Shown here in pieces: positions 1 through 64,000 of a stretch of DNA of 64,000 nucleotides (positions within the stretch are counted from its first letter, which is position 1; each line of letters begins with the position of its first letter). The stretch is from Trueperaceae bacterium (GTDB lineage Bacteria; Deinococcota; Deinococci; Deinococcales; Trueperaceae): contig JASBUK010000016.1 of the NCBI GenBank assembly GCA_030147925.1, positions 15,713 through 79,712 on the forward strand. Reading direction: 5' to 3'. A program made the position numbers and the translations under genes. The notes beneath the pieces were generated by a model. That model was not told the origin of the DNA. It saw only the letters and a program-made list of their open reading frames with translations, and made no database searches.

Positions 1-885
1 TATATCATTGCCGAGTTGGGCAAAGGTCGCTATGCACTTTCTGGTGAGATTACCGGCGATAGCCAAGCGGCCCCGGGCAGCCCCGGGCAGCAGTTTACCG
101 TTACCATCTTGGTGGTAGACGCCGAGACACGTGAGAGTTCCGACTTGATCAGTCAGGCGCTTGAAGGCCGTTATGTGGAGGCCGCCAGGGCGCTGTCGCT
201 GGCGGTGCAGCGGTTTTTAAATCGCGCAAACAGCCTAGCGGAGGGTTCAGCCGGTCTGTTTATTTCCAGTCAACCCGGACAGGCCCAGGTTTTTGTCAAT
301 GGTGTGAATGTCGGTGAAACCTCCGAATTGGCACCGCTGATGTTGCAGCCGGGTCGTTATGAGATTGAGTTTCGTAAAGAAGGTTTTTTGCCGCAGATCG
401 AAGCGGTGATCTTAGAGGCCGAGCGCACGGAGTTTATCAACGTCTTGCTGACGCCCATTAGTGGGGGTAGCATTCAGGTTAACAGCCAACCTGCGGCCAC
501 GGTCTTTGTCGATGACCGCGAGGTCGGTCTCACGCCGATAACCGTGCAAACGCGACCCGGCTTGCGTCAGCTAAGGCTCGAGCGCCCGGGTTTTGCAGCA
601 AAGACCCTGTCGGTTAATGTGAGAAATTTCCGGGTAAGCCGGGTTTCGGCTAAGCTCGAGCCCAATAGCGAGACCCGCTTGTTCTGGGAGCCACCGGAAA
701 ATTATTTGCTGTTTATAGATGGTGTATTGCGGCTTGACAGTTTTGCCGCCGACCTCACCCCCGGCCCACACAAGGTCGAGTTGCGACAAGGTGGCGAAGC
801 GCTGAGTTTTAATTTTGACTTGCCGGAGGAGGGCGTATTCGTGCTTGATTTAGATAGCTTAAGCCTCTTGCCCTTTGAACCTTAA
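1..885 (+). CDS. PEGA-domain repeat protein (5' end outside window)
   Basis: The frame of ORF 16-885 stays open back to nt 1. It has repeated modules 'VFVNGVNVGET..L.PGRYEIEFRKEGF' and 'VFVDDREVGLTP..PGLRQLRLERPGF', typical of PEGA repeats. Confidence 0.7.
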   Translation, partial: YIIAELGKGRYALSGEITGDSQAAPGSPGQQFTVTILVVDAETRESSDLISQALEGRYVEAARALSLAVQRFLNRANSLAEGSAGLFISSQPGQAQVFVNGVNVGETSELAPLMLQPGRYEIEFRKEGFLPQIEAVILEAERTEFINVLLTPISGGSIQVNSQPAATVFVDDREVGLTPITVQTRPGLRQLRLERPGFAAKTLSVNVRNFRVSRVSAKLEPNSETRLFWEPPENYLLFIDGVLRLDSFAADLTPGPHKVELRQGGEALSFNFDLPEEGVFVLDLDSLSLLPFEP

Positions 886-1904
886 AACGACCAGCTGTAG
901 CCCAAACTGAGACCAAGCTGACCGTCATTTATATTATCGTCATAGCTGGCAAAGACGCTAATTTCCAATTCGCCGGGACCTGTGTTGCTTTGCAGACCGG
1001 CTATGGCCCGATAGGGCAGGGTGTCACTGCGATAGGGTTCGGCTGAAAGCTTGAACTCATATGTTGTTGCCGTGCTTATGCTGCCGCTTATGCTGAGCCT
1101 GGCACCGGGTTGCAAGCCCTGCTCGCTCAGACCCAACCACAGCGAGCCTTTGATAAACGACAAGTTACGGCGGTTCAGTTTGTATTCAAAACCGCTTGCC
1201 AAGTAGCTACGCTCGTTATCAGGTTGTAATTCCGCTAGCAAGAGCACGGCGCCATCATCACGTTCTACCAAACGACGCAATTGCAAAGCGCCGCTCAGTT
1301 GGGCGCCAAAGTCACCGCCGCTGAAATAGAGAAGTCTTGGATCGAGCTCGAGCACGGTAGTTCTGTCGAGCCTGAAGCTGGCGCCAAGAGTCAGGCTATA
1401 GGCTATTTCAGATAGTAAACGCGCCTTGAGGTAATTGCGCCCAAGGCCGGAGTCAAAAGCTTCCTGAGGCCTAAAATAGCTGCTGTTTACATTAAACACC
1501 AGCAATTCTGCGCGGGCGGCAACTGTGGCTATTATCCCCGAGGCCGAGAGCGCGGCGGCAAATCTGCCGCTGGTATCCAAATCTGCTCGCCCCCCTATAA
1601 GGACATTGCCCAGCGGGCCGAAGAAGGTATTTGAGCGCAAACCTAGACCGAGCTCGAGCGGAGTAGAGATACCGGCAGCTATCCGGGCGTCGAGTTTGAC
1701 CTCTTCAAGCTCAAGGTCGCTGAGCACAAGCTCCGCTTTAGTTGTGATAGCCTCAGAATTACGCTCCAGATTTACGGCAAAAAGTAAAGACTGCGCTTGC
1801 ACGTAAGACAAAGAACTAAACAGCAAAATGCAAAAAAATACAAATCTTGCACCGATGTTAAAAAGCCAAGTAGCACGAGAAAAATCAAACGCAGGGTTTT
1901 TCAT
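882..1904 (-). CDS. hypothetical secreted, outer-membrane beta-barrel-like protein
   Basis: 340-aa ORF with an N-terminal hydrophobic signal-like segment 'FVFFCILLFSSLSYVQA', an alternating strand-like pattern, and the aromatic C-terminus 'LGYSWSF'. I do not recognise a family. Confidence 0.5.
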   Translation of the reverse strand: MKNPAFDFSRATWLFNIGARFVFFCILLFSSLSYVQAQSLLFAVNLERNSEAITTKAELVLSDLELEEVKLDARIAAGISTPLELGLGLRSNTFFGPLGNVLIGGRADLDTSGRFAAALSASGIIATVAARAELLVFNVNSSYFRPQEAFDSGLGRNYLKARLLSEIAYSLTLGASFRLDRTTVLELDPRLLYFSGGDFGAQLSGALQLRRLVERDDGAVLLLAELQPDNERSYLASGFEYKLNRRNLSFIKGSLWLGLSEQGLQPGARLSISGSISTATTYEFKLSAEPYRSDTLPYRAIAGLQSNTGPGELEISVFASYDDNINDGQLGLSLGYSWSF

Positions 1905-2139
1905 ATCGTTAGGGGATCAATTGGACTCGGTATTAGCATAAAACTTTGCCCCGTATATAGGTTTTATCATCTGTTAGCTTAACACCTAATAATGTTAAGC
2001 TATACGGCGGTCATAGCGGGCAGTGGCATTATTGCCCACTGCTGGGGGCGCTTAGCACTCGCATTTTTTAGGAGCTGGTGTTAGACTCGTCGCCGGCTTT
2101 GGTATGCAGATCTTGCATACCGTGACTGGAGAAACTGAA

Positions 2140-4686
2140 ATGAACATTCTAGGACGTGTTACTGTCTTGCCGAATTTGCCCAAACGCGCTATGCGTTTGG
2201 GCGACCTGGCCTACAACCTTTACTGGGCCTGGGAGCCAAATGCCCGCATACTTTTCCGTGAGCTTGATAGAGAGCTTTGGGAAAATTCCGGACACAACCC
2301 CGTGACGGTTTTGCGTGACATCCCCCAAGAACGGCTCGAGCAAGCCGCCAAGGACAAGGCCTATCTAGCGGATTACGACAAGGTTATCAAAGTCTTTGAC
2401 AACTATCTGAATCATAACGGTACCTGGTTTGATAAACATATTAAGAATGGAGAAGAACACCGCTATGCTTATTTCTGTGCCGAATACGGTTGGCACGAAG
2501 CGCTTGCACTCTACTCGGGTGGCTTGGGCGTTTTGGCTGGTGATCACACCAAAGCGGCCTCGGATTTGGGCGTGCCCTTAACGGGTGTGGGTCTGTGGTA
2601 TCCCGAAGGATATTTCCATCAACGTATCGATGCCAACGGTCAACAAGAGGCGGTTTATCAGCGCCTTAGTCCGCTGGATTTGCCCTTTGAGGTCGTGCGT
2701 AACGAGGAAGGTAACGAACTACGGGTGAGTGCGCCCTTAGCCGGGAGGGAAGTGCAATTGCGCGCCTGGAAAACCAAGGTGGGTCGTGTTGCTGTTTATC
2801 TTCTGGATACTGACGTGCCAGAAAATACGCTGGCGGATCGCTCCCTCTTAGTGAGGCTTTATGGTGGTGATCAGCATACCCGCGTAGCCCAGGAGATCAT
2901 TCTGGGTATTGGCGGGGTCAGGCTGCTGCGCGCCCTGGATATCGCACCGACCACCTGGCACATGAACGAGGGACACAGCGCCTTTATGGCCCTGGAGCGC
3001 TGCCGCGAACTGGTGGCCGAAGGCATGACCTTTGACCAGGCCCGCGAGTTTGTCGCTGCTGGAACCATCTTTACCGTGCATACGCCGGTGGCTGCAGGCA
3101 ACGATGCTTTCCCCTTCGATCTGGTCAGCCAGTTTTTTAATGGCTACTGGGGTAGCCTGGGACTTAGCCAGCAGCAGTTTTTGGACTTAGCACGTCATGA
3201 TCATGGTTGGGGGCCGGTCTTTAGTATGCCGGCACTGGCACTACGCTTTTCTTCGGGGCGCAATGGCGTGGCCAAGCTGCACGGTGAGACCAGCCGCCAG
3301 ATTTGGAACGATCTTTGGCCCGGCGTCCCCACCGATGAAGTGCCCATTGGTCACGTCACCAACGGGGTTCACGCGCCCACCTGGGTTGCCCGCGAGATGG
3401 CTGATTTGGTCGAATCGGTCCTGCCTGACGGTTGGCAGCAAAGCCTTGACGATGAGCAGGCATGGCAAAAGGTCCGCGAACTTGACAGCGCCGAATTCTG
3501 GAGCGTCAGACAACATCTCAAGTCGCAAAGCGTCAGGTTTTTGCGCCGCCGTGTCTTAAAGCAGCAGACGCGCCATGGGGTAATGCCCACGAGTATGCAC
3601 GACACCGGCGAGCTTTTTAATCCAGAAATTCTGACTATTGGCTTTGCCCGGCGCTTTGCTACGTATAAGCGCGCCACCTTGATTCTGACCGATCTTGAGC
3701 GTTTGGACCGTATTGTTAATAATCCGGAAAAACCCGTACAGCTGGTCTTTGCAGGCAAGGCCCACCCGGCAGATAGACCCGGGCAGGAGCTTATCGCGGC
3801 AATTCACAACCTGTCAAAAGACCCGCGTTTTGCCGGTAAAGTTCTCTTTGTTGAGGATTACGACATGGCTATTGGTCGGACGCTTACTCGCGGTGTCGAT
3901 GTCTGGTTGAACAACCCGCGCCGCCCGCTCGAGGCTTCGGGTACCAGTGGTCAAAAGGCGGCTATGAACGGCATTCTGAACTTAAGCATTTTAGATGGGT
4001 GGTGGCCCGAGGGTTATGACGGCCACAACGGTTGGGCGATTGGCACAGGACGCAACCACCGTGATAATCAACAGGGCGATGCCGCCGATGCCGATGCTCT
4101 TTATGACCTGCTCGAGCGCGAGGTCGTGCCGCTTTACTATCAGCGTGATGACAAGGGGATTCCCCAGGAATGGATCGAGCGGGCCAAAAATGCGATTGCT
4201 ACGGTCAGCCCGGAGTTTAACGCCAAGCGTATGGTCAAAGACTATGTTCAGCAGTATTATGCTCCGGCCTCGGAGCGCTCTAGGGCTATGAGTACTGATA
4301 AATACGCCCCGGCAATTGCACTGGCAAGCTGGCGCAAGCATGTGAGCTCGAGCTGGGGCAATATTTACTTTAGTGCTCGAGCCTTACAAGATGGTATTCG
4401 CCGCATCGGTGACGAACTAGAGGTAGAGGCCGTATTACAACCACAGGACATTGACCTTAAGGGCTTGCAGGTTGAGCTTGTTTATAGTTTAGAAACCGAC
4501 GAATTAAAACACAATTTGCATATTGTCCCTATGGAACGTGTAGAATCCTATCCTGATGGCGGCTTTCTTTTCAAGGTGAACTTCAAACCGGAAATAAGTG
4601 GCCGCCTGATTTATGGTGTGCGTGTTTACCCGGTTCATAAAGACTTGGTCAGCCCTTATGACACCCGCTTGATACGCTGGGCCTGA
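2140..4686 (+). CDS. glgP: alpha-glucan (glycogen/maltodextrin) phosphorylase, GT35
   Basis: N-terminal 'LAYNLYWAWEP' region and the PLP-lysine motif 'EASGTSGQKAAMNG'. Start moved to ATG 2140 (MNILGRV), which has GGAG upstream. Confidence 0.9.
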   Translation: MNILGRVTVLPNLPKRAMRLGDLAYNLYWAWEPNARILFRELDRELWENSGHNPVTVLRDIPQERLEQAAKDKAYLADYDKVIKVFDNYLNHNGTWFDKHIKNGEEHRYAYFCAEYGWHEALALYSGGLGVLAGDHTKAASDLGVPLTGVGLWYPEGYFHQRIDANGQQEAVYQRLSPLDLPFEVVRNEEGNELRVSAPLAGREVQLRAWKTKVGRVAVYLLDTDVPENTLADRSLLVRLYGGDQHTRVAQEIILGIGGVRLLRALDIAPTTWHMNEGHSAFMALERCRELVAEGMTFDQAREFVAAGTIFTVHTPVAAGNDAFPFDLVSQFFNGYWGSLGLSQQQFLDLARHDHGWGPVFSMPALALRFSSGRNGVAKLHGETSRQIWNDLWPGVPTDEVPIGHVTNGVHAPTWVAREMADLVESVLPDGWQQSLDDEQAWQKVRELDSAEFWSVRQHLKSQSVRFLRRRVLKQQTRHGVMPTSMHDTGELFNPEILTIGFARRFATYKRATLILTDLERLDRIVNNPEKPVQLVFAGKAHPADRPGQELIAAIHNLSKDPRFAGKVLFVEDYDMAIGRTLTRGVDVWLNNPRRPLEASGTSGQKAAMNGILNLSILDGWWPEGYDGHNGWAIGTGRNHRDNQQGDAADADALYDLLEREVVPLYYQRDDKGIPQEWIERAKNAIATVSPEFNAKRMVKDYVQQYYAPASERSRAMSTDKYAPAIALASWRKHVSSSWGNIYFSARALQDGIRRIGDELEVEAVLQPQDIDLKGLQVELVYSLETDELKHNLHIVPMERVESYPDGGFLFKVNFKPEISGRLIYGVRVYPVHKDLVSPYDTRLIRWA

Positions 4687-4700
4687 TTCGAAATATCTGC

Positions 4701-4728
4701 TTTAGGGCGGGTTTTGACCCGCCCTAAA
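4701..4728 (+). terminator. hairpin terminator downstream of glgP
   Basis: Perfect 11-bp stem TTTAGGGCGGG/CCCGCCCTAAA with a 6-nt loop, 15 nt after the glgP stop. Confidence 0.6.
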
Positions 4729-4760
4729 ATTTGGCGGCATATCACAAATTGTGTTGATAG

Positions 4761-4825
4761 TCAGTGGTGGGTGGTAGGTAGTAGGTGGTCAGCAGGAAAA
4801 TCTTCACTTTCTACTTTCCCCTTTC
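4761..4825 (-). repeat. intergenic repeat family, short copy A
   Basis: Its reverse complement, 'aaggggaaagtagaaagtg...ccacctactacctaccacccaccactgac', matches both arms of the long copies at 35990 and 38752. It abuts the pgl stop codon. Confidence 0.7.
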
Positions 4826-5516
4826 ATAATTCTAAGTCCGTTAACCAGATAAGTTGCTCCTTGGCAGTTATGGCCTGAGCCGGATAACGCTTTGGATCGC
4901 GTGGCCCATGCAATGTCTGCACAAGCGCTTCGCGCTTTTTCTCACCGGAGACCAAAAAGGCCACTACACGCCCCAGGCTTAAAGTTTCAGCGTTTAAGCT
5001 AAGACGTATCGCCCCAGAGCTCCTAATTTGACTGACCACGGTCATATCTGTGGCCTCTATGATCTTGCTGTCGGGAAATAGACTGGCGGTGTGTGCATCT
5101 TCGCCCAGACCCAAAAAAATCAGATCGAACTTTGGCTTGGGGCCAAGAACGGTTCTGATGGTGTGAGCGTATTGTCTGGCCGCTGCTTGCGGTTTTTGAG
5201 CCAGATAGGGCCAGGGGTGAATCTGTTTGCCGGGGATCGCAACCGCCTCCAGAAGCGCTTTTTTGGCGGTTCCGTAATTGCTGTCCGGATGTTCAAAAGG
5301 GACAAAGCGCTCATCTCCCCAAAAAACTACGGTTTTGTCCCAGGGAATACCGCTTGCCTTTACCAGGTATTCGTACATGGTTAAAGGAGTGCTGCCACCT
5401 GAAAGAACGACATTGAAGCGTCCACTTTGAGCGACGCTTTGCTTAGAGCTAGCAATAAACAGTTCGGCAGCGGCGGCAGCAACCGAAGTAACGGTTCTTA
5501 ATTCAGCAGAAGACAT
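4824..5516 (-). CDS. pgl: 6-phosphogluconolactonase
   Basis: Motifs 'LSGGSTP', 'FWGDERFVP' and 'LGLGEDAHTASLFP'. Confidence 0.85.
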   Translation of the reverse strand: MSSAELRTVTSVAAAAAELFIASSKQSVAQSGRFNVVLSGGSTPLTMYEYLVKASGIPWDKTVVFWGDERFVPFEHPDSNYGTAKKALLEAVAIPGKQIHPWPYLAQKPQAAARQYAHTIRTVLGPKPKFDLIFLGLGEDAHTASLFPDSKIIEATDMTVVSQIRSSGAIRLSLNAETLSLGRVVAFLVSGEKKREALVQTLHGPRDPKRYPAQAITAKEQLIWLTDLEL

Positions 5517-5595
5517 GTTGCCGAGTATAACGATTTTGCTGTGTTTAACACTGCCAATTCAGCTCTCCGACCCGTGACATTGGGTAAACTGGAGC

Positions 5596-6183
5596 ATGAC
5601 ACCCGCACGTACAGATGCCTATAAACTAATGACCGAATGGACGCTCTCTGACAGCCTCAGAAAGCATATGCTGGCCGTAGAAGCGGCGGTGAGCGCCTAT
5701 GCCCGCAAATATGGTGAAGATGAGGAGCGCTGGGCGGTGACAGCCCTGTTGCACGACTTTGATTACGAAAAATATCCTCATATTGGCGAGCAAGGACATC
5801 CTTATGTGGGCGTCGCTTATTTGCGTGAGCAGGGTTACCCTGAAGATATTTTAACCGCCATTCTCGGCCATGCCGATTTTACCGGGGTAGCGCGTGAGAG
5901 CCTGCTGGCCAAAACTCTTTATGCCTGTGATGAAATTACCGGACTGATTACGGCGGCGGTGCTGGTGCGGCCTGATAAAAATATTGCCAATCAGACCGTT
6001 AAGAGTTTAAAGAAAAAATTTAAAGACAAGGCCTTTGCCCGGGGTGTGAACCGGGAGGATGTGCGCCGTGGTGCCGAGGAACTAGGGGTTGAACTGTGGG
6101 AGCATATAGCCTTTGTGCTTGCGGCCATGCAGGATCAAGCCGAAACTTTAGGGCTTGACGGTAAGCAGGCTGCTACGGATTGA
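5596..6183 (+). CDS. HD-domain metal-dependent phosphohydrolase
   Basis: 'LLHDFDYEKYP' H..HD motif in a 195-aa protein. Confidence 0.7.
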   Translation: MTPARTDAYKLMTEWTLSDSLRKHMLAVEAAVSAYARKYGEDEERWAVTALLHDFDYEKYPHIGEQGHPYVGVAYLREQGYPEDILTAILGHADFTGVARESLLAKTLYACDEITGLITAAVLVRPDKNIANQTVKSLKKKFKDKAFARGVNREDVRRGAEELGVELWEHIAFVLAAMQDQAETLGLDGKQAATD

Positions 6184-6808
6184 TTGTTAGCAGGGTTTCT
6201 GTTCGGCGTAAAATTCGCCAGTTCCAGTACCAGTGACCCTGACTATTGCGTTTTAACGGCGGCCAAAAAACTGCTGCCGCCCGCCCGGCAATTGTGGCGC
6301 TGGCAATAGGGCCGAAGTTGCGCGAATCGACGCTGCCCAAAGGGCCGCGGTTGTCGCCTAAGACAAAGACGTAGCCTTTAGGTATGGTTAGATCGAGCAT
6401 CGAACTGCTACCACGCCAATTGTCCCCCAGATATGACTCAGCAAGCGCTTGATCGTTGAGATAGACCGTTCCCTGATCGATGCGCACGCGGTCTCCCGCT
6501 ATTGCAATGATACGCTTTATAAAGAAGCGGCGGTAGCTCAGCCCCAGTAGCGGCAAACGCTCACTGGCCCCGGTAGCACCTGCCGGTGGGCGAAAATAAA
6601 CGATGTCGCCACGCCTAAAATTGCCCAGACCCAGCCGGTGCAGCCAGGTCTCGTATTTAGGGACGATGACCCGCTCGCCACTTTGCAAAACCGGTGCCAT
6701 TGAATCGCCGGAAATGCCTACTGTAGTAATGCCAAAGGTGACTACCAGCACGGCGAGGATAATACCTTCTAGCAGTGGAAGCAACTGTCGCCGTAATTTT
6801 AGTAGCAC
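6173..6808 (-). CDS. lepB: signal peptidase I
   Basis: 'GDSMAPVL' catalytic-Ser box, 'KRIIAIAGD' Lys box, 'GDNRGPLGSVDSRNFGP'. Confidence 0.85.
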   Translation of the reverse strand: MLLKLRRQLLPLLEGIILAVLVVTFGITTVGISGDSMAPVLQSGERVIVPKYETWLHRLGLGNFRRGDIVYFRPPAGATGASERLPLLGLSYRRFFIKRIIAIAGDRVRIDQGTVYLNDQALAESYLGDNWRGSSSMLDLTIPKGYVFVLGDNRGPLGSVDSRNFGPIASATIAGRAAAVFWPPLKRNSQGHWYWNWRILRRTETLLTINP

Positions 6809-6849
6809 TTTCCGAAACCCAAACTATATTTAAAAGTTACAACTGTCAC

Positions 6850-7755
6850 TTAGGGTGTGGCTGGGGCAGGCAAGTTATCAAAGGCAGCAGGAGGGCGCAA
6901 CAGCCGCCAGTTCCACTGGCCGTTGCGTCGGGGTGGCCAGATGACAGCGGTGGCCCGTCCGGCTACCGACATCATAGTGACCGGACCAAAATAACGCGAA
7001 TCCTCGCTACCGCCTTTGGCACTTTCGCGGTTGTCGCCCATGACAAAATACGTACCTTCAGGGACAATCAAATCCTGTATAAAGGGAATACCCTCAGGGG
7101 CATCATCTGGGATGGGCGCCAGTGCCTCTATGGTGCTGCCATAAAAGAGCTGTACCAGCGGCGAGTTGACTGCTACGGGTTGGGGATTGCGGAAGCTACC
7201 GGCATAACTGCCCTGGGCCAGACCCTGAAAGCCGACAACTTCGCCGTTTTGTACCACTATCACCGGAAAATCCACCGGATCAGGCCGGATTTCGCCGCTA
7301 TCGGTGATAAAGCCCTGGTCAATTGGCAGATCATTGATATAAACCTGACCATTGTCAATGCGTAGCCGGTCACCAGGAACGGCAATCAGGCGCTTTATGA
7401 AAAAGGGACGGCGCTCGCGTATCTGTGCTGACGGGGCGTTGGCAGGCTCGCGCACCACCAGGACTTCACCCCGCTGATAAGGCCCGAGGATACCGGCACG
7501 GCGCAGCCAGGTGTCGTATTTGGGGATAAATACCCGATCGCCGGTAAACAGCGATTGCGGCAGTTGACCGTTGCCGCCATTTAGGTTAGGACGCATCGAG
7601 CTACCGACCACGCCGACGGTATTAAAAACAAAAGTGACGACTAAAAAAGCAATGACCAACGCTTCGGCGTAACCACGGACTTCAGCCCAGAAACGTTGAC
7701 TTGCGGTGGGTTTGGGGCTCGAGCTCTGCTTGGCTCGATGTTTAGAACCTGACAT
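6850..7755 (-). CDS. lepB: signal peptidase I paralogue (longer, with an insertion)
   Basis: 'GSSMRPNL', 'KRLIAVPGD', 'GDNRESAKGGSEDSRYFGPV'. It is about 90 aa longer than its neighbour. Confidence 0.85.
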   Translation of the reverse strand: MSGSKHRAKQSSSPKPTASQRFWAEVRGYAEALVIAFLVVTFVFNTVGVVGSSMRPNLNGGNGQLPQSLFTGDRVFIPKYDTWLRRAGILGPYQRGEVLVVREPANAPSAQIRERRPFFIKRLIAVPGDRLRIDNGQVYINDLPIDQGFITDSGEIRPDPVDFPVIVVQNGEVVGFQGLAQGSYAGSFRNPQPVAVNSPLVQLFYGSTIEALAPIPDDAPEGIPFIQDLIVPEGTYFVMGDNRESAKGGSEDSRYFGPVTMMSVAGRATAVIWPPRRNGQWNWRLLRPPAAFDNLPAPATP

Positions 7756-7782
7756 GCTTGTTAGTTTACCTTGTTAGGCTGG

Positions 7783-8688
7783 CTAGTGTTTGACAGAATC
7801 AGACGTTTTCTGCGTGCTGCTATCTGTTAGTTGTTTGCGGGCTCGAGCTTCAGGTAGTAAGTTAGTCATTTGAAAGGTCTCGCTAGCGGCTCGCTCACCT
7901 AATTCCACGATTTCCTCGTAGGCAAAAAACGACTCGATGTGGATATGTGGCATGGCGGGTTGAATGCGAATATCCGCCGGGTGCATGCTGTACTGGATAT
8001 CGGTAAGGATGCTCTGCATGATATCCGAAGAACGCAGCACCATCTGGGCCATGGGATTGCGACGCTCGAGCCTGACGGTCTTGAGCATGCGCTCCCACCA
8101 GTTATCCCCATTATTACCATTCTTAAAGGTGGCCCGGCGCGGTGGGGTCACGTCTGAGGCGACGGTGAAATTGGCGTTTAAAAAGGCCACGGCATTCACC
8201 GGCAAATTATTGACGATGCCGCCATCAGCCAGTGTGCGCCCCTGGAATTGCACCGGTTCAAAAGCGCCTGGGTAGCAACTGGAGGCACGCAGAGCAGTAA
8301 TCAAGTCACCCTTGAGGATAAATACTTCCTCACCGGTTTCGATATCGGTAGTTGAAACGGCTAAGGGCTTCTTGAGATCATCAAAATTACGAGGGAGGTA
8401 TTCGGCCAAAAAATTGTGTAGCTTTTCGCCCTTGATAAGACCAGCATTGAGCGAGAGGTCAAAGACATCACGCCAGGAAGTTTTTTTAGCCAGTTGATAG
8501 ATGTCCTCGGCGCGGTAGCCAGCAGCACAAAACGCTCCTAAGATAGCGCCCATAGAACTGCCAGCGATCACGTCTACATCAATACCGGAGCGCTCGAGCA
8601 CCCGCATGACACCGATATGGGCAAAGGCTCGAGCCCCGCCGCCACTTAAAATAAGCCCCACCCGCTGTGTTTGATCCACCATTTCCAT
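7783..8688 (-). CDS. patatin-like phospholipase
   Basis: 'GGGARAFAHIGV' oxyanion motif, 'GSSMGA' (GxSxG) and 'ADGG' Asp motif. Start moved to ATG 8688 (MEMVDQ), clear of the upstream gene. Confidence 0.85.
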   Translation of the reverse strand: MEMVDQTQRVGLILSGGGARAFAHIGVMRVLERSGIDVDVIAGSSMGAILGAFCAAGYRAEDIYQLAKKTSWRDVFDLSLNAGLIKGEKLHNFLAEYLPRNFDDLKKPLAVSTTDIETGEEVFILKGDLITALRASSCYPGAFEPVQFQGRTLADGGIVNNLPVNAVAFLNANFTVASDVTPPRRATFKNGNNGDNWWERMLKTVRLERRNPMAQMVLRSSDIMQSILTDIQYSMHPADIRIQPAMPHIHIESFFAYEEIVELGERAASETFQMTNLLPEARARKQLTDSSTQKTSDSVKH

Positions 8689-8740
8689 AATTAGTGACAG
8701 CTTAGCACTCAAAATAATAAATAACAGCGGCGAAAGTACG

Positions 8741-9331
8741 CTATCTTTTCCGACATAGCAACACACCCTGACCGATTGGCACAACTAGGGCATCGACTCG
8801 CTGATCGGCAAGGGCCTGGTTAAGCATGGGCCTTAGTATTTTTTCAAAGTTAAGGGCGTTATCGGCAATGAGAATACCGCCTGATACCATTTTAGGTATT
8901 AGTAGCTCGTAACAGTCTTTATAGATTTCTTTCTCCGCGTCGAGAAAACAAAAAGAAACGTTGCTGTAGCTTAGCAGGTGATCGAGGGCGTCACCGTGAA
9001 TGAGACTAACAACATCGCCAACACCGGTCATCTCAAAAGTCTGTCGTGCCAACTCGACTTTTGCGGCCAGAATCTCAAACGTTGTGAGCTTCCGACCAAG
9101 GTCACGGCAGGCTAAAGACAGCCACAGACTGGAATATCCTGCACTGCTGCCAATTTCAAGATACTGCCCGGGAGGAGCACTAGCAGCCAGCAGAGCTATG
9201 AATTTGCCCGTTTCGGCTGGAATCTGGCGTAAGCGCTCGAGCCGGGGTATGCCGTCGGCTCGATCTTGCGCATCGAGCTCTTCGAGCTGTTTCATTCGCT
9301 TAAGAATTGCTCGCGGTATATCGTGAAACAT
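8741..9331 (-). CDS. class I SAM-dependent O-methyltransferase (family 3-like)
   Basis: '[11 protein letters not shown]' SAM motif and 'FCFLDAEK'. Start moved to ATG 9331 (MFHDIPR). Confidence 0.7.
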
Positions 9332-9470
9332 TGTTAACCTTGCAGCCCCAAACCCAAAATGGTGAATAGGAAGTGATTCCAATTCCAAGTGACGGCAAAA
9401 CAAATGAAGTCAGGACATCTCTATCTACTTGGAGTAGCAAGGGGTTGCCAAGCCCTTGCTTACAGTTTGC

Positions 9471-11165
9471 TTAATCTGTCACCGCGCCCTTAGAAGCGCT
9501 TGAAACCAGCTTGGCGTACTTGGCCAGCACACCGCTCTGATACTTTATCGGCGGGGCTTGCCACTCAGATTGCCGCCGGGCTAAGTCCTCGTCGCTTATG
9601 TTGACTTGCAAGAGGCGCTGCTCGGCGTCCAAGGTGATGCTATCGCCTTCTTTAACGAGCGCAATGGGGCCGCCTACTTGTGCCTCGGGTGCCACATGAC
9701 CCACCACCAGACCGTAAGTGCCGCCGGAAAAACGCCCATCGGTAATCAGACCAACCGAGTCGCCTAAGCCCTTACCGATAATGGCGCTGGTGGGCGAGAG
9801 CATTTCGCGCATGCCGGGGCCACCCCGCGGGCCTTCGTAGCGGATGATGATGACGTCTCCCGCCCTGATTTTGTCGGCCATGATGGCGGTCATGGCTTCT
9901 TCTTCGGATTCAAACACCCGGGCCGGACCGGTCATCTTGATGGACTTAAGACCGCTGATTTTGGCCACGCTGCCTTCCGGTGCCAGATTGCCGCGCAAAA
10001 TTGCCAAGTGACCCTGCGGGTATTTGGGCTGCGTAAACGGCAAGACCACATCCTGGTCAAGTGGAGGAGCGCTTGCTACGCTGGCTAAGTTTTCCGCCAC
10101 AGTTTTGCCGGTGACGGTCAGGCAGTCGCCGTGCAGTAGCCCGGCGTTTAAGAGCATCTTCATGACCAGCGGAATGCCGCCGACGCGGTGCAAGTCAGTA
10201 GCAACGTATTTGCCGGAGGGTTTTAGATCGGCAAAGTGTGGCACCTTTTCGCGGATGCGCTCAAAGTCATCGAGGTTTAAGTCAACCCCAGCCGCATGAG
10301 CAATCGCCAGCAAATGCAAAACAGCGTTGGTGGAGCCGCCCACGGCCATGATCACGGCAATACCGTTCTCAAAGGCTTTTTTGCTCAAGATGTCGCGGGG
10401 TTTAAGGTCGTTTTCGATGAGGCTTAGCAGCGCACGACCACTTTCAGCAGCACTGTCGGCCTTTTCTTGATCTTCGGCGGCTATGGTCGAAGAATAGGGC
10501 AAGCTCATACCCATTGCTTCAAAAGCACTGGACATAGTGTTGGCGGTGTACATACCGCCACAGGAGCCTTTGCCGGGGCAGGCCCGCCGTTCAATCTCTT
10601 TGAAGGTCTCTAGGGCTATGCGTCCGGCATTATATTCGCCGACGGCTTCAAAGGCGCTGACTATGGTTAAGTCCTCACCCTGATAGTGGCCGGGTTTGAT
10701 GGTGCCACCATAGACAAAAATGCTGGGGATGTTTAAGCGGGCCATGGCAATCATGGCGCCGGGCATGTTTTTATCGCAACCACCTACGGCAATGAGTCCG
10801 TCCATGCTCTGACCGCGGCAGACGGTTTCGATTGAGTCGGCAATCACTTCGCGGCTTACCAAGCTGCACTTCATGCCTTCGGTGCCCATGGAGATGCCAT
10901 CGGAAATGGTGATGGTGCCAAATGTCTGCGGCATGCCACCGGCAACGCGCACGGCTTGTTCGGCGCTTGTCGCCATATCACCCAGACCAGCGTTGCAGGG
11001 TGTGATGGTGCTGTGGCCGTTGGCAACGGCGATGATCGGTTTGCCGAAATCCTCATCCTCAAAACCAACGGCCCGCATCATGGCGCGGTTGGGTGCGCGG
11101 CTATCGCCTTCGGTTACGACGCTGCTGCGCCGGTTGAGTTTGACTTTGCTAGCTGTGTCGCTCAT
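9471..11165 (-). CDS. ilvD: dihydroxy-acid dehydratase
   Basis: 564 aa with 'GGCDKNMPG', '[15 protein letters not shown]' and 'TDGRFSGGT'. Confidence 0.95.
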
Positions 11166-11211
11166 CTTTCCCTCCAGAGTGGTTTATTTTAACCGGGGAG
11201 CTTAGCTGACG

Positions 11212-11700
11212 CTAGCGGACCAGCAGCCTGACTAAAAGCGGCACAATGACAAAAAGCAAAACTACCCGAACAAAGTGAATCAGTGCAACGATAGCGGCGT
11301 TACCACCTTCGGCGGCAGCCAGTATGCTCATGCCGGTAAAGCCGCCCGGTGAAAAGCCAAAGAGTGCAGTGCTAAAGTCAATGGGACTAAAGCGCGAGAC
11401 TAAAAAAGCCAGCAGCAGCCCAACCGTTAAAAAGACAAGAGCACCCACCAGCGCCCAAAAGAGCACCAGCCCGGCATTGGACAACAGCTCGCGGTTAAAG
11501 GAAAAACCAATGCTGACACCAACGGCTATCTGTGCCCCGATTTCAAGCGAAGGGGGTAGCGGCACTTGCGTGCTGATAAGCAGATTGTAAAGACCGCTGC
11601 CAAACATAGCACCTACCGCCGCGCCACCCGGTAAACCTATGCGCTGGGCTAGCAGGCCACCGACAATACCCCAAACGGTGGCCCAAAGAATGGTTGTCAT
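11212..11700 (-). CDS. AbrB-family (putative ammonia-monooxygenase-like) integral membrane protein
   Basis: 162-aa polytopic hydrophobic protein. The family call rests on overall resemblance only. Confidence 0.45.
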   Translation of the reverse strand: MTTILWATVWGIVGGLLAQRIGLPGGAAVGAMFGSGLYNLLISTQVPLPPSLEIGAQIAVGVSIGFSFNRELLSNAGLVLFWALVGALVFLTVGLLLAFLVSRFSPIDFSTALFGFSPGGFTGMSILAAAEGGNAAIVALIHFVRVVLLFVIVPLLVRLLVR

Positions 11701-11766
11701 GGTTTTAGTTTGCCTCCTTTTAGCAGTTTTGTGTTTTGTGCCTAACGGAGATCATAAAATAAGACG

Positions 11767-13290
11767 CTAGTCAATTTCCCCGTCCTCTTCAGAATCCACC
11801 CGGCGAATTACGGTATAGCGGGCAACAAGCGTGGGCAGGAACAAGCTGGCCAGCGCCAAAATCCAAATACCGATAGCCAGCGGGCTGCTGAATAACACAG
11901 TCCAATCGCCGCCGCTAAGCGACAGCGCACGGCGCAGATTTTTTTCCATGAGTGGACCCAGCACCAAGCCTAAAATCACTGGCGCCAGCGGGAAACCCGT
12001 TTTGCGCATGGCATAGCCGACAAGGCCAAAGCCCGTCATCAGCAGCAGATCAAAAGGACTGTTGTTAACCGCGTAGACCGCGATAAAGCTAATTGCTGCA
12101 ACCGCCGGCAATAAAAACCAACGGGGGACGCTGAGAATCCTGACAAAAAGGCCTACTAAGGGCAAATTTAGCAAAAGCAGCATCAGATTGCCAATATACA
12201 TAGAGGCCACCAGACCCCAGAAAATCTGCGGATTATTGGCAATGAGCAACGGTCCTGGTGTGATATTCATGCCCAGGAGAGCGCCGAGCATGACGGCGGT
12301 GGTCCCGCTGCCAGGCACACCCAGAGTTAACAGAGGAATCATGGCGCCATTGGCGGAGGCGTTATTGGCTGATTCGGGGGCGGCTACTCCGCGAATATCG
12401 CCTCGGCCAAAGCTGTTTTGCCGATCAACAAGACGTTTTTCGGTGGTATAGGAAACAAAGCTGGCGATGGTGCCACCGGCCCCAGGCAAGACGCCGATAA
12501 AAAAGCCAATGACACTACCCCGCACCATGGTCCAGAGGGATTTTATGAATTCTCGACTCGAAATCATGACACGGCCCAGAGCAGATTTAACCTGTTGACC
12601 TTTGCTGCTTTCTTCGAGAATCTGGATAACTTCGCTGATGGCAAAAAAGCCTATGGTGACAACCACAAAATCCATGCCGTCAAAGAGTTTTAGTTCGCCA
12701 AAGGTATAGCGCGCCACGGCACTGTTGGGGTCAAGGCCGACGGTAGCCAGCATCAGGCCGAATGCCGTAGAGATGAGCGCCTTGGCGAGATTGGCGCCGG
12801 CAAGGCTGGAAAGCGTGGAAAAGGCAAAGACCATCAGTGCGAAATATTCAGCCGGCCCAAAGCGAATCGCCCACTGCGAGAGCAATGGAGCAAAGAGCAT
12901 CAAAGCAATAACGGATACTGTGCCGCCAAAAAAGGAAGCGATGGCGGACATAGCCAATGCCGGGCCTGCCCGCCCTTTTTTAGTCATGGCGTAGCCGTCG
13001 ATAGCGGTTACTACCGCCGAAGCGGTGCCTGGCACATTGAGCAAAATGGTGCTGATGGAATTACCGTACTGTGAGCCGTAGTAAATACCGGCAAACAGAA
13101 TGAGTGAGGATTCGGGCGGCAAACCGAGCGCAAAGGTAACAGGGATTAGTATGGCGATGCCATTTATTGGGCCGATGCCGGGAAGCATTCCAACCAGAGT
13201 GCCCAAAAAGACTCCGACAAAAGCCAGCAAGATGTTAATTGGTTGTAAGGCGATGGCAAAACCTTGAGCCAGCAGACTAAAGACTTCCAT
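11767..13290 (-). CDS. tctA: tripartite tricarboxylate transporter, large permease
   Basis: 507-aa polytopic protein with 'GMLPGIGP' and 'GVLPGAGGTIASF'. It sits next to tctB and tctC. Confidence 0.85.
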   Translation of the reverse strand: MEVFSLLAQGFAIALQPINILLAFVGVFLGTLVGMLPGIGPINGIAILIPVTFALGLPPESSLILFAGIYYGSQYGNSISTILLNVPGTASAVVTAIDGYAMTKKGRAGPALAMSAIASFFGGTVSVIALMLFAPLLSQWAIRFGPAEYFALMVFAFSTLSSLAGANLAKALISTAFGLMLATVGLDPNSAVARYTFGELKLFDGMDFVVVTIGFFAISEVIQILEESSKGQQVKSALGRVMISSREFIKSLWTMVRGSVIGFFIGVLPGAGGTIASFVSYTTEKRLVDRQNSFGRGDIRGVAAPESANNASANGAMIPLLTLGVPGSGTTAVMLGALLGMNITPGPLLIANNPQIFWGLVASMYIGNLMLLLLNLPLVGLFVRILSVPRWFLLPAVAAISFIAVYAVNNSPFDLLLMTGFGLVGYAMRKTGFPLAPVILGLVLGPLMEKNLRRALSLSGGDWTVLFSSPLAIGIWILALASLFLPTLVARYTVIRRVDSEEDGEID

Positions 13291-13746
13291 CTAGACCCCT
13301 AAAAAGCTAAATATTCGACCAGTGGGCAGGCCGAGCTCGAGCCCAAAGGCAAAGAGCGCATACATCACCAGGCTAAAGAGCAGCGCGGCCATAAGACTTC
13401 TTAGCGGCGGTCCCCTAAAGATCAGCGACAGCGATGCGAGCTCTAGGGTAGTGGCGAGGATAAACCCCAATGGCACCAACATATAGGCATAAGCAACAAA
13501 GCTTATGACAACAAGAATAATGCGCAGCCAGACGCTAAAGGGCGGCCAAGTGGGACCTTCGTCTGGCTTGAAGATTAAATAAAGGCTGCTAAGCCCCATA
13601 AACACCGCCAAAATAAAAGGGAAGGCTTTGGGGCCGACGGGGTCGGCAATAAAATTCACGTTGAAACTGCGGGCGGTAAGACCGTACCAACTGGCAAAGA
13701 TCAGCAGTAAAACACCGGCGATCCGGTCACTTAAGCGTTGAGACAT
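13291..13746 (-). CDS. tctB: tripartite tricarboxylate transporter, small membrane subunit
   Basis: Small four-helix membrane protein between tctC and tctA. Start moved to ATG 13746. Confidence 0.6.
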   Translation of the reverse strand: MSQRLSDRIAGVLLLIFASWYGLTARSFNVNFIADPVGPKAFPFILAVFMGLSSLYLIFKPDEGPTWPPFSVWLRIILVVISFVAYAYMLVPLGFILATTLELASLSLIFRGPPLRSLMAALLFSLVMYALFAFGLELGLPTGRIFSFLGV

Positions 13747-13845
13747 TTTCAGACTGCTTTCTGTTTTTGAAATAGATAGAAAATACAAATACCAGGGGCG
13801 AATTCGGCTCACCCCTGGCTGCTGTTCTGTTTGCTGTTAAGACCC

Positions 13846-14823
13846 TTACTGGATTAGGCCGAGGTCTGTAGAAAGCTGGCGCAAATCCTGAATTTGGGCC
13901 TTGATAAATGAATCAAATTCGTCACCTGCCCGGAAGAACTTACCGAGATTGTTTTGGGCTCGAGCTTCAGCCCATTCTTCTGAAGCTTCCAGTGTGGCCA
14001 TGGTTTCAGACCACCAGGCAAAGGCCTCGTCGGACATACCGGCGGGCACATAAAAACCACGGAAGACCAGCCACTCGACGTCGTAGCCAAGCTCCTTGGC
14101 GGTGGGTACCTCTGCCAGCGCGCCCCCGAGTCGTTCCGGGGCTAGCACTGCCAAAATACGAATATTACCGGCTTCGAGCTGACCACTGATTTCCGAGGCG
14201 TCACCCGGGAAGACCTGCACAAAACCGCCTAAAAGTGAGGTTAGTGCCTCGCCACCACCATCAAAGGGAACATAGCGAATACTGGTGGGGTCGAGTCCGG
14301 CGGCTTTAGCCAGCACCAGCACCTTCATGTGGTCTTGTCCACCGACGGCACTACCACCACCGACAGCAGCGCTAGTCGGGTCGTTGCGCCAGGCCTCGAT
14401 GAGATCATCTAATGTCATATAAGGAGAGTCTGCGGCCACGGCAATCACGCCAAAGTCGGCACCTAAAGCCCCCAACCAGCGCACATCCTCACCACTGAAA
14501 TCGCCGTATTGCCCTTGAGCAAGCCGCAAGGTGGTCGCAGGGCTGGCCGCAACGATTAAGTTGTTGTCGTCATTGCGTTGCGCCACGACATTGGCAAAGG
14601 CGACGCCGCCACCACCACCGGGCATGTTGGTTACCTTAACAGGGCGGTCAACCAGACCCAGGTCGTTTAGGAGTTTGCCAACGGAACGACAGGTAAAGTC
14701 CCAGCCGCCGCCGGGGTTGGCTGGCGCAATACACTCGACTGTGCCCGAAGGTTGGAACTGAGCCAGAGCCAAGCTCGAAAAAATAAAAGTCATAGATACC
14801 GCGAATAAAAACCGTCGCATCAA
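13846..14823 (-). CDS. tctC: tripartite tricarboxylate transporter substrate-binding protein (Bug family)
   Basis: Signal peptide, then 'NMPGGGGGVA', 325 aa. Confidence 0.85.
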   Translation of the reverse strand: MMRRFLFAVSMTFIFSSLALAQFQPSGTVECIAPANPGGGWDFTCRSVGKLLNDLGLVDRPVKVTNMPGGGGGVAFANVVAQRNDDNNLIVAASPATTLRLAQGQYGDFSGEDVRWLGALGADFGVIAVAADSPYMTLDDLIEAWRNDPTSAAVGGGSAVGGQDHMKVLVLAKAAGLDPTSIRYVPFDGGGEALTSLLGGFVQVFPGDASEISGQLEAGNIRILAVLAPERLGGALAEVPTAKELGYDVEWLVFRGFYVPAGMSDEAFAWWSETMATLEASEEWAEARAQNNLGKFFRAGDEFDSFIKAQIQDLRQLSTDLGLIQ

Positions 14824-14887
14824 AAAACACCTCCGAGTTTTGTCTTTCCCAAACAGTTTATTTTGTTTCCAAGTTTAGCGTCAAGTT

Positions 14888-15856
14888 TTAGGGTGTAAGC
14901 AGCACCTTACCGCTGCTTTTACGGCTCTCTACCAGCGCCTGGGCTTTTGCGGCTTGCTCGAGCTTAAAGCTGGCGCCAATAAGCAAGCGCAGACGCTTTT
15001 CGGCGAGAAGCTTCAAAACGGCCTCGGCGCTTTGTTGCAAAATCTCAGGATAATGTTTGCGGTAGCCGCCGCTGCTATAACCCAGTACCGCCCGGTTTTG
15101 GCTGTGTAACTGTTTGCTGTCGAACTGGGCCGCGCCCGCACCGGTGTGTCCAAAGATGACCAGGCGCCCAAAGGGTGCTAAGCAACTCATACCTTTTTCG
15201 GCGGTTTCTCCGGCTATCGAGTCAAGAATGAGGTCAGCGCCGTTGCTACTTATTTCAAGCACACGTTGGGCAAAGTCTTCCTGGCGGTAGTTGATGACCT
15301 CATCGGCACCCAGTTCGCTTACCAGGGCTTTTTTAGCCTCGCTACCCACGGTGGTTAAGACGCGCCCAGCCCCAAGAACCTTAGCTAGCTGAATGAGGCT
15401 GCTGCCTACGCCCCCGGCCCCCGCATGAATTAGCACTGTTTCGCCTTTTTGCAGCCTGCCAGCCAGTGTCAGCAGGTTGTAGGCGGTGATAAAAATGCCG
15501 ATGCCTGCACCTTGCTCAAAACTAACGGTCTCAGGCAGCAAAAAGCACAAATTTTCTTCGGCCAAGACCTTCTCGGCATAAGCGCCACCCGTAGTGTAAG
15601 CGGCTACTCTTTGCCCCAGCTTAAGACTCTGCACACCAGAACCAAGAGCCGTAATAACACCGGCGGCATCGAGACCTGGGATAAACGGGGGCTCGTAGTT
15701 TTTGTAGCCGCCCCGCCTGGCCTTGATGTCGGCAAAGTTGACGCTGGAACAGCGTGTCTCAATTACAACTTGCCCCTCGTCGGGAATCGGGTCTGTGACA
15801 CTCTCATAAACCAACTGCTCGGGACCTCCGTGATGGTGCACCACAACGGCGTTCAT
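14888..15856 (-). CDS. NADPH:quinone oxidoreductase / zeta-crystallin-type MDR
   Basis: 'VNFADIKARRGGY' and 'HAGAGGVGS' Rossmann motif. ATGA overlap with the upstream gene. Confidence 0.8.
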   Translation of the reverse strand: MNAVVVHHHGGPEQLVYESVTDPIPDEGQVVIETRCSSVNFADIKARRGGYKNYEPPFIPGLDAAGVITALGSGVQSLKLGQRVAAYTTGGAYAEKVLAEENLCFLLPETVSFEQGAGIGIFITAYNLLTLAGRLQKGETVLIHAGAGGVGSSLIQLAKVLGAGRVLTTVGSEAKKALVSELGADEVINYRQEDFAQRVLEISSNGADLILDSIAGETAEKGMSCLAPFGRLVIFGHTGAGAAQFDSKQLHSQNRAVLGYSSGGYRKHYPEILQQSAEAVLKLLAEKRLRLLIGASFKLEQAAKAQALVESRKSSGKVLLTP

Positions 15857-16962
15857 AGCTGTGCCTCCTTAAAGTAGTTTTGGACTTTGTCAATCTCGGC
15901 CAAGGTTTTGAGTTTTAGTTTTGAGAGACTATTTACATCCAAATAGCCCTGGTCAAAGCTTAGTTTGCCGTCTAAGGTATCGGCGTTTAGCTTAAGCGGA
16001 AAGCTCAGTTCGCTGGGGTGGCTGACCCCCTCTTTGCTGGCGAAAATCGCGCAGTGTAAGCTGCCTAGAGAACTGCTTGCCTGCGAACCCAGCATGACAC
16101 CCTTGCCCGCTTCTTGGGCCAGCACAAGCATTTTTGCCGATTCCGTAAAGCCCGTGCGGGCGGTTTTGATATTTAAAATATCAAAGGTATTTAGCTCGAG
16201 CTCACGGTGTAAATCCCGCAAGCTAAAACAAGAATCATCGGCAATAATCGGCATAATTTTTGCGGCGCGCAGCTCTGCTCGAGCCCTGATAAGTTCTACG
16301 GGCAAGGGCTCCTCGATATAGGCAATACCGAGTTTGGCCAGTTGCTCGAGCTCACGAGCCGCATTGTTAAGAGACAAGCCTTCGTTGGCATCGGCATAGA
16401 GAATTACTTCTGGGGCAAATTCCGTGCTCAGCGCTTCTATTACCCGGCGGTCATGTTTGGCATCCCGACCAATTTTTATCTTAAAGACCCTCACACCCTG
16501 CGCAAAGATAGTCTTGGCTTCTGCCAGCATGTTGTCTAAGTTACTGATGCCCAAAATAAAACTGACACGCAAACGTTCTTGTGGCCCCCGCTGCGCCTCA
16601 AAAAGCGTTTTGCCCTGGCTTTTGGCGCGAATTTCGCTTAAAGCTATATCCAAAGCTCCCTTAGCCGTGTGATTGTTGGGCACACGGTGCAAAGTATCAT
16701 AAATAGCATCCTCATCGGCCAGGTCTAAATTAAGCAGTCTGGGCCCCAACTCTAAAGCAATGATGGCCTCAATACTCTTGATAGTTTCACCGTAGATGCC
16801 TGGGCGCACCGGAGCCTCGGCAATGCCCGTGTGACCTTCACTGCTACTTACTTTGATCAGGACATGTTTAAGCGTTTGCAAATGGCTGGACTTACCCCAA
16901 CTGAGCTCACCCTTGATAGGGAGCATAAAGGGATGGGTTTCAATGCTGCTTATTTGCGACAC
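15853..16962 (-). CDS. enolase-superfamily enzyme, MLE subgroup (dipeptide epimerase / OSBS / N-acyl-amino-acid racemase-like)
   Basis: 'FKIKIG' KxK motif, metal ligands in 'YADANE', 'IEEP' and 'IADDS', and a second Lys in 'NIKTAR'. Confidence 0.8.
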   Translation of the reverse strand: MSQISSIETHPFMLPIKGELSWGKSSHLQTLKHVLIKVSSSEGHTGIAEAPVRPGIYGETIKSIEAIIALELGPRLLNLDLADEDAIYDTLHRVPNNHTAKGALDIALSEIRAKSQGKTLFEAQRGPQERLRVSFILGISNLDNMLAEAKTIFAQGVRVFKIKIGRDAKHDRRVIEALSTEFAPEVILYADANEGLSLNNAARELEQLAKLGIAYIEEPLPVELIRARAELRAAKIMPIIADDSCFSLRDLHRELELNTFDILNIKTARTGFTESAKMLVLAQEAGKGVMLGSQASSSLGSLHCAIFASKEGVSHPSELSFPLKLNADTLDGKLSFDQGYLDVNSLSKLKLKTLAEIDKVQNYFKEAQL

Positions 16963-16967
16963 GATTT

Positions 16968-17705
16968 TTAGAGCCAGCGCTGGATGCGCTGCACGACATA
17001 CTCAAGACTGTGCAAACTGGTATCTAAGTAGAGCAATCTGGTCTCAGCTAGAACGCATTGTAGATAATCAAGTGCGGCGGTGGCGTCGTAATTTTGCCGC
17101 TCGGTGACAATGATACGTACCGCGTCAAGCAAATCGTCTTCGCTAACCCGTCGCTGCTTGACCAGGGCGGCAAGTTCGGGCAAATCAAAGACTTTGTCGC
17201 CACCCTCAATTTGCCTTAGCGCTGCTTCTAGAGCCTCGACATTTAGCTCCGACGCTTCCACAAAGTCAAAGCTGTCACGGCGGCTGAGCAGACGCTCCAA
17301 TCTAACGGTATCGGGCGCGTCAAAAAAGATAAAGCGCGAGTTTGACAGGGTTTCCACCGCGCTTTTAACTTCTTCTAAACCCCGCAGGTTATCGAGAAGC
17401 AAGGTCTGGCTGGGCTGTCCGTCCAGCGTCGCAAGATACTGATGCAGGGCATAGACCATGCCACCGGAATGTTTGCGCCGATAGCGCCGGGTCAGCTCAA
17501 AGCGTTGCAAACGATCCTTGACGGGTTTTTCGGGCAAACCGAGTTCGCGTTGAATTTCCGGGATGATGATTTGGTCGGTCAGCTCACGCCGGTTGGGCAG
17601 CAGCCGATACTGCTCATTATCTTTTTTAAGCGCCTCGAGAGTCGTGCTTTTGCCCACCCCGGTAAGCCCAACGATGATGATAATGGGTAGATCGGATTTG
17701 CTCAT
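16968..17705 (-). CDS. P-loop NTPase/kinase-like protein, function unknown
   Basis: Walker A 'GLTGVGKST'. I recognise no further family. ATGA overlap with the aminotransferase stop. Confidence 0.5.
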   Translation of the reverse strand: MSKSDLPIIIIVGLTGVGKSTTLEALKKDNEQYRLLPNRRELTDQIIIPEIQRELGLPEKPVKDRLQRFELTRRYRRKHSGGMVYALHQYLATLDGQPSQTLLLDNLRGLEEVKSAVETLSNSRFIFFDAPDTVRLERLLSRRDSFDFVEASELNVEALEAALRQIEGGDKVFDLPELAALVKQRRVSEDDLLDAVRIIVTERQNYDATAALDYLQCVLAETRLLYLDTSLHSLEYVVQRIQRWL

Positions 17706-18895
17706 GTCTTAAAACCCTCGCGCAAATTTTGCAAGCGCTGCCCAGCTTCTTGCAGTGCTTCATCGCTCTTGCAAAACGCCAGCCTGAGCAGGTGCTTAGC
17801 AAGATGTCGATGGTCTTTACTATAAAACGCGCTTGGCGGAATGGCTGTTACCCCGACTTGTACAGGAAGCGCCTCGCACAGCGCGACATCGCCCTTAAGG
17901 TCCAGGGCAGAACTGTCAGCTATCACGAAATAACCGCCCTGGGGCACAAGCGCTTTTAATGGTGTTTGCTTTAGCGCAGCAAGCAGCGTATCGCGTTTGC
18001 CCTGGTAGAGGCGGCGCAACTTAGCATAGTAATCGTTTTTGGCAGCCTGTGTCAGCACGCTGGCCGAGGCCTCTTGTAAGGGTGTGGCGACCACAAAAGG
18101 AATCCACTGATGCGCCAGCCGGACAGCCCGGATAAGCTCTTTTGGGCCCACCGCCCAGCCGACTTTCCAGCCTGTGACCGAAAAGGTCTTGCCAATACTG
18201 GAGATGGTGATGCTACGCTCCCAGCCACCGGGTCTTTGAGCAACGGAGAGATGCGGTACAAAACTGATGTGCTCGTAGACTTCATCACTGATGATGATGG
18301 CGTTATGCTTGTGAGCCAAGCGAATGATGGCGTCAAGCTCGTCGCTGGAGAAAACCTTGCCGCTCGGGTTGTGTGGTGTGTTGAGGATGATGGCCTTGGT
18401 TTTGGCATTAAAAGCGGCGGTCAGCTCTGCTAAGTCCAGTATCCAGCGGCCCGTGACATCAGGAAGCAAGGGGACATATTTGGGCACGCCTCCAGCCATA
18501 AGCACATCCGCTGGGTAGGCGTCATAAAAAGGCTCGAGCAAAATCACTTCGTCGCCTGGGTCAATTAGCGCCTGCATGGTGGCAAAGAGTGCTTCGGTAG
18601 CTCCAACAGTGATTTGAACGTTTTCCTCAGGCTTAAGCCCCAGGCCCAAACGCGCAGACATTGTTTTTGCCACTACTTCACTGAGTGCTGGTAGGCCTGG
18701 TAACGGTGCATACTGCTGAAAAGTTGTGCTGGCCGCGCGTAGTGCCTCGAGCACGAAAGCAGGCGGCTCAAAATCAGGAAAACCCTGACCTAAATTGATG
18801 GCCTTGTGCTCCTGGGCCAGCCGCGTGTATTTGGCAAAAACCGTTTCCCCGAAGCTGGCAATGCGTTTGCTATTAAACTGTCGATGCGTACTCAT
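17702..18895 (-). CDS. class I/II PLP aminotransferase (YbdL / KAT-like)
   Basis: 'INLGQGFPDF', 'NPHNPSGKVF', and the PLP-Lys motif 'SSIGKTFSVTGWKVGW'. Confidence 0.85.
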   Translation of the reverse strand: MSTHRQFNSKRIASFGETVFAKYTRLAQEHKAINLGQGFPDFEPPAFVLEALRAASTTFQQYAPLPGLPALSEVVAKTMSARLGLGLKPEENVQITVGATEALFATMQALIDPGDEVILLEPFYDAYPADVLMAGGVPKYVPLLPDVTGRWILDLAELTAAFNAKTKAIILNTPHNPSGKVFSSDELDAIIRLAHKHNAIIISDEVYEHISFVPHLSVAQRPGGWERSITISSIGKTFSVTGWKVGWAVGPKELIRAVRLAHQWIPFVVATPLQEASASVLTQAAKNDYYAKLRRLYQGKRDTLLAALKQTPLKALVPQGGYFVIADSSALDLKGDVALCEALPVQVGVTAIPPSAFYSKDHRHLAKHLLRLAFCKSDEALQEAGQRLQNLREGFKT

Positions 18896-18916
18896 TTTAC
18901 CCTATTGAAATGTGAG

Positions 18917-18941
18917 CTACTTTGGGTTTAGACCAAAGTAG
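18917..18941 (-). terminator. hairpin just downstream of the RT gene (no U-tract)
   Basis: 9-bp inverted repeat CTACTTTGG/CCAAAGTAG with a 7-nt loop, 11 nt after the RT stop and 22 nt before the aminotransferase start. Confidence 0.35.
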
Positions 18942-18951
18942 GCTAATTTCG

Positions 18952-20667
18952 TTAAACAGCATTTGTGCCAGATGCGCCCCCGGTTCCTGCCATTCCCCCT
19001 ACACCGAACTGACTTAGGCCGATATCTATCTCTTCGTCTGTCAATTCTCTGTCACGCCTGAAAAACCTTACCTCCTTGTCTTTCAAAATTTTGAAGTAAC
19101 TGTCATTATCAAGACAAGATTTATCTAAACCAAGCCATCCCTCTAAAGCACATTCATAAAATAGCAACCAATTGTCACTATAGAGTAACCTTGCAAGCCA
19201 AGCATCATTATTTTCTCCGCTTTGACTGGCTAAATCTTTTTTCCAATCTTCAGAAGCTAGTTCAGCAATAGAACCCGAGTCGTGAAGATTAAGCGCTAAT
19301 AGTCTGACGATAGGATTTGAACTTTTTTGGATATTGAGAACCGCTTGAGTGTCGATACGAACGTCTAATACTTGGGCGAGCCACAGACCCCATGCTAGCT
19401 CAAAATCACACTGAAATGGCGTTTGCGCTAAAAAGATATTTACGGCTTCTTTGAATGTTTTTAGAGGGAATCCTTTACGTTTGTACCACACTAAAATGTC
19501 GTGAATGAGGATAATGGTATCTGGGCGCTTTAACAGAGTTTGAGACAAAACTGCTTCTAAGAATTCCCACTCCCGTGAATTACCCTCTTTAATTTCTACA
19601 TACTTGAGATTCCTGCGATTAGCATAGGGCCGAATTATTTGCAGTGCATACTTGAGCACACTACTTGTTGGTGACGATTTCTGTATTTCAAATGCTTTAG
19701 TGAAAAAGTGTCTTAACTGGTCATAAATTCTGTTTTCGAAGTTGAAAGTGGCTAATTCAAAGGTCCACGGTGTTTTAAATGGTTCAGGAAGCTCGGCAAT
19801 ATGTGTTTTTATCTCGTTAATCTGAAGATGGTATTCATTTGCAATGACATGCAATGCTTCCAAAATATCTTGGGCATGTTTTTTCTCTGTCACGTAGAAT
19901 GCCATGTCGTCAACATGTCGATATGCTTTACAGGAAAAATTGAACCCCTTTAATTTCTGCTCTAGTAAACGGTCAATTTCTGCGCCAATTATTTCTGCAA
20001 TTACTAGAGAGGTGTCGGGGCCAACTGGTATTCCTTTTGTTTCTGCCTCTTTGGTATTTCGTAGTAGTTTGTCCAATTCTTTCCCTATTCCCTGTAAATG
20101 TGATGTGGTAGGGGAACTACTGGATTTTCGGTCGGCTTTAACTTTTTCCTTTCCAATGAAGGCCCACTCAATTGAATGAGTGTAGATAGAGTTGTAGAAG
20201 GATTGCAAATCAACATGCAATACATATTTTGCACAGGCAGTATAATGGATGCGGTAGTCATCCAGATTTTTGTGTTCCTTAACAGGACGAAGATAGCGCC
20301 TACACTTTTCATCAACGATTGGTGTACTGAGTGAAATTGGTGAAGTATTCAAATGATGAGTAATGTCAATCCATTTGTCGCAAACATATTGTGTTAAATA
20401 AGCTTGGTGTACAGGGTTAGTTAAGTGTGTAAGTCTGCGTGCGTGTACACCCTTAATAATACTGTACGTTACAGGTTTACTGGATTCTCTTGGACGTTTG
20501 GGTTTCTTACTATTTGGCCACTCACCCAGAATTTTGGTGATATTTATAGTGAAGGAATCGGTCGAAAAACATGGTGGAAGCCCATTGGGAAAGTAGCCGT
20601 ATTTTAACCAAAGCTCTAAGTTGACAGAATGTGAAGCTTTTAATGATTGAGGAGGATTAGGTGGCAA
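18952..20667 (-). CDS. Abi/UG-class (defence-associated) reverse transcriptase, stand-alone
   Basis: RT motifs in order: 'IIKGVHARRLTHLTNP', 'VLHVDLQSFYNSIYTHSIEW', 'GIPVGPDTSLVIAEI', 'YRHVDDMAFY' (Asp codons 19906-19911) and 'LQINEIKT'. The C-terminal ~280 aa look helical, and the tail 'GVGGMAGTGGASGTNAV' is Gly-rich. TTG start with AAGGA 9 nt upstream. About 35% GC against ~55% in the flanks. Confidence 0.85.
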   Translation of the reverse strand: MPPNPPQSLKASHSVNLELWLKYGYFPNGLPPCFSTDSFTINITKILGEWPNSKKPKRPRESSKPVTYSIIKGVHARRLTHLTNPVHQAYLTQYVCDKWIDITHHLNTSPISLSTPIVDEKCRRYLRPVKEHKNLDDYRIHYTACAKYVLHVDLQSFYNSIYTHSIEWAFIGKEKVKADRKSSSSPTTSHLQGIGKELDKLLRNTKEAETKGIPVGPDTSLVIAEIIGAEIDRLLEQKLKGFNFSCKAYRHVDDMAFYVTEKKHAQDILEALHVIANEYHLQINEIKTHIAELPEPFKTPWTFELATFNFENRIYDQLRHFFTKAFEIQKSSPTSSVLKYALQIIRPYANRRNLKYVEIKEGNSREWEFLEAVLSQTLLKRPDTIILIHDILVWYKRKGFPLKTFKEAVNIFLAQTPFQCDFELAWGLWLAQVLDVRIDTQAVLNIQKSSNPIVRLLALNLHDSGSIAELASEDWKKDLASQSGENNDAWLARLLYSDNWLLFYECALEGWLGLDKSCLDNDSYFKILKDKEVRFFRRDRELTDEEIDIGLSQFGVGGMAGTGGASGTNAV

Positions 20668-20726
20668 TATGAGATTCCTTTTGCAGGGTTATCAACTTAC
20701 TTTAGTGTAACCGGTGAGGTGACTTC

Positions 20727-21788
20727 CTAAGATATGACCAAAGCCTTCAACCCACTAATAACTGCTTTAGTAAAAGCTGCCGTGTTGCGGCTACCGCCCA
20801 AATCCTTGGTCGGGTCGTCGCTTAGGGCCTGCTGCACTGCTTTTTCCAGAGCGTCGGCTGCGCTGCTTTGCTTTAGCCCGTGACGCAACATTAAGGCTGC
20901 CGAGAGCATGGTGCCCACCGGATTGGCGATGCCCTTACCGGCAATATCCGGGGCGCTGCCGTGAACCGGTTCAAAGAGGCCGGTGCCTGCGCCCAAACTG
21001 GCCGAGGGTAGCAAGCCAAGCGAGCCGGGGATAACCGCGGCTAAGTCAGAGAGAATATCACCAAAGAGATTGCCGGTTACTACCACGTCAAACTGTTTGG
21101 GGTCACGAGCTACCTGCATAGCAGCATTGTCAATATACAGGTGGTCAAGCTCAATATGGGGATACTCGCTCTGCTGTACACCAATGACGACATCACGCCA
21201 GAACTGTGAGACATCCAAGACATTGGCCTTATCCACACTGGTGACTTTGCCGCCGCGCTCTTTAGCGGCCTCAAAAGCCACCCGGGCGATGCGCTCGACT
21301 TCCGGTTTTTGATAAACCATGGTCGAGAGACCTTCGGTACTTAAGTTGTGCGAGGGTTTGCCAAAGTAAATGCCGCCGGTGAGTTCGCGGACAATCAGCA
21401 TATCGGTGCCCTTAGCAACCTCGGATTTTAGCGGTGAGAGGTGCTCGAGCCCGGCAAAGACTTTAACAGGCCGCAAATTGCTGAATACGCCTAAGTGCTT
21501 GCGCAAGGCCAGTAAACCGGTTTCGCAACGCAGCTCGCGGGGTAGTTTGTCCCATTTAGGGCCACCGACTGCACCAAGAAAGACGGCATCGGCATCTTTA
21601 AGTGCCCCTTTTAGCTGCTCAGGGAAAGGGTGACCGTCACTGTCAATGGCTACGCCACCAAAGCGATGATGATGAACGCTAAGCCCAAAGCCGTACTGCT
21701 TAGCTAAATGGTCAAGCACGCTCAGCGAGGTATCAACCACTTCCGGACCGATACCGTCTCCGGCTAAAACTGCAATCTGGTAATTCAT
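20727..21788 (-). CDS. leuB: 3-isopropylmalate dehydrogenase
   Basis: 'IAVLAGDGIGPEV' and 'NLFGDILSD', 353 aa. Confidence 0.95.
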   Translation of the reverse strand: MNYQIAVLAGDGIGPEVVDTSLSVLDHLAKQYGFGLSVHHHRFGGVAIDSDGHPFPEQLKGALKDADAVFLGAVGGPKWDKLPRELRCETGLLALRKHLGVFSNLRPVKVFAGLEHLSPLKSEVAKGTDMLIVRELTGGIYFGKPSHNLSTEGLSTMVYQKPEVERIARVAFEAAKERGGKVTSVDKANVLDVSQFWRDVVIGVQQSEYPHIELDHLYIDNAAMQVARDPKQFDVVVTGNLFGDILSDLAAVIPGSLGLLPSASLGAGTGLFEPVHGSAPDIAGKGIANPVGTMLSAALMLRHGLKQSSAADALEKAVQQALSDDPTKDLGGSRNTAAFTKAVISGLKALVIS

Positions 21789-22567
21789 TTTTGTTCCTCC
21801 ATCACTTTAGGGCTGTTTTCTAAAGGTTTGGTCGCCAGCATAACGCCCAAAGGCAGGTCAAAGCTGACCGCGGTTTTGCCCTCAAATTTGAGATTCAGCG
21901 TGTTGCGTTCTGTAGGAGACGCGCTGAGAAAATGTTCGTATACGGTGCTGCGCTCCTCACTATCGAGATTGGCCCGGGCCAGCCAGGCGGCTACGTCGAT
22001 ATGGAGTCTGGTTCTGTCGTCACCGATAACCCAGTTTAGCTTAGCAGCACGTACAAAACCAAACCATTCCCGCAGCAGATAAGCCCGGTGGTGCTGGGCA
22101 TCACGCAGGTGCTCGAGCGCGTTAAACCAATCATCTATCTCGCTATTAGCGCTGACTTCATCGACAATGACCAAGCGTCCGCCTGGCTTGAGGATGCGCT
22201 TAACCTCGTCTAAAAAGCTTGGAATGCTGGCAAAATGATGGGCGGCATGCCTCACCGTTACAATGTCATAGGAGTTGGCCAGTAGGCCGGTGTCGTGCGC
22301 AAAGCCAAAGGCAAATTCCAGATTGTCAACCTGCTTAAAAGCGCCCATGGCTTGCCTTAGCATGCCCTCGGAGGAATCGATCCCCAAGACGTTGGCGGCA
22401 TATTTAGCCAGCGCCGCCGCCGTGTGTCCGGCGGCGGCGCCGATATCCACACAGCTGTCGCTCCAGGTTGGCCGGGCCAAGGCCAATAGTTTTTCCAGAC
22501 CTGGACCATACTTAAACATTTCGCTGTGGGCGTAGTGTTCGGCGCGTTCAGACCAGGTGGTGGGCAT
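21785..22567 (-). CDS. class I SAM-dependent methyltransferase (Methyltransf_11-like)
   Basis: 'CVDIGAAAGHTA' motif I and 'PGGRLVIVD'. Start moved to ATG 22567 (GAGG upstream). Its stop overlaps the leuB start (ATGA). Confidence 0.7.
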   Translation of the reverse strand: MPTTWSERAEHYAHSEMFKYGPGLEKLLALARPTWSDSCVDIGAAAGHTAAALAKYAANVLGIDSSEGMLRQAMGAFKQVDNLEFAFGFAHDTGLLANSYDIVTVRHAAHHFASIPSFLDEVKRILKPGGRLVIVDEVSANSEIDDWFNALEHLRDAQHHRAYLLREWFGFVRAAKLNWVIGDDRTRLHIDVAAWLARANLDSEERSTVYEHFLSASPTERNTLNLKFEGKTAVSFDLPLGVMLATKPLENSPKVMEEQK

Positions 22568-22583
22568 TATTAAACCTCTAACG

Positions 22584-23186
22584 TCAGTTTGCCAAATAAG
22601 GCAAGCCGGCGGCAGTTGCACTTATTTCTTTATCGGCATCTAAGAGTTCGACTATCGGGTCCCAGCGACCCTGGACAAGGGCGTCTTTGGCGGTGGGGCT
22701 GATGCTGATAGCAATGCTTTTATCGCCAAAGTTCAGGCGTTCATTTTCAAGATCAATAACTAGCTCAGTTTCGGGCTTTTCTTGTATCAGGGCCGCAATT
22801 TCCTGGATTTGTTCTTTTCCGGTGCTGATGCAGGGCATGCCCAGGGTGATGGAGTTGCCATAGAAGATTTCTGCAAAACTCTCGGCGATGACCGCCCGGA
22901 TGCCATAACGATACATAGCCTGTGGGGCGTGCTCACGGCTCGAGCCACAACCAAAATTGCTGTCAGCAATCAAGATACTGGCTTTAGCAAAGCGGGGGTC
23001 GTTTAGGGGATGTGCTTTTTCGCTGCCGTCTTCATTAAAACGCACGTCATAAAACATGTACTCGCCCAGGCCATCGAAGGTGACACATTTCATAAAGCGT
23101 GCCGGGATGATGCGGTCAGTGTCAATATCATCGCCAGGGATATAGACGGCCTTGCCGGAAATGCTGGTGATTTTAGCCAATGCCAT
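22584..23186 (-). CDS. leuD: 3-isopropylmalate dehydratase small subunit
   Basis: 'DDIDTDRIIPARF' and 'NFGCGSSREHAP'. Start moved to ATG 23186 (AGGAG upstream). Confidence 0.9.
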   Translation of the reverse strand: MALAKITSISGKAVYIPGDDIDTDRIIPARFMKCVTFDGLGEYMFYDVRFNEDGSEKAHPLNDPRFAKASILIADSNFGCGSSREHAPQAMYRYGIRAVIAESFAEIFYGNSITLGMPCISTGKEQIQEIAALIQEKPETELVIDLENERLNFGDKSIAISISPTAKDALVQGRWDPIVELLDADKEISATAAGLPYLAN

Positions 23187-23239
23187 AAAAACTCCTAAAA
23201 ATATTGTCAGATGCTTGAAAGTTTGGCAAGCACTCATTC

Positions 23240-23863
23240 TTAAGCTTCATTAGCGCCTACTTTGCTGCAGATCATGATGCCTGTGGACCAGTCTAAAAGG
23301 GTGGTATGAAAATCCGCTCGAGCTTCTAAAGCCGCTATTAGCTCTTTTAACTGCCCCGGCATTTGCCGCAGCACTTCAGCCGCTACACCTTTGATGTCGT
23401 TAAATTTTTCTTTATGCCGATTTTCCATGTCATCGACAATATAAATCCCGCCAGCGGCCAGCAGATTGAGCGCTAAGTCGCGGTGTTTTAGTTTGCCCGG
23501 CCAGGTATCGGCAAAGATGAGGTCAAACTTCTGCTCTTGCAGTGTTTGCAAAAGCTCATAGCCGTCTTGAGTATAGATGCTTAAACGCGGGTCGGCACCC
23601 AGGTATTTTGCGGCAACTGCCGTTAGCTCCGGGTTGTTGTCCACGGTTAAAAGGCTGGCCTGCTTATCCATGCCGTCAAGCAGCCAGGCGGTGGCTAAGC
23701 CCGTGCCGGTGCCGAGCTCGAGCAGCCTCCCCCCAAGCTTTGTTGCTGCCAGCGTTCGCAGCAGGCTGCCGGTCAGATAGTCCGAAGCCATGTCAAACCC
23801 AAGAGCCTTGGTTTCGGCTTCGATTGCTAAAACATTGGCGGGGACGGCGCTTGTATCTATCAT
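23240..23863 (-). CDS. class I SAM-dependent (O-)methyltransferase
   Basis: 'LLELGTGTGLAT' motif I and 'FDLIFADTWPGK'. It lies between leuC and leuD. Confidence 0.7.
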   Translation of the reverse strand: MIDTSAVPANVLAIEAETKALGFDMASDYLTGSLLRTLAATKLGGRLLELGTGTGLATAWLLDGMDKQASLLTVDNNPELTAVAAKYLGADPRLSIYTQDGYELLQTLQEQKFDLIFADTWPGKLKHRDLALNLLAAGGIYIVDDMENRHKEKFNDIKGVAAEVLRQMPGQLKELIAALEARADFHTTLLDWSTGIMICSKVGANEA

Positions 23864-23885
23864 GAGGCTCTCTTTAAGGTTGGTT

Positions 23886-25319
23886 TTAAGCTACTGCTCC
23901 GTGACCAAGCACAGCGAAAACTTCTCTGGCGTCACTGATTTCACCGGTTATAGCAGCCGCAACCACCATCACCGGACTCATCAACACAGTTCGGCCGTTG
24001 GGGCTGCCCTGACGTCCCTTAAAGTTACGATTGCTGGTACTGGCGCAGAGCTGGTCACCAATCAATTTGTCAGGGTTCATAGCCAGACACATTGAGCAGC
24101 CCGCTTCACGCCACTCAAAACCGGCTTCTTTAAAGACCTGGTCGATGCCCATTTCCGCGCATAATTGCGAAACAATCTGTGAACCGGGCACAGCAATGGC
24201 TTTCACCCCGGCCCTGACCTTGTGGCCCTCGAGATATTTGGCTGCCTCGACAAAATCCGATAATCGGCCATTGGTGCAACTGCCAAAAAAGGCGACATCA
24301 ATAGGAGTGCTCTTAATAGGCGCGTCGGGCGTAAGCTTCATGTGCTCCAAAGCCTCGGCCACAGCCGCCTTTTCGTTTGCAGGAACGCGCTCAACGCTAG
24401 GCACGCGCTCGTCAATAAAGATGGCCTGCCCGGGGTTGATGCCCCAGGTGACCGTTGGGGCAATATCCTCAGCGTGGATATTTACCACATCGTCGTAGTG
24501 GCAACCCGGATCGGATGCAATAGCCTGCCAGCGCTTTTTGGCTTCATCCCAGGCTTCTCCCTTAGGAGCATAAGGACGGCCCTGAAGATACTCAAAGGTG
24601 GTCTCATCCGGGTTGATATAGCCGCAGCGCGCTCCACCCTCGATAGACATATTGCAGACTGTCATTCGTTCTTCCATAGTCATGTGATCAAAGACGTCGC
24701 CACCGTATTCGTAGGCATAGCCCAGACCGCCTTTGACACCAAGTGTGCGGATGATGTGCAGAATCACGTCCTTGGCATATACTCCGGGGCCAAGCTCGCC
24801 GGAAACATTGATACGGCGAACCTTGAGTTTGCTCATGGCAATCGTTTGTGTAGCCAAAACGTCGCGCACCTGACTGGTGCCAATGCCAAAAGCTATGGCG
24901 CCAAAGGCACCGTGGGTCGAGGTGTGCGAGTCGCCGCAGGCAATGGTGGTGCCAGGTTGAGTAATACCTTGTTCGGGGCCGACCATATGCACAATGCCCT
25001 GTTTGCCACTGTGCAAATCAAAATAGGTAATGCCGAACTCTTCGCAGTTTTTGCGCAATTCCTTGATCATGGCATCAGCCAACGGGTCGTCAAAGGGCTC
25101 AGTGCGTTTATCGGTCGGAACAATATGGTCGACGGTGGCAAAGGTTCTACCTGGAAACCGCACCTTAAGGCCTAAGTCGCGCAGCATGCCAAACGCCTGT
25201 GGGCTGGTTACCTCGTGAATAAGGTGGGTACCGATAAGAAGCTGAGTTTGACCGTTTTGCAACGTTTTTACGCTGTGCGCTTCCCAGACTTTCTCGAAAA
25301 GATTTTTTGGCTCTGCCAT
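23886..25319 (-). CDS. leuC: 3-isopropylmalate dehydratase large subunit
   Basis: Aconitase-family motifs '[14 protein letters not shown]', 'GSCTNGR' and 'CSMCLAMN'. Confidence 0.95.
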
Positions 25320-25345
25320 TTTCTACACCTTTCTTAAAAAAACAA

Positions 25346-25367
25346 CCCCCGGCTTTTTGGCCGGGGG
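25346..25367 (-). terminator. intrinsic terminator / candidate attenuator 27 nt upstream of the leuC start
   Basis: Minus strand reads CCCCCGGC-caaaaa-GCCGGGGG followed by TTGTTTTTTT. It lies downstream of a strong promoter and upstream of the leuC RBS. Confidence 0.75.
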
Positions 25368-25393
25368 CAATTGCCTAATTTCACTTAAAGTGA

Positions 25394-25435
25394 TTAAGCG
25401 ACGACAGCCCCATTTATGACTAGTAAATTGGTCAT
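25394..25435 (-). promoter_or_regulatory. candidate leader peptide ORF MTNLLVINGAVVA*
   Basis: 13-codon ORF between the promoter and the terminator. Seven of its 13 codons are Leu, Val or Ile. The Shine-Dalgarno sequence is weak. Confidence 0.35.
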
Positions 25436-25482
25436 ATGCCAGTTAATTGAGCGCAGGCGTCGTCTAATTCGCATTGGCTAAG

Positions 25483-25511
25483 AGTATACGTGTCAGCTTA
25501 AGAGCTGTCAA
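25483..25511 (-). promoter_or_regulatory. near-consensus sigma70-type promoter for the leu operon
   Basis: Minus strand reads TTGACA (25511-25506), a 17-nt spacer, then TATACT (25488-25483). It lies just after the pilT stop. Confidence 0.6.
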
Positions 25512-25545
25512 CGCATCCCCACACAAGACTTGTTTGCTCAAGACT

Positions 25546-26730
25546 TTAGGTCCCGCGCCCGACACGGCCTGGCTGTTTGGTCGTGCTGACTTGCGGACGT
25601 TCGGCGGACTGACCTGCACCTTGGTCACTCCCGCTAACCCCGCCGGTCTCAACCAAGCGGATAAATTCCTTGGAGTCTACCGCCCGTGATATACCCATGT
25701 CGTAGCTGATTACACGCTTTAAGTGCAATTCCGCCAGACAGGCATCCATGGTGATCATGCCTAGTTGACCGCCCATTTGAATGACCGAGAGTATTTGGTG
25801 AGTCTTGCCCTCGCGGATGAGATTGCGAACCGCCGGCGTGGCCACTAAAAACTCATAGGCTAAGGCACGCCCTTCACCACCATTTTTGGGGATAAGCTGC
25901 TGTGTCAAGATGGCGGATAAGTTATTCGCCAACTGAACACGAATCTGAGCCTGCTGCGCTTCTGGAAAGACGTCAATGATACGGTCAACGGCCTCAGCCG
26001 CAGAATTGGTGTGTAGCGTTCCCATTACCAAGTGGCCGGTTTCTGCGGCGGTAACAGCCGCACCTATGGTTTCGTAGTCGCGCATTTCGCCAACCAAGAT
26101 AACGTCAGGTGCCTGGCGCAGTACCGAGCGCAATGCCCTGTGGAAATCTTGTGTGTCCTCACCAATTTCTCGCTGATTGACAACCGAAGACTTGTGCTGA
26201 TGGAAGAACTCAATGGGGTCTTCTACAGTAACAATGTGCTTGTGATACTCACGATTGATCAGATCAATCATTGTTGAGAGGGTGGTGGACTTACCCGAGC
26301 CAGTAGGGCCGGTTACCAGCACCAGTCCACGTGGTTGGCGTGCAATGTCTCCAATGGTTTTAGGGAGACCAAGTTGTTCAAAGGTCATTACTTCTTCGGA
26401 GATGAGGCGTAACACTCCCCCAACTGAACCGCGCTGAAAAAAGACATTCACCCGAAAGCGTCCGTGCCCACTTAGACTAAAGGAAAAGTCTAAGTCCTTG
26501 CTTTCCTCAAAAATACGCTGCTTTTTCTCATCCATCATCGAATACATGAGCCGACGTGTAATATTGGGGGAAAGAGGATCATACTCTGTTTGTCGCCATT
26601 CTCCATCAACACGCAGCATTGGGGGCAAGCCTACGGTCAGAATAAGATCGGAAGCCCGACGTTCGATGGCGAGTTTTAGTAAATCGACGATGTCTGCCTG
26701 AATTTGCGTGGCTTTTATCTGATCTGACAT
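25546..26730 (-). CDS. pilT: type IV pilus retraction ATPase
   Basis: Walker A 'GPTGSGKST', 'VGEMRD' and 'GHLVMGTLHT'. It has a low-complexity C-terminal tail of about 40 aa. Confidence 0.9.
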   Translation of the reverse strand: MSDQIKATQIQADIVDLLKLAIERRASDLILTVGLPPMLRVDGEWRQTEYDPLSPNITRRLMYSMMDEKKQRIFEESKDLDFSFSLSGHGRFRVNVFFQRGSVGGVLRLISEEVMTFEQLGLPKTIGDIARQPRGLVLVTGPTGSGKSTTLSTMIDLINREYHKHIVTVEDPIEFFHQHKSSVVNQREIGEDTQDFHRALRSVLRQAPDVILVGEMRDYETIGAAVTAAETGHLVMGTLHTNSAAEAVDRIIDVFPEAQQAQIRVQLANNLSAILTQQLIPKNGGEGRALAYEFLVATPAVRNLIREGKTHQILSVIQMGGQLGMITMDACLAELHLKRVISYDMGISRAVDSKEFIRLVETGGVSGSDQGAGQSAERPQVSTTKQPGRVGRGT

Positions 26731-26928
26731 AAATCTCCTGTTCCTTTAATGTTTATAGCGCTTGAGGCTTTTTTTTGCCGTGATCTTATCCATAAAATTA
26801 GGGCCCAATCCTACAGAAATTCATTTGCCCTGCAAATCTGGGTGGAAAGAGAGTTAGACTGGCAGCTTTTCATCGTTAAGAAATTAAGCTCTAATCAAAT
26901 AGCGCCCAGACTGAAATCTTGCCTGAGC

Positions 26929-29586
26929 TCAGTTGGTTGTGCGAGCCAATACTTCCTCTAACGTGGTGATGCCCTGAAAAGCTTTTTGGATACCATCTTC
27001 GCGCAAGGTCCTCATGCCGTTTGTGGTGGCAATATCCTTGATCTCCGAGGCTGACTTGTCTTTGACGATAGCCGCTTCAATATCGTCATCCACTGCCAAC
27101 AGTTCGTGGATAGCGTAACGTCCGTTGTAACCACTGCCACTACATTTTTCACAGCCGACGCCGCGATAGAGTTTTTGGCCCTGAATAGCCTCTTCGTTTA
27201 GACCAATTCTCCTTAGGACATCGGGATCGGGAGTATATTCGATTTTGCAGTTATTACAGACCTTACGCACCAGGCGCTGTGCCAGCACGCCCAGTAGGGA
27301 AGCCGAGATATTAAAGGGCTCAATGCCCATTTCGGCTAAACGGGTTACCGCCCCTGAAGCGTCGTTGGTGTGCAAAGTGGCGATGAGCAGGTGACCGGTC
27401 AATGCGGCTTCGACAGCAATTTTAGCCGTTTCGGTGTCACGAATCTCGCCGACCATAATGATGTCGGGGTCTTGGCGTAAAAAGGCCCGCAGAGCCCTGG
27501 CAAAATCCAAACCCGCCTTGATGTTGACCTGGGTTTGGTTGATGCCGGGAATTTCATATTCGACCGGATCTTCGATTGTAGTCACATTGACTTCGGGCAA
27601 GGCGATACGCTTAAGAACCGAAAAGGTGGTAAAGGATTTACCGGAACCTGTAGGGCCGGTAATCAGAAACATGCCGTAAGGTTTCTGAATGATGTCTTCA
27701 AAACGCTGGAAATTATAGTCGGCGAAACCAAGCTGTTCAATTTCGGGAATATTACTGGCCTTTTTGAGGATACGCATCACCGACTTCTCGCCATAAACCG
27801 TAGGCAAGGTGGAAAGGCGCAGATCGACTTCTGCGCTTTTGTCTTTAAAGCGGACACGCCCGTCTTGGGGGACGCGCCGCTCGGCGATGTTGAGTCCGCC
27901 CATGATCTTTATGCGGGCGGCCATAGCTCCGGCTGCGGCTTTGGGCATGGTCATATACTCGCGCAAGCTACCGTCTTTGCGTACGCGAATGACGACTTTA
28001 TCGGGTCGAGGTTCTACGTGAATATCAGAGATGTCATTGATGATGGCCTCGCGGATGATGTTGTTAACCACCTTGACCAGCGCGTTATCGTCAATCGCGC
28101 TTTCAGTTTCCTCTTCTTTAGCTGGCCCGCCCACTTCCTCAAGTACCGCTTTTGCCAGCTCGTCCATGTCTTCGCCATCGCGATAAAAGCGGTTGATGAG
28201 TTTATTAAGGATTTCCTCGGTGGCTACAGCCGGTTGGATGTCCTTGCCGGTGATTAGTTTGATGTCATCAAGGGCAAAGACGTGTCTGGGGTCTTTCATG
28301 GCTACTATTAGCGTGTTGCCTTCCAGACTAATGGGCATGGCGCTATAGCGCCTTACCGTGCTTTCGGGAACCAGGCTGACTACATAAGGGTCCACTTTGG
28401 CGTTGTTTTCGTCGATGAAATCGTAGCCAAGTTGCATGGCCAGGCTTTTAGCTAGCATCTCCGGACTTATCTTGCCCGATTGAACCAGGGTATCCTCGAG
28501 CCGCCCACCGCCGGAGCGCTGGCGGTTTAGCGCATCATCAACGTCTTTTTTCAGGACATAGCCCAGGTCAACCAAAATTTCGCCAAGGGGTTTGACGCGG
28601 CCAAGTTTGGCCTGTTCGGCTAAGGCTTTTCTGAGTTGTTCGCGTTTTAGCTTCTTGTTCTCTAAGAGTGTTTCGCCCAGCCGACCCTTATCACCGGCAT
28701 ACATAATTTCGATACGCTGGTGGATTTCACCCTCGGGGCTGCAGACAAAGCCTAAAGGCTGCTGCACGATGGCCTCAATATCCGGGATTCTGCGGGGGTC
28801 GGAGATGGCTACTAAGAGCTGGCCGTTTGCCTCTTTGTAGGGAACGGCATTAAACTGCACTGCATCGAGTCTTAGTAAGTGCGCAGATAGCTTATCGTTG
28901 ATCTCGGCATCATCAAGATGTTCGATATAAGGGATGTTGACCTGTTTGGCGAGAAGTTGTGCCAGTGTTTGTTCGGTCATCACACCTTGCTTGATGAGGA
29001 TGCGACCCAATAAACCGCCGGTGCGCTGTTGCTCTTCGACGGCTTTTTGCAACTGCGCTTCGTTTATATAGCCCTCAGTTAGGGCTAGGGTACCCAGCCG
29101 TTGACTGATATCAACTTCAAAGTCTTTAGGAGGGGTTAAGCCAAGTTCAGGATAATAGGTAGCAAAGGCCCAGTCCAATTCTTTGCGCAAGGCTTGATAA
29201 GGTTCAACCGTGCAGTCTGAACTGTCTTCGACTTCTTCTATGGCCAGGGCGTCTAGAGGATCACCAAAGGCTACGCGAAGGCGTTTACCGTCTAAAGCAA
29301 AAGGCAGTGCGTCAAGCTCTTGTGCCAGTTCGGCGGGGATTTTTGCCAGGGCTTCCGGCATTACATCGACACGCGGCAAGACCACCAGGGGAATACCGAT
29401 AGATTCCTCAATGGCTCGAGCTATACGTTGCTCGGAAATCACGCCAATGGAAACAAGAATATCGGCCAGACGTCCCCCGACTTCGGCGTGGCGGCTGATC
29501 GCCTGCTGCAGATTGTCATCGTTGACGTAGCCGCGCTCTAAAAGAACGGCTCCCAGCCTTTTATCACCGATGGACAGAACTGCCAT
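26929..29586 (-). CDS. pilB: type IV pilus assembly ATPase with triplicated N-terminal GSPII/MshEN-like domains (PilF-like)
   Basis: 885 aa. Three N-terminal modules each open with 'RLG..LL..G' and run ~130-175 aa. Walker A 'GPTGSGKSFT', 'VGEIRD', and the tetracysteine 'CNNC...CEKC'. Confidence 0.9.
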   Translation of the reverse strand: MAVLSIGDKRLGAVLLERGYVNDDNLQQAISRHAEVGGRLADILVSIGVISEQRIARAIEESIGIPLVVLPRVDVMPEALAKIPAELAQELDALPFALDGKRLRVAFGDPLDALAIEEVEDSSDCTVEPYQALRKELDWAFATYYPELGLTPPKDFEVDISQRLGTLALTEGYINEAQLQKAVEEQQRTGGLLGRILIKQGVMTEQTLAQLLAKQVNIPYIEHLDDAEINDKLSAHLLRLDAVQFNAVPYKEANGQLLVAISDPRRIPDIEAIVQQPLGFVCSPEGEIHQRIEIMYAGDKGRLGETLLENKKLKREQLRKALAEQAKLGRVKPLGEILVDLGYVLKKDVDDALNRQRSGGGRLEDTLVQSGKISPEMLAKSLAMQLGYDFIDENNAKVDPYVVSLVPESTVRRYSAMPISLEGNTLIVAMKDPRHVFALDDIKLITGKDIQPAVATEEILNKLINRFYRDGEDMDELAKAVLEEVGGPAKEEETESAIDDNALVKVVNNIIREAIINDISDIHVEPRPDKVVIRVRKDGSLREYMTMPKAAAGAMAARIKIMGGLNIAERRVPQDGRVRFKDKSAEVDLRLSTLPTVYGEKSVMRILKKASNIPEIEQLGFADYNFQRFEDIIQKPYGMFLITGPTGSGKSFTTFSVLKRIALPEVNVTTIEDPVEYEIPGINQTQVNIKAGLDFARALRAFLRQDPDIIMVGEIRDTETAKIAVEAALTGHLLIATLHTNDASGAVTRLAEMGIEPFNISASLLGVLAQRLVRKVCNNCKIEYTPDPDVLRRIGLNEEAIQGQKLYRGVGCEKCSGSGYNGRYAIHELLAVDDDIEAAIVKDKSASEIKDIATTNGMRTLREDGIQKAFQGITTLEEVLARTTN

Positions 29587-30067
29587 GGTTACCTCCTCGC
29601 AAGATAATCTCCTCTAATTTGCGGGCTGCGCGAGTATGCAGCAATTTGCCTGCGGACAAAGGTGTTACTAAAATCGACATCACCCCTATAAGATTAGCCC
29701 CTAAGACGTCGGTGAAAAGCTGATCGCCGATCATGGCGGTCTCGGCAGCTTTTGTTCCCAAGAGCTTTAAGCCTTTACGAAAGGCAAAGGTAAAAGGCTT
29801 ACCGACTAATGGTAGACCGATTATGCCCAATTCCTGCGACCAGCGCTTAACGCGCTCGCGTTTGCCGTTGCTCAACATCAAAACGGGTATCTGGGCTTGC
29901 TGTAGGCTCTTGATCCAGTGCCGGTAGTTTGGTTTGAGCGTTTCAGCATTGGCAGCTACTAAAGTGTCATCGAGATCAACCATAACGGCGCGAATCCCGT
30001 ATTCTTTGAGCAAGGCAGGGCTTAACTCATGTGCTGAACTGACGACCAAATCTGGCTTAAGCAGCAT
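29564..30067 (-). CDS. HAD-IIIA phosphatase, YqeG-like
   Basis: 'VMVDLDDTLV' (DxDxT) and 'MIGDQLFTDV'. It overlaps the pilB start by 23 nt. Confidence 0.7.
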   Translation of the reverse strand: MLLKPDLVVSSAHELSPALLKEYGIRAVMVDLDDTLVAANAETLKPNYRHWIKSLQQAQIPVLMLSNGKRERVKRWSQELGIIGLPLVGKPFTFAFRKGLKLLGTKAAETAMIGDQLFTDVLGANLIGVMSILVTPLSAGKLLHTRAARKLEEIILRGGNHGSSVHR

Positions 30068-30164
30068 GAATCAATTTAACACGGGTTTTACTTACAGAAA
30101 ACTAACAATGTCACGTTAACTGCGATGCTGTTGCTGTTTTGACCAGAAGGCTTAGATCTAAGCC

Positions 30165-31043
30165 CTAAACCCCAGGAATTTGCATGGCTTCGTTAAACAG
30201 AGCTGTAAATGTTTCAGGGTCGTCAAGCCAGGGGTAATGACCGCTTTCCAAGAGGCTGACCAGCGCCTGGGGCATGGCTTCTAAGACTAATTCAGCCTGA
30301 TCCGGATAGGAGGTTTTGTCCTGCTGTCCGAGCAAGATTACCGTAGGCTGTTTGAGCTCTGAGAGATTGCCCGTGACGGATTGTTGCCAGACATCCTCGG
30401 GCGGTTCATCGTTCACGCTGCCGAATAAGATCTCGGCGTCGCTGTGTTCCAAACGCAGCCGACTGGCGGCTTTGGGAAACTCCATAGCGTCCCAGAGCTG
30501 TTTGCTGGCAATCCAGCTCAGGGCTTGATTGAGCACCTCTTGTGGTTCAAAGTCACCTTCGTTTAGGGTGTGTTCCGGTGGCAAGGCCAGATCATCGTTG
30601 GCGCTAAGTCTAGCGGCCTCGCGCTGCATACTGCGGCTGAGCCGACGCATGTCTACCCAGGGATTGACCAAGATGAGCCGTTCGATACGCTCCTGTAACC
30701 GCTGGGCGGCGCTAAGCGCTATCAGAGCTCCGTAACCGTGCGCCAGGAGGGTAACTCGCTCGATATTGTAGGCATCTAAAATGGCTTCTACGTCATTACT
30801 GAGCGTATTTATTGAGGCCTCGCTGTCACTGCTTAAACTGCGCCCTCCGTTGCGCTGGTCGGCGTAAATCATGCGATAAGTCAGCAGTTCATCACCCATG
30901 AGGTCGCGAAAGGAGTGGCTATTGTAACCGGGGCCACCATGAAGATACAAAACAGCCGGGGCGTTACGCGGGCCGACGATTTCGGTATAAAGCTCGGCGT
31001 TTTTGGCTAAGACATAATTGCTTTCATCTAAAAATTCAGACAC
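30165..31043 (-). CDS. alpha/beta-hydrolase fold protein (proline-iminopeptidase-like); the nucleophile elbow lacks Ser
   Basis: 'LYLHGGPG' oxyanion region. The elbow reads 'LLAHGYGA' where G-H-S-x-G is expected. Confidence 0.7.
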   Translation of the reverse strand: MSEFLDESNYVLAKNAELYTEIVGPRNAPAVLYLHGGPGYNSHSFRDLMGDELLTYRMIYADQRNGGRSLSSDSEASINTLSNDVEAILDAYNIERVTLLAHGYGALIALSAAQRLQERIERLILVNPWVDMRRLSRSMQREAARLSANDDLALPPEHTLNEGDFEPQEVLNQALSWIASKQLWDAMEFPKAASRLRLEHSDAEILFGSVNDEPPEDVWQQSVTGNLSELKQPTVILLGQQDKTSYPDQAELVLEAMPQALVSLLESGHYPWLDDPETFTALFNEAMQIPGV

Positions 31044-31089
31044 AACCGTATGCTAAGAGCAAAAAGGGCTGCTGGCAAGGCCCTAGGTT

Positions 31090-31428
31090 TCAAAGCCTGC
31101 GAAATGACCAGACCCGGGCCTTATCAGGCCAGTGAATCTGGGGGGCTTTATTAAACTCGGCTACGAGAAGATAGAGGTCTGCTTGTTCAAGACTGGCCAG
31201 GATTTGCGTGTTTTGGCAGGTTGGGTCTTGCTTAAACCTCTGGGCTAAGTGCTCGAGCTCTGCTCGTGCGGTCAGTCCGCTAAGTTCAATAAATATCATC
31301 AGCATAAGCAAAACTAAGTCTAATGCAACAGGGGAGTGAAGATGGCAACCTATATTCTCCGAGTTAAACAGCTTGCTTTGCGCATAATAACTTTGCAAGC
31401 TGTAAACATTTCTCTTGTTAATAGCCAC
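31090..31428 (-). CDS. hypothetical protein
   Basis: 112-aa ORF with no recognisable motifs, divergent from the DUF4258-like gene. Confidence 0.3.
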   Translation of the reverse strand: MAINKRNVYSLQSYYAQSKLFNSENIGCHLHSPVALDLVLLMLMIFIELSGLTARAELEHLAQRFKQDPTCQNTQILASLEQADLYLLVAEFNKAPQIHWPDKARVWSFRRL

Positions 31429-31525
31429 TTTATAATGCCGATATCGCTAGTCGGGAGGAGCCTATGAGCGGAGTGAGAACAGCATCAGCCCATGCCTTCC
31501 TTAGAATTTTTTGGAGGACAAGGCG

Positions 31526-31924
31526 ATGAAATGCCCCCGCATTCGCACCCTCAAGGATTTGCAACCGCTGATTCGCCAGGGGAAATACCGCATTGGCGCC
31601 CACGCCGCTAAACATGCGGCCTGTGAAGGCTTTACCGAAAAAGACATAGTGGCGGCCATGTTATATGGCCGGGAACTCTTGCGCTATATAGAAGACGAAC
31701 GTCTTTTGGCGCTTGGCTATCTCAGGCCCAGCCGACAAGTGGAGATTCCGCTACATGTAGTGCTTGAATATGCCAAACCGCGCTGGGTCGATGTAGTTAC
31801 GGCCTTTATCCCTAAAGATGCCTATCAAGTCGTGTCGCGGGCGCGTTTGGCCGAGATGTTGCGTCATGATCGTGAGGAGCCGCTGCTAAACTCTCTGGCT
31901 AAAGATCGCTCGAGCCGTCGTTAA
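31526..31924 (+). CDS. DUF4258-like small protein (toxin-like fold family)
   Basis: 'RIGAHAAKHAACEGFTEKDIVAAMLYGR' resembles the DUF4258 core. ATG 31526 is preceded by GGAGGA 7 nt upstream. Confidence 0.55.
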   Translation: MKCPRIRTLKDLQPLIRQGKYRIGAHAAKHAACEGFTEKDIVAAMLYGRELLRYIEDERLLALGYLRPSRQVEIPLHVVLEYAKPRWVDVVTAFIPKDAYQVVSRARLAEMLRHDREEPLLNSLAKDRSSRR

Positions 31925-32706
31925 AGACCATAAATACGTCTGGCGTTGGCATCGGTATAGGCCTCTACAGCAGCTAAAGATTCTCCCCGCAACTCCGCTA
32001 AAAACTCGGCGGTGAAACGTACATTGGCCGGTACGTTGCGTTTGCCGCGTTTAGCCTGCGGTGTTAGGTAAGGGCTGTCAGTTTCAATCAACAGACGGTC
32101 TTGCGGAATATGCTTAGCGGCGTCTTGTAAATCGGTAGCGCTCTTATAGGTCAAGTTGCCGGCAAATGACACCATCCAGCCTAGTTCCAAGCCTGTTTCT
32201 AGGAGCTGCTGATGTCCGTTAAAACAGTGCAAGATGCCCTTGGAATAGCCTAGGGTTTTCATCATCTCGGCGCTGGCCAGCGAGGCCGTTTCCTGGTTTT
32301 GTTTGTCTCTTACGTGCAAGATAAGCGCTTTGTTCAAATCTGCGGCTAATTCGGCTTGCCAGGCAAAGCTCGAGCGCTGCAGCTCTAAACTTTCCTTATC
32401 CCAATAGTTGTCAAAACCCGTCTCGCCAATGGCCACAACTTTGGGATGCCGGGCCAAGACGGCGATTTCTTGACGCACATCGGCTTGTGCTTCGCTGGCG
32501 TTGTTAGGGTGAATACCCACCGCCGCCCAGACGTTGTCAAAACGTTCGGCAAGTTTGATAGTTTTCTGGCAACGAGAAAGGCTGGTACCAATGCTTATGA
32601 TGGCGTCTAGACTCGGGTCGGCGGCTGCTTCGGGGTCGTCACAGTAATCAAGATGGCAGTGGCTGTCGATCATTTGAGTATCATACCGGGCAAACCCCGG
32701 ATACAT
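31921..32706 (-). CDS. tatD: TatD-family metal-dependent hydrolase
   Basis: 'IDSHCHLD', 'GETGFD', 'ILHCF', 'LLIETDSPYL'. Confidence 0.85.
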   Translation of the reverse strand: MYPGFARYDTQMIDSHCHLDYCDDPEAAADPSLDAIISIGTSLSRCQKTIKLAERFDNVWAAVGIHPNNASEAQADVRQEIAVLARHPKVVAIGETGFDNYWDKESLELQRSSFAWQAELAADLNKALILHVRDKQNQETASLASAEMMKTLGYSKGILHCFNGHQQLLETGLELGWMVSFAGNLTYKSATDLQDAAKHIPQDRLLIETDSPYLTPQAKRGKRNVPANVRFTAEFLAELRGESLAAVEAYTDANARRIYGL

Positions 32707-32869
32707 TTGTTAATTTGCAGTGGGCTAGCTAGCTTGGCCAAACGGCATCAGTATCACCTGACAGTTTCAAAAAACTCAATCTGGGACACCCCTAAAGACC
32801 GTGTGAGAATTTTGTAAGAGTTGTTGAGCTATCTTAAATGCCAGGTAAATGACGGAAGGTGGTCTTAAC

Positions 32870-33040
32870 ATGGTGCAAGAAGCTCAGCTCAGCGACAAGA
32901 TTCAAAACTTCACCAATCAGGAACTGCGTGACATAATTGCCCGCTGCGAAGATGTCATCTCGGATGGCTCGGCCAGAATCGAAGACTATGAGGCCTTTGT
33001 ATTGTGCCAGCAGGAGCTTTCCCGCCGTACCTGGAATTGA
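32870..33040 (+). CDS. small hypothetical protein
   Basis: 56-codon ORF with GGAAGGTGG 8 nt upstream of ATG 32870. No homology recognised. Confidence 0.3.
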   Translation: MVQEAQLSDKIQNFTNQELRDIIARCEDVISDGSARIEDYEAFVLCQQELSRRTWN

Positions 33041-33196
33041 TTTCTTTATTGTTTAACTTGTTCCCAATACGAAGTTAAAGCTGTCAATAACGGCATTTAT
33101 CTGAATATTTTGTTAGTCGCGCTACATTGAGCGCGCACATAATTTTTGCGCTCAACCTTTAAAGCTTTGCCAGCCACATTTCCTATAATTTTTAAG

Positions 33197-33922
33197 ATGT
33201 CGAGTTTTTTGCTTTCTGCAAAAAAGCCGCGTCGCATAATGGATGTCGTGCTTCGTCTATTTGTTCTTATCTCACTGCTAGTATCGCTGGCAGCTTGCGC
33301 TCCTAGCGCCGCACCTTTGGCAGCCCCTGTCGGTGAACAATTGGGCAGGCAAGGCACCCAATTAACACAAATGTCTTCACAAGTAGTGGCAAATCGAATC
33401 GAAGAGGGCCTTGCTTCTTGGTATGGTCCGGGTTTTGCTGGTAGGAGAACGGCTAATGGTGAGATTTTCAACCCCTCAGAGCTAACGGCAGCTCACAAGA
33501 GCTTGCCGTTTGGCACACAAGTGCGTGTGCTTAATTTAGAAAACGGACGCAGTGTGATTGTGCGTATCAATGACCGGGGGCCGTTTCGCCCCGGTCGTAT
33601 CATTGATCTTTCGCGCGCTGCCGCCGAACGCCTGAACATGGTCAGTCGGGGGGTGGCGCGGGTGCGGCTCGAGCTGTTAACGGCTGATGGCTTGCCGGTA
33701 CTCAGCATCGCTTCTTTTTCCGCTCTGAGCAGCTATGACGTAGCCTCAAACCGTTTTGCGCGCGGAGAATTGCTGGTCTTAAAGTCCGCTGTAAATGACC
33801 AACTGGTGTTGGTGCGGGTCATTCGTACCGATATGCCACCGGAATATAATGCCGACTTGCTGGTTTCCCCGGAGCTTTATGATCTATTGGGCGACAAGAT
33901 TGTGGTGGTGGAAAACCCTTAG
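33197..33922 (+). CDS. rlpA: septal ring lytic transglycosylase RlpA-family lipoprotein
   Basis: Lipobox 'LVSLAAC' and DPBB core '[19 protein letters not shown]...[28 protein letters not shown]'. ATG 33239 is an alternative start. Confidence 0.85.
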
Positions 33923-33961
33923 GATCTCCTTTGGGAAATTGATGTTTTGGCAATTAACACT

Positions 33962-34744
33962 TCACCCCTCGCGCTGACAGGCTTTAGCAATATTGCTTGC
34001 CAGAGAGTCTAAATCTCTAGCCTGGTCAATAGCGGCAATAAGCGCCGAGCCTACCACCACCCCATCTGCCACTGCAGCTACGGCTCGAGCCGTGTCCCCG
34101 CTGGAGACCCCGAACCCTACTGCTATTGGTAAGTCACTCACCGCTTTTATGCTCTTTACCAGGGCCGACACGTCACTGGGTAATTCGTGTCTTGCGCCCG
34201 TGACCCCGGTCACCGAGACCGCATAGACAAAACCACGGCAGGCCCGCGTCACAAATTTTAGACGCGCTTTAGTTGAAGTGGGCGCCACTAAGAAGATGGT
34301 ATCCAGTTGAGCGGCTCGAGCCTCAGCAATAAAATCTTCGCCCTCATCCGGGGGCAAATCCGGCAAGATAATGCCGTCAGCTCCGGCGTCCTTTAAGTCG
34401 TGGGCAAAGCTTTGTCCACCTTGATAACAATAGATGGGATTGTAATAAGTCATGAGGACTAAAGGCTTATCTGTTACGGCTCTAAGCTGTTTTATCAAAG
34501 CAAAAGTTTCTTTGGTGCCGATGCCCTGTTCTAAAGCTTTTTCCGAAGAGCGCTGGATGGTGGGGCCGTCACCCAGAGGGTCGGAATAGGGGAGGCCGAT
34601 TTCGAGTATATCGGCGTGTTTTAGCAGCGTCTTGGCGTGAGTTATAAAGTCTCGTTTATTGGGAAAACCCGCTGTTAAGTAGGGAATAAAAGCGGCCCTG
34701 CCTTCCTGTCTGGCCTGGGCAAAGGCTGCGTCAAGGCGGCTCAT
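33962..34744 (-). CDS. trpA: tryptophan synthase alpha chain
   Basis: '[10 protein letters not shown]', '[19 protein letters not shown]', 'SVTGVTG'. Confidence 0.95.
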
Positions 34745-35967
34745 GCGCCCGCCGCCACTTGACTTTCACTTAAATTAAGCACACGCATGGCCTCATTTAC
34801 ATCTTTGTCGCCCCGGCCCGAAAGATTGACGACCAGCAACTGGTCTGCTGACAGCTTGGCGGCCAGCTGCATGGCGAAATAGAGCGCATGTGAGCTTTCC
34901 AGCGCCGGGATGATGCCTTCGATTTCACTCAAAGCCCTAAAAGCCTCAAGCGCCTGATTATCGTCAACCGCCACGTATTTGGCGATGCCTTCGTCAGCAT
35001 AGTAAGAATGCTCCGGTCCGACACCCGGATAATCAAGCCCGGCGGATATCGAGTGTGCTGGGCTAATTTGCCCGTTATCATCAGACATCAGATACATCAG
35101 TGAGCCATGTAAAACACCACGCTTGCCCGCCGAAATGCTGGCGGCGTGGGCGCCGCTGCTCAGGCCATGTCCGGCGGCCTCGACGCCGTAGAGTTTGGGC
35201 CGCTGCGCCTTCGTGAGATAGGCGTAGGGCGCAAAAAGACCAATAGCGTTTGAGCCGCCGCCCACACAAGCCACCATAACATCGGGGCTTTGACGGCCTT
35301 CGGCTTCGTGCAATTGCGCCATTGCTTCAAAACCAATGACACTCTGAAAGTCCCTTACCATCATGGGATAAGGGTGTGGGCCGACCACCGAGCCAATGAT
35401 GTAAAAAGTATCGCGAACATTGGTGACCCAGTCGCGGATGGCTTCGTTGGTGGCGTCTTTGAGCGTGCGTGTGCCACTTTTGACCGGACGCACCTCGGCC
35501 CCCAGAAGTTTCATGCGAAAGACGTTTAGTGCCTGCCGCCGGATGTCTTCTTCGCCCATGTAGACCACGCAGTCGAGATCAAAAAGCGCGGCTGCGGTTG
35601 CAGTAGCAACGCCATGCTGACCGGCGCCGGTTTCGGCAATAACGCGCTTTTTGCCCATGCGCACGGCTAAAAGCGCCTGGCCGATGGTGTTGTTGATCTT
35701 ATGTGCCCCAGTGTGATTGAGGTCCTCGCGCTTTAAGTAAATTTTGGCTCCGCCACAGTGCTCACTAAGATTCTTAGCGTAATAGAGCAGGCTGGGACGA
35801 CCTACATAAGTTTTTAGATAACGCCGGAATTCGCTTTGAAACTTTTGGTCCTGGCTGGCTACTAAGTAAGCTTCGGTCAGTTCGTCGAGGGCGGGAATCA
35901 GGGTTTCGGGGACGTAGCGACCACCATAGAGGCCAAAACGTCCGCGCTTATCTGGCAATGGAAACAT
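34741..35967 (-). CDS. trpB: tryptophan synthase beta chain
   Basis: '[11 protein letters not shown]' PLP-Lys motif and 'GGGSNAIG'. ATGA overlap with trpA. Confidence 0.95.
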
Positions 35968-35989
35968 GAAAACTCCAATAATCGATGTG

Positions 35990-36150
35990 AGGAGAAAGTA
36001 AAGAGACAGTAAAAAGGGGAAAGTAAAAAGTGGTTGGTGGGGGGTAGAAACCCAGTGGTGGAAATTTCTGAAAAAGACTATTCCTATCCACCACTTACTA
36101 CAAACTACCTACTACTCACCACCTACCACTGACTTCTCTATTCTTCCACC
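35990..36150 (+). repeat. intergenic repeat family, long copy B
   Basis: Left arm 'ggagaaagtaaagagacagtaaaaaggggaaAGTAAAAAGTGGttggtgg', right arm 'ttcctatCCACCACTTACTACAAACTACctactactcaccacctaccactgac'. The arms are imperfect inverted repeats. Confidence 0.8.
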
Positions 36151-36243
36151 TTTGATGGTGCCATTTGAAGCTGCGCGGGGTGCGCACGCGTGGTTGAGGC
36201 TTCACAGCCTCATTTTATGTTACGGGGCTTTAAGCGTCCAGTT

Positions 36244-37017
36244 CTAGAGCTTGCTTAGCTCTGTGGCGCAAAATTGGGCGGCTTGATAACCGTCACCGTG
36301 ATCTTCTAGACGCCAACAGGCGGATGTGACTGCATGGACGATTCCCCAGGCGCTAAGCTCTTGGTGGCTTAAGCCCAGTATTTCGCTGAATATGTCTATG
36401 CGCTTTGCTAGCACTCGCTTTAGGTTGGGTCTTTTGCTGATTTCGGGTGTGGGGTTCATCAAAAAAGGGCCGACATCATAACCGCGTGGCCCGACGATGC
36501 CCTTGGGGTCAATAGCTAAGTATGCTCGATGGTTAGCACTAAGGATATTGTCATGGTGCAGGTCGGCGTGGAGCAAAACAGCCTCGGAATTTTCCTTTAA
36601 AAGCTCGTCTAAGAGTCCGTTGGCTTGTCTTACCATTGCGTGGTTTAAAGGGCCGTTGTTGCCATACTGCTGCGGATAATTGCGCAGAGCCCTAAGCCAA
36701 GTGCTTAGCTGGCGAAAAGCTTGGGATTTGGCCGCAGGTCGCCAGAGCTCGAGCAAAAGTTGCGCGGCGATATAAGTAGCGGTTTCGTCGTCATATCCGC
36801 GCCTGATTGACAGACCCGGCTCGAGCCTTTCTAAGAGCAGAGCTCCCACAGTTTCGTCGGCCTGTATTAGCTTGGCAATGCCTTGGCCGTCATAGAATTT
36901 CAGCGCGGCAATTTCGCGCGTGAGTTCTTCGCTGGCGGGACCGAGTTTTAGGACATAGGGTTCGCCGTTTAAGCCCTCGGCATAGGCTACTGCGTTATAA
37001 GACAAGTTCGGCGCCAA
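36244..37017 (-). CDS. aminoglycoside/streptomycin-type phosphotransferase (APH family); the N-terminus may be frameshifted
   Basis: 'LLHADLHHDNIL' catalytic loop and 'AIDPKG'. See the finding on the upstream ATG at 37106, which is in another frame. Confidence 0.7.
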   Translation of the reverse strand: MAPNLSYNAVAYAEGLNGEPYVLKLGPASEELTREIAALKFYDGQGIAKLIQADETVGALLLERLEPGLSIRRGYDDETATYIAAQLLLELWRPAAKSQAFRQLSTWLRALRNYPQQYGNNGPLNHAMVRQANGLLDELLKENSEAVLLHADLHHDNILSANHRAYLAIDPKGIVGPRGYDVGPFLMNPTPEISKRPNLKRVLAKRIDIFSEILGLSHQELSAWGIVHAVTSACWRLEDHGDGYQAAQFCATELSKL

Positions 37018-37102
37018 GCCCGTGATGCGGAAAAGCGCTCCAGCCAGGCTGCGGCATCTTCATGGACATCTAAAAGAGTGCGGATTAAGTTTTGGGGTAG
37101 CT

Positions 37103-38056
37103 TCATAAGAGCAGCCAGTTAACTAGCTCGCTGTTTAGACTAAAAGGCTCAGAGCTTAAACTTTTGAGTGAATAGTGCTCGAGCCCTTCGGTGGCCGTCA
37201 TTTCGGTAAGTTCGCTGTTTAAGCCAAGCGAGTAGGCCAGCAAGCCAACGACCCTTTCGGGTTTTACGCCTTGTTCTTTTAGCGCGGTGAGCGTCAGCGA
37301 ACCTTTGCGTTTTGCCAAGCGCTCGCCGCTTTTGCTCAGCAACAAGGGGACGTGTACAAAGCTGGGCGGTTTTGCCCCCAGCGCTTCATAAAGCAAGATT
37401 TGCGCCGCCGTAGACTGCAACAGATCATCACCGCGCACAACTTCATTGATACCCATGGCAATATCATCGGCAACTACGGCCAATTGGTAGGCCCACTGCT
37501 TATCCGCCCTGAGCAGCACAAAGTCTCCAAGCTCAAAGCGCTGTTTTCCTTGCAGTTGGTCGTAAAAGTCAACAGTGGCTTTATCCACGCGAAAACGCAG
37601 GCTGGGAGCTTTGTTTTCTGCCAGTTTTTGCGCCTTTAGCCGCTCATTTAAACTGCGTTGACGTTTGCCGTAAGGCAGCATTGACCTGTGCGGCGCCGAG
37701 GAAACCTCGCGCAAGTCTTTGCGGGAAAGATAGCAGTCAAATATCTGTCCAGCCTCCCTGAGTTTTTCCAGTGTTTGTTCGTAAGCTTGTTGACGCTCAC
37801 TTTGCAGATAAGGCGCGTGTGCTCCGCCTATATCCGGCCCTTCGTCCCAGTCAAGACCAAGCCAGTCAAGCTCGGCTATGTTTGCCGTGATAAATTCCGG
37901 ACGGCTGCGCTGCGAATCCAGGTCTTCAATGCGCATAACAAAGCCACTACCCTGGGCTCGAGCCTGCCACCAGGCGACTAGAGCGGTGCGGGCATTGCCT
38001 AAATGAAGAAAGCCGGTAGGACTAGGAGCGTAGCGACCCCGGACGGCGGACGACAT
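37103..38056 (-). CDS. gluQ: tRNA glutamyl-Q(34) synthetase (truncated GluRS paralogue)
   Basis: 'RYAPSPTGFLHLGNARTAL' HIGH region. At 317 aa it has no anticodon-binding domain. Confidence 0.85.
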   Translation of the reverse strand: MSSAVRGRYAPSPTGFLHLGNARTALVAWWQARAQGSGFVMRIEDLDSQRSRPEFITANIAELDWLGLDWDEGPDIGGAHAPYLQSERQQAYEQTLEKLREAGQIFDCYLSRKDLREVSSAPHRSMLPYGKRQRSLNERLKAQKLAENKAPSLRFRVDKATVDFYDQLQGKQRFELGDFVLLRADKQWAYQLAVVADDIAMGINEVVRGDDLLQSTAAQILLYEALGAKPPSFVHVPLLLSKSGERLAKRKGSLTLTALKEQGVKPERVVGLLAYSLGLNSELTEMTATEGLEHYSLKSLSSEPFSLNSELVNWLLL

Positions 38057-38068
38057 AGCAGTAGCCTA

Positions 38069-38692
38069 TCAGCAATGCTCTTTTTTGAGATGATCCCGGG
38101 AACGTTCTGGGTTTATGTCGCTCGGCTGATTGATGTTGGTAAATAGAGAGCCGCCAAAGCGCCGGATGACTTCTTGGCGGTCAATTATCTTTGCTGCTGC
38201 TTTGCGGGCGATTCGCCCCATGGAAAGCTCACTGCTGCTTAACTGCGCTTTTACTAAAGGCAGTACGCTCTTGTGATAAAAAGCGGCTAAGGGCTCGAGC
38301 TTATCTTCATCATCACCAACCATAACCACAGCTGCGTTACCACGTTTCTTAAAGAGATAATCCCAATAATCACGACTGAGGCAAGGCAAATCACAGGCAC
38401 TTAGCGCCAGCCAATCATAGCGGGCATGTACCAAAGCCGTGTGCAAGCCACTTAAGCTGTCACCCCCGGGGATGATATCGGCATAAATCGGCACCTTAAA
38501 CTCGGGGTAGGGCTTATTGGCCACAATAAAACGCTCTCCAGCGCCCGCTAAACTCTCCAGCACCCAAGCCAGCAGGGGTTTGCCCTTATAGCGATAGTAT
38601 GCCTTGTCACCACCAAAGCGCTTGGCCTGGCCACCGGCTAAGATGGCCGCGCTAAATTTTTCTTTATCTGATGACTTGCTCTTTACAGACAT
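38069..38692 (-). CDS. mobA: molybdenum cofactor guanylyltransferase
   Basis: 'AILAGGQAKRFGGDKA' N-terminal motif, 207 aa. Confidence 0.75.
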   Translation of the reverse strand: MSVKSKSSDKEKFSAAILAGGQAKRFGGDKAYYRYKGKPLLAWVLESLAGAGERFIVANKPYPEFKVPIYADIIPGGDSLSGLHTALVHARYDWLALSACDLPCLSRDYWDYLFKKRGNAAVVMVGDDEDKLEPLAAFYHKSVLPLVKAQLSSSELSMGRIARKAAAKIIDRQEVIRRFGGSLFTNINQPSDINPERSRDHLKKEHC

Positions 38693-38751
38693 TTCAAGAT
38701 TATATGAGTTTTTTGGTCACACAAATAAAGTTGCTAAAGAGCATCCCTAAA

Positions 38752-38926
38752 GGGTGTGAGTAGTTTGTAGTAGGTGGTGGGTAGGAATTAGCCCTTCTAG
38801 AAAGTCTCCCTGCTTTTTTGATTAGGGGTTAACTGATAGATTCCCGGTGCCTGATTTTGCCACCACTGGAAAATTCCTAGTTTCTACCTCCTACTAACCA
38901 CTTTTTACTATCCTCTTACTTTCTCC
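38752..38926 (-). repeat. intergenic repeat family, long copy C
   Basis: Its reverse complement carries 'AGTAAAAAGTGGttagtaggaggtagaaac' (12-mer at 38898-38909) and 'ttcctacCCACCACCTACTACAAACTAC'. Only 2 mismatches in 28 nt against copy B's right arm. Confidence 0.8.
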
Positions 38927-39370
38927 TTACGATGTTGTGGCAATCAATTCCCGCACTTTGTTAAGGGCTTCGTCAATTCCCCGCTGCGCTAGAGCCGAGA
39001 CTGTCTCGCCAAGCTCAAAATTCTCAGCGGGCAGCACCAGCCAATAGGCTTTAGGGTGACGGCCATAAAGGGTCTGTGCCAGAAAAAGCAGTCGGCCCGG
39101 ATTGGCACTGTGCGTCGTGGTTGCGCCGCTGTCCTCTGGAGCCAGGGCATGAACTTGCACTTGCTTAAGAGGCTGAGCGCCGGCATCGACAAAGATGGCT
39201 AAGTCAACTTCCGAGAGTGCTGGGGCTAAATCCGGCGTTAGCTGGTGAAGCGAGCGTGTCTCCACTTGAGACAAGCCCCAGGCGGCTACGCTATCCGCCA
39301 CTTTGCGACCCGCGCCGTCGTCGCTGCGCAGGTCGTTGCCATAGCCAATCAGCAGGATGGGTTTTGTCAT
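38927..39370 (-). CDS. hoxW: hydrogenase maturation endopeptidase
   Basis: 'LLIGYGNDLRSDDGAG' motif. Start moved to ATG 39370 (MTKPILL). Confidence 0.8.
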   Translation of the reverse strand: MTKPILLIGYGNDLRSDDGAGRKVADSVAAWGLSQVETRSLHQLTPDLAPALSEVDLAIFVDAGAQPLKQVQVHALAPEDSGATTTHSANPGRLLFLAQTLYGRHPKAYWLVLPAENFELGETVSALAQRGIDEALNKVRELIATTS

Positions 39371-39401
39371 ACCAATGGTCCCGTACTTTAGTCTAATCTG
39401 T

Positions 39402-40850
39402 CTAGTCTCGCCAGGTCTCGTTGAGAATGTCACCGCTACTGCTGAGCACTTGCACATGCAAAGGCATCTGGCCCACGGCATGGGTCGAGCAACTCAAGCA
39501 AGGGTCAAAGGCGCGAATGCCTGCCTCGACGCGGTTGAGCATCCCTTCGCTAATTTCCGGGCTTTGGATGTATTCTTGGGCGATCTGCGTTACCGTGCGG
39601 TTCATGGCCAGGTTGTTTTGTCCGGTGGCTATGATCAGATTGACCTTTTCAATAAGACCGTTTTCATCGACGTTGTAGTGATGGAACAAAGTACCCCTGG
39701 GTGCTTCGCTGACGCCGACGCCCTCAAGCTGGTTGATACCTGCTTCGGCCCTGACGCGGGTATGCAGAATATCAGGGTCGTTTAAGAGGTTTTCAACGCG
39801 CTCGGTGGAGGCCAGAATTTCGATAAGTCGGGCATAGTGATAGAAAAACGATGACCTGGCAATGCCACCGGCGCGGTCCCGGAACTCGCGCAATTCTTCG
39901 TCGGCTAAAGGCGTACCCATGCGCTCACAAATATTGAGTCGCGCCAGCGGCCCGACCCGGTATATACCCGCTTCCTCCGCTTTGCCTTCGCTGCTGCTTT
40001 CATCGACATAGGGCCGGTAATAAGGTGATTTGAGATATGAAGAAGACTGAACCGCCTCACCAATATAGCTCTGATAATCATCAGGCTTAAGCTGGTCGGC
40101 CACGATTTTGCCGTCGCTGTCTCCAAAGCGCAATTTGCCGTCGTAGTGTTCCCACATACCGTCAGGAGTGACTAAGCCCATAAAAAGACTGGCAAAGTTG
40201 CCAAAGGAAGCCACTTCGGTAGGGAAGTCATCCAAGAGCTTCTTAAAGAGCTCGAGCGCAGTTGTAATCGTGGCTCGAGCCTCAGGTACTTTGGCCAGTA
40301 TTTCCTTGAGAGAATCCTCAGACAGAGGCTCGCGCACGCCCCCGGGCACAGTCCAGGAGGGGTGTATCTTTTTACCGCCCAAGTGCTCGATAATCTCCTG
40401 ACCAAACTGTCTTAGGCGAATGCCTTTGCGGGTTAGTTCTGAATCGGTGGCCATTAAGCCAAAGACATTGCGTCCAACTGGGTCGCTGTCCATGCCCAGC
40501 AGCAAATCTGGAGCGCTTAAGTGGAAAAAGCTCAGCGTATGGGATTGGATGATTTGCCCTAAGTTCATCAGGCGGCGCAGTTTGGCGGCGGTCGGGGGAA
40601 TTTTGACCGACAAAATAGCGTCCCCGGCTTTAGCCGAGGTCAGCAGGTGACTCACCGGACAGATGCCGCAGGTACGAGCGGTGATACCGGGCATTTCCCA
40701 GAGGGGCCGACCTTCGCAGAATTTTTCGAAGCCCCTGAATTCGGTGACGTGAAAGCGCGCGTGATCCACCTTGCCGTCGTCTTTAAGAAAGATGGAAATT
40801 TTGGCGTGACCCTCGATGCGGGTAACGGGGTCGATGACAATTTGTTTCAT
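39402..40850 (-). CDS. hoxH: NAD-reducing [NiFe] hydrogenase large subunit
   Basis: 'RIEGH', 'CGICPVSH', and the C-terminal 'DPCLSCSTH'. Confidence 0.9.
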
Positions 40851-40865
40851 GATTTTCTCCTTGTC

Positions 40866-41411
40866 TTAGCCAAACTTGATGTTTTGCCCGCTCAACTCGG
40901 GGGCTTCTCCGGCCAACAGCGGGGCGATAGCTGCTTTAATGCGCCCTGCCGGGGGAGGGCAGCCGGGCAAGTAGAGATCAACCAGCACCACCTGATGCAC
41001 GGCCTTTACCTGATCTAACAGTGGCGGCAAGATGCCCGCTTCATCGGGGATTTCGGCGTTTAGGGAGTTGACGGTCTCGACATAAATGCGCTTTAGGATG
41101 GGCTCTGGTTCACCCAAAGGATTGCGCAGAGCGGTGACATTGCCGGTTACAGCGCAATCGCCAAAGGAAATGACCAGTTTGCTGCGCTCGCGCACCTGCT
41201 CTATCAATTCGAGATTGTCCTCATTGGCCACCGCGCCCTCGACCAGTGCCACATCAACATCCTGGGGATATTCCTTGACGTCGGCGATAGGGCTATAGAC
41301 CAAATCGGCGAACTCCGCTAATTCAAAGAGCCACTCGTCTAAATCCAGAAATGACATGTGGCAACCCGAGCAGCCCCCCAGCCATACGGTTGCAAGTCTG
41401 ATTTTGCTCAT
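40866..41411 (-). CDS. hoxY: NAD-reducing [NiFe] hydrogenase small subunit
   Basis: 'GGCSGCHMS' and 'GCPP' cluster ligands, 181 aa. Confidence 0.85.
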
Positions 41412-41421
41412 TGCCTACCTC

Positions 41422-42132
41422 CTAGCGCAACCATTCTTTGTTCTGGCGGGCGTTGGCTAAAAAGCGAATCTTGGCCGGGTCATGCTGCATCTCGGAAACG
41501 CTCGAGCCCTTAAAGAAGATGGCGCCGGTCGGGCAGGCATAGGCGCATTTTTGACAGGAGGTGCAGGTTTCTACACTACCCCAGGCTTCGTCCATGCCCA
41601 AAATGACGCGTGAGTCCTTGCCACGGCCAGCCACATCCCAGACGTGGGCGCCTTCAAGCTCATCGCAGGTGCGCACGCAGCGCACGCAGAGAATGCAGCG
41701 GTTGTGATCTATCCCGAGCAGGTCGTGGCTCAGGTCCACACCTCGCTCCGGATACTGATAGTTGTAACGGACGTGATCCATGCCCGCGTCTATGGCCATG
41801 TCCTGTAATTCGCAGGCGCCGTTGGTCACACAGACCGCGCAGACGTGATTGCCCTCGGCAAAGAGCAATTCTAAAATCATGCGCCGGTAGCTTCTCAGGC
41901 GCTCGGTATCGGTGTGAATTTCCATGCCTTCGGCGACTTTGGTGGCGCAGGCCGGCAAGAGCTTGCTCGTGCCGGCAACCTCCACCATGCACAAACGGCA
42001 AGCGCCAAAGGCGGAAATGCCTTCTAAAAAACACATGGTGGGGATGTCTATCCCGGAATCTCTGGCCACCTCTAAAACGGTGGCATCTTCATTTACGCGC
42101 AACTCTTGCTCATTGATGGTGACAGTTAACAT
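41422..42132 (-). CDS. hoxU: bidirectional hydrogenase diaphorase Fe-S subunit
   Basis: 2Fe-2S 'CFLEGISAFGACRLC'; 4Fe-4S 'CILCVRCVRTC' and 'CTSCQKCAYACP'. Confidence 0.85.
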   Translation of the reverse strand: MLTVTINEQELRVNEDATVLEVARDSGIDIPTMCFLEGISAFGACRLCMVEVAGTSKLLPACATKVAEGMEIHTDTERLRSYRRMILELLFAEGNHVCAVCVTNGACELQDMAIDAGMDHVRYNYQYPERGVDLSHDLLGIDHNRCILCVRCVRTCDELEGAHVWDVAGRGKDSRVILGMDEAWGSVETCTSCQKCAYACPTGAIFFKGSSVSEMQHDPAKIRFLANARQNKEWLR

Positions 42133-42180
42133 CTTCCCGCTCCTTGCTCTTGGGCAAAAGCTTTTAGGCTCAGCATGACT

Positions 42181-43812
42181 CTACGCATGATTGACCACGC
42201 CCTCTTTAAGCAGGTTTAAGTATTCATGGCGGAAATACTGCAGCGTGCTCAGGACCGGGTTGGGCGCGGTTTGGCCCAAACCGCAGAGGCTGGTGTTTTT
42301 CACCAGATCGCAGAGTTCCTCTAATAGCGCTAAGTCAGCAGCGCTAGCACGCCCTTGGGTGATCTTGTCCAGCAACTGATACATCTGCACGGTTCCTGTC
42401 CGGCAGGGGACACACTTGCCACAGCTTTCGTCCATGCAGAATTCCATAAAGAACTTGGCGACTTCCGGCATGCTGTCCTGATCGTCCATAATCACTAAGC
42501 CACCCGAACCCATGATCGAGTTAAGGGCGCGCAGGCTTTCGTAATCTACCGGAGTGTCTAAGTGTTCCGCCGGGATGCAGCCCCCGCTGGGCCCGCCGGT
42601 TTGCGCGGCTTTAAAGCTGCGCCCGCCGGGAATGCCGCCGCCGATGTCATAGACGATTTCGTGCAGGGTGATGCCCATAGGCACTTCGATGAGACCGGTG
42701 TTCTTGAGCTTACCGGTTAGGGCAAAGACCTTGGTTCCCTTGCTGGAGGCCGTACCGATGCTTGCGAACCAGGCGGCTCCCCTTTCGATAATGGGAGCGA
42801 CATTGGCCAGCGTTTCCACGTTGTTGATCATGGTGGGTGCGCCCCAGAGACCACGTTTGGTGGGGTAGGGCGGGCGCAGCACCGGTTGGCCGCGTCGCCC
42901 TTCGATAGAGGCCATGAGCGCGGTTTCTTCGCCGCAGACAAAAGCCCCGGCGCCTATGCGCACTTCCAGATTAAAGCTAAAGTTGCTGCCCAGGATATTT
43001 TTACCCAGCAAATTATTGCGTTTGGCACTGCGGATGGCTTGCTCGAGCCGCTGAATAGCCAGCGGATATTCCGCCCGCACATAAAGATAACCGTGCTCCG
43101 CCCCGACGGCGAAACCGGCAATGACCATGCCTTCTATGACCCGGTGCGGGTCCGCCTCCATGATAGTGCGATCCATATAAGCGCCGGGGTCGCCCTCATC
43201 GCCGTTAGCGATTAAGTATTTGCGTTCGCTTTTAGCCTCGCGCAGAAGATTCCATTTGAGGCCGCTGGGATAACCGGCGCCGCCCCGACCACGCAGACCA
43301 CTGTCTAAAATCTCCTGACAGATGCTTTCCGGCGTCATCTCACTCAGGGCTTTGCGCAAGGCCTGATAGCCGCCCCGGGCGATATATTCTTCGATTCGCT
43401 CGGGATTTATTTCACCAGCATTGGCAAGAACAATCTTGGTTTGCCGGGTAAAGAAGGGGATATCGGCGCTTAGCATGTGCGGAACATCCACTTCTCCTTT
43501 GACCAGATGCTGCTTAACGATGCTCTTGGCTATTTCGGGGTTTACATCGTGATAGATGATTTCTTCTTCCCCTTTGGGATGCACCTTGACTACCGGACCC
43601 TGACTGCACAAACCCATGCAGCCGGTGGGCACGACCTGGATTTGTTCTTCGAGACCCATAGCCGTTATGCCCTCTTCAAAGGTCTGTCGCATGGCCCCCG
43701 AGCCGGATGATAGGCAGGCGGTGCTCGAGCAACACAGCACGCGGCAGCGGTGACTTGACTGGAGTTGCTGTTCCTTGGTGGCCATTTCGTTTAGGTCAAC
43801 CTGTCTTGGCAT
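42181..43812 (-). CDS. hoxF: bidirectional hydrogenase diaphorase NAD(P)H/FMN subunit (NuoF-like)
   Basis: '[13 protein letters not shown]' and '[10 protein letters not shown]'. Start at ATG 43812 with AAGGAG upstream. Confidence 0.9.
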
Positions 43813-43816
43813 CGCC

Positions 43817-44335
43817 TCACTCCTTTTCAGCCGCAAGAACTTTACGAATGCGTTCTAAAGTAGCTGCGGGGGTTTCTCGCCCGACCACATCCCCATCGAT
43901 AACCACTACCGGAGCCATGCCACAGCTACCCAGACAGCGGGCAGAGCCTAGACTAAACTGCTTATCCGCGGTGGTTTCACCCATCTCGATGTCATACTCA
44001 TCTTCTAAAATCTTTACGATATCGGGCGCGCCCTTGACATAACAGGCAGTCCCCATACAGATGGTGCAGCTGTGCTCTCCTAGAGGCTCAAAGCTAAAGA
44101 GATGATAAAAAGAAGCCACCCCATAAACACGGCTTAAGGGCAGCTTGAGCTGACGGGCGACATAGACCAGCACGTCCTTGCTCAAAAAACCAAAGATATC
44201 CTGGGCGCTGTGCAATACTTCGATTAGGGCGTCACCCCGATAGCGAACACGTTTTAGAACCTTATCGATTAACTCAAAACGAGCATCGCCGCTCGGATGT
44301 TGAGCACTTTCTCCTTTTGTTGATATAGCAGGCAT
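43817..44335 (-). CDS. hoxE: bidirectional hydrogenase diaphorase 2Fe-2S subunit (NuoE-like)
   Basis: '[10 protein letters not shown]' and 'CLGSCGMAP'. ATG 44335 is preferred over GTG 44365. Confidence 0.85.
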
Positions 44336-44500
44336 ACCTGCCCCTTTCACAGTGTCAGGTATCACGAATAAGTGTCGGCTTTAGAACTGCCGTTGGGCAA
44401 AGCTCCAAAATCCAACACGGGCTTCGAGACGAAAACTAACTTAAGCGGCTAAATTTTTGCTACCTCCCAATCTGCCCAAAAGGCCTTTTAGATACAAAAT

Positions 44501-44524
44501 AAGGCGGGATAAACGCCCCGCCTT
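44501..44524 (-). terminator. intrinsic terminator after the nifJ/DHOD-like pair
   Basis: AAGGCGGG/CCCGCCTT stem followed by a T-rich tract on the minus strand, 7 nt after the stop. Confidence 0.7.
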
Positions 44525-44530
44525 TACAAG

Positions 44531-45544
44531 CTACTTAAGTCGCCCGGTGGGATCGGGCCGCCACGATTGCAGCACCTTCATGTAATTGGCCCTTTCGAAA
44601 GCCTGGGGATTAGCCACGTTGAGCTGGCTCATGCTGCCCTGCATTTGCGCCACCGATTCGTATTCGTTTTCTTCCATCCAATTGCGTATGTCGGCCAAAA
44701 TTTCCTTGATGCGTCCCAAACCGTTTTTGAGCAGTTCAGAGGCCATCATAGTGATTTTGGCTCCGGCCATTAGGCTTTTTAAGACATCGATATGGTTATG
44801 GACTCCGCTGGTGATGGCAAAATCCGCGGGAACGCGACCGTGCAGAATTGCCACCCAGTGCAGCGGCAAGCGCAGTTCGTGGGAATTACTCAGTTGTAAT
44901 TGCGGCGTGACTTCGAGTTCCTCTAAGTCAAAGTCCGGCTGGTAAAAACGGTTGAAGAGCACCAAAGCGTTGGCGCCGGAATGAGCTAAGCGCAAGGCCA
45001 TGTTGCCGGTGGAGCTAAAGTATGGGCTCAGCTTTACCGCCAAGGGCAGATCGACAGTTTCGCGCACATTGCGCAGCACGTCAAAGTACATCTTCTCGAC
45101 TTCGGCGCTACTTAGGTTAGGGTCGGTGGGGATGTAATAAATGTTGAGCTCGAGCCCATCGGCACCGGCCTGCTCAATCAAATGAGCATAGCGAGTCCAG
45201 CCGCTAGGAGAAATGCCGTTGAGGCTGCCGATGATGGGTATGTCCACGGCTTCTTTCGCTTCGCTGATGAGTTTAAGATACTCTTCAGGCCCTATCTGAT
45301 AATCTTGTGGTTCGGGAAAGTAGCTGAGTGCTTCGGCAAAGCTGTGCGTGCCATAGCTCAAGTAGTGATCGAGTGCTCTGCTTTCTTGCTCGATCTGCTC
45401 CTCGAAAAGCGAGGTCAGCACCACCGCCGAGGCGCCGGCATCCTCTAATTTGCGAATCTTGTTGACATCTTGTGATAGCGGCGAGGCCGAAGGCACGATA
45501 GGATGCTTGAGCATCAGGCCCATGTAGTTTGTTGTTAAATCCAC
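44531..45544 (-). CDS. dihydroorotate dehydrogenase-like TIM-barrel flavoprotein
   Basis: 337-aa DHOD/DHPD-like protein. Its GTG start lies 1 nt after the nifJ stop. Confidence 0.7.
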
Positions 45545-45545
45545 C

Positions 45546-48500
45546 TTAGCCCTCCGTTTTGGCTAACTGCTCATAGCGTTGCCAACGCTCTGTGATGGCT
45601 TGCTGAGCTTGCTCAAAGAGTTGTTCCGCCGCATCGGGATTAGCCTGCATCAGCATGCGATAGCGGTTCTCGTTGAGTGCGTAATCCTTAAAAGGAATTT
45701 TAGGTGCACGCGAGTCAAGTTGGAAGGGGTTTTTGTCCTGGTCTTTTAGACGCGGATCAAAGCGGTAGAGGGGCCAATAGGCCGAAGAAGTGGCGAGCTT
45801 TTGCTGCTCGAGCCCTTTGGCCATGTTGATGCCATGCGCTATGCAGTGACTGTAAGCGATAATCAGCGAGGGGCCGTCATAGGCTTCGGCCTCTAAAAAG
45901 GCTTTGACGGTTTGCGCATCATTAGCGCCCATGGCTATTTGAGCCACATAGACATAGCCATAACTGGTCGCCATCATGCCCAAGTCTTTTTTGGGCGTGC
46001 TCTTGCCCCCGGCGGCAAATTTGGCCACGGCTCCCAAAGATGTGGCTTTTGAGGCTTGACCGCCGGTATTGGAGTAAACCTCGGTGTCCAAAACCACAAT
46101 GTTGACATTGCGCCCGCTGGCCAGCACATGATCGAGACCGCCATAACCAATGTCATAGGCCCAGCCGTCACCGCCGACAATCCAGATGGATTTTTTCACC
46201 AGTACATCGGCCAAACTCAAGAGGTCGCGGGCCGCCGGATCGTTCTGGCCCTGCAAGGCGGCCTTGAGCGCTTTGACCTGCTGACGTTGCGCAGTGATGC
46301 CTTCTTCAGTGGACTGGTCGGCACTTAGCAGTTCTTCTGCTAGGTGAGCGTCGATTAACGGCTCTTCGCCGCCATTGTAGCCAGCAGCAAGATCGCCGGT
46401 ACCGGATAAACGCCGCAGCAGTTCGCGGGCATACTCGTTTTGTTTATCCAGGGTAAGACGCATGCCTAGGCCAAACTCGGCGTTGTCTTCAAAGAGCGAA
46501 TTGCTCCAGGCCGGGCCGCGCCCTTCTTTGTTAGTGGTCCAGGGGGTGGTGGGCAGGTTGCCACCGTAGATAGAGGAGCAACCGGTGGCGTTGGCAATGA
46601 TGCTGCGGTCGCCAAAGAGCTGACTCATCAGCTTGAGATAGGGGGTTTCGCCACAACCGGCACAGGCGCCCGAAAACTCAAACAGCGGCTGGGCTAGCTG
46701 CACGTTCTTGACATTACTAAATTTCAGATGCTCGTTTTGAGGATTTTCGGGCAAATCAAGGAAGAAATCCCAATGTTTTTTGCCCTGTTCGCGCAGTGGC
46801 AGTTGCGGCTCCATATTGATGGCCTTGCGCCCCACCTGGCTCTTGTTCTTAGCCGGGCAAACTTCGACACAGAGCGTACAACCTGTGCAATCCTCGACGG
46901 CGACCTGCAAGGTGTACTTCTTATCACCGAAGTCTTTGAATTTTGCTTCGGTGAACAAAAAGCCCTCTGGCGCGTCCGTTAAATCCTCGGTATCGACAAT
47001 TTTGGCCCGAATGACCGAGTGTGGGCAAACCAGCACGCACTTACCGCATTGAATACAAACATCGGGGTCCCACAGCGGTATCTCCTGGGCGATGTTGCGT
47101 TTTTCCCAGCGGGTTGTGCCGCTTGGATAAGTACCGTCGTCTGGTAGGGCGCTTACCGGCAGCAGGTCGCCATCGCCGGAAATCATCAGGGCGGTAACGT
47201 TTTGCACAAATTCCGGGGCTTCTTCAGGTACTACCGGGGGCATATCGATAGTGCTGCTTATTTCGCCGGGTATATCGATTTGATGTAAGTGCGCCAGCGC
47301 CGCATCGACGGCGGCAAAGTTCATGCGTACCACGGCCTCGCCGCGTTTGCCGTAAGTCTTGCGAATGGCCTCTTTGATTTTTTCGATGGCCTCGTCTTTG
47401 GGCAAGACGCCGCTGATGGCAAAGAAGCAGGTTTGCATGATGGTGTTGATACGGTTGCCCATGCCTGCTTCTTTGGCTACGTCATAGGCATTGATGCTGT
47501 AGAGCTTTAGCTCTTTGTCGATAATCTGCTCTTGTACCTTACGTGGGAGCTTATTCCAGACCTCAGCTGCCTCATGAGGGCTGTTGATCAGCAGGGTCGC
47601 GCCTTTGGCCGCGTCTTTTAAGATGTCATAACGTTCCAAAAAGCCGAACTGATGCACCGCCACAAAGTTAGCTTCGGTAATGAGATAACTGCTGTTTATC
47701 CTGCGAGGGCCAAAGCGCAGGTGGCTAATAGTTCTGGCACCGGACTTCTTCGAGTCATAGACAAAATAGCCCTGCGCCTGAAAATTTGTTTCCTCGCCGA
47801 TGATCTTAATCGAGTTTTTATTGGCCCCTACGGTGCCATCGGAGCCAAGGCCCCAGAACATTGCCCGCACCACATCATCGGCTTCGATGTCAAAATTGGG
47901 GTCGTAGGCAATGCTGCTATGCGTAAGGTCGTCGTTGATGCCTACCGTGAAGTGGTTTTTGGGGTTTTGCTTGGCCATTTCTCCGTATAGACCGACTATC
48001 ATGGCCGGGGTGAATTCTTTTGAAGAAAGGCCGTAACGCCCGCCGACGATGGTCGGCATGTCACTAAAGGAGGCGTTGCCGCTGGCTAAGCCTTCACTGA
48101 TGGCCGTCACTACATCCTGATAAAGCGGTTCACCGGTACTGCCGGGTTCTTTGCTGCGGTCAAGAGCGGCTATTACTTTGGTGCTGGCTGGTAGCGCGCT
48201 AAGGAAGTGCTCGAGCGAAAACGGGCGATAAAGACGAACTTTGAGAACGCCGACCTTTTCGCCGCGTTGCAGCAGGTAATTGACGGTTTCTTCGACGGCC
48301 TCGGCCCCCGAACCCATCAGCACGATGACGCGTTCGGCATCGGGAGCGCCCACGTAGTCAAAGAGTTTATATTGACGGCCCACCTGGGCCGCAAATTTGT
48401 CCATAGCGCTTTGCACAATGGCGGGAAGCTTAAGATAATACGGGTTTACCGTTTCACGTGCCTGGAAGTAAACATCGGGGTTTTGGGCGGTGCCGCGAAT

Positions 48501-49142
48501 AACCGGGTGGTCGGGCGATAGACCGCGTGCTCGGTGGGCGCGCACCAGATCGTCGTCAATAAGGGCGCGAATATCTTCGTCGAGCAGCTTTTCTATCTTC
48601 ATGACTTCATGCGACGTTCTAAAACCGTCCATGATGTTCATAAAGGGTACGCGGCTCCCCAGGGTGGCCGCTTGCGAAATAAGCGCAAAATCCTGGGCTT
48701 CTTGCACCGAGTTGGCAAAGAGCATGCCCCAGCCGGTGGACCTGGCGGCCATTACATCACTATGGTCGCCAAAGATTGATAGGCCCTGAGCCGCCAGTGA
48801 ACGCGCCGCAATATGAAAGACCGTGCTGGTGAGTTCCCCGGCAATCTTGTACATATTGGGAATCATCAGCAAAAGGCCCTGGCTGGCGGTAAAAGTGGTG
48901 GTTAGAGCGCCGGTTTGCAAAGCGCCATGAACCGCACCGGCAGCGCCGCCTTCGGCCTGCATTTCTTGCACCAGGGGCACAGTTCCCCAGATATTTTTCT
49001 CGCCTTTGGCGCTCCAGATATCCGAGAACTCACCCATGGGTGAAGACGGAGTGATGGGATAGATTGCAATGACTTCATTGGTTTTGTGTGCAACGTTGGC
49101 AATAGCCTCGTTGCCGTCGATGGTTACCTGTGGCCGCTTCAA
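45546..49142 (-). CDS. nifJ: pyruvate:ferredoxin (flavodoxin) oxidoreductase
   Basis: 1198 aa. Ferredoxin domain '[13 protein letters not shown]' and '[12 protein letters not shown]'; TPP domain '[13 protein letters not shown]'. TTG start with GGAGGTG upstream. Confidence 0.95.
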
Positions 49143-49289
49143 GACGCCACCTCCTAATCAAATTTAAAAACCTGCTTTGGTGCGGCTTTTTCTGTGCTGC
49201 GGCCAAAGAGGAAGTCTACAAACTATTGTATTGTCGCATCATGATACAAGATTTACACGGGACAAAAGTCATTTTCAGGGCATAAAAAA

Positions 49290-49302
49290 CCCCGCCCCGG
49301 GG
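49290..49302 (-). terminator. intrinsic terminator after sucD
   Basis: Minus strand reads CCCCG-ggg-CGGGG followed by TTTTTT. Confidence 0.7.
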
Positions 49303-49339
49303 TAATTTAGGGCAGGGAAGATGTGGTTACGGTGTGAGC

Positions 49340-50278
49340 TTAAGCTCTACCGGCGCGTTTCATGGCTTCTAACATAGCCGAACCCATGTCGGTGGGTGTA
49401 GGAGCCATGACGACACCGGCACTCTCAAGCGCAGCAATTTTGTCTGCAGCGGTGCCCTTGCCACCGGCAATAATGGCGCCTGCGTGACCCATGCGTTTGC
49501 CTGCAGGAGCCGTCGCGCCGGCAATAAAACCGGCTACGGGCTTGTTCATGTTGGCTTTGATCCAGGTGGCGGCTTCTTCTTCGGCGCTGCCGCCGATTTC
49601 GCCGATCATGATGACGCCTTCGGTTTCGGGGTCGTTGTTAAATAGCTCGAGCACATCGACAAAGTTAGTGCCGTTGACCGGATCGCCACCGATACCCACG
49701 GCAGTGGTCTGACCCAGACCGTTGTTGCTGAGTTGGTGTACCGCTTCGTAGGTGAGGGTTCCCGAACGGCTGACCACGCCGATCTTGCCGCCCTGGTGAA
49801 TATAACCGGGCATGATGCCGATTTTGCATTCGTGCGGGGTGATAACGCCGGGGCAGTTAGGGCCTACTAAGCGGGTATTTTTGCCCTCTAAATAACGCTT
49901 GACTATCACCATGTCGTTAATGGGGATGCCTTCGGTGATGGTGATGACCAGCTTAAGCCCGGCAGCAGCGGCCTCCATGATGGCGTCAGCTGCAAAAGGT
50001 GGCGGCACATAAACCACGGAAGCAGTGGCTCCGGTAGCTTCTACGGCCTCTGCAACGGTGTTGAAAATAGGCAGATCAATACTGTAATTATCAGGCCGAC
50101 CAGCTACACCGCTATGATCGGTAGCGCCCTCGAAGTGCTCGAGCTCACCACCCCGCCCCGGATGAACCGCCCCGACCATCTGTGTACCGTAGGCAAGGGC
50201 CTTATCGGTATGAAAGTAACCAGTTTTGCCCAAGCCCTGAATGATGACTTTGCTGTCTTTGTTAACGAGAATGCTCAC
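49340..50278 (-). CDS. sucD: succinyl-CoA synthetase alpha subunit
   Basis: 'SRSGTLTYE' and 'MGHAGAII'. GTGA overlap with sucC. It has a ~20-aa insertion after 'PGRGG'. Confidence 0.9.
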
Positions 50279-51498
50279 TGTGCCAGCTCCACGATTTTTT
50301 TGGCGCCGTCTTTCATATCGCTGGCGCTGATGACGTTTAACCCGGATTCATCGATGATTTGCTTACCAAGCTCTACATTGGTGCCCTCGAGCCTGACCAC
50401 TAGTGGCACTGCCAGACCCACTTCTTTGACCGCAGCCACAATGCCGTTGGCAATGACGTCACAGCGCATGATGCCGCCAAAAATATTGACAAAAATCCCT
50501 TTGACGTTGGGGTCTTTGGTAATGATCTTAAAAGCCGCGGTGACGTTTTCGGTGCTGGCGCCGCCGCCGACATCCAAGAAATTAGCTGGCTCGCCGCCTT
50601 CGTGTTTGATGATATCCATAGTGGACATAGCCAGCCCTGCGCCATTAACCAAACAGCCGATGTTACCGTCAAGCTTGATAAAACTAAGACCGTATTTACC
50701 CGCCTCGACCTCGGCGGGGTCTTCTTCTGACAAGTCACGCATTTCCACGACGTTGGGGTGGCGGTAAAGTGCATTACCGTCAAAACCCATTTTGCCGTCA
50801 AGGGCCATCACCTTCCCGCTTTTCGTGACCACCAGCGGATTTATCTCGACTAGATCGGTATCAAGCTCAGTAGCAGCTTTGGTCAGAGCCTTCATAAATT
50901 TGACGCCATTTTTAAAAGCGTCGCCAGCCAGACCCAAACCAAAAGCTAGTCGGCGCGCCTGAAAGTCTGCTAGTCCAATAGCTGGATCAATCGTCTCACG
51001 CAGTATTTTTTCCGGCGTATTGGCGGCCACTTCTTCAATTTCGGTGCCACCTTCGGTGGAAGCCATCATCAGGTTGCGGCCCGTGGCGCGATCAAGCACG
51101 ATTGAAAGATAAAGCTCACGCTCAATGTCTATGCCCTGCTCGATATAAAGGCGGTTGACCTGCTTGCCCTCCGGGCCTGTTTGCACCGTGACCAAGGTAG
51201 AACCGAGCATCTTTTTAGCCAGCTCATGAACCTTCTGTTCAGCTGCCTTTATGCCACCGTTAAGCCCGTCTAAGACAACGTTTACCCCGGCGGTGTCGGG
51301 TTGTTCTATAAAACGGCCTTTGCCGCGTCCACCGGCATGAATCTGTGATTTGACCACGACAACTTTATTACCGGAGCTTTCGACTAGGGGTCGCACGGCG
51401 GCTACCGCCTCGTCAAAGGTGGTGGCTACCCGGCCCTCGGGCACGGTGATGCCACGGGCTTTCATCAGCTCTTTGGCCTGGTATTCATGAATTTTCAA
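50275..51498 (-). CDS. sucC: succinyl-CoA synthetase beta subunit
   Basis: '[11 protein letters not shown]' ATP-grasp N-terminus and '[10 protein letters not shown]'. Confidence 0.9.
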
Positions 51499-51600
51499 CG
51501 GCTACCTCCAATTGCGTATTAAAACGTCCTAGCCTACCGTGTTTTTAAGCGGTGTACTACTGTGTATTAGAGTTTGAAGTCCGGCGAAGGTGTGAACTGC

Positions 51601-51830
51601 AAAAGGAAAGTAATTAAGACAGTGAAAAGTAGAAAGTAAAAGGTAAAAAGTGGAAAGTAAAAAGCAGAAAGTAGTTAGTAGAAGGTAGGGATTTTCCAGC
51701 TCTGGCGAGAATCAGACAATGGGAGTTTGTTGTTTTAACCCCTCACGCCTCACACCTAACACCTCACTTTGTAGGAATGCTTTCTTAAAAAAACGCTTTT
51801 TCCACCCACCACTCACCACAAACTTCTCTT
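51601..51830 (+). repeat. intergenic repeat family, long copy D
   Basis: 'agtgaaaagtagaaagtaaaagGTAAAAAGTGGaaagtaaaaag...ggtagggattttccag...ttaacccct...tttttCCACCCACCACTCACCACAAAC', collinear with the reverse complement of copy C. Confidence 0.75.
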
Positions 51831-51940
51831 TAGCTTTTTAACGAAATCGGTATGAGATGCTCGCAACTCCTTATAATTCCGTATTTCAAGATGTGGCCTT
51901 CTATAAAGAGGACATAAGCAGACCCGAGTATGCTGGCGAT

Positions 51941-52441
51941 ATGATTCGTACAGCGATTTTGACGGTGAGTGATAGGGGCTCGAGCGGTCAACGTGTGGAT
52001 ACGACCGTTTCAGAACTGCGAACTTTATTAAGCCAGGGGCCATTTAGCGAAGTTGACTACCAGATTGTCCCTGACGAACAGGCCATGATTCGCTCAAAGC
52101 TGAGAATCTGGGCCGAAGGCGATGCCGTAGACCTGGTGCTGACCACCGGGGGGACGGGTTTGTCCCTGCGGGACCGCACTCCGGAGGCTACCCGGGAGGT
52201 CATAGAACGCGAGGTGCCGGGTTTAGCCGAACTGATAAGGCTGACCGGCATGCAAAAAAACCGCAAGGCGGCACTGTCGCGTGCGGTTGCCGGTGTGAGG
52301 CGGCATACGCTCATTGTCAACTTGCCGGGAAGCCCCAAGGGTGCCAGGGAGTCGTTAGAGGCAATCATCGGGATTTTGCCACATGCAATTGACACTATTG
52401 TGGGTGAAAAGCGTAGCGCCCCACAAGACTGGCATCATTGA
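51941..52441 (+). CDS. mogA: MogA/MoaB-family molybdopterin adenylyltransferase
   Basis: 'ILTVSDRG' and 'LVLTTGGTGLSLRDRTPEA'. Start moved to ATG 51941. Confidence 0.8.
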   Translation: MIRTAILTVSDRGSSGQRVDTTVSELRTLLSQGPFSEVDYQIVPDEQAMIRSKLRIWAEGDAVDLVLTTGGTGLSLRDRTPEATREVIEREVPGLAELIRLTGMQKNRKAALSRAVAGVRRHTLIVNLPGSPKGARESLEAIIGILPHAIDTIVGEKRSAPQDWHH

Positions 52442-52514
52442 GTGAGGCGATAAAATCCCCGACGACTTAAGATAGCTTAAAAGGTTACCGGTCTTATCCT
52501 TCTTACCAGTCGCC

Positions 52515-52543
52515 TAATAAGCCGAATTCAGGTCGGCTTATTA
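52515..52543 (+). terminator. hairpin downstream of mogA (no clear U-tract)
   Basis: 11-bp perfect stem TAATAAGCCGA/TCGGCTTATTA with a 7-nt loop. Confidence 0.45.
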
Positions 52544-52570
52544 ACGGGATTAGGTATAAGCTGTAATTTA

Positions 52571-53050
52571 ATGACCATTTTTGCAATAGTCGTTTTTATT
52601 GTCTTCTACCTAGTCGGCATCGCCGGTATTGTCTTGCCGGTCTTACCCGGTGTGGCGTTAACGGCGGTGGGTGCGCTTGTTGCCGCCTGGATGACGGGTT
52701 TTTCGCTGTTTAGCGTGACCGATGTGCTGATAATTGTTGCTCTGGCGCTGCTGGCTCAGGGCATTGACTATCTTGCGGGTGTGCTGGGGGCCAAAGGTTT
52801 TGGCGCCAGCCGCGCGGGGTTGTGGGGCAGCGTGATTGGTGCGCTTATCGGGCTTATCTGGTTTCCGCCCCTTGGTTTTTTGCTGGGGGCGCTGTTTGGG
52901 GCGGTGTTGGCCGAGTTGCTGGCTGGTAGAGAACTCAAACAGGCTTTTCGCGCCGGAATTGGAGCTTTGGTAGGCACTTTGGGAGGAATTGTCGCTAAGT
53001 TTTTTATTATCATTGCCATTGGCATTTACGCTTTTCCCAGAATGTTTTAG
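52571..53050 (+). CDS. DUF456-family membrane protein
   Basis: Four hydrophobic helices, 'VLPVLPGV' N-terminal motif, 159 aa. Confidence 0.6.
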   Translation: MTIFAIVVFIVFYLVGIAGIVLPVLPGVALTAVGALVAAWMTGFSLFSVTDVLIIVALALLAQGIDYLAGVLGAKGFGASRAGLWGSVIGALIGLIWFPPLGFLLGALFGAVLAELLAGRELKQAFRAGIGALVGTLGGIVAKFFIIIAIGIYAFPRMF

Positions 53051-53098
53051 CTGCTTTTGACTGTCACGCGGGCGGTGTAATACAAATGTTGTGTCAAG

Positions 53099-53235
53099 AG
53101 GAAAGTGAAAAGTAAAAAGTGGTAAGGAAATGATGAGGAACGGGAAAAAGAGGGGCGAGGATTGTGGAGCGCGAAACTTTTGTCCCCTTATCCTCGTTCC
53201 TTCTTGTAGGGAGTGGGGAGTGGACGCTTTCTTTC
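53099..53235 (+). repeat. intergenic repeat family, partial copy E with its own hairpin
   Basis: 'ggaaagtgaaaAGTAAAAAGTGGtaagg' (12-mer at 53111-53122), followed by the inverted repeat GAGGAACG...CGTTCCT. Confidence 0.6.
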
Positions 53236-53421
53236 TGAGGTCACGGGGTGCAGCTTTTTATTACTCAGCAAATGTTGAGCCGGTAGAGTCGGCAAGACGT
53301 TATACTGATGACGCTTTGGCTATGGCTAGAATGTTAATTGCTTATTGCTCGAGCTAATGCACAACGTCACAATTCACGATAAGCCTTTAGCTGCGTGAAT
53401 CTTGAGGAAAAGGAGTTGAGC

Positions 53422-54381
53422 ATGGACCCAATCATGCTGGAATTAGGGCCGTTGGCACTGCGTTGGTATGGTTTTTTTATTGCCCTGGGAGTACTGATAG
53501 GTACGCTGTGGGCGACAAGATTAGCAGAACAACGCGGCCTGGATAGCGAGAAACTACTGGATATGGTGGTTTATTTGGTCGTGGCCGGTATCATCGGCGC
53601 ACGCTTGGTCTACGTCCTCACCAGCCCCAGCGCCTTTTTTGGGCCTGGCGGCAACCCTGTCTCAGTGTTTTACGTCTGGCAGGGCGGCATCAGTATCCAC
53701 GGCGGTATTTTGGGTGTAGTTATAGCGGTCTGGTTATATTCGCGTATCCACAAGTTAAATATGTGGGCCTATCTGGATGTCATGACGCCTGCCGGGGCCT
53801 TGGGCATTATCGGTGGTCGCTTGGGTAATTTTATGAATGGTAGTGACACCACCGGACGCTTAACCGGTTGGCCTGTGGGCTTTACCTGGCCTGACCCTGG
53901 TACCGCCACCTGGGGAGCCTTTGGCCGCTTTGTTTTCGGCGATAACTTGTGGGCTGCTTATCCAGGCACCTGTAGTCTTGGCTCTGACGTTAGCATTTTC
54001 CAATGCACTGCCTTAGGTGGCGAAGTGGTGCGTGGCCCCGTTCACCTGGCACAAATCTACGGCATGCTAGTGGGTGTGATTTTGCTGTTTATATTGATTT
54101 GGGCCATCAGGCGCAGCCGGACGCCGGGTTTTGTGTGGTGGCAGTTCGTGTTGTGGTACTCGGTGTTGCGCATGGTTATCGAGGAGCCCTTTAGGGACAA
54201 CCCGCTGTTTTGGAAGGTATATTTGTCAGAAGGCTTTAATCAGCCTGGAATAGGCCTGTTTACGCTAACGCAGTTGGTGAGTATTCCGCTTATTTTGATC
54301 GCCCTTTACTTTCTGGTGGTCATGGATCCAGATAAAGAAGTCAGGCGAGAGCAACTGACTAGAAGGGCGCGTGGGCGCTAG
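53422..54381 (+). CDS. lgt: prolipoprotein diacylglyceryl transferase
   Basis: 'RWYGFFIALG', 'GGISIHGGILG', 'GRLGNFMNG'. ATG 53422 is preceded by AAGGAG. Confidence 0.85.
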   Translation: MDPIMLELGPLALRWYGFFIALGVLIGTLWATRLAEQRGLDSEKLLDMVVYLVVAGIIGARLVYVLTSPSAFFGPGGNPVSVFYVWQGGISIHGGILGVVIAVWLYSRIHKLNMWAYLDVMTPAGALGIIGGRLGNFMNGSDTTGRLTGWPVGFTWPDPGTATWGAFGRFVFGDNLWAAYPGTCSLGSDVSIFQCTALGGEVVRGPVHLAQIYGMLVGVILLFILIWAIRRSRTPGFVWWQFVLWYSVLRMVIEEPFRDNPLFWKVYLSEGFNQPGIGLFTLTQLVSIPLILIALYFLVVMDPDKEVRREQLTRRARGR

Positions 54382-54386
54382 TCGCC

Positions 54387-55358
54387 ATGAGCACAAAATT
54401 TGCCGTCGTCATTTTGGCAGCAGGGCAGGGCACTCGCATGAAGTCAACCCTGCCCAAAGTCCTGCATGAAGTCGTCGGTCGCCCCTTGCTCGAGCACGTT
54501 CTTAAAGCAGTAGCACCTTTAAAACCCGAGCGAACGGTGGTGGTAGTTGGCTATGGCGCCGAGCAAGTTAAGCAGCGCTTAGCGCATTATCCAATCGAGT
54601 TTGTTTTGCAAGAAGAGCGCTTGGGCACGGGGCATGCGCTTAGGCAAAGCGAGCTTGTCTTAAGAGACTTTGACGGGCCGGTGCTGGTGCTTAACGGTGA
54701 TGGGCCGCTGCTTAAAACCGCTACTTTAGCGGCCTTTATAGCCAAACAGCAAAGCTCTGCTGCGGGCATGTCACTGCTTACTTGTGAGGTGGCCGACCCT
54801 AGCGGTTTGGGCCGTATTGTTCGCAAAGAAGACGGCAGCGTAGCGCAGATTGTCGAGGAAAAGGACGCCGACTCGACACAAAAAAGTATCCGTGAAGTCA
54901 ACCCCGGCATCTATATGTTTGACCAGCAGGTTTTTGAGCTGGCCGCGCAGCTTAGCAATGATAACGCTGCTAAAGAATATTACATTACTGATCTGCCCGG
55001 TATTTATCTAAGTCTTGACAAGAGCGTGCAGGCACTGCGCATAGCCGATGAAACCGAGGTGCTGGGGATAAATGATCGCAAGCAACTGGCCTATGCAGAT
55101 CGCATTTTGCGCGACCGCGTCCGCGAACAGTGGCTTTTGGTTGGCGTCACCATGACCTCTCCCGAGCAGACCTTTATCGACGATACGGTGCACTTAGGGC
55201 CGGATGTGGTGCTCGAGCAGGGTGTCACCTTGACAGGTCGGACGGTGGTGGAAGCGGGTGCGCGCGTCGGGGCTTACGCCCACCTGACGGACTGCACCGT
55301 GACTAAGGGCGCGTACGTAGCACCGCACACGGTCAAGCGCGGGGAAACGCTTGGCTGA
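54387..55358 (+). CDS. glmU: GlmU-like N-acetylglucosamine-1-phosphate uridyltransferase with a truncated acetyltransferase domain
   Basis: 'ILAAGQGTRMKSTLPKVLH' and 'LVLNGDGPL'. It is only 323 aa, and the left-handed beta-helix stops after about 4 coils. Confidence 0.7.
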   Translation: MSTKFAVVILAAGQGTRMKSTLPKVLHEVVGRPLLEHVLKAVAPLKPERTVVVVGYGAEQVKQRLAHYPIEFVLQEERLGTGHALRQSELVLRDFDGPVLVLNGDGPLLKTATLAAFIAKQQSSAAGMSLLTCEVADPSGLGRIVRKEDGSVAQIVEEKDADSTQKSIREVNPGIYMFDQQVFELAAQLSNDNAAKEYYITDLPGIYLSLDKSVQALRIADETEVLGINDRKQLAYADRILRDRVREQWLLVGVTMTSPEQTFIDDTVHLGPDVVLEQGVTLTGRTVVEAGARVGAYAHLTDCTVTKGAYVAPHTVKRGETLG

Positions 55359-55387
55359 ATGACCTTCGGAGTGACGCGGGATACGGC

Positions 55388-57592
55388 TCAAAGAAACTTG
55401 TAGTGCTTAAGTCCCTCCAAGACTCCCGCTGCGTAGTGACCGTCGGCGAAGTAGACGTGTTTCGCGCCCTTGAGTCTCGTCAACTCCTCGGCGTGATTGC
55501 CGACGACGATGCCCCGGAAATTTCCGCGCAGCATCTCCTCGTCGTTACCCGAATCCCCGGCGACGGCGATATTTTGGGCAGGAATACCCCACTTGTGACT
55601 TAAGTAGCGAATCGCTTTGCCCTTTGAGGCGCGGTGCGGCAAAACGTCCAAAAACTGTCCGTGCGAGTAGATCAGGTTGTAGCGCAGCTTGGCCTCGTTT
55701 AAAACCCGGTGGACGGTCTCGAGGTTACCATTTTCATTCCTCATATAGTAGCTGATCTTAAAGCGGCGCTGGTTGGCCTCTTCTTGTAGTTCCAGAAAAT
55801 CTAACTCAGCCAAAACTTCGCGGATCTTTTCCGGCTTCCACCGATAAGAGATGTGCTGGGCGTAGCCCTGGTCGGGCGTGAACTCGGGTCCATAATAGAT
55901 TTCGCTGCCGACCGATGAGACGATGATATCCGGCTGGGGGAGGTCATAAGAATCCAGAACTTCCTTGACGAGTTTTAGGGAACGTCCCGACGCCACCCCG
56001 AAACCGAGGGTCGGGTGTTTGTCCTTAAGGATCTTGTTCAGCTGAACAAGCGTGTTCTGAACGCCTGTGTCCTCTTTGTTGATCAGGGTGTAATCGATGT
56101 CGCTCATGAAGAGCTTGTCAATCGTCGTCAAGTAGCGCCCGACCCTGCCTCTAGGTTTGACGGCGGGCTGCGGGGCGTCCTCGCGCATAAGGTCGGAGAT
56201 GACGTCTAAGTAGGTGTCGCAGTGCGCCCGCCAAGAATAGTGCTCGCGCACGCCCTTAATACCGTTCTCCGAATAGCAGTTCCACAGTTCCCCATCTACT
56301 AAAATTTTCTTTAGCGCACCACTGATTTCTTTGTAATTTTGAACGTCGACTAAGATGCCGCTGTTACAGTTCTTAAGGATGTCTTGCGGCCCGCCGTGGT
56401 TGGTCGAAACGACTGGCAGCCCACTTGAACTCGCCTCGATGACGGTGATGCCGAAGTTCTCGACCAGGGCAGGGTTGACGAAAACGCCTTTGGTCGCCGC
56501 GGCAAGACGGTAAAGCGCGGGAATTTCCGTGTCGGGCTTGTGCTTTTTGGGCAGTGCCATCTTCCCATAAAGGTCGTACTTGTCCATCAGCAAAAGCATC
56601 TCGGTCAGGACTTTACGCTCGTTGTCGTCCATCTCCTGAATGTCTTTACGTACACCTGCAAAGATGGCTAGATTAGCGATTGATTGGAGCTCTTTGTCCT
56701 CACCGTAGGCGGTGACCAGGCCGTCGATGTTTTTGCGCTTGTCGGGTCGGCTGATCGCCAAAATGAGCGGCTTCTCGGGACGGTTTAAGAAGCGGTTGAT
56801 CTCTCTGCGCATGTTGACGCGCGCCCAGACCTGCTCCTCGCTGGGGGTTTGTGCCTCGTCCAAGTCATGGTAGTAAGGGTAGAACTTATCCACTTCGATA
56901 CCTGGCGGAACCACCTTGAAGGTCGTGCTTTTGTGCGCGTCGTAAAGTTCGTAGCCCCGCTCGACCTCGTGATGGGTACTGGCGATGACGATGTCTGACT
57001 TGCGCATCACCTCTTCCTCTACGCTGATGCGGTGATCGATATGGTACTGCTTGTCAATCTCTTTTTTGCTGAGCCCCGCTCTGGTTAGCACTTGCAGTTT
57101 ATTGCGACCCAGAGAGTGTCCTGTGAAGATGAGAGGCACACCCAGGTAGCCAGCGAGCTCCATCGCCACGTAGCCCGCGTCCGCGTAGTGGCCGTGGACG
57201 AGGTCCGGGGTGATGCCCTCCTTGCGGTTGAAGCGCAGCACACCGTCGACGAACTCGTCTAGGTGTGGCCAGAGCAGCTCTTTGCGTATGTACTTCTTGC
57301 CGCCTGCGCGGATGCGGACGATGCGGGCGTTGTCACTTAGGGGCTCGAGCCCCTGCGCGTAGTCTTCAGCCACCTTCGGATCCTCGATGCAGCGCGTGAA
57401 AAGGTCGACCTGGGCCACCTTCGGGTGCTTACCGAGCGCCCGCGCGAACTCGACCATATATTTGGTCTGCCCACCCGTGTCCGCGTCGCGCCCCAGCTCG
57501 AGGTCGTGCGAGCGAATCAGGCCGTGGAGGCTGAAAAGCTGAATACACAATCCGTCGTCGCTACTCTCTATCTTGCCGTCTGTTTTCGTCAT
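55388..57592 (-). CDS. sps: sucrose-phosphate synthase with a C-terminal SPP-like HAD domain
   Basis: GT4 N-terminus 'GGQTKYMVEFARALG'. C-terminal HAD motifs 'SDIDYTLI' and 'AGDSGNDEEM'. Confidence 0.85.
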   Translation of the reverse strand: MTKTDGKIESSDDGLCIQLFSLHGLIRSHDLELGRDADTGGQTKYMVEFARALGKHPKVAQVDLFTRCIEDPKVAEDYAQGLEPLSDNARIVRIRAGGKKYIRKELLWPHLDEFVDGVLRFNRKEGITPDLVHGHYADAGYVAMELAGYLGVPLIFTGHSLGRNKLQVLTRAGLSKKEIDKQYHIDHRISVEEEVMRKSDIVIASTHHEVERGYELYDAHKSTTFKVVPPGIEVDKFYPYYHDLDEAQTPSEEQVWARVNMRREINRFLNRPEKPLILAISRPDKRKNIDGLVTAYGEDKELQSIANLAIFAGVRKDIQEMDDNERKVLTEMLLLMDKYDLYGKMALPKKHKPDTEIPALYRLAAATKGVFVNPALVENFGITVIEASSSGLPVVSTNHGGPQDILKNCNSGILVDVQNYKEISGALKKILVDGELWNCYSENGIKGVREHYSWRAHCDTYLDVISDLMREDAPQPAVKPRGRVGRYLTTIDKLFMSDIDYTLINKEDTGVQNTLVQLNKILKDKHPTLGFGVASGRSLKLVKEVLDSYDLPQPDIIVSSVGSEIYYGPEFTPDQGYAQHISYRWKPEKIREVLAELDFLELQEEANQRRFKISYYMRNENGNLETVHRVLNEAKLRYNLIYSHGQFLDVLPHRASKGKAIRYLSHKWGIPAQNIAVAGDSGNDEEMLRGNFRGIVVGNHAEELTRLKGAKHVYFADGHYAAGVLEGLKHYKFL

Positions 57593-57699
57593 AGCTAGAT
57601 CCTCCGCTTTATCGTTCGTTGGCTATTTTAAAAACGCTTCCCCGACCCAAGTATAGGCGAGATGATGTGAATCCTCTGAAAGCTGCTTTGCAGAAAAGG

Positions 57700-57790
57700 G
57701 CCGAGGAAAGATGAAAGATCAGGGTTTAGGGTAAAGGGAAAACCCCAACCCCTATTTTCTCCCTTGCTCTGACTTCTCTTCTTCAGCTTG
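57700..57790 (+). repeat. possible degenerate member of the intergenic repeat family (copy F)
   Basis: A purine-rich 'gaggaaagatgaaag' region and '...ctgacttctcttcttc', which resembles the end of copy B. The match is weak. Confidence 0.3.
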
Positions 57791-57871
57791 GCTCCAGCCC
57801 TGGCCACGTATCAGGCTTAGGAAAAAGGAAACACAGTAAGGTGTTAAAGTAGCGAACCAGGAGTTGGGCCT

Positions 57872-59014
57872 ATGTCACTACTGAACAAACCCCCTGCGGT
57901 ACTCGCACTCGAAGACGGCACCATTTACTACGGTTACGCCTTTGGCTATCACGGTCAGACCGTCGGTGAGGTGGTTTTTAACACCTCCATGACCGGCTAT
58001 CAGGAGATTCTCACCGACCCCAGCTACAACGGCCAAATTGTCACCATGACTTACCCGCATATCGGCAACTATGGCGTGAGCGTTTATGATATGGAGTCCA
58101 ATAAACCGTTTGCCCGGGGCTTTATCGTGCGGGAGTTTTCCCGCGTGGCCAGCAATTATCGCTCCAATCAGGATTTGCAGAGCTTTATGGAACAGCACAA
58201 CATCGTGGGCATCGAGGGCATTGACACACGTGCTCTGACCCGCCGTTTGCGCGAAGGTGGCGTGGTTAAAGGCGTGATTTATCACGGTAAAACCGATGAG
58301 GCTAAAGAGTCTGAACTGGTGCGCCAGGCTTTAGAACACGAGGATATAGACGGGCGCGATATGACTCCGGAAGTGACCACGCCGCTGCCTTACGCTCGGC
58401 CTACCTTTCAGGAAAACCCCCGTGTGGTGGTCATTGATTTTGGCATCAAGCACTCGATTGTTTATAAGCTCGAGCAATCCGGCGCCGAAGTCATTGTGGT
58501 ACCGGCGCAAACCACTCCAGCGCAAATCATGGCCCTAAATCCCTATGGTTTGGTACTGTCTAACGGCCCAGGTGATCCTGGCGGCCCGCGTTACGCCCAT
58601 GACACCGTCTGGCAACTATTGGGTCTGCTGCCAACCTATGGCATTTGCATGGGACATCAGCTTTTAGGCTTGGCGGTTGGCGGCAAGACTTACAAACTCA
58701 AGCACGGTCATCACGGGGCCAATACCCCGGTTAAAAACCTGATCACCGGCGAAGTGGAAATCACCAGTCAGAACCACAACTACGTGGTGGATATTGACAG
58801 CATCCCCGGCCAGCAGTTTAGGGCGACGCATATCAACTTAAACGACGGCACCCTAGAGGGCATGGCGCATGTGCGCTATCCGGTCTTTAGCGTGCAATAC
58901 CATCCGGAGGCCAGCCCGGGGCCGCATGACGCCAATTATCTGTTCAACCGCTTTATCGAAGAGGTCAACGCCTTTGAAGGGGCTAGTGCTCTGCCCGCTA
59001 TGCGCGGTTTTTAA
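57872..59014 (+). CDS. carA: carbamoyl-phosphate synthase small (glutaminase) subunit
   Basis: 'GICMGHQLL' catalytic Cys and '[13 protein letters not shown]'. Confidence 0.95.
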
Positions 59015-59442
59015 TTTAATACCCTAACCGGGTCGTTTTTGGCCTTGCGTTCTCTGAGCAGCAGATAAGCGCCTAAACCCAGGGGTCCGGCAAAGAGCGT
59101 TAACAGCAAAAAGATACCCGGATTGATGCCCCAGTATTTGGCGTCGCGAAAGAGCCAGACACCAACAAAAAGGTCAAGGGTGATAAAGTGCGCCCAGGCG
59201 ACCACAAAACCCCAACTGTTGCTGAGGCTTAAACGCAGCGCCTCAAAAGACAGGTCAAGGCCGCCTGCCGAACCAGTAAACAATACCGTCAGCAAAAGCA
59301 GGGTATAGATGCCGCCCAAAACGATATAAGGCCAGTAGGAGAGAACCAGGCGCTGGGTAAACCGCGCTCGGGGAAAGAGCAACATGCTGAGCCAGATAGG
59401 TAAGGGCAGTACGTTTAACAGGGTGAATAATACTTCGGCCAT
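59011..59442 (-). CDS. DUF4281 (ABA4-like) membrane protein
   Basis: 143-aa four-helix protein with N-terminus '[20 protein letters not shown]'. Confidence 0.55.
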
Positions 59443-59706
59443 GGCCTTAGTTTACAGGGGTTTTTTGGTCTAGTAAAAAAGCTTTGGGGATTTTTCTAAA
59501 GAAAATTTTGTGAAAATACTATTCGCGGCAATTTGAAATGGTCTTTGTAAAGGCGATTCTTGATTCAAAAATCAGTCGACCATTCGAACGAATATCCGCT
59601 AAATTCTTTGCTTGTACTGAATCCGATTAGTTCCTTAAGCGTTATGAAACTCGGTTCAATTCTCTTAAGCCTATCGTTCTTGCTACGCTCGGATCCACTC
59701 ACATTA

Positions 59707-59731
59707 AAAAGCCGAAGTTAATTCGGCTTTT
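59707..59731. terminator. symmetrical hairpin in the AT-rich spacer
   Basis: AAAAGCCGAA-gttaa-TTCGGCTTTT, with A/T runs on both sides. Confidence 0.45.
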
Positions 59732-59855
59732 AGACGGAACCGGTATTAGCAGTTCTTTTTGTGTCTCTGTGCTAATACACGAAGGCTTGACAGACTTATC
59801 ATATTTCTTACCCTGATGTCTGTAATTTACCAATTGAATATGATATGGTAATTAT

Positions 59856-60107
59856 ATGGAAGATGCCATAACAACCAGAATTGGTGACAATGGCAGATTT
59901 GTCATTCCCAGTGAAATCAGAAAACAGTTAAAACTACGCGACGGTGACCGAGTCCAGGTGGGTATTCAGGATGGGAAAATCGTTATTTATACGGCAGAGG
60001 CGCTCTTAGCGGAATTTTACGGACTCACTCGCAATGTCAGGTCTGCTGATGTAGATGTTGTGCAAGAGCTTATTGACGAGCGCCGCCAGGAAGCCGCCAG
60101 CGAATGA
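59856..60107 (+). CDS. vapB: AbrB/SpoVT-fold antitoxin
   Basis: 'GRFVIPSEIRKQLKLRDGDRVQV' looped-hinge-helix motif. 4-nt overlap with the downstream PIN gene. Confidence 0.8.
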   Translation: MEDAITTRIGDNGRFVIPSEIRKQLKLRDGDRVQVGIQDGKIVIYTAEALLAEFYGLTRNVRSADVDVVQELIDERRQEAASE

Positions 60108-60487
60108 CGGTATTAGATGCGAGTGCCCTTATCGCCCTCGCCAGACAAGAGGCCGGGGCGTTAGCAGTAGCCCAAAAGCTCGGCTCGAGCCACGTGAGTG
60201 CTGCAAACGCCAGCGAGTTCATTCGGAAACTCGAGCAGTATGGCGATGATGGTGAACGGGCCTTTGAAAAGCTCGAGCAAATTGGCCTGACTTTACACGA
60301 AATAGAACGAGTCGACGCTTATGAAGCAGCGGCAATCTACCGGACCACCAAACCTTTCGGACTCTCTCTAGGCGACAGATTTTGTTTGGCCTTAGCCAGG
60401 CGTACCGGTGCGGAGGTTTACACTGCCGACATAGCTTGGCTAGACGTGGCCGATGAGCTAGGTCTTGAAATTCATGCCATTCGCTAA
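60104..60487 (+). CDS. vapC: PIN-domain toxin
   Basis: 'VLDASALIAL' first acidic motif, and 'TADIAW' near the C-terminus, 127 aa. Confidence 0.8.
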   Translation: MTVLDASALIALARQEAGALAVAQKLGSSHVSAANASEFIRKLEQYGDDGERAFEKLEQIGLTLHEIERVDAYEAAAIYRTTKPFGLSLGDRFCLALARRTGAEVYTADIAWLDVADELGLEIHAIR

Positions 60488-60631
60488 TTAAAGGGTGCTC
60501 GAGCCAAACGTCAAATAATTAAAAAAACAAATCATCTGCTGGGTTCTTAATCTCTGGCTGCAGAACTTAATTTACGGTAAAGTAAGCCGCGTGATGCTTT
60601 TGTGACGCCAAATCCTGCAAACTAATTATCG

Positions 60632-61345
60632 ATGCCGCGCAAGATTTTAGTTATCGAAGACGACCTCGATCTCTCTCACTTAATCAGCCTGCATTTGCGT
60701 GACACCGGCTGTGAAGTGGAAGTGACGCACGATGGCGCCTCGGGTCTTGATTTGGTGCTTAAAGAGGATTTTGACTTAGTTGTGCTTGATTTGATGTTGC
60801 CTAAGCTTGAGGGTTTAGAGGTCTGTCGGCGTTTGCGGGCGGCGGGGAATTACACGCTGGTGCTCATGTTGACAGCCAAATCCAGCGAGCTTGACCGCGT
60901 GTTAGGGCTCGAGCTTGGCGCCGATGATTACTTGAGCAAGCCTTTTAGCATTCGCGAGCTTCAGGCCAGAGTCAAGGCGCTGCTGCGGCGCAAGGAGCAG
61001 CTTGCCTCGCAGCTCAGCCGTAAAAAAGACAGCGGCCCTATAATTAGAGGAAGCTTGCAGATTGACGCCGAGAAACGTTTGGTAACGCTTGCCGGAGAGC
61101 CGGTACACCTTACCGCCAAGGAATTTGATTTGCTTTTGCAGTTTGCCCAGCATCCCGGGCGGGTTTATACCCGTACTCAGCTTTTGGATATGGTTTGGGG
61201 TTATGGCTATGACGGTTTTGAGCACACCGTCAATTCGCATATCAACCGCCTTCGAGCCAAGATTGAGCAGGACCCGGCTCATCCTGAGTACATTCAGACA
61301 GTGTGGAGCGTGGGCTATAAATTTGCCGAGTTTGAGGGGGCATAA
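60632..61345 (+). CDS. OmpR-family response regulator
   Basis: Receiver 'DLVVLDLMLPKLEG' and winged helix 'LTAKEFDLLLQF...VWSVGYKF'. Confidence 0.9.
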   Translation: MPRKILVIEDDLDLSHLISLHLRDTGCEVEVTHDGASGLDLVLKEDFDLVVLDLMLPKLEGLEVCRRLRAAGNYTLVLMLTAKSSELDRVLGLELGADDYLSKPFSIRELQARVKALLRRKEQLASQLSRKKDSGPIIRGSLQIDAEKRLVTLAGEPVHLTAKEFDLLLQFAQHPGRVYTRTQLLDMVWGYGYDGFEHTVNSHINRLRAKIEQDPAHPEYIQTVWSVGYKFAEFEGA

Positions 61346-61348
61346 GCT

Positions 61349-62824
61349 TTGCTAAGGACGTTGCATGGCCGCCTGGCTTTGGTCTTACTGGTCTTGCTGG
61401 TACCTTTGGGCGGGCTCTTTGTCTTATCGACGCTTTATACCGCGCGGCGTTATCATCAGGAGATCAGCCAAAAGGTCAATGCTGATTTGGCCCAACGTTT
61501 GGTGCAAGACAGCAATTTGATGGTTGGCTCGAGCATTGACAGCAGCGCCTTTAACGCCGTGGCCAAAAGCTTGGCGATGATAAGCCCGGGTGTAGAACTT
61601 TATATCTTAGACCCCCAAGGGACGATTTTAGGGGCCTCGGTACCAGCAGAAAAACTAAAGCGGCAAGCTGTCGCGTTAGGACCACTGGAGCGCTTTTTGT
61701 CCGCTGCTGCTAGCTTTCCAATTAGTGGCACCGACCCGCGCAGTCAGCGGCGGCAAAAGGTGTTTTCGGCGTCACCAATACCAGCCCAAGGGTCCATTGA
61801 AGGCTATCTTTATGTGCTCTTGGCCGACGAAGCACAGGATTCCCTATCGCAGATGATCCAAAGCAGTTATGTGCTCAGCTTGAGCATTTGGAGTACCTTG
61901 GCCTTGCTCGGTCTGGTGTTTGTGGCCGGTTGGCTCATCTTTACGCTGCTAACAAGACGTCTTAAGCGACTGGCCCTGGCTATGACCGCCTTTAAGGACA
62001 GTGATTTTTCTGCCCAGGACTTGTTAAAACCGGTTAAGCGACCACCGGGGGACGAGGTGGAAGAGCTCGAGCTGGTCTTTGGTGATATGGCTCAGCGTAT
62101 TTCCCAGCAGCTTGAGGCCATTAAGCAAGCGGATGTCTTGCGCCGAGAACTAATTACCAATGTCTCTCATGATTTGCGCACGCCTTTAGCGGCTTTGCAG
62201 GGCTATCTGGAGACCCTAGAAATTAAAGAGGGCAACCTTAGCCCCCAGCAGCAGCGTGAATATCTGCGTATCGCCAGTCAGCATAGCGTGCGCCTGGGCA
62301 AGCTCATTGCCGAGCTATTTGACTTAGCCCAGCTTGATTCCCGGGCTATAAGCCCCTGCTTAGAGGCTTTTCCCATCGCCGAGCTGGGTCAGGATATTTT
62401 GCAGAAGTTTCAGCTTTCAGCCCAGCGCAAAGGCGTCAGCCTTAAACTGGTAGCACCAGCAAGACTCCCCTTTGTTATGGCGGATATCGGCCTTATCGAA
62501 CGGGTCTTTACCAACCTCATCGACAATGCCATTCGCTACACGCCCAGCGGGGGAGAGGTCTGTCTAAAACTGGCGGTTAGTGGTTCTGAGCTTGTTATCG
62601 AACTGACCGATACTGGTCGGGGTATCGCCCCGGAAGATTTACCCCATATCTTTGACCGTTTTTATCGCGTGGACAAGCACGATCCGCAGGCCTCGGAAGG
62701 CGCAGGCTTAGGCTTGGCCATCAGCAAGCGCATTCTCGAACTTCATGGTTGCTCTATTGAAGCAAAAAGTGAAGCGCAAAAAGGCTCGAGCTTTTGCTTT
62801 AGTTTGCCCATAGCGCAGCCATAA
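61349..62824 (+). CDS. sensor histidine kinase (HAMP-HisKA-HATPase)
   Basis: H-box 'SHDLRTPL', 'DNAIRYTP', 'DTGRGI', 'GAGLGLAI', and two transmembrane segments. Confidence 0.9.
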   Translation: MLRTLHGRLALVLLVLLVPLGGLFVLSTLYTARRYHQEISQKVNADLAQRLVQDSNLMVGSSIDSSAFNAVAKSLAMISPGVELYILDPQGTILGASVPAEKLKRQAVALGPLERFLSAAASFPISGTDPRSQRRQKVFSASPIPAQGSIEGYLYVLLADEAQDSLSQMIQSSYVLSLSIWSTLALLGLVFVAGWLIFTLLTRRLKRLALAMTAFKDSDFSAQDLLKPVKRPPGDEVEELELVFGDMAQRISQQLEAIKQADVLRRELITNVSHDLRTPLAALQGYLETLEIKEGNLSPQQQREYLRIASQHSVRLGKLIAELFDLAQLDSRAISPCLEAFPIAELGQDILQKFQLSAQRKGVSLKLVAPARLPFVMADIGLIERVFTNLIDNAIRYTPSGGEVCLKLAVSGSELVIELTDTGRGIAPEDLPHIFDRFYRVDKHDPQASEGAGLGLAISKRILELHGCSIEAKSEAQKGSSFCFSLPIAQP

Positions 62825-63064
62825 AGCAATAGTTTGTTCAGCACAGTTTTACCACACTCGAAATCGCAGAAGTGCCGGTCAATAAGGCATTTATTGTATA
62901 TTGCCTGCGGTTCGCAAACAGGAGCAATTCTTGGCAAAAAGCAGCTCTGAGAATGCGGTTTGATACCGATTCCCCGCTTTATTTGCTTCGTTACAAAAAG
63001 TTTAACTTTGCGTGACGAGCATGTGAACTCAAATCACTATGCTGCAGGGCGAAAGGGGAAGAAA

Positions 63065-63841
63065 ATGCAAAAAATCTTTAAGTCCGTAGTTTTTTTGTTT
63101 GCCTTGCTTGTGTCCCTGACCGCCTTGGCTCAAGACAGTATGTCTGGCGATATGTCAGACGAGATGACCACCAGCCGCCTTAGCGTAACGATTACCAACT
63201 TAACTTTAGGGCAGGTATTTAGTCCGCCGGTCGTTATAAACCATAGCGCCGACTACCAACTTTTTGAACTGGGCAAACCGGCGCTGCCCGAACTTATACC
63301 TTTAGCCGAAGACGGCATGACTCAGGACTTGCTCACGGTGGCCGAACTCCTACCCGAAATTTACAGCGCCACCGTTGCGGATGCACCGCTAGCCCCAGGA
63401 GAGAGCGTGACACTGACAGTTGAGGTTTCCTCCGAGGCACACTATCTTACCGTAGCGGGCATGCTGGTAAGCACCAATGACGCCTTTTTTGCCTTGCCCG
63501 GCCTACAGATTTTCGCAGGCGACGATATGATGGCTGACGATATGGACGATGGTATGGGTGATAATACCGCAACAGGGGATGACGACATGGGTTCTGATAT
63601 GGACAGCGAAATGTCAGAAGCACCAGAAGTGCTGGTTTATGACGCAGGTTCGGAGTTTAATTCAGAACTTTGCGCCGATATCCCCGGCCCGCCCTGTGGC
63701 AATCCTCAGGTAAGAAACACGGCCAATGCCGAAGGCGCTGTCAGCCTGCATGCCGGTATTCAGGGAAGCGGCGATCTCGACCCGATGAGCTATAACTGGA
63801 GTAATCCGGTGGCGACAATAGTCATTGAGCGTCTGCCCTAA
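63065..63841 (+). CDS. secreted spondin_N-like domain protein
   Basis: Signal peptide 'VVFLFALLVSLTALA', 'LGQVFSPPVV', and an Asp/Met-rich low-complexity insert. ATG 63065 has AAGGGGAAG upstream. Confidence 0.5.
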   Translation: MQKIFKSVVFLFALLVSLTALAQDSMSGDMSDEMTTSRLSVTITNLTLGQVFSPPVVINHSADYQLFELGKPALPELIPLAEDGMTQDLLTVAELLPEIYSATVADAPLAPGESVTLTVEVSSEAHYLTVAGMLVSTNDAFFALPGLQIFAGDDMMADDMDDGMGDNTATGDDDMGSDMDSEMSEAPEVLVYDAGSEFNSELCADIPGPPCGNPQVRNTANAEGAVSLHAGIQGSGDLDPMSYNWSNPVATIVIERLP

Positions 63842-63863
63842 AAACAAACTACAAATGCTTGAT

Positions 63864-63893
63864 AGCTAAGGCGGTTTTATAGCCGCCTTAGCT
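63864..63893 (+). terminator. intrinsic terminator between the spondin-like gene and dtd
   Basis: 11-bp perfect stem AGCTAAGGCGG/CCGCCTTAGCT followed by TTTTT. The dtd stop codon lies inside the right arm. Confidence 0.7.
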
Positions 63894-64000
63894 TTTTGAG
63901 CTTTTTGTCAAAACTGCTGTATCCAGCCAGATGGTTACCGGACCATCGTTTAGCAGGCTCACCTTCATCTCGGCGCCAAAGACACCGGAGGCGACGCTTA
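63888..64000 (-). CDS. dtd: D-aminoacyl-tRNA deacylase, C-terminal fragment (the rest is outside the window)
   Basis: Minus-strand translation '...[33 protein letters not shown]' matches the conserved Dtd C-terminus 'FGA.M.VSL.NDGPVT'. Confidence 0.7.

Follow-up and report, generated by a model that had tools for sequence, protein, structure and literature searches.

An iterated octameric palindrome of the HIP class in a chromosome of Truepera-like affinity

Why should one eight-base palindrome, GCTCGAGC, recur about once per kilobase along a bacterial chromosome, and is it written at the level of the DNA or of the encoded proteins? We addressed this question in a 64-kb window (the whole stretch of 64,000 nucleotides analyzed), for which an earlier note had reported, from counting by eye, about 70 copies of the XhoI hexamer CTCGAG, about 60 of them within the octamer and nine within a longer form. 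Exact counting bore these figures out, yielding 70 copies of CTCGAG, 61 of GCTCGAGC, and 9 of GGCTCGAGCC, and all of the coordinates originally listed lay within 1 to 12 bases of a true site (e.g., 4110, 4346, 7717, 8592, 16194, and 50137). The G+C content of the window, previously put at about 55%, was measured at 52.3%.

Counts and the recognized unit

Expected numbers of GCTCGAGC were 1.2 under an order-0 model and 3.7 under an order-3 model, and dinucleotide shuffles gave an expectation of 1.4, with a largest value of 5 in 100 shuffles. The 61 observed copies (953 per Mb, or 0.95 per kb) represent a 44-fold enrichment over the dinucleotide null. In the window, GCTCGAGC, with 6 of its 8 bases G or C (75%), ranked far ahead of all other 8-mers, the next unrelated one occurring 13 times, and the cyanobacterial palindrome HIP1 (GCGATCGC) had 0 copies. 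A maximal-order Markov model, suggested in the earlier note as a check, predicted 58.5 copies versus the 61 observed, but this ratio near 1 is uninformative because the model is conditioned on 7-mers (63 and 65 copies) and a 6-mer (70 copies) that are themselves the same sites.

The unit recognized in this genome is the 8-mer GCTCGAGC and not the XhoI hexamer. Upon symmetric extension, for which the random value is 6.8% per step, 26% of TCGA tetramers continued to CTCGAG, 87% of CTCGAG hexamers continued to GCTCGAGC, and only 15% of octamers continued to the 10-mer. Only 9 copies of CTCGAG in the window lay outside GCTCGAGC, and the hexamer without flanking G...C was at background level. Palindromes are otherwise avoided in this genome, and among palindromic hexamers CTCGAG alone was strongly enriched. 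One-off variants of the octamer showed no excess in coding DNA (23 versus about 34 expected), and the 25 one-base deviants in the whole window were distributed as 6, 7, 6, and 6 over the symmetric position pairs, small counts that showed no bias toward outer positions 1 and 8. Depletion of C-to-T variants was also not detectable in the window (GCTTGAGC, n = 3; GCTCAAGC, n = 0).

Table 1. Copies of GCTCGAGC in the window (n = 61), from exact site positions and ORF reading-frame assignment, and one octamer-free gene. For the octamer copies, a period stands in the strand column.
Feature	Coordinates	Strand	Context
GCTCGAGC	576..583	.	ORF 1-885(+), AGG-CTC-GAG-CGC = RLER
GCTCGAGC	654..661	.	ORF 1-885(+), KLEP
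GCTCGAGC	1346..1353	.	ORF 882-1904(-), VLEL
GCTCGAGC	1652..1659	.	ORF 882-1904(-), PLEL
GCTCGAGC	2334..2341	.	glucan phosphorylase (glgP-like) ORF 2104-4686(+), RLEQ
GCTCGAGC	4110..4117	.	glucan phosphorylase ORF 2104-4686(+), LLER
GCTCGAGC	4346..4353	.	glucan phosphorylase ORF 2104-4686(+), AGC-TCG-AGC = SSS
GCTCGAGC	4375..4382	.	glucan phosphorylase ORF 2104-4686(+), GCT-CGA-GCC = ARA
GCTCGAGC	7717..7724	.	ORF 6850-7755(-), SSS
GCTCGAGC	7841..7848	.	patatin ORF 7783-8784(-), ARA
GCTCGAGC	8064..8071	.	patatin ORF 7783-8784(-), RLER
GCTCGAGC	8592..8599	.	patatin ORF 7783-8784(-), VLER
GCTCGAGC	8627..8634	.	patatin ORF 7783-8784(-), ARA
GCTCGAGC	9235..9242	.	ORF 8741-9403(-), RLER
GCTCGAGC	13335..13342	.	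TctB ORF 13291-13812(-), GLEL
GCTCGAGC	13958..13965	.	TctC ORF 13846-14823(-), ARA
GCTCGAGC	14956..14963	.	ORF 14888-15856(-), KLEQ
GCTCGAGC	16194..16201	.	ORF 15853-16962(-), ELEL
GCTCGAGC	16277..16284	.	ORF 15853-16962(-), ARA
GCTCGAGC	16344..16351	.	ORF 15853-16962(-), ELEQ
GCTCGAGC	18532..18539	.	aminotransferase ORF 17702-18895(-), LLEP; octamer common to relative L022
Octamer-free Drt4-like reverse-transcriptase gene	18952..20667	-	GC 0.40, GC3 0.35; 3 compatible contexts, 0 occupied
GCTCGAGC	21443..21450	.	leuB-like ORF 20727-21788(-), GLEH
GCTCGAGC	22111..22118	.	ORF 21785-22621(-), ALEH
GCTCGAGC	22938..22945	.	ORF 22584-23237(-), GSS
GCTCGAGC	23316..23323	.	ORF 23240-23863(-), ARA
GCTCGAGC	23716..23723	.	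ORF 23240-23863(-), LLEL
GCTCGAGC	29414..29421	.	PilB ORF 26929-29586(-), ARA
GCTCGAGC	31251..31258	.	ORF 31090-31428(-), ELEH
GCTCGAGC	31908..31915	.	ORF 31511-31924(+), RSS
GCTCGAGC	32368..32375	.	TatD ORF 31921-32706(-), RSS
GCTCGAGC	33667..33674	.	ORF 33146-33922(+), RLEL
GCTCGAGC	34083..34090	.	trpA ORF 33962-34744(-), ARA
GCTCGAGC	34314..34321	.	trpA ORF 33962-34744(-), ARA
GCTCGAGC	36747..36754	.	ORF 36244-37017(-), LLEL
GCTCGAGC	36819..36826	.	ORF 36244-37017(-), RLEP
GCTCGAGC	37177..37184	.	ORF 37103-38056(-), GLEH
GCTCGAGC	37956..37963	.	ORF 37103-38056(-), ARA
GCTCGAGC	38293..38300	.	ORF 38069-38692(-), KLEP
GCTCGAGC	40250..40257	.	NiFe hydrogenase large subunit ORF 39402-40850(-), ALEL
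GCTCGAGC	40273..40280	.	NiFe hydrogenase large subunit ORF 39402-40850(-), ARA
GCTCGAGC	41500..41507	.	ORF 41422-42132(-), GSS
GCTCGAGC	43041..43048	.	ORF 42181-43836(-), RLEQ
GCTCGAGC	43723..43730	.	ORF 42181-43836(-), CSS
GCTCGAGC	45148..45155	.	ORF 44531-45544(-), GLEL
GCTCGAGC	45806..45813	.	PFOR ORF 45546-49142(-), GLEQ
GCTCGAGC	48209..48216	.	PFOR ORF 45546-49142(-), SLEH
GCTCGAGC	49645..49652	.	sucD ORF 49340-50278(-), VLEL; four relatives VLKM/VLKM/ALKL/VLRL
GCTCGAGC	50137..50144	.	sucD ORF 49340-50278(-), ELEH; relatives QTEV/ETER/QAER
GCTCGAGC	51978..51985	.	ORF 51857-52441(+), GSS
GCTCGAGC	53347..53354	.	intergenic, upstream of lgt
GCTCGAGC	54488..54495	.	ORF 54387-55358(+), LLEH; same LLEH in relatives via TTAGAG/CTGGAG
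GCTCGAGC	55211..55218	.	ORF 54387-55358(+), VLEQ
GCTCGAGC	57343..57350	.	sucrose-phosphate synthase ORF 55388-57592(-), GLEP
GCTCGAGC	58468..58475	.	carA ORF 57872-59014(+), KLEQ; octamer common to L024, L025, L027
GCTCGAGC	60183..60190	.	PIN ORF 60104-60487(+), GSS
GCTCGAGC	60271..60278	.	PIN ORF 60104-60487(+), KLEQ
GCTCGAGC	60497..60504	.	intergenic, just downstream of PIN ORF
GCTCGAGC	60907..60914	.	response-regulator ORF 60632-61345(+), GLEL
GCTCGAGC	61527..61534	.	histidine-kinase ORF 61349-62824(+), GSS
GCTCGAGC	62065..62072	.	histidine-kinase ORF 61349-62824(+), ELEL
GCTCGAGC	62784..62791	.	histidine-kinase ORF 61349-62824(+), GSS

A DNA-level process overrides codon usage in all three frames

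We shuffled synonymous codons within genes 1000 times, keeping every protein and the codon usage of each gene. Coding DNA contained 59 octamers versus 2.6 in these shuffles (maximum of 9 in 1000), a 23-fold enrichment under this codon-aware null, and every reading frame was enriched 14- to 44-fold (37 versus 1.0, 11 versus 0.8, and 11 versus 0.25). Non-coding DNA carried 2 copies versus about 0.09 expected from the order-0 rate on its 4,819 bases, for an intergenic density of 0.41 per kb versus 1.0 per kb in coding DNA; 59 of the 61 copies lie inside genes. The Leu-Glu dipeptide was itself not enriched (147 versus 141), yet it was written CTCGAG in 69% of octamer-compatible contexts compared with 9% elsewhere, where 7% was expected. 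Both CTC and CGA are non-preferred codons, and 11 of the 79 codons of CGA, the rarest Arg codon, fell inside octamers. A DNA-level process installs and keeps GCTCGAGC, overriding codon usage in all three frames.

These results agree with the earlier note, which had noted the octamer in each of the three frames of the glgP-like gene (LLER, SSSW, and ARA in ORF 2104-4686) and at both intergenic sites in Table 1. The enrichment is not confined to one or two dipeptide codon pairs in a single frame, the outcome that the note had set against its own reading, and its central idea of a HIP-like, DNA-level palindrome with a core unlike that of HIP1 is supported by the synonymous shuffles, the three frames, and the unenriched Leu-Glu.

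GCTCGAGC fills over half of the places that the encoded protein permits (59 of the 106 peptide contexts able to encode it) and has about doubled the frequency of the peptides able to encode it (55 versus 29, 34 versus 16.5, and 17 versus 10.5 in protein shuffles). In comparisons with relatives, residues encoded by octamers were conserved at 59% and the remainder at 71%; clear derived replacements include the VLEL that has arisen in sucD (Table 1).

Relation to HIP1 and to related genomes

The best named matches of IlvD and SucC, at 80-85% identity, come from Truepera, Trueperaceae, and Deinococcales, and a gene order is common to the window, T. radiovictrix, and the Deinococcales MAG GCA_037386005.1. 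Judged by gene sequence and order, the host falls within Deinococcota as a Truepera-like bacterium and is not a cyanobacterium.

GCTCGAGC is genuinely an iterated palindrome of the HIP class, new both in its sequence and in the phylum that carries it. Like HIP1, it is an octameric palindrome of 75% G+C with an outer frame of GC-NNNN-GC, occurs at about 1 copy per kb as by far the commonest 8-mer, and turns up in every reading frame as well as in non-coding DNA, whatever the codon preference. The inner hexamer of each is not enriched outside the octamer, a likeness that fails in the relatives L149, L026, and L034. The central tetramer, in contrast, is GATC in HIP1 and TCGA in GCTCGAGC, and the hosts are Cyanobacteria and Deinococcota, respectively. 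Furthermore, one-base deviants of HIP1 fall mainly at positions 1 and 8, whereas those of GCTCGAGC show neither an excess nor an outer bias (small counts), and HIP1 has the cognate methyltransferases DmtA and DmtC, whereas none for GCTCGAGC is present in the 64-kb window.

Formally, GCTCGAGC matches the HIP class and the G-mC model as set out in PMC4390886 (sections 2.3, 3.1, and 3.4). It is the top over-represented 8-mer, has a density of 953 per Mb (HIP densities range from about 500 to 2500 copies per Mb; PMC4390886, section 2.3) and at least 75% G+C, is independent of frame and codons, and has an inner hexamer unenriched alone; the HIP properties it lacks are outer-position deviants (small counts) and a cyanobacterial host. 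Neither GCTCGAGC nor CTCGAG is among the HIP sequences already described. The alternate HIPs (Elhai 2015) GGGATCCC, TCGATCGA, GGCGCC, rCCGGy, and GCsGC likewise represent another GC-rich palindrome taking the HIP role where HIP1 is absent, at similar density and with a sporadic, clade-limited distribution among relatives, but all are cyanobacterial, whereas here the core is found in several related genomes that differ by degrees in how strictly its flanks are specified.

Several relatives share the core, some with hexamer-level and some with octamer-level enrichment. Bare CTCGAG is enriched irrespective of flanks in L149, L026, and L034; no excess of the motif is seen in T. radiovictrix or in one other relative. 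These graded "dialects" (strict octamer, bare hexamer, or absent) indicate that specificity evolves within the clade, because enrichment in related genomes concerns the bare hexamer or is missing. Between related genomes, HIP1 sites are better conserved than control palindromes (Xu et al. 2018). Most GCTCGAGC sites are not common to relatives, with 0 or 1 of 2-15 aligned sites shared per relative at only 46-93% protein identity and with no close relative in the collections; the carA KLEQ octamer is common to four genomes (Table 1). Tailed-phage contigs carry GCTCGAGC at 2-3 per kb, which requires either that the process reach phage DNA as well or that phage benefit from the motif.

We consider it possible, without leaning toward it, that CTCGAG/GCTCGAGC evolved independently as the HIP system of a clade of Truepera-like Deinococcota, and apparently of some tailed phages, with dialects. 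If so, HIP-type genome writing would be no cyanobacterial peculiarity but what some combination of enzymes generally produces, and within-clade contrasts could reveal the machinery, which 30 years of work on HIP1 have not uncovered and which may include an enzyme that truly recognizes all 8 bases of GCTCGAGC.

Candidate mechanism and alternatives

The most likely origin of GCTCGAGC appears to be a drive exerted by repair or recombination linked to methylation. The site would be recognized by a sequence-specific enzyme of the cell itself, most probably an orphan methyltransferase of CTCGAG specificity, and a bias in the coupled repair or recombination would turn near-sites into sites and keep those already present from being lost. 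On balance, we favor, with moderate confidence, the view that GCTCGAGC is a HIP-class palindrome of a Truepera-related chromosome produced by a DNA-level process of this kind. In Elhai's proposal for HIP1, CGATCG is the methylated hexamer and the flanking G/C makes a G-mC dinucleotide (PMC4390886); G+CTCGAG+C has exactly the same architecture, and the saturation density predicted by the model matches the 0.95 per kb observed here. Against a G-mC mechanism, one-off variants in the window lack the position 1/8 bias seen for HIP1, and a G-mC ratchet leaves the flank-independent bare-hexamer enrichment of L149, L026, and L034 unexplained; the octamers in tailed-phage contigs also count against the proposed mechanism. 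In addition, characterized XhoI-family methyltransferases modify adenine, whereas the G-mC model needs the first cytosine methylated. Also counting against the proposed mechanism, no DNA methyltransferase, Vsr-like, or MutH-like gene was detected when every ORF in the 64 kb was scanned with Pfam and NCBIfam; only small-molecule-type SAM methyltransferases appeared, in line with the earlier note, which had seen no CTCGAG methyltransferase in the window. Vsr/Dcm very-short-patch repair at CCWGG in E. coli is similar in that repair tied to methylation makes the methylated site more frequent, but its effect is well under 2-fold, whereas GCTCGAGC is enriched 23-fold to 44-fold and C-to-T variant depletion is undetectable.

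An uptake or "self-tag" function, in which the octamer would be favored in transformation binding or incoming-DNA recombination and spread by molecular drive, seems unlikely to us, although it would account for several observations. The DUS and USS of Neisseria and Pasteurellaceae spread by molecular drive with demonstrated uptake specificity and resemble GCTCGAGC in a density of about 1 per kb, DNA-level drive, presence in all frames, an imprint on peptides, and lineage "dialects". The window also encodes the type IV pilus ATPases PilB and PilT, but these are generic. However, known uptake sequences are non-palindromic, longer (9-12 bases), and often enriched as inverted pairs in intergenic terminators, whereas GCTCGAGC is palindromic and mostly genic. 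Sequence-specific uptake is not known in Deinococcota, and the motif would be unexpected in lytic-type phage structural modules unless these are prophages. An uptake or self-tag role was recently proposed for HIP1, which has been linked to methylation-dependent transformation efficiency (10.64898/2026.06.24.733823).

Less probable still is a selected binding site, with the octamer serving as the target of a chromosome-organizing or nucleoid-associated protein, as has been argued for HIP1 from a 10-90 kb periodicity (PMC5861425). The sharp 8-base definition without a halo of decayed one-off copies and the conserved carA site are consistent with such a target, but octamer spacing was indistinguishable from Poisson, with no regularity at the 64-kb scale (CV 1.02, KS p = 0.79), and occupancy follows compatible-peptide availability and not position. 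Moreover, most sites are not shared with relatives, and the close relatives L024 and L027 do without the motif.

A by-product of coding, through favored codon pairs or Leu-Glu, Ser-Ser, and Ala-Arg-Ala peptides, has next to no chance of explaining GCTCGAGC: although 63% of coding copies are in the frame xxG-CTC-GAG-Cxx and CTCGAG is common via codon bias in the unrelated high-GC genomes L007 and L008, this reading is refuted by the synonymous shuffle and by Leu-Glu codon use inside versus outside octamer contexts, and the enrichment in every frame, the non-preferred codons, and the intergenic copies also contradict it. Equally negligible is an origin as the core of a dispersed mobile repeat of the REP or MITE type, or as an artefact of assembly or cloning (XhoI linkers, for example), which has nothing except high copy number in its favor and is refuted by flanks carrying at most 0.14 bit per position beyond the 8 bases, by copies in frame within conserved genes without disruption, and by copies at orthologous positions in independent assemblies (carA and the aminotransferase gene). 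With unconserved flanks and Poisson spacing, GCTCGAGC is not a mobile repeat, and it is without the conserved sequence or structure that REP/MITE-type repeats have beyond a short core. Nor is it a polar chromosome motif like the strand-oriented Chi and KOPS with their replichore skew, because a perfect palindrome cannot carry orientation.

The largest octamer gap was 5.7 kb (P = 0.19), and the long gaps coincided with genes that offer hardly any compatible peptide contexts or none. Support for the suggestion that absence of the octamer marks foreign DNA is weak, with the compatible contexts of the low-GC reverse-transcriptase gene all unoccupied (P about 0.09). Only for this gene is recent acquisition a plausible reason for the lack of octamers.

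Abundance of the octamer in the window

Exact counting over the 64,000 bases (G+C, 52.3%) found 70 CTCGAG hexamers, 61 copies of the octameric palindrome GCTCGAGC, and 9 copies of its 10-mer extension GGCTCGAGCC. These totals match those that the earlier note had obtained by eye, and no site coordinate in that note is off by more than 12 bases. Expected numbers of GCTCGAGC were 1.4 (maximum, 5) in 100 dinucleotide-preserving shuffles of the window and 1.2 to 3.7 under Markov models of orders 0 to 3. The octamer was the most frequent 8-mer in the window, followed by six 8-mers that overlap it, and the first unrelated 8-mer had 13 copies. HIP1, the highly iterated palindrome of cyanobacteria (GCGATCGC), had no copy in the window, and CGATCG had one. 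Symmetric extension in the window occurred for 26% of TCGA sites to CTCGAG, for 87% of CTCGAG sites to GCTCGAGC, and for 15% of GCTCGAGC sites to the 10-mer, relative to 6.8% per step at random. These fractions identify the octamer as the enriched unit, with a G/C preference at the tenth positions that is weak at most.

A maximal-order Markov test had been suggested as a check on the enrichment. It was run and gave 58.5 expected versus 61 observed copies (O/E, 1.04), but this ratio is uninformative as a refutation because the constituent 7-mers (63 and 65 copies) and 6-mer (70 copies) are the same sites. In its place, we used lower-order models, dinucleotide shuffles, synonymous-codon shuffles, and the symmetric-extension fractions.

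An ORF-based gene model, in which 59 genes take up 92% of the window, placed 59 octamers in coding and 2 in intergenic DNA. Relative to analytic expectations, the frame xxG-CTC-GAG-Cxx contained 37 copies versus 1.0 (36-fold), xGC-TCG-AGC contained 11 versus 0.8 (14-fold), and GCT-CGA-GCx contained 11 versus 0.25 (44-fold); the glucan phosphorylase gene does read the octamer in three frames, as had been noted. Shuffling synonymous codons gene by gene, so that all proteins and the codon usage of each gene stayed intact, yielded 2.6 ± 1.5 coding octamers (maximum, 9, in 1000 shuffles) versus 59 observed and 16 coding CTCGAG hexamers versus 68 observed. CTC is not the preferred Leu codon in the window genes, CGA is the rarest Arg codon (11 of its 79 copies lie within octamers), and Leu-Glu dipeptides were not enriched in the window proteins (147 versus 141). 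A coding by-product, with a codon pair or dipeptide generating the octamer in one frame, was thus rejected by the 14- to 44-fold enrichment in all three frames and by the shuffles. Given this codon null, the nonpreferred codons, and Leu-Glu at background, we found neither a chance-level abundance nor a favored codon pair in a single frame, the two outcomes that the earlier note had named as speaking against an iterated palindrome.

CTCGAG was the sole strongly enriched palindromic hexamer of the window (z = 13). Palindrome avoidance was otherwise ordinary in coding DNA under synonymous shuffling, with CGGCCG (1 versus 31.6 expected), CGATCG (1 versus 13.0), and ATTAAT (0 versus 11.6) depleted and O/E ratios below 0.25 for GGATCC, AGATCT, GGGCCC, ACGCGT, and TCGCGA, suggesting past or present restriction systems of those specificities. 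The palindromic octamer GCTTAAGC was also considered, either as a derivative arising by double deamination or as an additional HIP, and was rejected, since the count of 7 versus 2.1 expected (maximum, 8, in 300 synonymous shuffles) was not significant.

Coding contexts, proteins, and spacing

The window proteins contain 106 peptide contexts that GCTCGAGC could encode by synonymous codons (55 X-L-E-[HLPQR], 34 [CGRS]-S-S, and 17 A-R-A), and 59 of them (56%) actually encode the octamer; among the Leu-Glu contexts, 37 of 55 do so. Leu-Glu was written as CTCGAG in 69% of octamer-compatible contexts and in 9% of others, relative to 7% expected; therefore, CTCGAG by itself is not what is targeted in the window. 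Relative to shuffled proteins, compatible peptides were themselves enriched ~2-fold for X-L-E-[HLPQR] (55 versus 29) and [CGRS]-S-S (34 versus 16.5; both P ~5e-4), and A-R-A occurred 17 times versus 10.5. The residue after Leu-Glu had a C-initial codon in 46% of cases versus 27% expected.

Codon alignments revealed both synonymous and replacement changes. An LLEH peptide is encoded as TTG-CTC-GAG-CAC in the window and as CTT-TTA-GAG-CAC or TTG-CTG-GAG-CAC in relatives. Two derived replacements were observed in sucD: VLEL, where four relatives have VLKM, VLKM, ALKL, and VLRL, and ELEH, where relatives have QTEV, ETER, and QAER. Identity to relatives was 59% for octamer-encoded residues and 71% for other residues, in the same direction in 5 of 5 comparisons (pooled Fisher P = 0.01, with identical sites entering several pairs). 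Together, these analyses show that a sequence-specific process at the DNA level creates the octamer and keeps it in place despite codon usage and, in part, despite protein conservation, and that octamer density is limited by the supply of compatible coding contexts.

Gaps between copies in the window fit an exponential distribution (CV, 1.02; KS p = 0.79), with a largest gap of 5.7 kb (P = 0.19) and a variance-to-mean ratio of 0.86 in 2-kb bins. A repeat element was rejected, as positions beyond the 8 bases held at most 0.14 bit. Long octamer-free stretches coincided with genes poor in compatible contexts (one each in ilvD and leuC; none in abrB, tctA, and pilT). Raw absence of the octamer, proposed earlier to mark foreign DNA, is therefore a poor marker; context occupancy is a better gauge of a gene's residence time in such genomes. 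In the Drt4-like reverse-transcriptase gene, 0 of 3 compatible contexts were occupied (P ~0.09), suggesting a recent arrival. This gene, between an aminotransferase gene and leuB, has a GC3 of 0.35 and a G+C content of 0.40 versus 0.52 for the window and looks like a recent insertion.

Relatives, phages, and candidate mechanisms

We applied the same synonymous-shuffle null to loci of 12 to 21 kb from relatives, with unrelated high-GC loci as controls.

Enrichment of CTCGAG or the octamer in relatives and controls
Locus	Source	G+C	CTCGAG O/E	Remark
L149	ERZ25072999	0.51	6.0	2.1 CTCGAG per kb
L026	ERZ25070591	0.56	4.6	
L022	Relative		3.1	
L021	Relative		2.4	
L025	JGI 3300061561			Octamer O/E 16, top 8-mer
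L148	Relative		1.8	Borderline
L024	T. radiovictrix		1.7	
L027	GCA_037386005.1		1.3	
L007, L008	Unrelated high-GC controls		1.7-1.8	

The T. radiovictrix and L027 loci thus did not differ from the controls. Leu-Glu was written as CTCGAG in 76% of compatible and 48% of incompatible flanks in L149 and in 50% and 39%, respectively, in L026, relative to 9 to 13% expected across these two loci. The enriched unit in both is the hexamer, with a mere preference for G at -1. Thus, the clade has a common CTCGAG core whose flank specificity is evolving, with the strictest octamer form in the window. At orthologous positions in relatives, most sites of the window were absent; the KLEQ site of carA was an octamer in four genomes.

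Metagenome and viral contigs were scanned for three octamers within ~80 bases, and each scan gave at least 120 matches; most among the matches listed were high-GC contigs or (GAGCTC)n hexanucleotide arrays, with few clear dispersed cases. In metagenome contig L038 (JGI, 1-8746), 15 of 15 CTCGAG sites lay within GCTCGAGC (1.7 per kb; 1.4 expected), and contig L034 (JGI, 1-6704) had 66 CTCGAG sites in 6.7 kb (~10 per kb), with 83% of Leu-Glu written as CTCGAG. These contigs indicate that the phenomenon extends past the genome of the window. Two tailed-phage contigs from IMG/VR, both of which include genes for portal, terminase, and head-tail connector proteins, had the octamer as the top 8-mer, with 18 copies in 9.4 kb (L194 [1-9392]/L221; G+C, 0.54) and 20 in 7.5 kb (L214/L231; G+C, 0.66), or 1.9 to 2.7 per kb with a coding O/E of ~8. 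The terminase of an octamer-rich phage contig was 34% identical to actinophage terminases, and host assignment through it failed.

The palindrome, which the earlier note had called HIP-like with a core other than that of HIP1, is indeed of the HIP class; its core and its phylum are new, and it has dialects within its clade. The alternate HIPs of Elhai, GGGATCCC, TCGATCGA, GGCGCC, rCCGGy, and GCsGC, are all cyanobacterial and do not include GCTCGAGC (PMC4390886). Full-text literature searches found no report of over-representation of GCTCGAGC or CTCGAG or of HIPs in Deinococcota. In Elhai's model of HIP1, an orphan methyltransferase acts on the inner hexamer, a G-mC-keyed repair activity ratchets the flanks to G...C until about 1 site per kb is reached, and the inner hexamer shows no enrichment other than in HIP copies (PMC4390886). 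We infer that this model may be the nearest mechanism for GCTCGAGC (PMC4390886), which as G+CTCGAG+C is like HIP1 in architecture, density, and hexamer behavior; the two are also formally parallel, as GC+GATC+GC and GC+TCGA+GC, in unrelated lineages. An orphan methyltransferase would modify CTCGAG inside GCTCGAGC, and G-mC-keyed repair would ratchet the CTCGAG flanks to G...C, up to ~1 site per kb.

Several observations count against an Elhai-type model. The enzyme was unobserved: as had been stated, the 64-kb window contains no DNA methyltransferase, and likewise no Vsr or restriction gene, and a motif-based DNA methyltransferase screen of all loci retrieved yielded spurious ORFs only. The XhoI-type methyltransferases known so far modify adenine, which also counts against the model. 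One-base octamer variants in the window showed no excess (23 versus 34 expected) and no positional bias, including at the outer positions, and the hexamer-level dialects and phage cases are left unexplained.

Among rival explanations, the foremost is a drive through uptake or recombination that spreads the octamer as a "self-tag," as recently argued for HIP1 (10.64898/2026.06.24.733823). Such a drive is consistent with the density, protein imprint, and dialects but not with the palindromic form and intergenic scarcity of the motif. Poisson spacing and the few sites common to relatives make it less likely that the octamer is retained by selection as a protein-binding site.

The reason for HIP1 abundance in cyanobacteria has been debated since the 1990s, with methylation-directed repair, recombination or transformation, and chromosome structure proposed; these explanations are difficult to tell apart, as motif and methyltransferases are the same in nearly all cyanobacteria. 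The window provides a second, unrelated lineage with a parallel element, and its fairly close relatives differ in the trait (strict octamer, hexamer only, or none), giving a comparative handle. Methyltransferase, nuclease, and competence genes can be profiled phylogenetically against motif strength, along with methylome reads from long-read assemblies that already exist. Judging by contig naming and size (up to 4.6 Mb), the ENA assemblies ERZ25070591 and ERZ25072999, which contain contigs ctg148532, ctg146117, ctg148524, and ctg314717, may be of this long-read type.

Host and gene neighborhoods

The best named relatives of IlvD and SucC, at 80 to 85% identity, were Truepera radiovictrix and Trueperaceae, Deinococcales, or Deinococcota MAGs, with no relative nearer than ~85% in the collections searched with these proteins. 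The order around sucCD (moaB-like, DUF456, lgt, nucleotidyltransferase, sucrose-phosphate synthase, carA, ABA4-like, response regulator, and kinase genes) is common, with small differences, to L024, the contig with T. radiovictrix SucC, and to the Deinococcales MAG locus L027; T. radiovictrix lacks sucrose-phosphate synthase there. An ilvD-abrB-tctABC-aminotransferase block is common to the window and L022. These matches and gene orders identify the host as a Truepera-like member of Deinococcota with an unusually low G+C content.

Features of the window
Feature	Coordinates	Strand	Detail
GCTTAAGC	857, 15990, 18631, 30055, 36367, 40085, 49338, 49951		8 copies; second commonest palindromic octamer; GC...GC frame as in GCTCGAGC
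Drt4-like defense reverse transcriptase	18952-20667	-	NCBIfam NF041749, E = 7e-70, under family cutoff
leuB-leuD-leuC, with two genes for small class-I SAM methyltransferases interspersed	20727-25319	-	Methyltransferases, 21785-22621 and 23240-23863
PilT-like and PilB type IV pilus ATPases	25546-29586	-	PilB, 885 aa
Bidirectional NiFe hydrogenase (hox-type diaphorase and hydrogenase subunits) and pyruvate:ferredoxin oxidoreductase (PFOR) cluster	38927-49142		
MazE-like antitoxin and PIN toxin pair	59856-60504		

The hydrogenase/PFOR cluster lies between sucD and a glutamyl-tRNA-synthetase-like gene, which adjoin each other in L027. With PFOR as a query against genome contigs, we found distant genomes only (best, 67% identity). 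Because octamer density in the cluster is normal (8 copies in 10 kb), either the cluster is old or its donor had the same motif. By Pfam, the two methyltransferases of the leu cluster are of the small-molecule type and not DNA methyltransferases. The PilT-like/PilB pair adjoins sucCD in L148, and the PilB N terminus has several MshEN-type c-di-GMP-binding domains (NF053729, four stretches). The 384-bp PIN gene contains two octamers, with a third 10 bases past its stop codon, making this the densest spot of the window.

Follow-up and report, generated by a model that had tools for sequence, protein, structure and literature searches.

A low-GC gene for a reverse transcriptase (RT) stands between leuB and an aminotransferase gene in the 64,000-nucleotide stretch of DNA that we analyzed (hereafter the window), and its position raises the questions of which kind of RT it encodes, how it came to lie among housekeeping genes, and whether it could act against phages. 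The original prediction described a 571-codon ORF on the minus strand, spanning nucleotides 18952 to 20667 and carrying RT motifs. Indeed, this ORF is present, and 5/5 of the quoted motifs are found in its translation. The locus is organized as follows.

17702–18895, minus strand: class I/II aminotransferase gene, which lies downstream of the RT gene and opens an aminotransferase-kinase-MR_MLE block; host-like composition; ATG at 18895
18896–18951, minus strand: 56-bp spacer between the RT and aminotransferase genes; GC 0.38
18952–20667, minus strand: RT gene, 571 amino acids, identified from its ORF and from profile and structure matches; TTG start, TAA stop at 18952–18954
20668–20726, minus strand: 59-bp spacer between leuB and the RT gene; GC 0.41; carries an AAGGAA motif resembling a ribosome-binding site
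20727–21788, minus strand: leuB, which lies upstream of the RT gene and closes a (pilT)-leuC-leuD-MT1-leuB block; host-like composition; stop codon at 20727–20729

The reading frame is intact, with 571 uninterrupted codons, and its TTG start is backed both by the Shine-Dalgarno-like AAGGAA motif at 20675 to 20680 and by N termini that are colinear with those of the nearest homologues. The protein is matched by Pfam RVT_1 with 47.5 bits (2.3e-12; cutoff 29.6), and its AF2 monomer model has a pLDDT of 91.5 and a pTM of 0.91. From these data, the following parts can be assigned.

20209–20211, minus strand: first catalytic Asp, D153, an invariant column, followed by the invariant Y162-T163-H164 motif
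19906–19923, minus strand: catalytic YRHVDD motif, amino acids 249–254, with R250, D253, and D254 invariant across the family
19768–20619, minus strand: fingers-palm RT domain without a thumb, approximately amino acids 17–300, from AF2 secondary structure, RVT_1, and invariant columns
19000–19767, minus strand: all-helical C-terminal alpha-Rep (HEAT-like) domain, approximately amino acids 301–556, with AF2 helices H300–H554 at pLDDT above 90
18955–18999, minus strand: disordered Gly/Ser/Thr-rich C-terminal tail, amino acids 557–571, ending in ...GVGGMAGTGGASGTNAV; AF2 pLDDT < 50

All of the family-invariant residues (24/24) are kept, including D153, YTH162–164, and R250/D253/D254, such that the motif A Asp and the Y-x-D-D motif are intact. 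The aspartates of YRHVDD correspond to D223/D224 of DRT6, which were mutated in an earlier study (PMC12783706). In the AF2 model, the alpha-Rep domain stands where a thumb would be, and this domain is a hallmark of class 1 UG/Abi RTs as that class has been defined (PMC12783706, PMC9226505). The window RT is a class 1 UG/Abi reverse transcriptase.

Within class 1, the best full-length profile, sequence, and fold matches are all to DRT6 (UG12), a family described structurally and mechanistically in papers from 2022 to 2026. Among PADLOC profiles, Drt6 scores highest, with 441 bits over the full length (amino acids 17–543), followed at a distance by UG30 (258 bits), UG14 (164), Drt3b (139, on the palm region), AbiK (130), and Abi-P2 (113). 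The "Drt4"-named models PDLC02177 and PDLC02179 reach 419 and 386 bits, near the value for Drt6. We rejected these names as a means of telling DRT4 from DRT6, as both models peak on proteins nearest to the validated DRT6, such as P0084. The NCBIfam Drt4 equivalog NF041749 scores 236 bits and thus misses its cutoff of 450. A sequence search of the PDB placed 9wy8 (MBP-DRT6) on top, with 175 bits over amino acids 18–538, and next UG15/DRT4, with 83 bits over amino acids 18–362 only, and AbiK, with 63 bits. The full-length AF2 model superposes on DRT6, DRT4, and AbiK. In Foldseek, its top match is again the hexameric DRT6 of 9wy8 (E 2.3e-29, TM 0.79/0.91, rmsd 2.9), behind which rank DRT4/UG15 (TM 0.72–0.82), then AbiK and Abi-P2 (0.50–0.65), with AbiA at ~0.35.

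A neighbor-joining (NJ) tree of 46 sequences is consistent with this ranking. The subclade of the window RT (100/100 bootstrap) falls within the same radiation as the 9wy8 DRT6, and E. coli DRT4 forms a long outgroup branch; the tree is crude, with star-like deep nodes, and covers the family without reference sequences for UG14, UG30, and UG31. The subclade is rare, comprising three relatives at 48 to 49% identity to the window RT, with all others at 36% or less, and the next representative outside it is 36% identical (270 bits). The window RT itself is 27 to 28% identical to the validated DRT6 and scores 100 to 300 bits below typical members on the family HMMs. Because profiles, the sequence search against solved structures, the fold search, the tree, and the invariant residues agree, the window RT, as judged from its sequence and predicted structure, is a divergent member of the named and experimentally characterized UG12/DRT6-like family. 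The original prediction had read its motifs as the signature of AbiA, AbiK, and Abi-P2. The class 1 motif pattern is shared with these proteins, but as an assignment the signature was too broad, given that all three are clearly farther away than DRT6 and DRT4. The suggestion that the RT might be an undescribed variant without a place among the named groups did not hold, as the protein falls in the UG12/DRT6-like radiation by profile, sequence, fold, and tree.

Comparison with the characterized systems is instructive. DRT6 (Sphingopyxis sp. PHR10625.1, 9wy8), like the window RT, is encoded by a single gene, combines fingers and palm with an alpha-Rep domain and a tail in place of any thumb, and has identical catalytic residues. 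However, the two share only the modest identity given above, and the window RT belongs to a tiny separate subclade. The DRT6 tail is long and acidic, whereas that of the window RT is short and rich in Gly, Ser, and Thr; the DRT6 host is a proteobacterium, whereas the window RT belongs to a member of the Deinococcota, where its gene resides in the leu operon rather than in a mobile or defense island. DRT4 (UG15; E. coli WP_031606642.1; 9vdo, 9vdv, 9l9s, 21ou) shares architecture, fold, and single-gene organization with the window RT but is a weaker sequence match that covers the N-terminal half, and its Y125 column is not conserved in the family of the window RT. AbiK, Abi-P2, and AbiA (Lactococcus, P2 prophage) likewise are class 1 UG/Abi proteins with an alpha-Rep domain, although they are more distant than DRT6 and differ in the positions of their priming tyrosines, and Abi-P2 and AbiA also differ in oligomeric state. 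These three proteins carry out protein-primed, untemplated DNA synthesis (PMC12783706).

The composition of the gene sets it apart from its surroundings. Its GC content of 0.399 compares with a window mean of 0.523 (sd 0.025, z = −4.9) and is the lowest of any gene-sized stretch, its GC3 is 0.35 versus 0.53 to 0.60 in eleven neighboring genes, and its tetranucleotide distance of 0.038 is the window maximum, the rest lying at 0.018 ± 0.003. As predicted, the RT gene is thus a low-GC island, and on all three measures it deviates more strongly than anything else in the window. Maximum-likelihood segmentation delimits a low-GC block at 18867 to 20774, and its boundary intervals (18819–19086 and 20708–20792) bracket nucleotides 18896 to 20726, in agreement with the claim that composition breaks at the ends of the ORF. 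The octamer GCTCGAGC occurs 61 times in the window versus 1.4 times expected, and the observation that the RT ORF contains none is correct (0 copies). We discarded this absence as proof of foreignness, since by itself it does not reach significance for a 1.7-kb stretch (P ~0.19), and longer stretches without the octamer, of 5.7, 4.1, and 3.3 kb, occur in other places. The octamer is a lineage signature and is absent from the contigs carrying homologues of the RT.

A check of leuB-aminotransferase synteny, which the original prediction had called for, revealed the corresponding empty site. In L002 and nine metagenome loci (about ten related Trueperaceae-like contigs), leuB directly adjoins the aminotransferase gene with no RT between them; these relatives, from genome and metagenome scans, are no closer than 68 to 69% protein identity, a distance at which the junction DNA is not alignable. 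The nearest homologues of the RT occur in unrelated gene contexts, on contigs whose flanks have 42 to 49% GC. On the basis of the extreme GC, GC3, and tetranucleotide values, the empty sites, and the occurrence of homologues in unrelated, lower-GC contexts, we conclude that the RT gene arrived alone by horizontal transfer and was inserted where two conserved housekeeping blocks meet in an uncultured Trueperaceae-related member of the Deinococcota. Its unameliorated composition points to a recent arrival, with little time for decay. A search for a phage or plasmid vehicle gave no candidate, the best plasmid matches being 28% identical, the phage matches partial, and no close fold being present in BFVD.

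The surroundings of the gene were also as anticipated. No integrase or transposase is found among the neighbors of the RT, which are housekeeping genes; tRNA searches around the gene and searches for flanking direct or inverted repeats as insertion scars were likewise negative. The locus is a core biosynthetic (leu) operon without mobility genes rather than a defense island. An Rfam search of the whole window matched no family and thus no intron or retron RNA, and neither a second RT nor any other defense system was found within the 64 kb. The 56-bp spacer contains a perfect 9-bp hairpin at 18917 to 18941 (CTACTTTGG/CCAAAGTAG, with a 7-nt loop) that has no T-run behind it. When folding was compared with that of shuffled sequences, neither spacer showed significant structure (fold z = −1.6 for the 56-bp spacer). 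Among relatives elsewhere, the neighborhoods of the RT show no conserved partner gene. Given the housekeeping neighbors, the lack of Rfam and tRNA matches, the unstructured spacers, the absence of other defense systems, and the lack of a family partner, the window RT is a stand-alone, single-gene system without an ncRNA or partner protein. The prediction of a recently acquired, stand-alone RT of the Abi/UG defense type is therefore upheld by profiles, the structure sequence search, fold, composition, and empty-site synteny.

Between leuB and the RT gene, a minus-strand scan found no terminator-like site, again as predicted. The sole sigma-70-like promoter match overlaps the start codon and was discarded, leaving none usable in the 59-bp spacer. 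Because this spacer has neither a terminator nor a convincing promoter, its sequence is compatible with read-through from leuB.

How the enzyme might act can be proposed by homology with DRT6 and DRT4 (PMC12783706). The DRT6/UG12 system of Sphingopyxis confers RT-dependent defense against T5 and ZL-19 (PMC9226505). DRT4 and DRT6 both synthesize protein-linked DNA without a template, respond to T5 ORF55 as an activator, and prove toxic to a delta-sbcB host; DRT6 is hexameric in the cryo-EM structure 9wy8 and oligomeric by SEC, and DRT4 serves as the mechanistic model, a hexamer making protein-primed random ssDNA that is triggered by ORF55 against SbcB (PMC12783706). We consider it likely that the foreign UG12/DRT6-like RT at the leuB/aminotransferase junction acts by abortive infection of this DRT6/DRT4 type. 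Its gene would probably be expressed by read-through from leuB and translated from its own ribosome-binding site, and the protein would assemble as a hexamer (a dimer of trimers). One of the enzyme's own hydroxyl side chains would prime DNA synthesis, and the product would be untemplated ssDNA that is still covalently bound to the enzyme. In the uninfected cell, a host 3′–5′ exonuclease would hold this ssDNA at a low level, whereas upon infection a phage ssDNA-binding protein would shield its 3′ ends, such that ssDNA builds up and the cell dies before phage release. Neither an ncRNA nor a partner protein would be required. Deinococcus is not known to have SbcB/ExoI, and if the Trueperaceae host also lacks it, the host-side regulator would be a different exonuclease. 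Several observations speak against this mechanism here, namely the 27 to 28% identity to DRT6, the isolation of the sequence, its low HMM scores, and the lack of a terminal Tyr, of a defense island, and of an evident promoter of its own.

The terminal Tyr bears on how synthesis might be primed. We noticed in this analysis, and do not offer as an established criterion for UG12/DRT6, that a Tyr lies within the last six residues of 78/120 and 77/128 family members (~60–65%, versus ~21% expected). Five of seven subclade tails end with Tyr, whereas it is absent from P0004 and from the window RT, whose tail reads ...GGASGTNAV. About 35 to 40% of the family lacks it as well, including the P0053/P0076/P0102 group, whose members end in SGPSG. 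The Tyr-ended tail of P0002 likewise falls below pLDDT 50 in its AF2 model. A parallel to the C-terminal Tyr enrichment exists in DRT3b (UG8) and DRT9 (UG28), where tail tyrosines prime synthesis, although those enzymes depend on partner RTs and/or ncRNAs and their products are defined polymers, whereas the window RT has no partner, ncRNA, or tail Tyr, and its similarity to them is weak (Drt3b 139 bits, DRT9 TM 0.34). The position of the priming Tyr varies across class 1 RTs, being Y44 in AbiK, Y61 in Abi-P2, Y298/Y303 in AbiA, and Y125 in DRT4 (PMC12783706).

If the terminal Tyr is the normal primer, then the window enzyme must start from another hydroxyl, either a DRT4-like palm Y125 or a Ser/Thr of the tail, the latter of which, if true, would be unusual for an RT. 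HMMER aligns DRT4 Y125 with V129 of the window RT. Its own Y125 lies four residues before that column and is kept as Tyr in 3/4 full-length subclade members (the window RT, P0002, and P0003), whereas the wider-family consensus at this position is Ala/Ser. The sequence offers two candidate primers, namely Y125, close to where DRT4 has its priming Tyr, and the Ser/Thr residues of the tail. It is doubtful, although worth entertaining, that the window RT and the few proteins related to it make up a deep class 1 UG/Abi lineage not described before, in which the C-terminal Tyr of the family has been lost from the window RT and P0004; if that Tyr is the normal primer, the use of another priming hydroxyl would follow, as would that of an exonuclease other than ExoI/SbcB if the host lacks this enzyme.

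The same data bear on other identities for the protein. Orthology to DRT4 (UG15), with the same general chemistry and a palm Tyr equivalent to DRT4 Y125 as primer, would account for the high scores of PDLC02177 and PDLC02179, for a Tyr no more than four residues from the DRT4 Y125 column in the window RT, P0002, and P0003, and for the DRT4-like fold. We regard it as very improbable, given that NF041749 remains well below its cutoff, the true E. coli UG15 structures match just the N-terminal region at less than half the score of the full-length DRT6 match, and DRT4 is a long-branch outgroup; moreover, the "Drt4" models are also best on P0084, such that their names do not separate the groups, and DRT4 Y125 aligns with V129 in a family whose consensus at Y125 is Ala/Ser. 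More distant still would be a group II intron, retron, or DGR RT, or one half of a multicomponent DRT of the DRT3b kind with an overlooked partner and ncRNA, a reading to which the generic RVT_1 domain and the Drt3b score on the palm region lend some color. It is nonetheless scarcely credible. The profile check that was originally proposed left the group II and retron models far below threshold (group II TIGR04416, 39 bits with 300 needed; retron St85 model, 35 bits with 235 needed), and in Foldseek no RT of the group II, retron, or DGR type exceeds a query-normalized TM of 0.34. The maturase/thumb domain is replaced by alpha-Rep, no second RT, repeats, or Rfam RNA are present, and spacers of just 59 and 56 bp show no significant structure.

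Two further explanations accept the family but not the function. The gene could be an inactive or decaying passenger, or a domesticated RT without a defense role, that is intact but lost its priming ability along with the C-terminal Tyr. In accord with this view, the residue is gone although most of the family and of the subclade carry one, and the gene lies in a housekeeping operon rather than in a defense island and has no promoter of its own. Yet we think it unlikely, because the 571 codons are unbroken with every family-invariant residue in place, the predicted fold is of high confidence, more than a third of the family or thereabouts does without the terminal Tyr, priming sites differ widely among class 1 RTs, and a recent arrival has had little time to decay. 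Alternatively, the enzyme could be a class 1 defense RT that makes a sequence-specified, protein-templated polymer, as do DRT3b or DRT7, rather than random ssDNA. A 2026 commentary calls the product chemistry of DRT6 less resolved than that of DRT4, a preprint on DRT3 makes the case that many class 1 enzymes may use unconventional synthesis, and the window subclade is highly divergent. However, DRT6 matched DRT4 in the same untemplated assay and no sequence feature specifically indicates templating residues, which makes templated synthesis quite unlikely here. Protein-primed, untemplated synthesis by a DRT6-like enzyme remains the reading that we favor.

Thus, the window RT well exemplifies a minimal, probably antiviral RT encoded by a single gene; it belongs to a known type and does not constitute a new system. 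With it, the known range of the DRT6/UG12-like family comes to include a Deinococcota lineage and a branch from which very few sequences have been sampled. Its gene was inserted into a core biosynthetic operon, and the site without it is still seen in related genomes. Its tail suggests that the common C-terminal Tyr of the family may be dispensable or replaced in some members, which would make the window RT a useful comparator for finding the as yet unreported priming residue of DRT6-type enzymes.

The minus-strand reverse transcriptase (RT) ORF of 571 codons described in the original prediction was found, and all five of the RT motifs quoted for it are present in its translation. The ORF and two features near its 3′ end are located as follows.

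18952..20667, minus strand: RT ORF from the ORF listing, 571 aa, TTG start
18955-18999: C-terminal tail of the RT
18917-18941: perfect 9-bp hairpin CTACTTTGG-TCTAAAC-CCAAAGTAG, 11 nt past the RT stop, no T-run after the hairpin

The TTG codon is the first start available after an in-frame TAA (20689-20691), has an AAGGAA motif 8 nt upstream, and defines an N-terminus equivalent to the residue at which the nearest homologues start.

Profile, solved-structure, and fold searches agree with the earlier assignment of this protein to the Abi/UG class of defence-type RTs. Pfam detects only the generic RVT_1 domain. The best PADLOC match is Drt6 (441 bits, aa 17-543); models named Drt4 match over the full length (419 and 386 bits), and lower scores are obtained for UG30 (258 bits), UG14 (164), AbiK (130), and Abi-P2 (113). 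Against the NCBIfam Drt4 equivalog, the protein reaches 236 bits, short of the required 450. A sequence search of the PDB is topped by 9wy8, an MBP fusion (175 bits, aa 18-538), with E. coli UG15/DRT4 chains matching only across the N-terminal half (83 bits) and lower scores for AbiK (63 bits) and Abi-P2 (50 bits). The Foldseek entry description for 9wy8, “the hexameric DRT6,” confirms its identity, and the numbering of its YVDD residues agrees with the D223/D224 mutant of Sphingopyxis DRT6 (PMC12783706).

The AlphaFold2 model, built from a 60-sequence alignment (pLDDT 91.5, pTM 0.91), has a thumbless fingers-palm RT followed by a C-terminal half made entirely of helices, with disorder in the tail (aa 557-571). 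Foldseek ranks DRT6 first among PDB entries (E 2.3e-29, TM 0.79/0.91, rmsd 2.9 Å), followed by UG15/DRT4 (TM 0.72-0.82), AbiK/Abi-P2 (0.50-0.65), and AbiA (about 0.35). Assignment to another RT class is not favored by these data: group II and retron models score only 35 to 39 bits against cut-offs of 235 to 300, and query-normalised TM values are at most 0.34 for group II, retron, and DGR RTs. The protein agrees with the family alignment at each of its 24 invariant columns, including D153, Y162-T163-H164, G212/P214/G216, and R250/D253/D254. Together, these results establish an intact RT of UG/Abi class 1 and identify DRT6 (UG12) as the nearest of its characterised relatives.

The protein is nevertheless isolated. 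An identical sequence occurs in one NCBI contig and one SRA-derived assembly, and the first relative search yielded only three clusters at 48 to 49% identity, all metagenomic on contigs of about 2 kb, with all others at most 33% identical. An exhaustive HMMER search of 1.84 billion cluster representatives returned 669 relatives at E ≤1e-30, the best after the query itself having 36% identity (270 bits). Two of the family proteins, P0131 and P0203, are short fragments of the window subclade. Best PADLOC model scores are 550 to 750 bits for typical family members versus 407 to 453 for this subclade.

In a bootstrapped neighbor-joining tree (46 taxa, 312 columns, without UG14, UG30, and UG31 reference sequences), the window protein and its nearest relatives P0002-P0004 form a clade in 100 of 100 replicates, with P0125 and P0165 as sisters in 66 of 100. 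This group lies inside a star-like radiation that holds validated DRT6, and E. coli DRT4 is a long outgroup branch. Within the radiation, pairs of proteins generally share about 30% identity; DRT6 shares 31% with P0033, 33% with P0053, and 28% with the window protein. Because the protein nests with DRT6 and such identities are typical there, we file it as a putative divergent UG12/DRT6-like member, the clade limits being drawn without UG14, UG30, and UG31 references. The suggestion that it might be an undescribed variant thus does not hold in the sense of an undescribed system.

The PADLOC names DRT4 and DRT6 are no clean discriminator, and DRT4 or DRT6 assignments made with these models need to be read with caution. 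Among models PDLC02177, PDLC02179, and PDLC03748, two “Drt4” HMMs outscore the “Drt6” HMM on the proteins nearest validated DRT6, and the closest such match (P0084, 471 bits to 9wy8) has a best model named “Drt4.” E. coli DRT4/UG15 proper is distant from all of these.

The RT gene is the strongest compositional outlier of the 64 kb, as expected from the low-GC island originally described. Its GC content is 0.399 versus 0.523 ± 0.025 in all same-length windows (z = −4.9), its GC3 is 0.35 versus 0.53 to 0.60 in 11 neighbouring genes, and in strand-symmetrised tetranucleotide composition it lies farther from the remainder of the window than any other stretch (0.038 versus 0.018 ± 0.003). Two-boundary likelihood segmentation places the low-GC stretch between 18867 and 20774 (log-likelihood ratio about 50), with 2-lnL intervals of 18819-19086 and 20708-20792, within which the predicted edges (18896 and 20726) fall. 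The palindromic octamer GCTCGAGC occurs 61 times in the window (for example at 576, 18532, and 21443) versus 1.4 expected, an excess of about 44-fold, and 61 of the 70 CTCGAG sites sit within its context. Related Trueperaceae/Deinococcales loci (L002-L005, L082-L095) are also enriched for it (0.2-1.1 per kb), and it is absent from unrelated loci and RT-homologue contigs; it resembles a “highly iterated palindrome” signature of the whole lineage. The RT ORF indeed has zero copies, but this absence alone is not significant (Poisson P about 0.19), given octamer-free gaps of 5.7, 4.1, and 3.3 kb elsewhere in the window.

The host belongs to an uncultured lineage of Deinococcota. Trueperaceae and Deinococcales MAGs match its leuB at 68% identity, and an uncultured Trueperaceae MAG matches its pilT and leuC at 76 to 80%. 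In the Deinococcales MAG L002, the order is leuC-leuD-MT1-leuB-aminotransferase-kinase-MR_MLE, with no RT and a leuB-aminotransferase gap of about 25 bp. The same RT-free adjacency occurs in nine metagenome contigs (L087-L092, L094, L097, L101). The empty-site genomes have 70 to 75% GC, so their junction DNA is not alignable to the window. What follows leuB in Truepera (L003, L004) is a homologue of the gene that the window carries at 9471-11165, and the aminotransferase has a different upstream neighbour in its closest relatives (L082, L084-L086). Since the blocks are apart in some relatives, the RT sits at the boundary of two synteny blocks.

The three nearest RT homologues have GC contents of 0.40 to 0.41, as in the window copy, and lie among unrelated neighbours in flanks of 42 to 49% GC; L162 carries an aldehyde-dehydrogenase-like C-terminus and a terminator, and L163 a PD-(D/E)XK-like gene. 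Among distant family members, one adjoins an rve transposase (L165), one lies among toxin-antitoxin modules (L166), and one belongs to an island bounded by an integrase and containing HEPN and HTH genes (L167); no conserved partner was found in these three loci. No close RT relative was found in sequenced phages, plasmids, or BFVD, and no recognisable defence system in the rest of the window. Searches for tRNAs and Rfam families found none, and, as the original prediction had stated, there are no convincing flanking repeats and no integrase or transposase near the RT. Together, the empty sites, homologue contexts, and rest-of-window results indicate a recent, single-gene horizontal acquisition, and the core interpretation of a stand-alone RT acquired between leuB and the aminotransferase holds.

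The 59-bp leuB-RT spacer contains a ribosome-binding motif, no usable promoter was found in it, and, in keeping with the earlier reading, no terminator-like minus-strand site was found there. Judging from this sequence, the RT is probably expressed by read-through from leuB. In folding energy, the hairpin spacer is not significantly better than shuffled sequences (z = −1.6); the hairpin may act as a weak terminator, stabilise RNA, or be a remnant of inserted DNA.

Several other features of the window were observed, including two methyltransferase genes of the leu block.

21785-22621, minus strand: MT1, Methyltransf_11-type methyltransferase
23240-23863, minus strand: MT2, 207-aa SAM-methyltransferase between leuD and leuC

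MT1 is kept between leuD and leuB in at least 10 related contigs and is thus a stable resident of the lineage's leu operon. MT2 is missing from this position in all syntenic relatives, which have leuC next to leuD, and a 45% identical homologue lies directly upstream of the L083 aminotransferase; the host-like GC content of MT2 (0.53) argues for rearrangement and not recent import. The blocks meeting at the leuB|aminotransferase junction (18895/20727) are adjacent in about ten relatives and apart in Truepera and the closest aminotransferase relatives, which suggests a rearrangement-prone spot that tolerates insertions. The 46 ORFs outside 13.8-26.7 kb give isolated PADLOC matches to QatD (7.9e-24; likely a DNase of the TatD family), mad2 (4.5e-10), and two phospholipase “Effector” models (about 1e-9), and a complete defence system is not evident among them. 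The next-highest tetranucleotide distances are around 55.2-56.0 kb (secondary outlier region about 55200-57600), and GC drops mildly, to 0.466-0.47, near 59.0-59.1 kb (region about 59000-59450).

How the protein might act is suggested by its characterised relatives. UG12, named DRT6, gives RT-dependent protection of E. coli from T5 and ZL-19 (Mestre et al. 2022, PMC9226505). DRT4 is a hexamer (dimer of trimers) that uses its own Tyr125 as primer to make random ssDNA without a template; in the proposed model, ExoI/SbcB degrades this ssDNA in uninfected cells, and during infection T5 ORF55 guards the 3′ end, toxic ssDNA builds up, and infection aborts (PMC12783706). DRT6 resembles DRT4 in its untemplated, protein-linked synthesis and in its toxicity with ORF55 and in a ΔsbcB host (PMC12783706). 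By homology, the window protein would likewise carry out untemplated, protein-linked ssDNA synthesis without a partner protein or RNA, and toxic ssDNA would accumulate on infection to cause abortive infection. Since both the catalytic core and the alpha-Rep domain are intact and no partner or RNA is needed, this mechanism is the best-supported explanation by analogy. Deinococcus is not known to have SbcB/ExoI; if the same is true of this host, another exonuclease would have to be the host-side regulator.

The C-terminal tail, a candidate site of priming, is where the protein deviates. Family tails are variable, disordered, and strongly enriched for terminal Tyr, often preceded by a Gly-rich stretch. 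Tyr occurs in the last six residues of 78 of 120 first-search matches (exactly terminal in 56 of the 120) and of 77 of 128 independent cluster representatives, versus about 21% expected by chance (P about 8e-22). This enrichment parallels the proven C-terminal-tail primers of DRT3b (Y666 of 667) and DRT9 (Y496/Y498); for DRT6, we found no report of the priming residue in the literature examined. In the subclade, P0002, P0003, P0131, P0203, and P0165 have Tyr near the tail end and share the motif ...ID-G-x-S-x-x-G-x-GG-(M/F)-AG..., whereas the tails of the window protein (...GGMAGTGGASGTNAV) and P0004 (...GGMMGGGATSGT) lack such a Tyr. AlphaFold2 models the tails of the window protein and P0002 as disordered. 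A Tyr occupies position 125 in the window protein, P0002, and P0003, where Ala or Ser is found across the wider family; this position is four residues off the column aligned to the DRT4 priming Y125.

Thus, the window gene encodes a new class 1 UG/Abi RT and is probably a divergent member of the recently well-characterised DRT6/UG12-like group. It represents a clean single-gene insertion, with empty sites preserved, in an unusual host lineage, and its deviating tail, possibly with a different priming residue, is the only feature that could set it above a routine family member.

Follow-up and report, generated by a model that had tools for sequence, protein, structure and literature searches.

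Repeats in six intergenic spacers

The window analysed here is a 64-kb stretch of the genome of an uncultured, Trueperaceae-like member of the Deinococcota (52% GC), and six of its spacers carry the elements A to F listed in Table 1. A cyanobacterial origin, to which the STRR-like appearance and a frequent palindrome had pointed, is rejected, since the relatives of TrpB and MoaB are Trueperaceae/Deinococcota. An initial annotation had placed these elements between convergent, divergent and tandem genes, and this is borne out: A lies between convergent genes, B, C and E between tandem genes, and D and F between divergent genes, and all six are intergenic. Element B occupies the whole stretch from a Trp-rich leader peptide to trpB, with the last nine codons and the stop codon of the leader ORF inside the element, and D sits in the divergent spacer of sucC and moaB. 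The left array of C begins directly 3' of the stop codon of the ORF at 38927-39481, and its right array is approximately 60 nt upstream of a mobA-like gene. Small ORFs found across the copies are all shorter than 50 aa.

Table 1. Coordinates of the repeat elements and of the trp leader ORF in the window.
Feature	Coordinates	Strand	Description
A	4759..4831	-	Short, core-less: A-rich purine array, GATTTTCC centre, CCACC/CTAC-type array
B	35990..36146	+	Left purine heptamer array 35990-36051, truncated core 36052-36088, right C-rich array 36089-36146
Trp-rich leader peptide ORF	36116..36205	-	Upstream of trpB; ..RTPRSFKWHHQRW KNREVSGRW*
C	38752..38927	-	Left array 38878-38927, core ~38786-38877, right array 38752-38785
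D	51604..51830	+	Left array 51622-51695, core 51696-51805, right array 51800-51830
E	53091..53130	+	Related A-rich GT-heptamer array only; exact 11-mer
F	57689..57790	+	G-rich heptamer array (GGGTTTA GGGTAAA GGGAAAA), then C-rich array

The spacer elements are a genuine dispersed, multi-copy, non-coding intergenic repeat family, although its membership is smaller than the six spacers to which it had been assigned. Pairwise local alignments score 90.5 for B and C, 77.5 for C and D, 51 for B and D, and 43 for B and A, and a profile built from B, C and D matches A at E=2.3e-4 in a scan of the window, such that A, B, C and D are homologous. The profile finds E only at E=2.2, and the part in common is the left heptamer array and nothing else; the adjoining segment at 53131-53235 is a different low-copy hairpin module that is also present with other array copies. 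F has no match to the profile, is present at 1x depth in the contigs of the source metagenomic run and finds nothing in the contigs of a strain of approximately 90% identity; it is an independent element of like architecture (period-7 maximum 0.67) that lies outside the family.

The sequence features reported by the initial annotation are otherwise reproduced. The 11-mer GTAAAAAGTGG is exact in B, C, D and E, at 36023(+), 38898(-), 51643(+) and 53112(+), and at up to one mismatch it has six matches in place of 1.2 expected, a number reached in 0 of 100 shuffles. The other arm, CCACCAC..TACTACAAACTAC, was found in B, C and D, the internal block common to C and D is real on alignment, and GCTCGAGC is absent from every copy, as had been stated. 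The profile also re-matches B on the opposite strand (E=3.2e-5), and the inverted symmetry is therefore real, the arms being imperfect reverse complements of each other. A further motif, CAGTGGTGG, is confined to A, B and C (three occurrences versus 0.36 expected); we considered it as a Chi-like motif, but found no support for this beyond its specificity.

Inverted arrays of degenerate heptamers

Each arm is built from degenerate 7-nt units in tandem, reading GTRRRWR on the G-rich strand, a property that had been overlooked in the initial annotation. A sliding self-match scan of the window gave 71 positions scoring at least 0.60 at lag 7 and none at lags 5, 6 or 8-11, and TRF reports a period of 7, with nine copies at 51626-51688 in addition to others. 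The period-7-rich spacers, six of the 29 in the window, are exactly the six named earlier, and this restriction rules out a G-poor leader ahead of every gene as a general feature. Parsing into units yields 43 that start with GT; C is almost absent from them, and their spacing is exactly 7 nt in nearly every case. They are not exact repeats but highly degenerate (73-85% matches). The left array of D consists of ten in-phase GT-heptamers, and a period-7 array spans 4750-4801 at A. Arms are 35-95 nt long and contain many internal GTAG and GTGG motifs.

The two inverted arrays meet at a GGGATTTTCC centre, which may hold an optional core of 33-107 nt, bounded by short direct TTTTCC/ATTCC repeats; the core of D includes a CCTCACN array at 51741-51767. 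Core-less joints in the source run carry GAGGGCT, AGGGTTTTCCCACCA or CAGGGATTTTCC centres. In all 11 of the two-armed elements examined the 5' arm is G-rich and the 3' arm is C-rich, whichever DNA strand is read. The strand rule, which places the G-rich sequence on the non-coding strand ahead of ORFs and on the coding strand past stop codons, is kept by the six window elements and by five two-armed elements in relatives, and is an automatic consequence of this two-armed polarity. Single arms located before trpB, argG, clpP and L030:8475 have a C-rich sense strand.

Copy number and mosaic structure

The source run holds approximately 40-60 copies, a number obtained by summing contig depth in a metagenomic run, with the contigs involved having depths of approximately 10-13, the same as the window's own; only four copies were read at full length. 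Many copies are present in the ~90%-identical strain too. Dozens of the source-run copies share 80-95% identity, their flanks are unrelated, and contigs break within them. Depth reaches 761 at 38877-38909 in C over a baseline of 12.2 (43 contigs), and in D there is a left peak of 209, a right peak of 234 and a core at 35-60 over a baseline of 10.6 (arms ~20x, core 3-5x). The arms of B are at 7-9x and A is at ~4x; the array of E is at ~2x and 53147-53201 beside it at ~3x. The structure is mosaic, in that arms and core differ in copy number and core-less forms occur, and some copies jump from 51672 to 51785.

The ~90%-identical strain keeps elements A, B and D at the orthologous sites. The orthologue of A has a 7-nt insertion (AGTTGGG) behind 4779, the orthologous B has a different array, and within the window C and D likewise differ by 7 nt (GAAACTA).

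Related genomes and the trp leader

The sequence of the family appears to be confined to this lineage. Relatives with 83% identity in TrpB lack it, Rfam has no match to it, and one arm pattern and one core pattern found no family member among 185,579 GTDB species representatives or in JGI metagenome contigs: the arm pattern (TTCC N1-4 CCACCACNNACNACAAACT) gave three matches in the GTDB representatives (SAR86, Singulisphaera and Clostridia) and the core pattern gave 23 in the JGI contigs, all of them chance and none of the latter flanked by arrays.

A broader class of arrays appears to inhabit this Trueperaceae subclade, with like architecture and the same spacers occupied but a heptamer 'dialect' peculiar to each genome. 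The arrays of the relatives resemble those of the window in architecture and are unrelated in sequence, and those at loci L027 and L028 are periodic at lag 7 only. Arrays are present in the trp leader of the window, of L027 and of L028. In the sucC-moaB spacer, G-rich-then-C-rich arrays of differing sequence are present in L033/L034, L037 and the window, and the spacer is empty in L035/L036. At the trpB/trpA junction the two genes overlap in the window and in L028, and in L027 a 184-nt heptamer hairpin is inserted there. We saw no precise excision or insertion allele of the window family in the spacers compared, in the ~90%-identical strain and in the relatives.

A conserved leader peptide core lies upstream of trpB in L027, L028, L030 and L032. 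Copy B is located within a Trp-leader attenuator of trpBA that had gone unnoticed, and it may for this reason affect gene regulation.

Structural, mobile and other readings of the repeats

Every copy had been proposed to fold into a long hairpin, with roles as terminator or sRNA in prospect. Copy B does fold clearly better than its shuffled sequences (z of -2.55 on the plus strand and -3.04 on the minus strand); A (-1.16/-1.16) and D (+0.67/-0.25) do not, and C depends on the strand, at -2.51 on the plus strand and -0.82 on the gene-sense strand. Corresponding values for E and F are -1.26 and -1.06. The alignment of A-D has no conserved structure (RNAalifold, nine pairs at -2.8 kcal/mol), none of the copies contains a terminator-like site (counts do not exceed shuffle expectation) and U-tracts are absent, and Rfam has 0 matches over the window at the gathering threshold and only spurious ones to C and D in E-value mode. 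The proposed terminator and sRNA roles thus find no conserved structure, promoter/terminator signature or Rfam match behind them. The only core-bearing copies, C and D, precede the mobA-like and moaB genes, and we considered a Moco riboswitch, for which Rfam offers nothing even in E-value mode; the proximity to molybdenum-cofactor genes is a coincidence worth noting.

A broader functional interpretation is that these are REP/BIME-like hairpins acting in cis as 3'-end protectors, factor-dependent terminators, insulators or leader/attenuator elements. We regard this as unlikely, although it has several observations in its favour: A, C and E start 0-73 nt past stop codons, B fills the trp leader with its stem beginning inside the leader ORF, and the same spacers carry arrays across genomes. 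Elements in sister genomes are near-perfect hairpins (z of -5.0 in L027, and -3.0 and -3.8 in L028) and show compensatory changes, TTATTCGTT/AACGAATAA versus TTGTTCGTT/AACGAACAA, and the C-rich, G-poor arms resemble Rho loading sites. Besides the weak folding of A, D and the sense strand of C, however, D and F are in spacers of divergent genes, which contain no 3' end, and the element is conserved no better than the surrounding spacer in the ~90%-identical strain. Nor do the copies have the 20-40-bp palindrome with a single GTAG/CGTC tag by which REP/BIMEs are defined, or a RAYT in the window.

Mobility, the other part of the initial proposal (a non-autonomous mobile or REP-like element), agrees with the dispersal, copy number and inverted symmetry of the family, but the hallmarks of a mobile element were not found in the window. 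If these were classical MITEs, deletion derivatives of an insertion sequence moved in trans through terminal inverted repeats with duplication of the target site, then the size of 73-230 nt, the intergenic location, the long and short forms, the tens of copies with unrelated flanks and the filled and empty states of the trpB-trpA site (filled by the sister element of L027) would all be accounted for. Against this, neither B, C nor D has a direct repeat of 4 nt or longer close to its two ends, those at A are no more than trivial 4-mers, and the first and last 40 nt align with scores of 5-11 that reflect heptamer phase only. Other copies in the source run have ragged loose ends of variable length, which start and stop with differing heptamers. 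The ORFs of the 64-kb window include no transposase, integrase or Y1_Tnp/RAYT, and B and D are kept at orthologous sites in the ~90%-identical strain. We thus have no evidence for a classical miniature transposon or for a small-RNA gene, and consider the former distinctly improbable. That low-complexity purine runs are alike by chance, or that the copies are a family of trans-acting sRNA genes, is hardly credible at all. The arms are compositionally biased, and E and F resemble the family in composition and periodicity only, but the alignments of B, C and D extend across core segments that are not repetitive, CAGTGGTGG is found in A, B and C alone, dozens of closely related copies exist in the source run, and promoter, terminator, conserved fold and Rfam match are all absent for an sRNA. 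By these comparisons the chance reading is already refuted.

The strict periodicity raises the matter of a role in the DNA itself, as G-quadruplex or i-motif formers or as phased sites for a protein recognising GTR every 7 bp. TRF also reports a period of 21, with spacings of 14 and 21 observed, and a 21-bp super-period corresponds to two turns of the helix. In higher-GC relatives the highest G4Hunter peaks at each locus fall on the G-rich arms, at 2.16, 2.44 and 2.04; furthermore, G4-forming heptamers of Xanthomonas and Nostoc obey the same strand rule (PMC4692102). The window family reaches 1.24-1.40 at most (A 1.24, B 1.40; the left arms of C and D have nothing above 1.2), many coding segments score as high, and the commonest unit, GTAAAAA, is incapable of forming G-tetrads. 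On these scores, G-quadruplexes are unlikely to be a common property of the family. We know of no candidate binding protein for the arrays, and we give a DNA-level role little credence. Scarcely more probable is that the inverted arrays are a functionally or mechanistically constrained system of the clade rather than ordinary selfish repeats, a possibility suggested by the single polarity of all two-armed elements in at least five genomes, whatever the dialect, and by the repeated occupation of the trp leader and the sucC-moaB spacer. This could take two forms. The arrays may be cis-acting insulators or leader modules that are held in place as their sequence turns over by concerted evolution. 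Alternatively, the polarity may be a footprint of the generating mechanism: G-rich heptamers added to both 3' ends of a break that are then joined would yield the order flank, G-rich array, C-rich array, flank, and some units resemble TTTAGGG/TTAGGGG. If true, these would be telomere-like break-healing scars in a Deinococcota lineage.

Discussion

We have described a repeat family that is probably a lineage-specific, small mosaic repeat, composed of inverted degenerate-heptamer arrays remodelled by slippage, and near-neutral or selfish in nature. The arrays grow, shrink and diverge through 7-nt slipped-strand events, and the composite unit has been copied to approximately 40-60 unrelated intergenic sites here and in a close relative, presumably by recombination or gene conversion between arrays, or by a non-autonomous transposition of unknown kind. 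The element is most likely selfish or near-neutral DNA, and we infer that it is not a dedicated sRNA, terminator or riboswitch. Selection on neighbouring genes may filter its orientation, keeping the sense strand G-poor upstream of starts and G-rich just after stops, and individual copies could have incidental effects in cis, such as that of the B hairpin within the trp leader. Two caveats bear on neutrality: the recurrence in the same spacers with invariant polarity across unrelated dialects could mean functional selection, and B, which is located in a regulatory leader, has a fold significantly more stable than those of its shuffles on either strand.

The initial annotation did not recognise a described family, and the sequence is indeed without a match in the databases searched, but the kind of element is known (PMC4692102, PMC1978522). 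In the best reading, the family is a local member of this kind, akin to heptameric SSR/STRR arrays and to the SNRs of Deinococcus. Heptameric G-rich SSRs are represented by GGGAATC in Xanthomonas and by GGGGA(C/T)T in Nostoc, the latter being the classical STRR1 heptamer (Rehm et al. 2015, PMC4692102); Mrazek 2007 is also given as a source for heptameric SSRs in the citation of it by PMC4679880. In these repeats the G-rich strand is the non-coding one ahead of an ORF and the coding one immediately past a stop codon (PMC4692102). The window family shares with them the tandem 7-nt units over-represented in spacers, the same strand rule, the occurrence of arrays between the same genes of related genomes with highly variable length and sequence (PMC4692102), the capacity of some inverted pairs to form stem-loops, and the lack of IS association. 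It is thus of STRR type in its head-to-tail 7-nt units, variation in unit number between strains, and intergenic bias with a strand rule. Unlike the Xanthomonas and Nostoc repeats, its units are highly degenerate and mostly too G-poor for G-quadruplexes, its two inverted arrays and unique core are copied as one composite unit, and its host belongs to the Deinococcota.

The SNRs of Deinococcus radiodurans are mosaic and number 295 copies of at least nine types in the account of PMC1978522 (citing Makarova et al. 1999), which also gives them as absent from D. geothermalis. In that account they resemble the window family in general description: both belong to the same phylum, are small, intergenic, modular or mosaic, lineage-specific and present in tens to hundreds of copies, and neither has a known function or mobilising enzyme. 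No genuine match to the arm pattern came from the GTDB representatives, which should include D. radiodurans, and to our knowledge SNRs have not been described as heptamer arrays.

Direct repeats of the heptamer TAACTGA occur in marine Beggiatoaceae, Cyanobacteria and Bacteroidetes and have been proposed as binding sites for a translational regulator (MacGregor 2015, PMC4679880). These too are arrays of heptamers in spacers, and many lie immediately 5' of start codons in a single orientation, a placement seen in the single C-rich arms of L027, L028 and L030 and in the B arm before trpB; unlike the window family, they are short direct arrays of one exact heptamer and have no inverted partner or core. 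REP/BIMEs are GTAG-tagged palindromes mobilised by RAYT transposases (PMC3733652, PMC3333891), and Nezha is an example of a bacterial MITE (PMC3184786). Both groups resemble the family in being extragenic, palindromic, multi-copy and species-specific in sequence with long and short mosaic forms, and GTAG recurs in the window arms. REPs, however, are single 20-40-bp stem-loops with one terminal GTAG, and a MITE is recognised by sharply defined terminal inverted repeats, duplicated target sites and a partner IS, features that were not found for the window family.

With these repeats a Deinococcota lineage joins the short list of those whose spacers are colonised by heptamers, together with Xanthomonas, Nostoc and the Beggiatoaceae. 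The arrays travel as a composite inverted unit in which the core is optional, and they persist at orthologous spacers while their sequence is replaced, with one dialect per genome. The repeats also break short-read assemblies of the organism. They provide a tractable case for understanding why the units of bacterial SSRs are predominantly 7 nt long and what links their strand orientation to the genes beside them.

Repeat family and its heptamer architecture

All four exact sites of the 11-mer GTAAAAAGTGG claimed in the initial annotation, at 36023(+), 38898(-), 51643(+) and 53112(+) in elements B, C, D and E, were confirmed, and allowing up to one mismatch gives six matches against 1.2 expected, a number reached in 0 of 100 shuffles. 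Pairwise alignment shows that B, C and D are homologous over their length, indels aside (scores of 90.5 for B-C and 77.5 for C-D), and a B/C/D profile search of the window finds A (E=2.3e-4), scores E weakly (E=2.2) and does not match F. The family in the window thus consists of A to D; of the six spacers thought to be related, these four are supported by alignment and profile, but E has only one module in common with the family and F is a look-alike. The profile also finds B on its own opposite strand (E=3.2e-5), showing that the inverted symmetry is real and that the arms are inversely related, as had been claimed. Element F is single-copy and has telomere-like G-rich units (GGGTTTA GGGTAAA GGGAAAA), then CCCCAAC CCCTATT.

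The arms are heptamer arrays, a point absent from the initial annotation. In a sliding 42-nt scan, self-match of at least 0.60 occurs at lag 7 only (71 windows, in A, B, D and F), with zero such windows at lags 5, 6 and 8-11. Among the 29 spacers of at least 40 nt, the long ones rich in period 7 are exactly the six first listed, and seven further long spacers have no period-7 signal. Parsing both arms along the G-rich strand, starting at their outer ends, yields 43 GT-initial units, spaced almost always exactly 7 nt apart, with the consensus GTRRRWR and C virtually absent. Each copy has an outermost A-rich purine heptamer array (GTAAAAA, GTRGAAA), followed by a G/T-rich heptamer array (GTGGTTA GTAGGAG GTAG), the centre GGGATTTTCC, and a final inverse C-rich array (CCACCAC CTACTAC AAACTAC). 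Within the centre of C and D lies a core of ~80-107 nt (..CCAG...TGGC..AATCAG.CA..GGGA......TTAACCCCT..), and B has a core of this type with an internal deletion. Short direct TTTTCC/ATTCC repeats border the core, which may be a nested insertion that duplicated 5-6 nt, or else may be lost via recombination between the bordering repeats. Core-less copies have a single GGGATTTTCC.

Coordinates of the elements, arrays and neighbouring features, with RNA folding z-scores (plus/minus strand where two values are given)
Feature	Coordinates or length	Strand	Description	RNA fold z
A	4759-4831	reverse	Short form: two arms, without core	-1.16 / -1.16
B	35990-36146		Homologous to C and D	-2.55 / -3.04
C	38752-38927	reverse	Homologous to B and D	-2.51 / -0.82
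D	51604-51830		Homologous to B and C	+0.67 / -0.25
E				-1.26
F	57689-57790		Look-alike	-1.06
Period-7 array	51626-51688		AAAGTAG x9 (Tandem Repeats Finder; scored as period 21 as well)
Period-7 array	51741-51767		CCTCACA x3.9 (Tandem Repeats Finder)
Period-7 array	53102-53121		AAAGTGA (Tandem Repeats Finder)
Period-14 array	36090-36126		Tandem Repeats Finder
Core borders, C	38868-38875 / 38783-38790		TTTTCC ... ATTCC
Core borders, D	51690-51697 / 51798-51805		TTTTCC ... TTTTCC
Mo-cofactor neighbour of C	38069-38692		mobA-like
Mo-cofactor neighbour of D	51857/51941-52441		moaB
sucC-moaB spacer, window	442 nt		Contains D
sucC-moaB spacer, L033/L034	323 nt		GGGGTGA TGGGGAG CAGGGGA... then CCTATCT CCCCATC TCTCTAC...
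sucC-moaB spacer, L035/L036	147 nt		Array absent
sucC-moaB spacer, L037	268 nt		GGCAGGG GTCGGGG ATTGGGG ... AAATCCCGACCTCTGCC
Reverse transcriptase	18952-20667	-	571 aa
Toxin-antitoxin ORF pair	59856-60487		Antitoxin ORF (83 aa) overlapping PIN-domain ORF (127 aa)

Copy number and change between strains

The window has a GC content of 52% and its genome is Truepera-like; TrpB from the flank shares 80-84% identity with Trueperaceae/Deinococcota proteins (80% with Truepera radiovictrix), and the MoaB comparison agrees on this affiliation. A sediment-metagenome run (X1) covers the window completely, and a marine run (X2) contains a strain ~90% identical. With X1 contigs aligned to the copies at ≥80% identity, C is matched by 43 contigs, at a depth of up to 761 over 38877-38909 against a baseline of 12.2, and D reaches depths of 209 and 234 at its two arms and 35-60 in the core against 10.6; the arms of B are at 7-9x, A at ~4x, E at 2-3x and F at 1x. 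Because the contigs listed share the depth of the window's own contigs (10-13) they are taken as the same genome, which would then contain ~40-60 copies of the best-conserved segment; the core is present in ~3-5. Most X1 copies are 80-95% identical to C (two of the 43 contigs at ≥99%, three at 95-99%, 17 at 90-95% and 21 below 90%). X1 contig ends fall within repeat copies, and multi-copy peaks are seen in X2 as well (76-165 against 4.9). Core-less copies exist, with GAGGGCT, AGGGTTTTCCCACCA or CAGGGATTTTCC as their centre, and these, together with the unequal depths of arms and core, indicate a modular family in which arms and core vary independently.

An X2 contig spanning the element in the orthologous spacer A contains a 7-nt insertion (AGTTGGG) behind 4779, and between C and D there is a one-heptamer difference (GAAACTA); these differences show unit-wise slippage directly. 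The orthologous B in X2 has another array left of 36084. Both B and D are at the same loci in X2, and there is therefore no turnover of location at ~10% divergence.

Nature of the element

A non-autonomous mobile element had been proposed, but the hallmarks of a MITE are missing: there is no target-site duplication of at least 4 nt at B, C or D, their terminal similarity is one of heptamer phase only, other copies end raggedly, and Pfam scans of the 58 main window ORFs found no transposase, integrase or Y1 transposase. The alternative of an sRNA or terminator is likewise not supported. Rfam gives zero window matches at the gathering threshold and only spurious ones for C and D in E-value mode, RNAalifold of A-D yields 9 pairs at -2.8 kcal/mol and thus no conserved structure, and promoter and terminator consensus scans found nothing within the copies, with counts at or below shuffle expectation. 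The long hairpin predicted for each copy is borne out for B on both strands, but not for D or A; folded as single-stranded DNA, B has a z-score of -1.13. G4Hunter scores in A and B (1.24-1.40) are not above those of many coding segments, and arrays of higher-GC relatives are the top G4Hunter peaks of their loci (2.0-2.4). The arm pattern has 3 matches, all chance, among 185,579 species representatives, and the core pattern only chance matches in JGI metagenomes.

Arrays in relatives

The comparison with relatives covered loci around TrpB and MoaB homologues. The exact 11-mer GTAAAAAGTGG is in none of 37 loci, and a search of the relatives with the B/C/D profile gives no significant match. Two loci, L027 (GC 0.56) and L028 (GC 0.49), have a lag-7-only signal in their spacers as the window does, with different units (CCCTAAC/CCCCAAC, AGTCCTT/ACTAAAA, GCAGAAG + TTCGTTA), and GTGAAAAGTAAAAAGT is present in both L028 and the window; six others (L029, L030, L032, L033, L035 and L037) have little or no such signal by a strict criterion. 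CCCTAAC/CCCCAAC/CCCTAGC arrays lie upstream of trpB and argG in L027.

Comparison of orthologous spacers, a check suggested at the outset, revealed related architectures in the same spacers of relatives. The divergent sucC-moaB spacer is syntenic in all relatives, and its arrays are alike in position and architecture, with unrelated sequences that follow genome GC. At the trpB-trpA junction, which is a filled site for a sister element in L027 and an empty one in the window and L028, L027 has a 184-nt nested heptamer hairpin (6182-6365; -64 kcal/mol, z -5.0), whereas trpB and trpA overlap in the window and L028. The L027 element provides an AGGAG Shine-Dalgarno sequence for trpA, and TGA is found at both junctions. 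Two homologous elements in L028 (1728-1824 and 13249-13338; z -3.0 and -3.8), each a purine array plus hairpin, contain compensatory arm substitutions, TTATTCGTT/AACGAATAA versus TTGTTCGTT/AACGAACAA, suggesting that the stem is kept in that sister family.

All 11 two-armed elements (A-D and F in the window, two each in L027 and L028, and one each in L033 and L037) have a G-rich 5' arm and a C-rich 3' arm, and by their symmetry the same polarity applies to either strand. Where a single arm lies upstream of a gene, its sense strand is C-rich.

Gene context and other features of the window

Element A is located between convergent glgP-like and pgl genes, C begins at the stop codon of the last ORF in a hox-type NiFe-hydrogenase cluster and ends ~60 nt from the following mobA-like gene, and D is in the sucC-moaB spacer. 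The first-ATG moaB ORF (51857-52441, 194 aa) is overlong, since all homologues have 166 aa, and the real start is downstream, likely at 51941 and possibly at GTG 51893, as L037 shows protein-level conservation of DVAF(Y/H)K... Among window copies the full core is in C and D only, both directed towards molybdenum-cofactor genes; Rfam has no Moco riboswitch match at either.

Element B occupies the entire 148 nt up to trpB. The minus-strand ORF 36205-36116 at B encodes a Trp-rich leader (..RTPRSFKWHHQRW-KNREVSGRW*), the core of which, (R/I)RT(P/K)R(S/T/A)(F/Y)KWHHQ(R/H)W(W)(R)*, has conserved counterparts ahead of trpB in L027, L028, L030 and L032. A leader peptide ..RTPRSFKWHHQRW(W)(R)* is found upstream of trpBA in this Trueperaceae clade (L027 ~4750-4810, L028 ~9800-9868). 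The Trp codons of the leader make up the 3' half of a small CACCA-nnnn-TGGTG hairpin, which precedes a U-run in L030 and L032; this combination is a candidate for a minimal Trp attenuator. The window leader has lost its stop codon, the ORF extends 9 codons into the G-rich arm of B, and no U-run follows the hairpin. The trp leader regions of L027 and L028 contain heptamer arrays too, of other sequence.

The octamer palindrome GCTCGAGC occurs at 61 window sites against 1.4 expected (e.g. 576, 654, 1346 ... 62784), which makes it a highly iterated palindrome of the HIP1-like type in a genome from Deinococcota, and relatives L027 and L033 show it too; as had been noted of the copies, none of the 61 sites is inside them. 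A putative defence-associated reverse transcriptase (PADLOC Drt6 E=1.6e-132, Drt4 E=9e-126) is encoded in a low-GC stretch (0.46) flanked by aminotransferase and leuB genes, and a MazE/AbrB-type antitoxin ORF with its PIN-domain partner is a predicted VapBC-like toxin-antitoxin pair.

Discussion

The initial observation was largely correct, in that the intergenic repeat is real, multi-copy and modular, composed of degenerate heptamer arrays in inverted arrangement; it is locally new, although of an element kind already known. That no described family was recognised agrees with the lack of any database match, but the kind is close to that of heptameric SSRs (PMC4692102). Those of Xanthomonas and Nostoc have their strand rule in common with the window family, likewise persist between the same genes while varying in length and sequence, occasionally form inverted pairs, are free of IS association and are similarly without known function (PMC4692102). 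The TAACTGA repeats (PMC4679880) and the mosaic SNRs of D. radiodurans (PMC1978522) are also among the closest described analogues; the likeness of the family to REP/BIME elements (PMC3733652) or to MITEs (PMC3184786) is only broad.

The arrays presumably evolve through slipped-strand mispairing, the general explanation for heptamer SSRs (Mrazek 2007, as cited in PMC4679880 and PMC4692102), and the composite unit would be spread by some copy process. The elements may be for the most part selfish or neutral, in orientations that selection on adjacent genes has filtered. Two features are worth following, namely the constant order of a G-rich and then a C-rich arm in genomes with unrelated, genome-specific heptamer dialects, and the recurrence of arrays in the same spacers.
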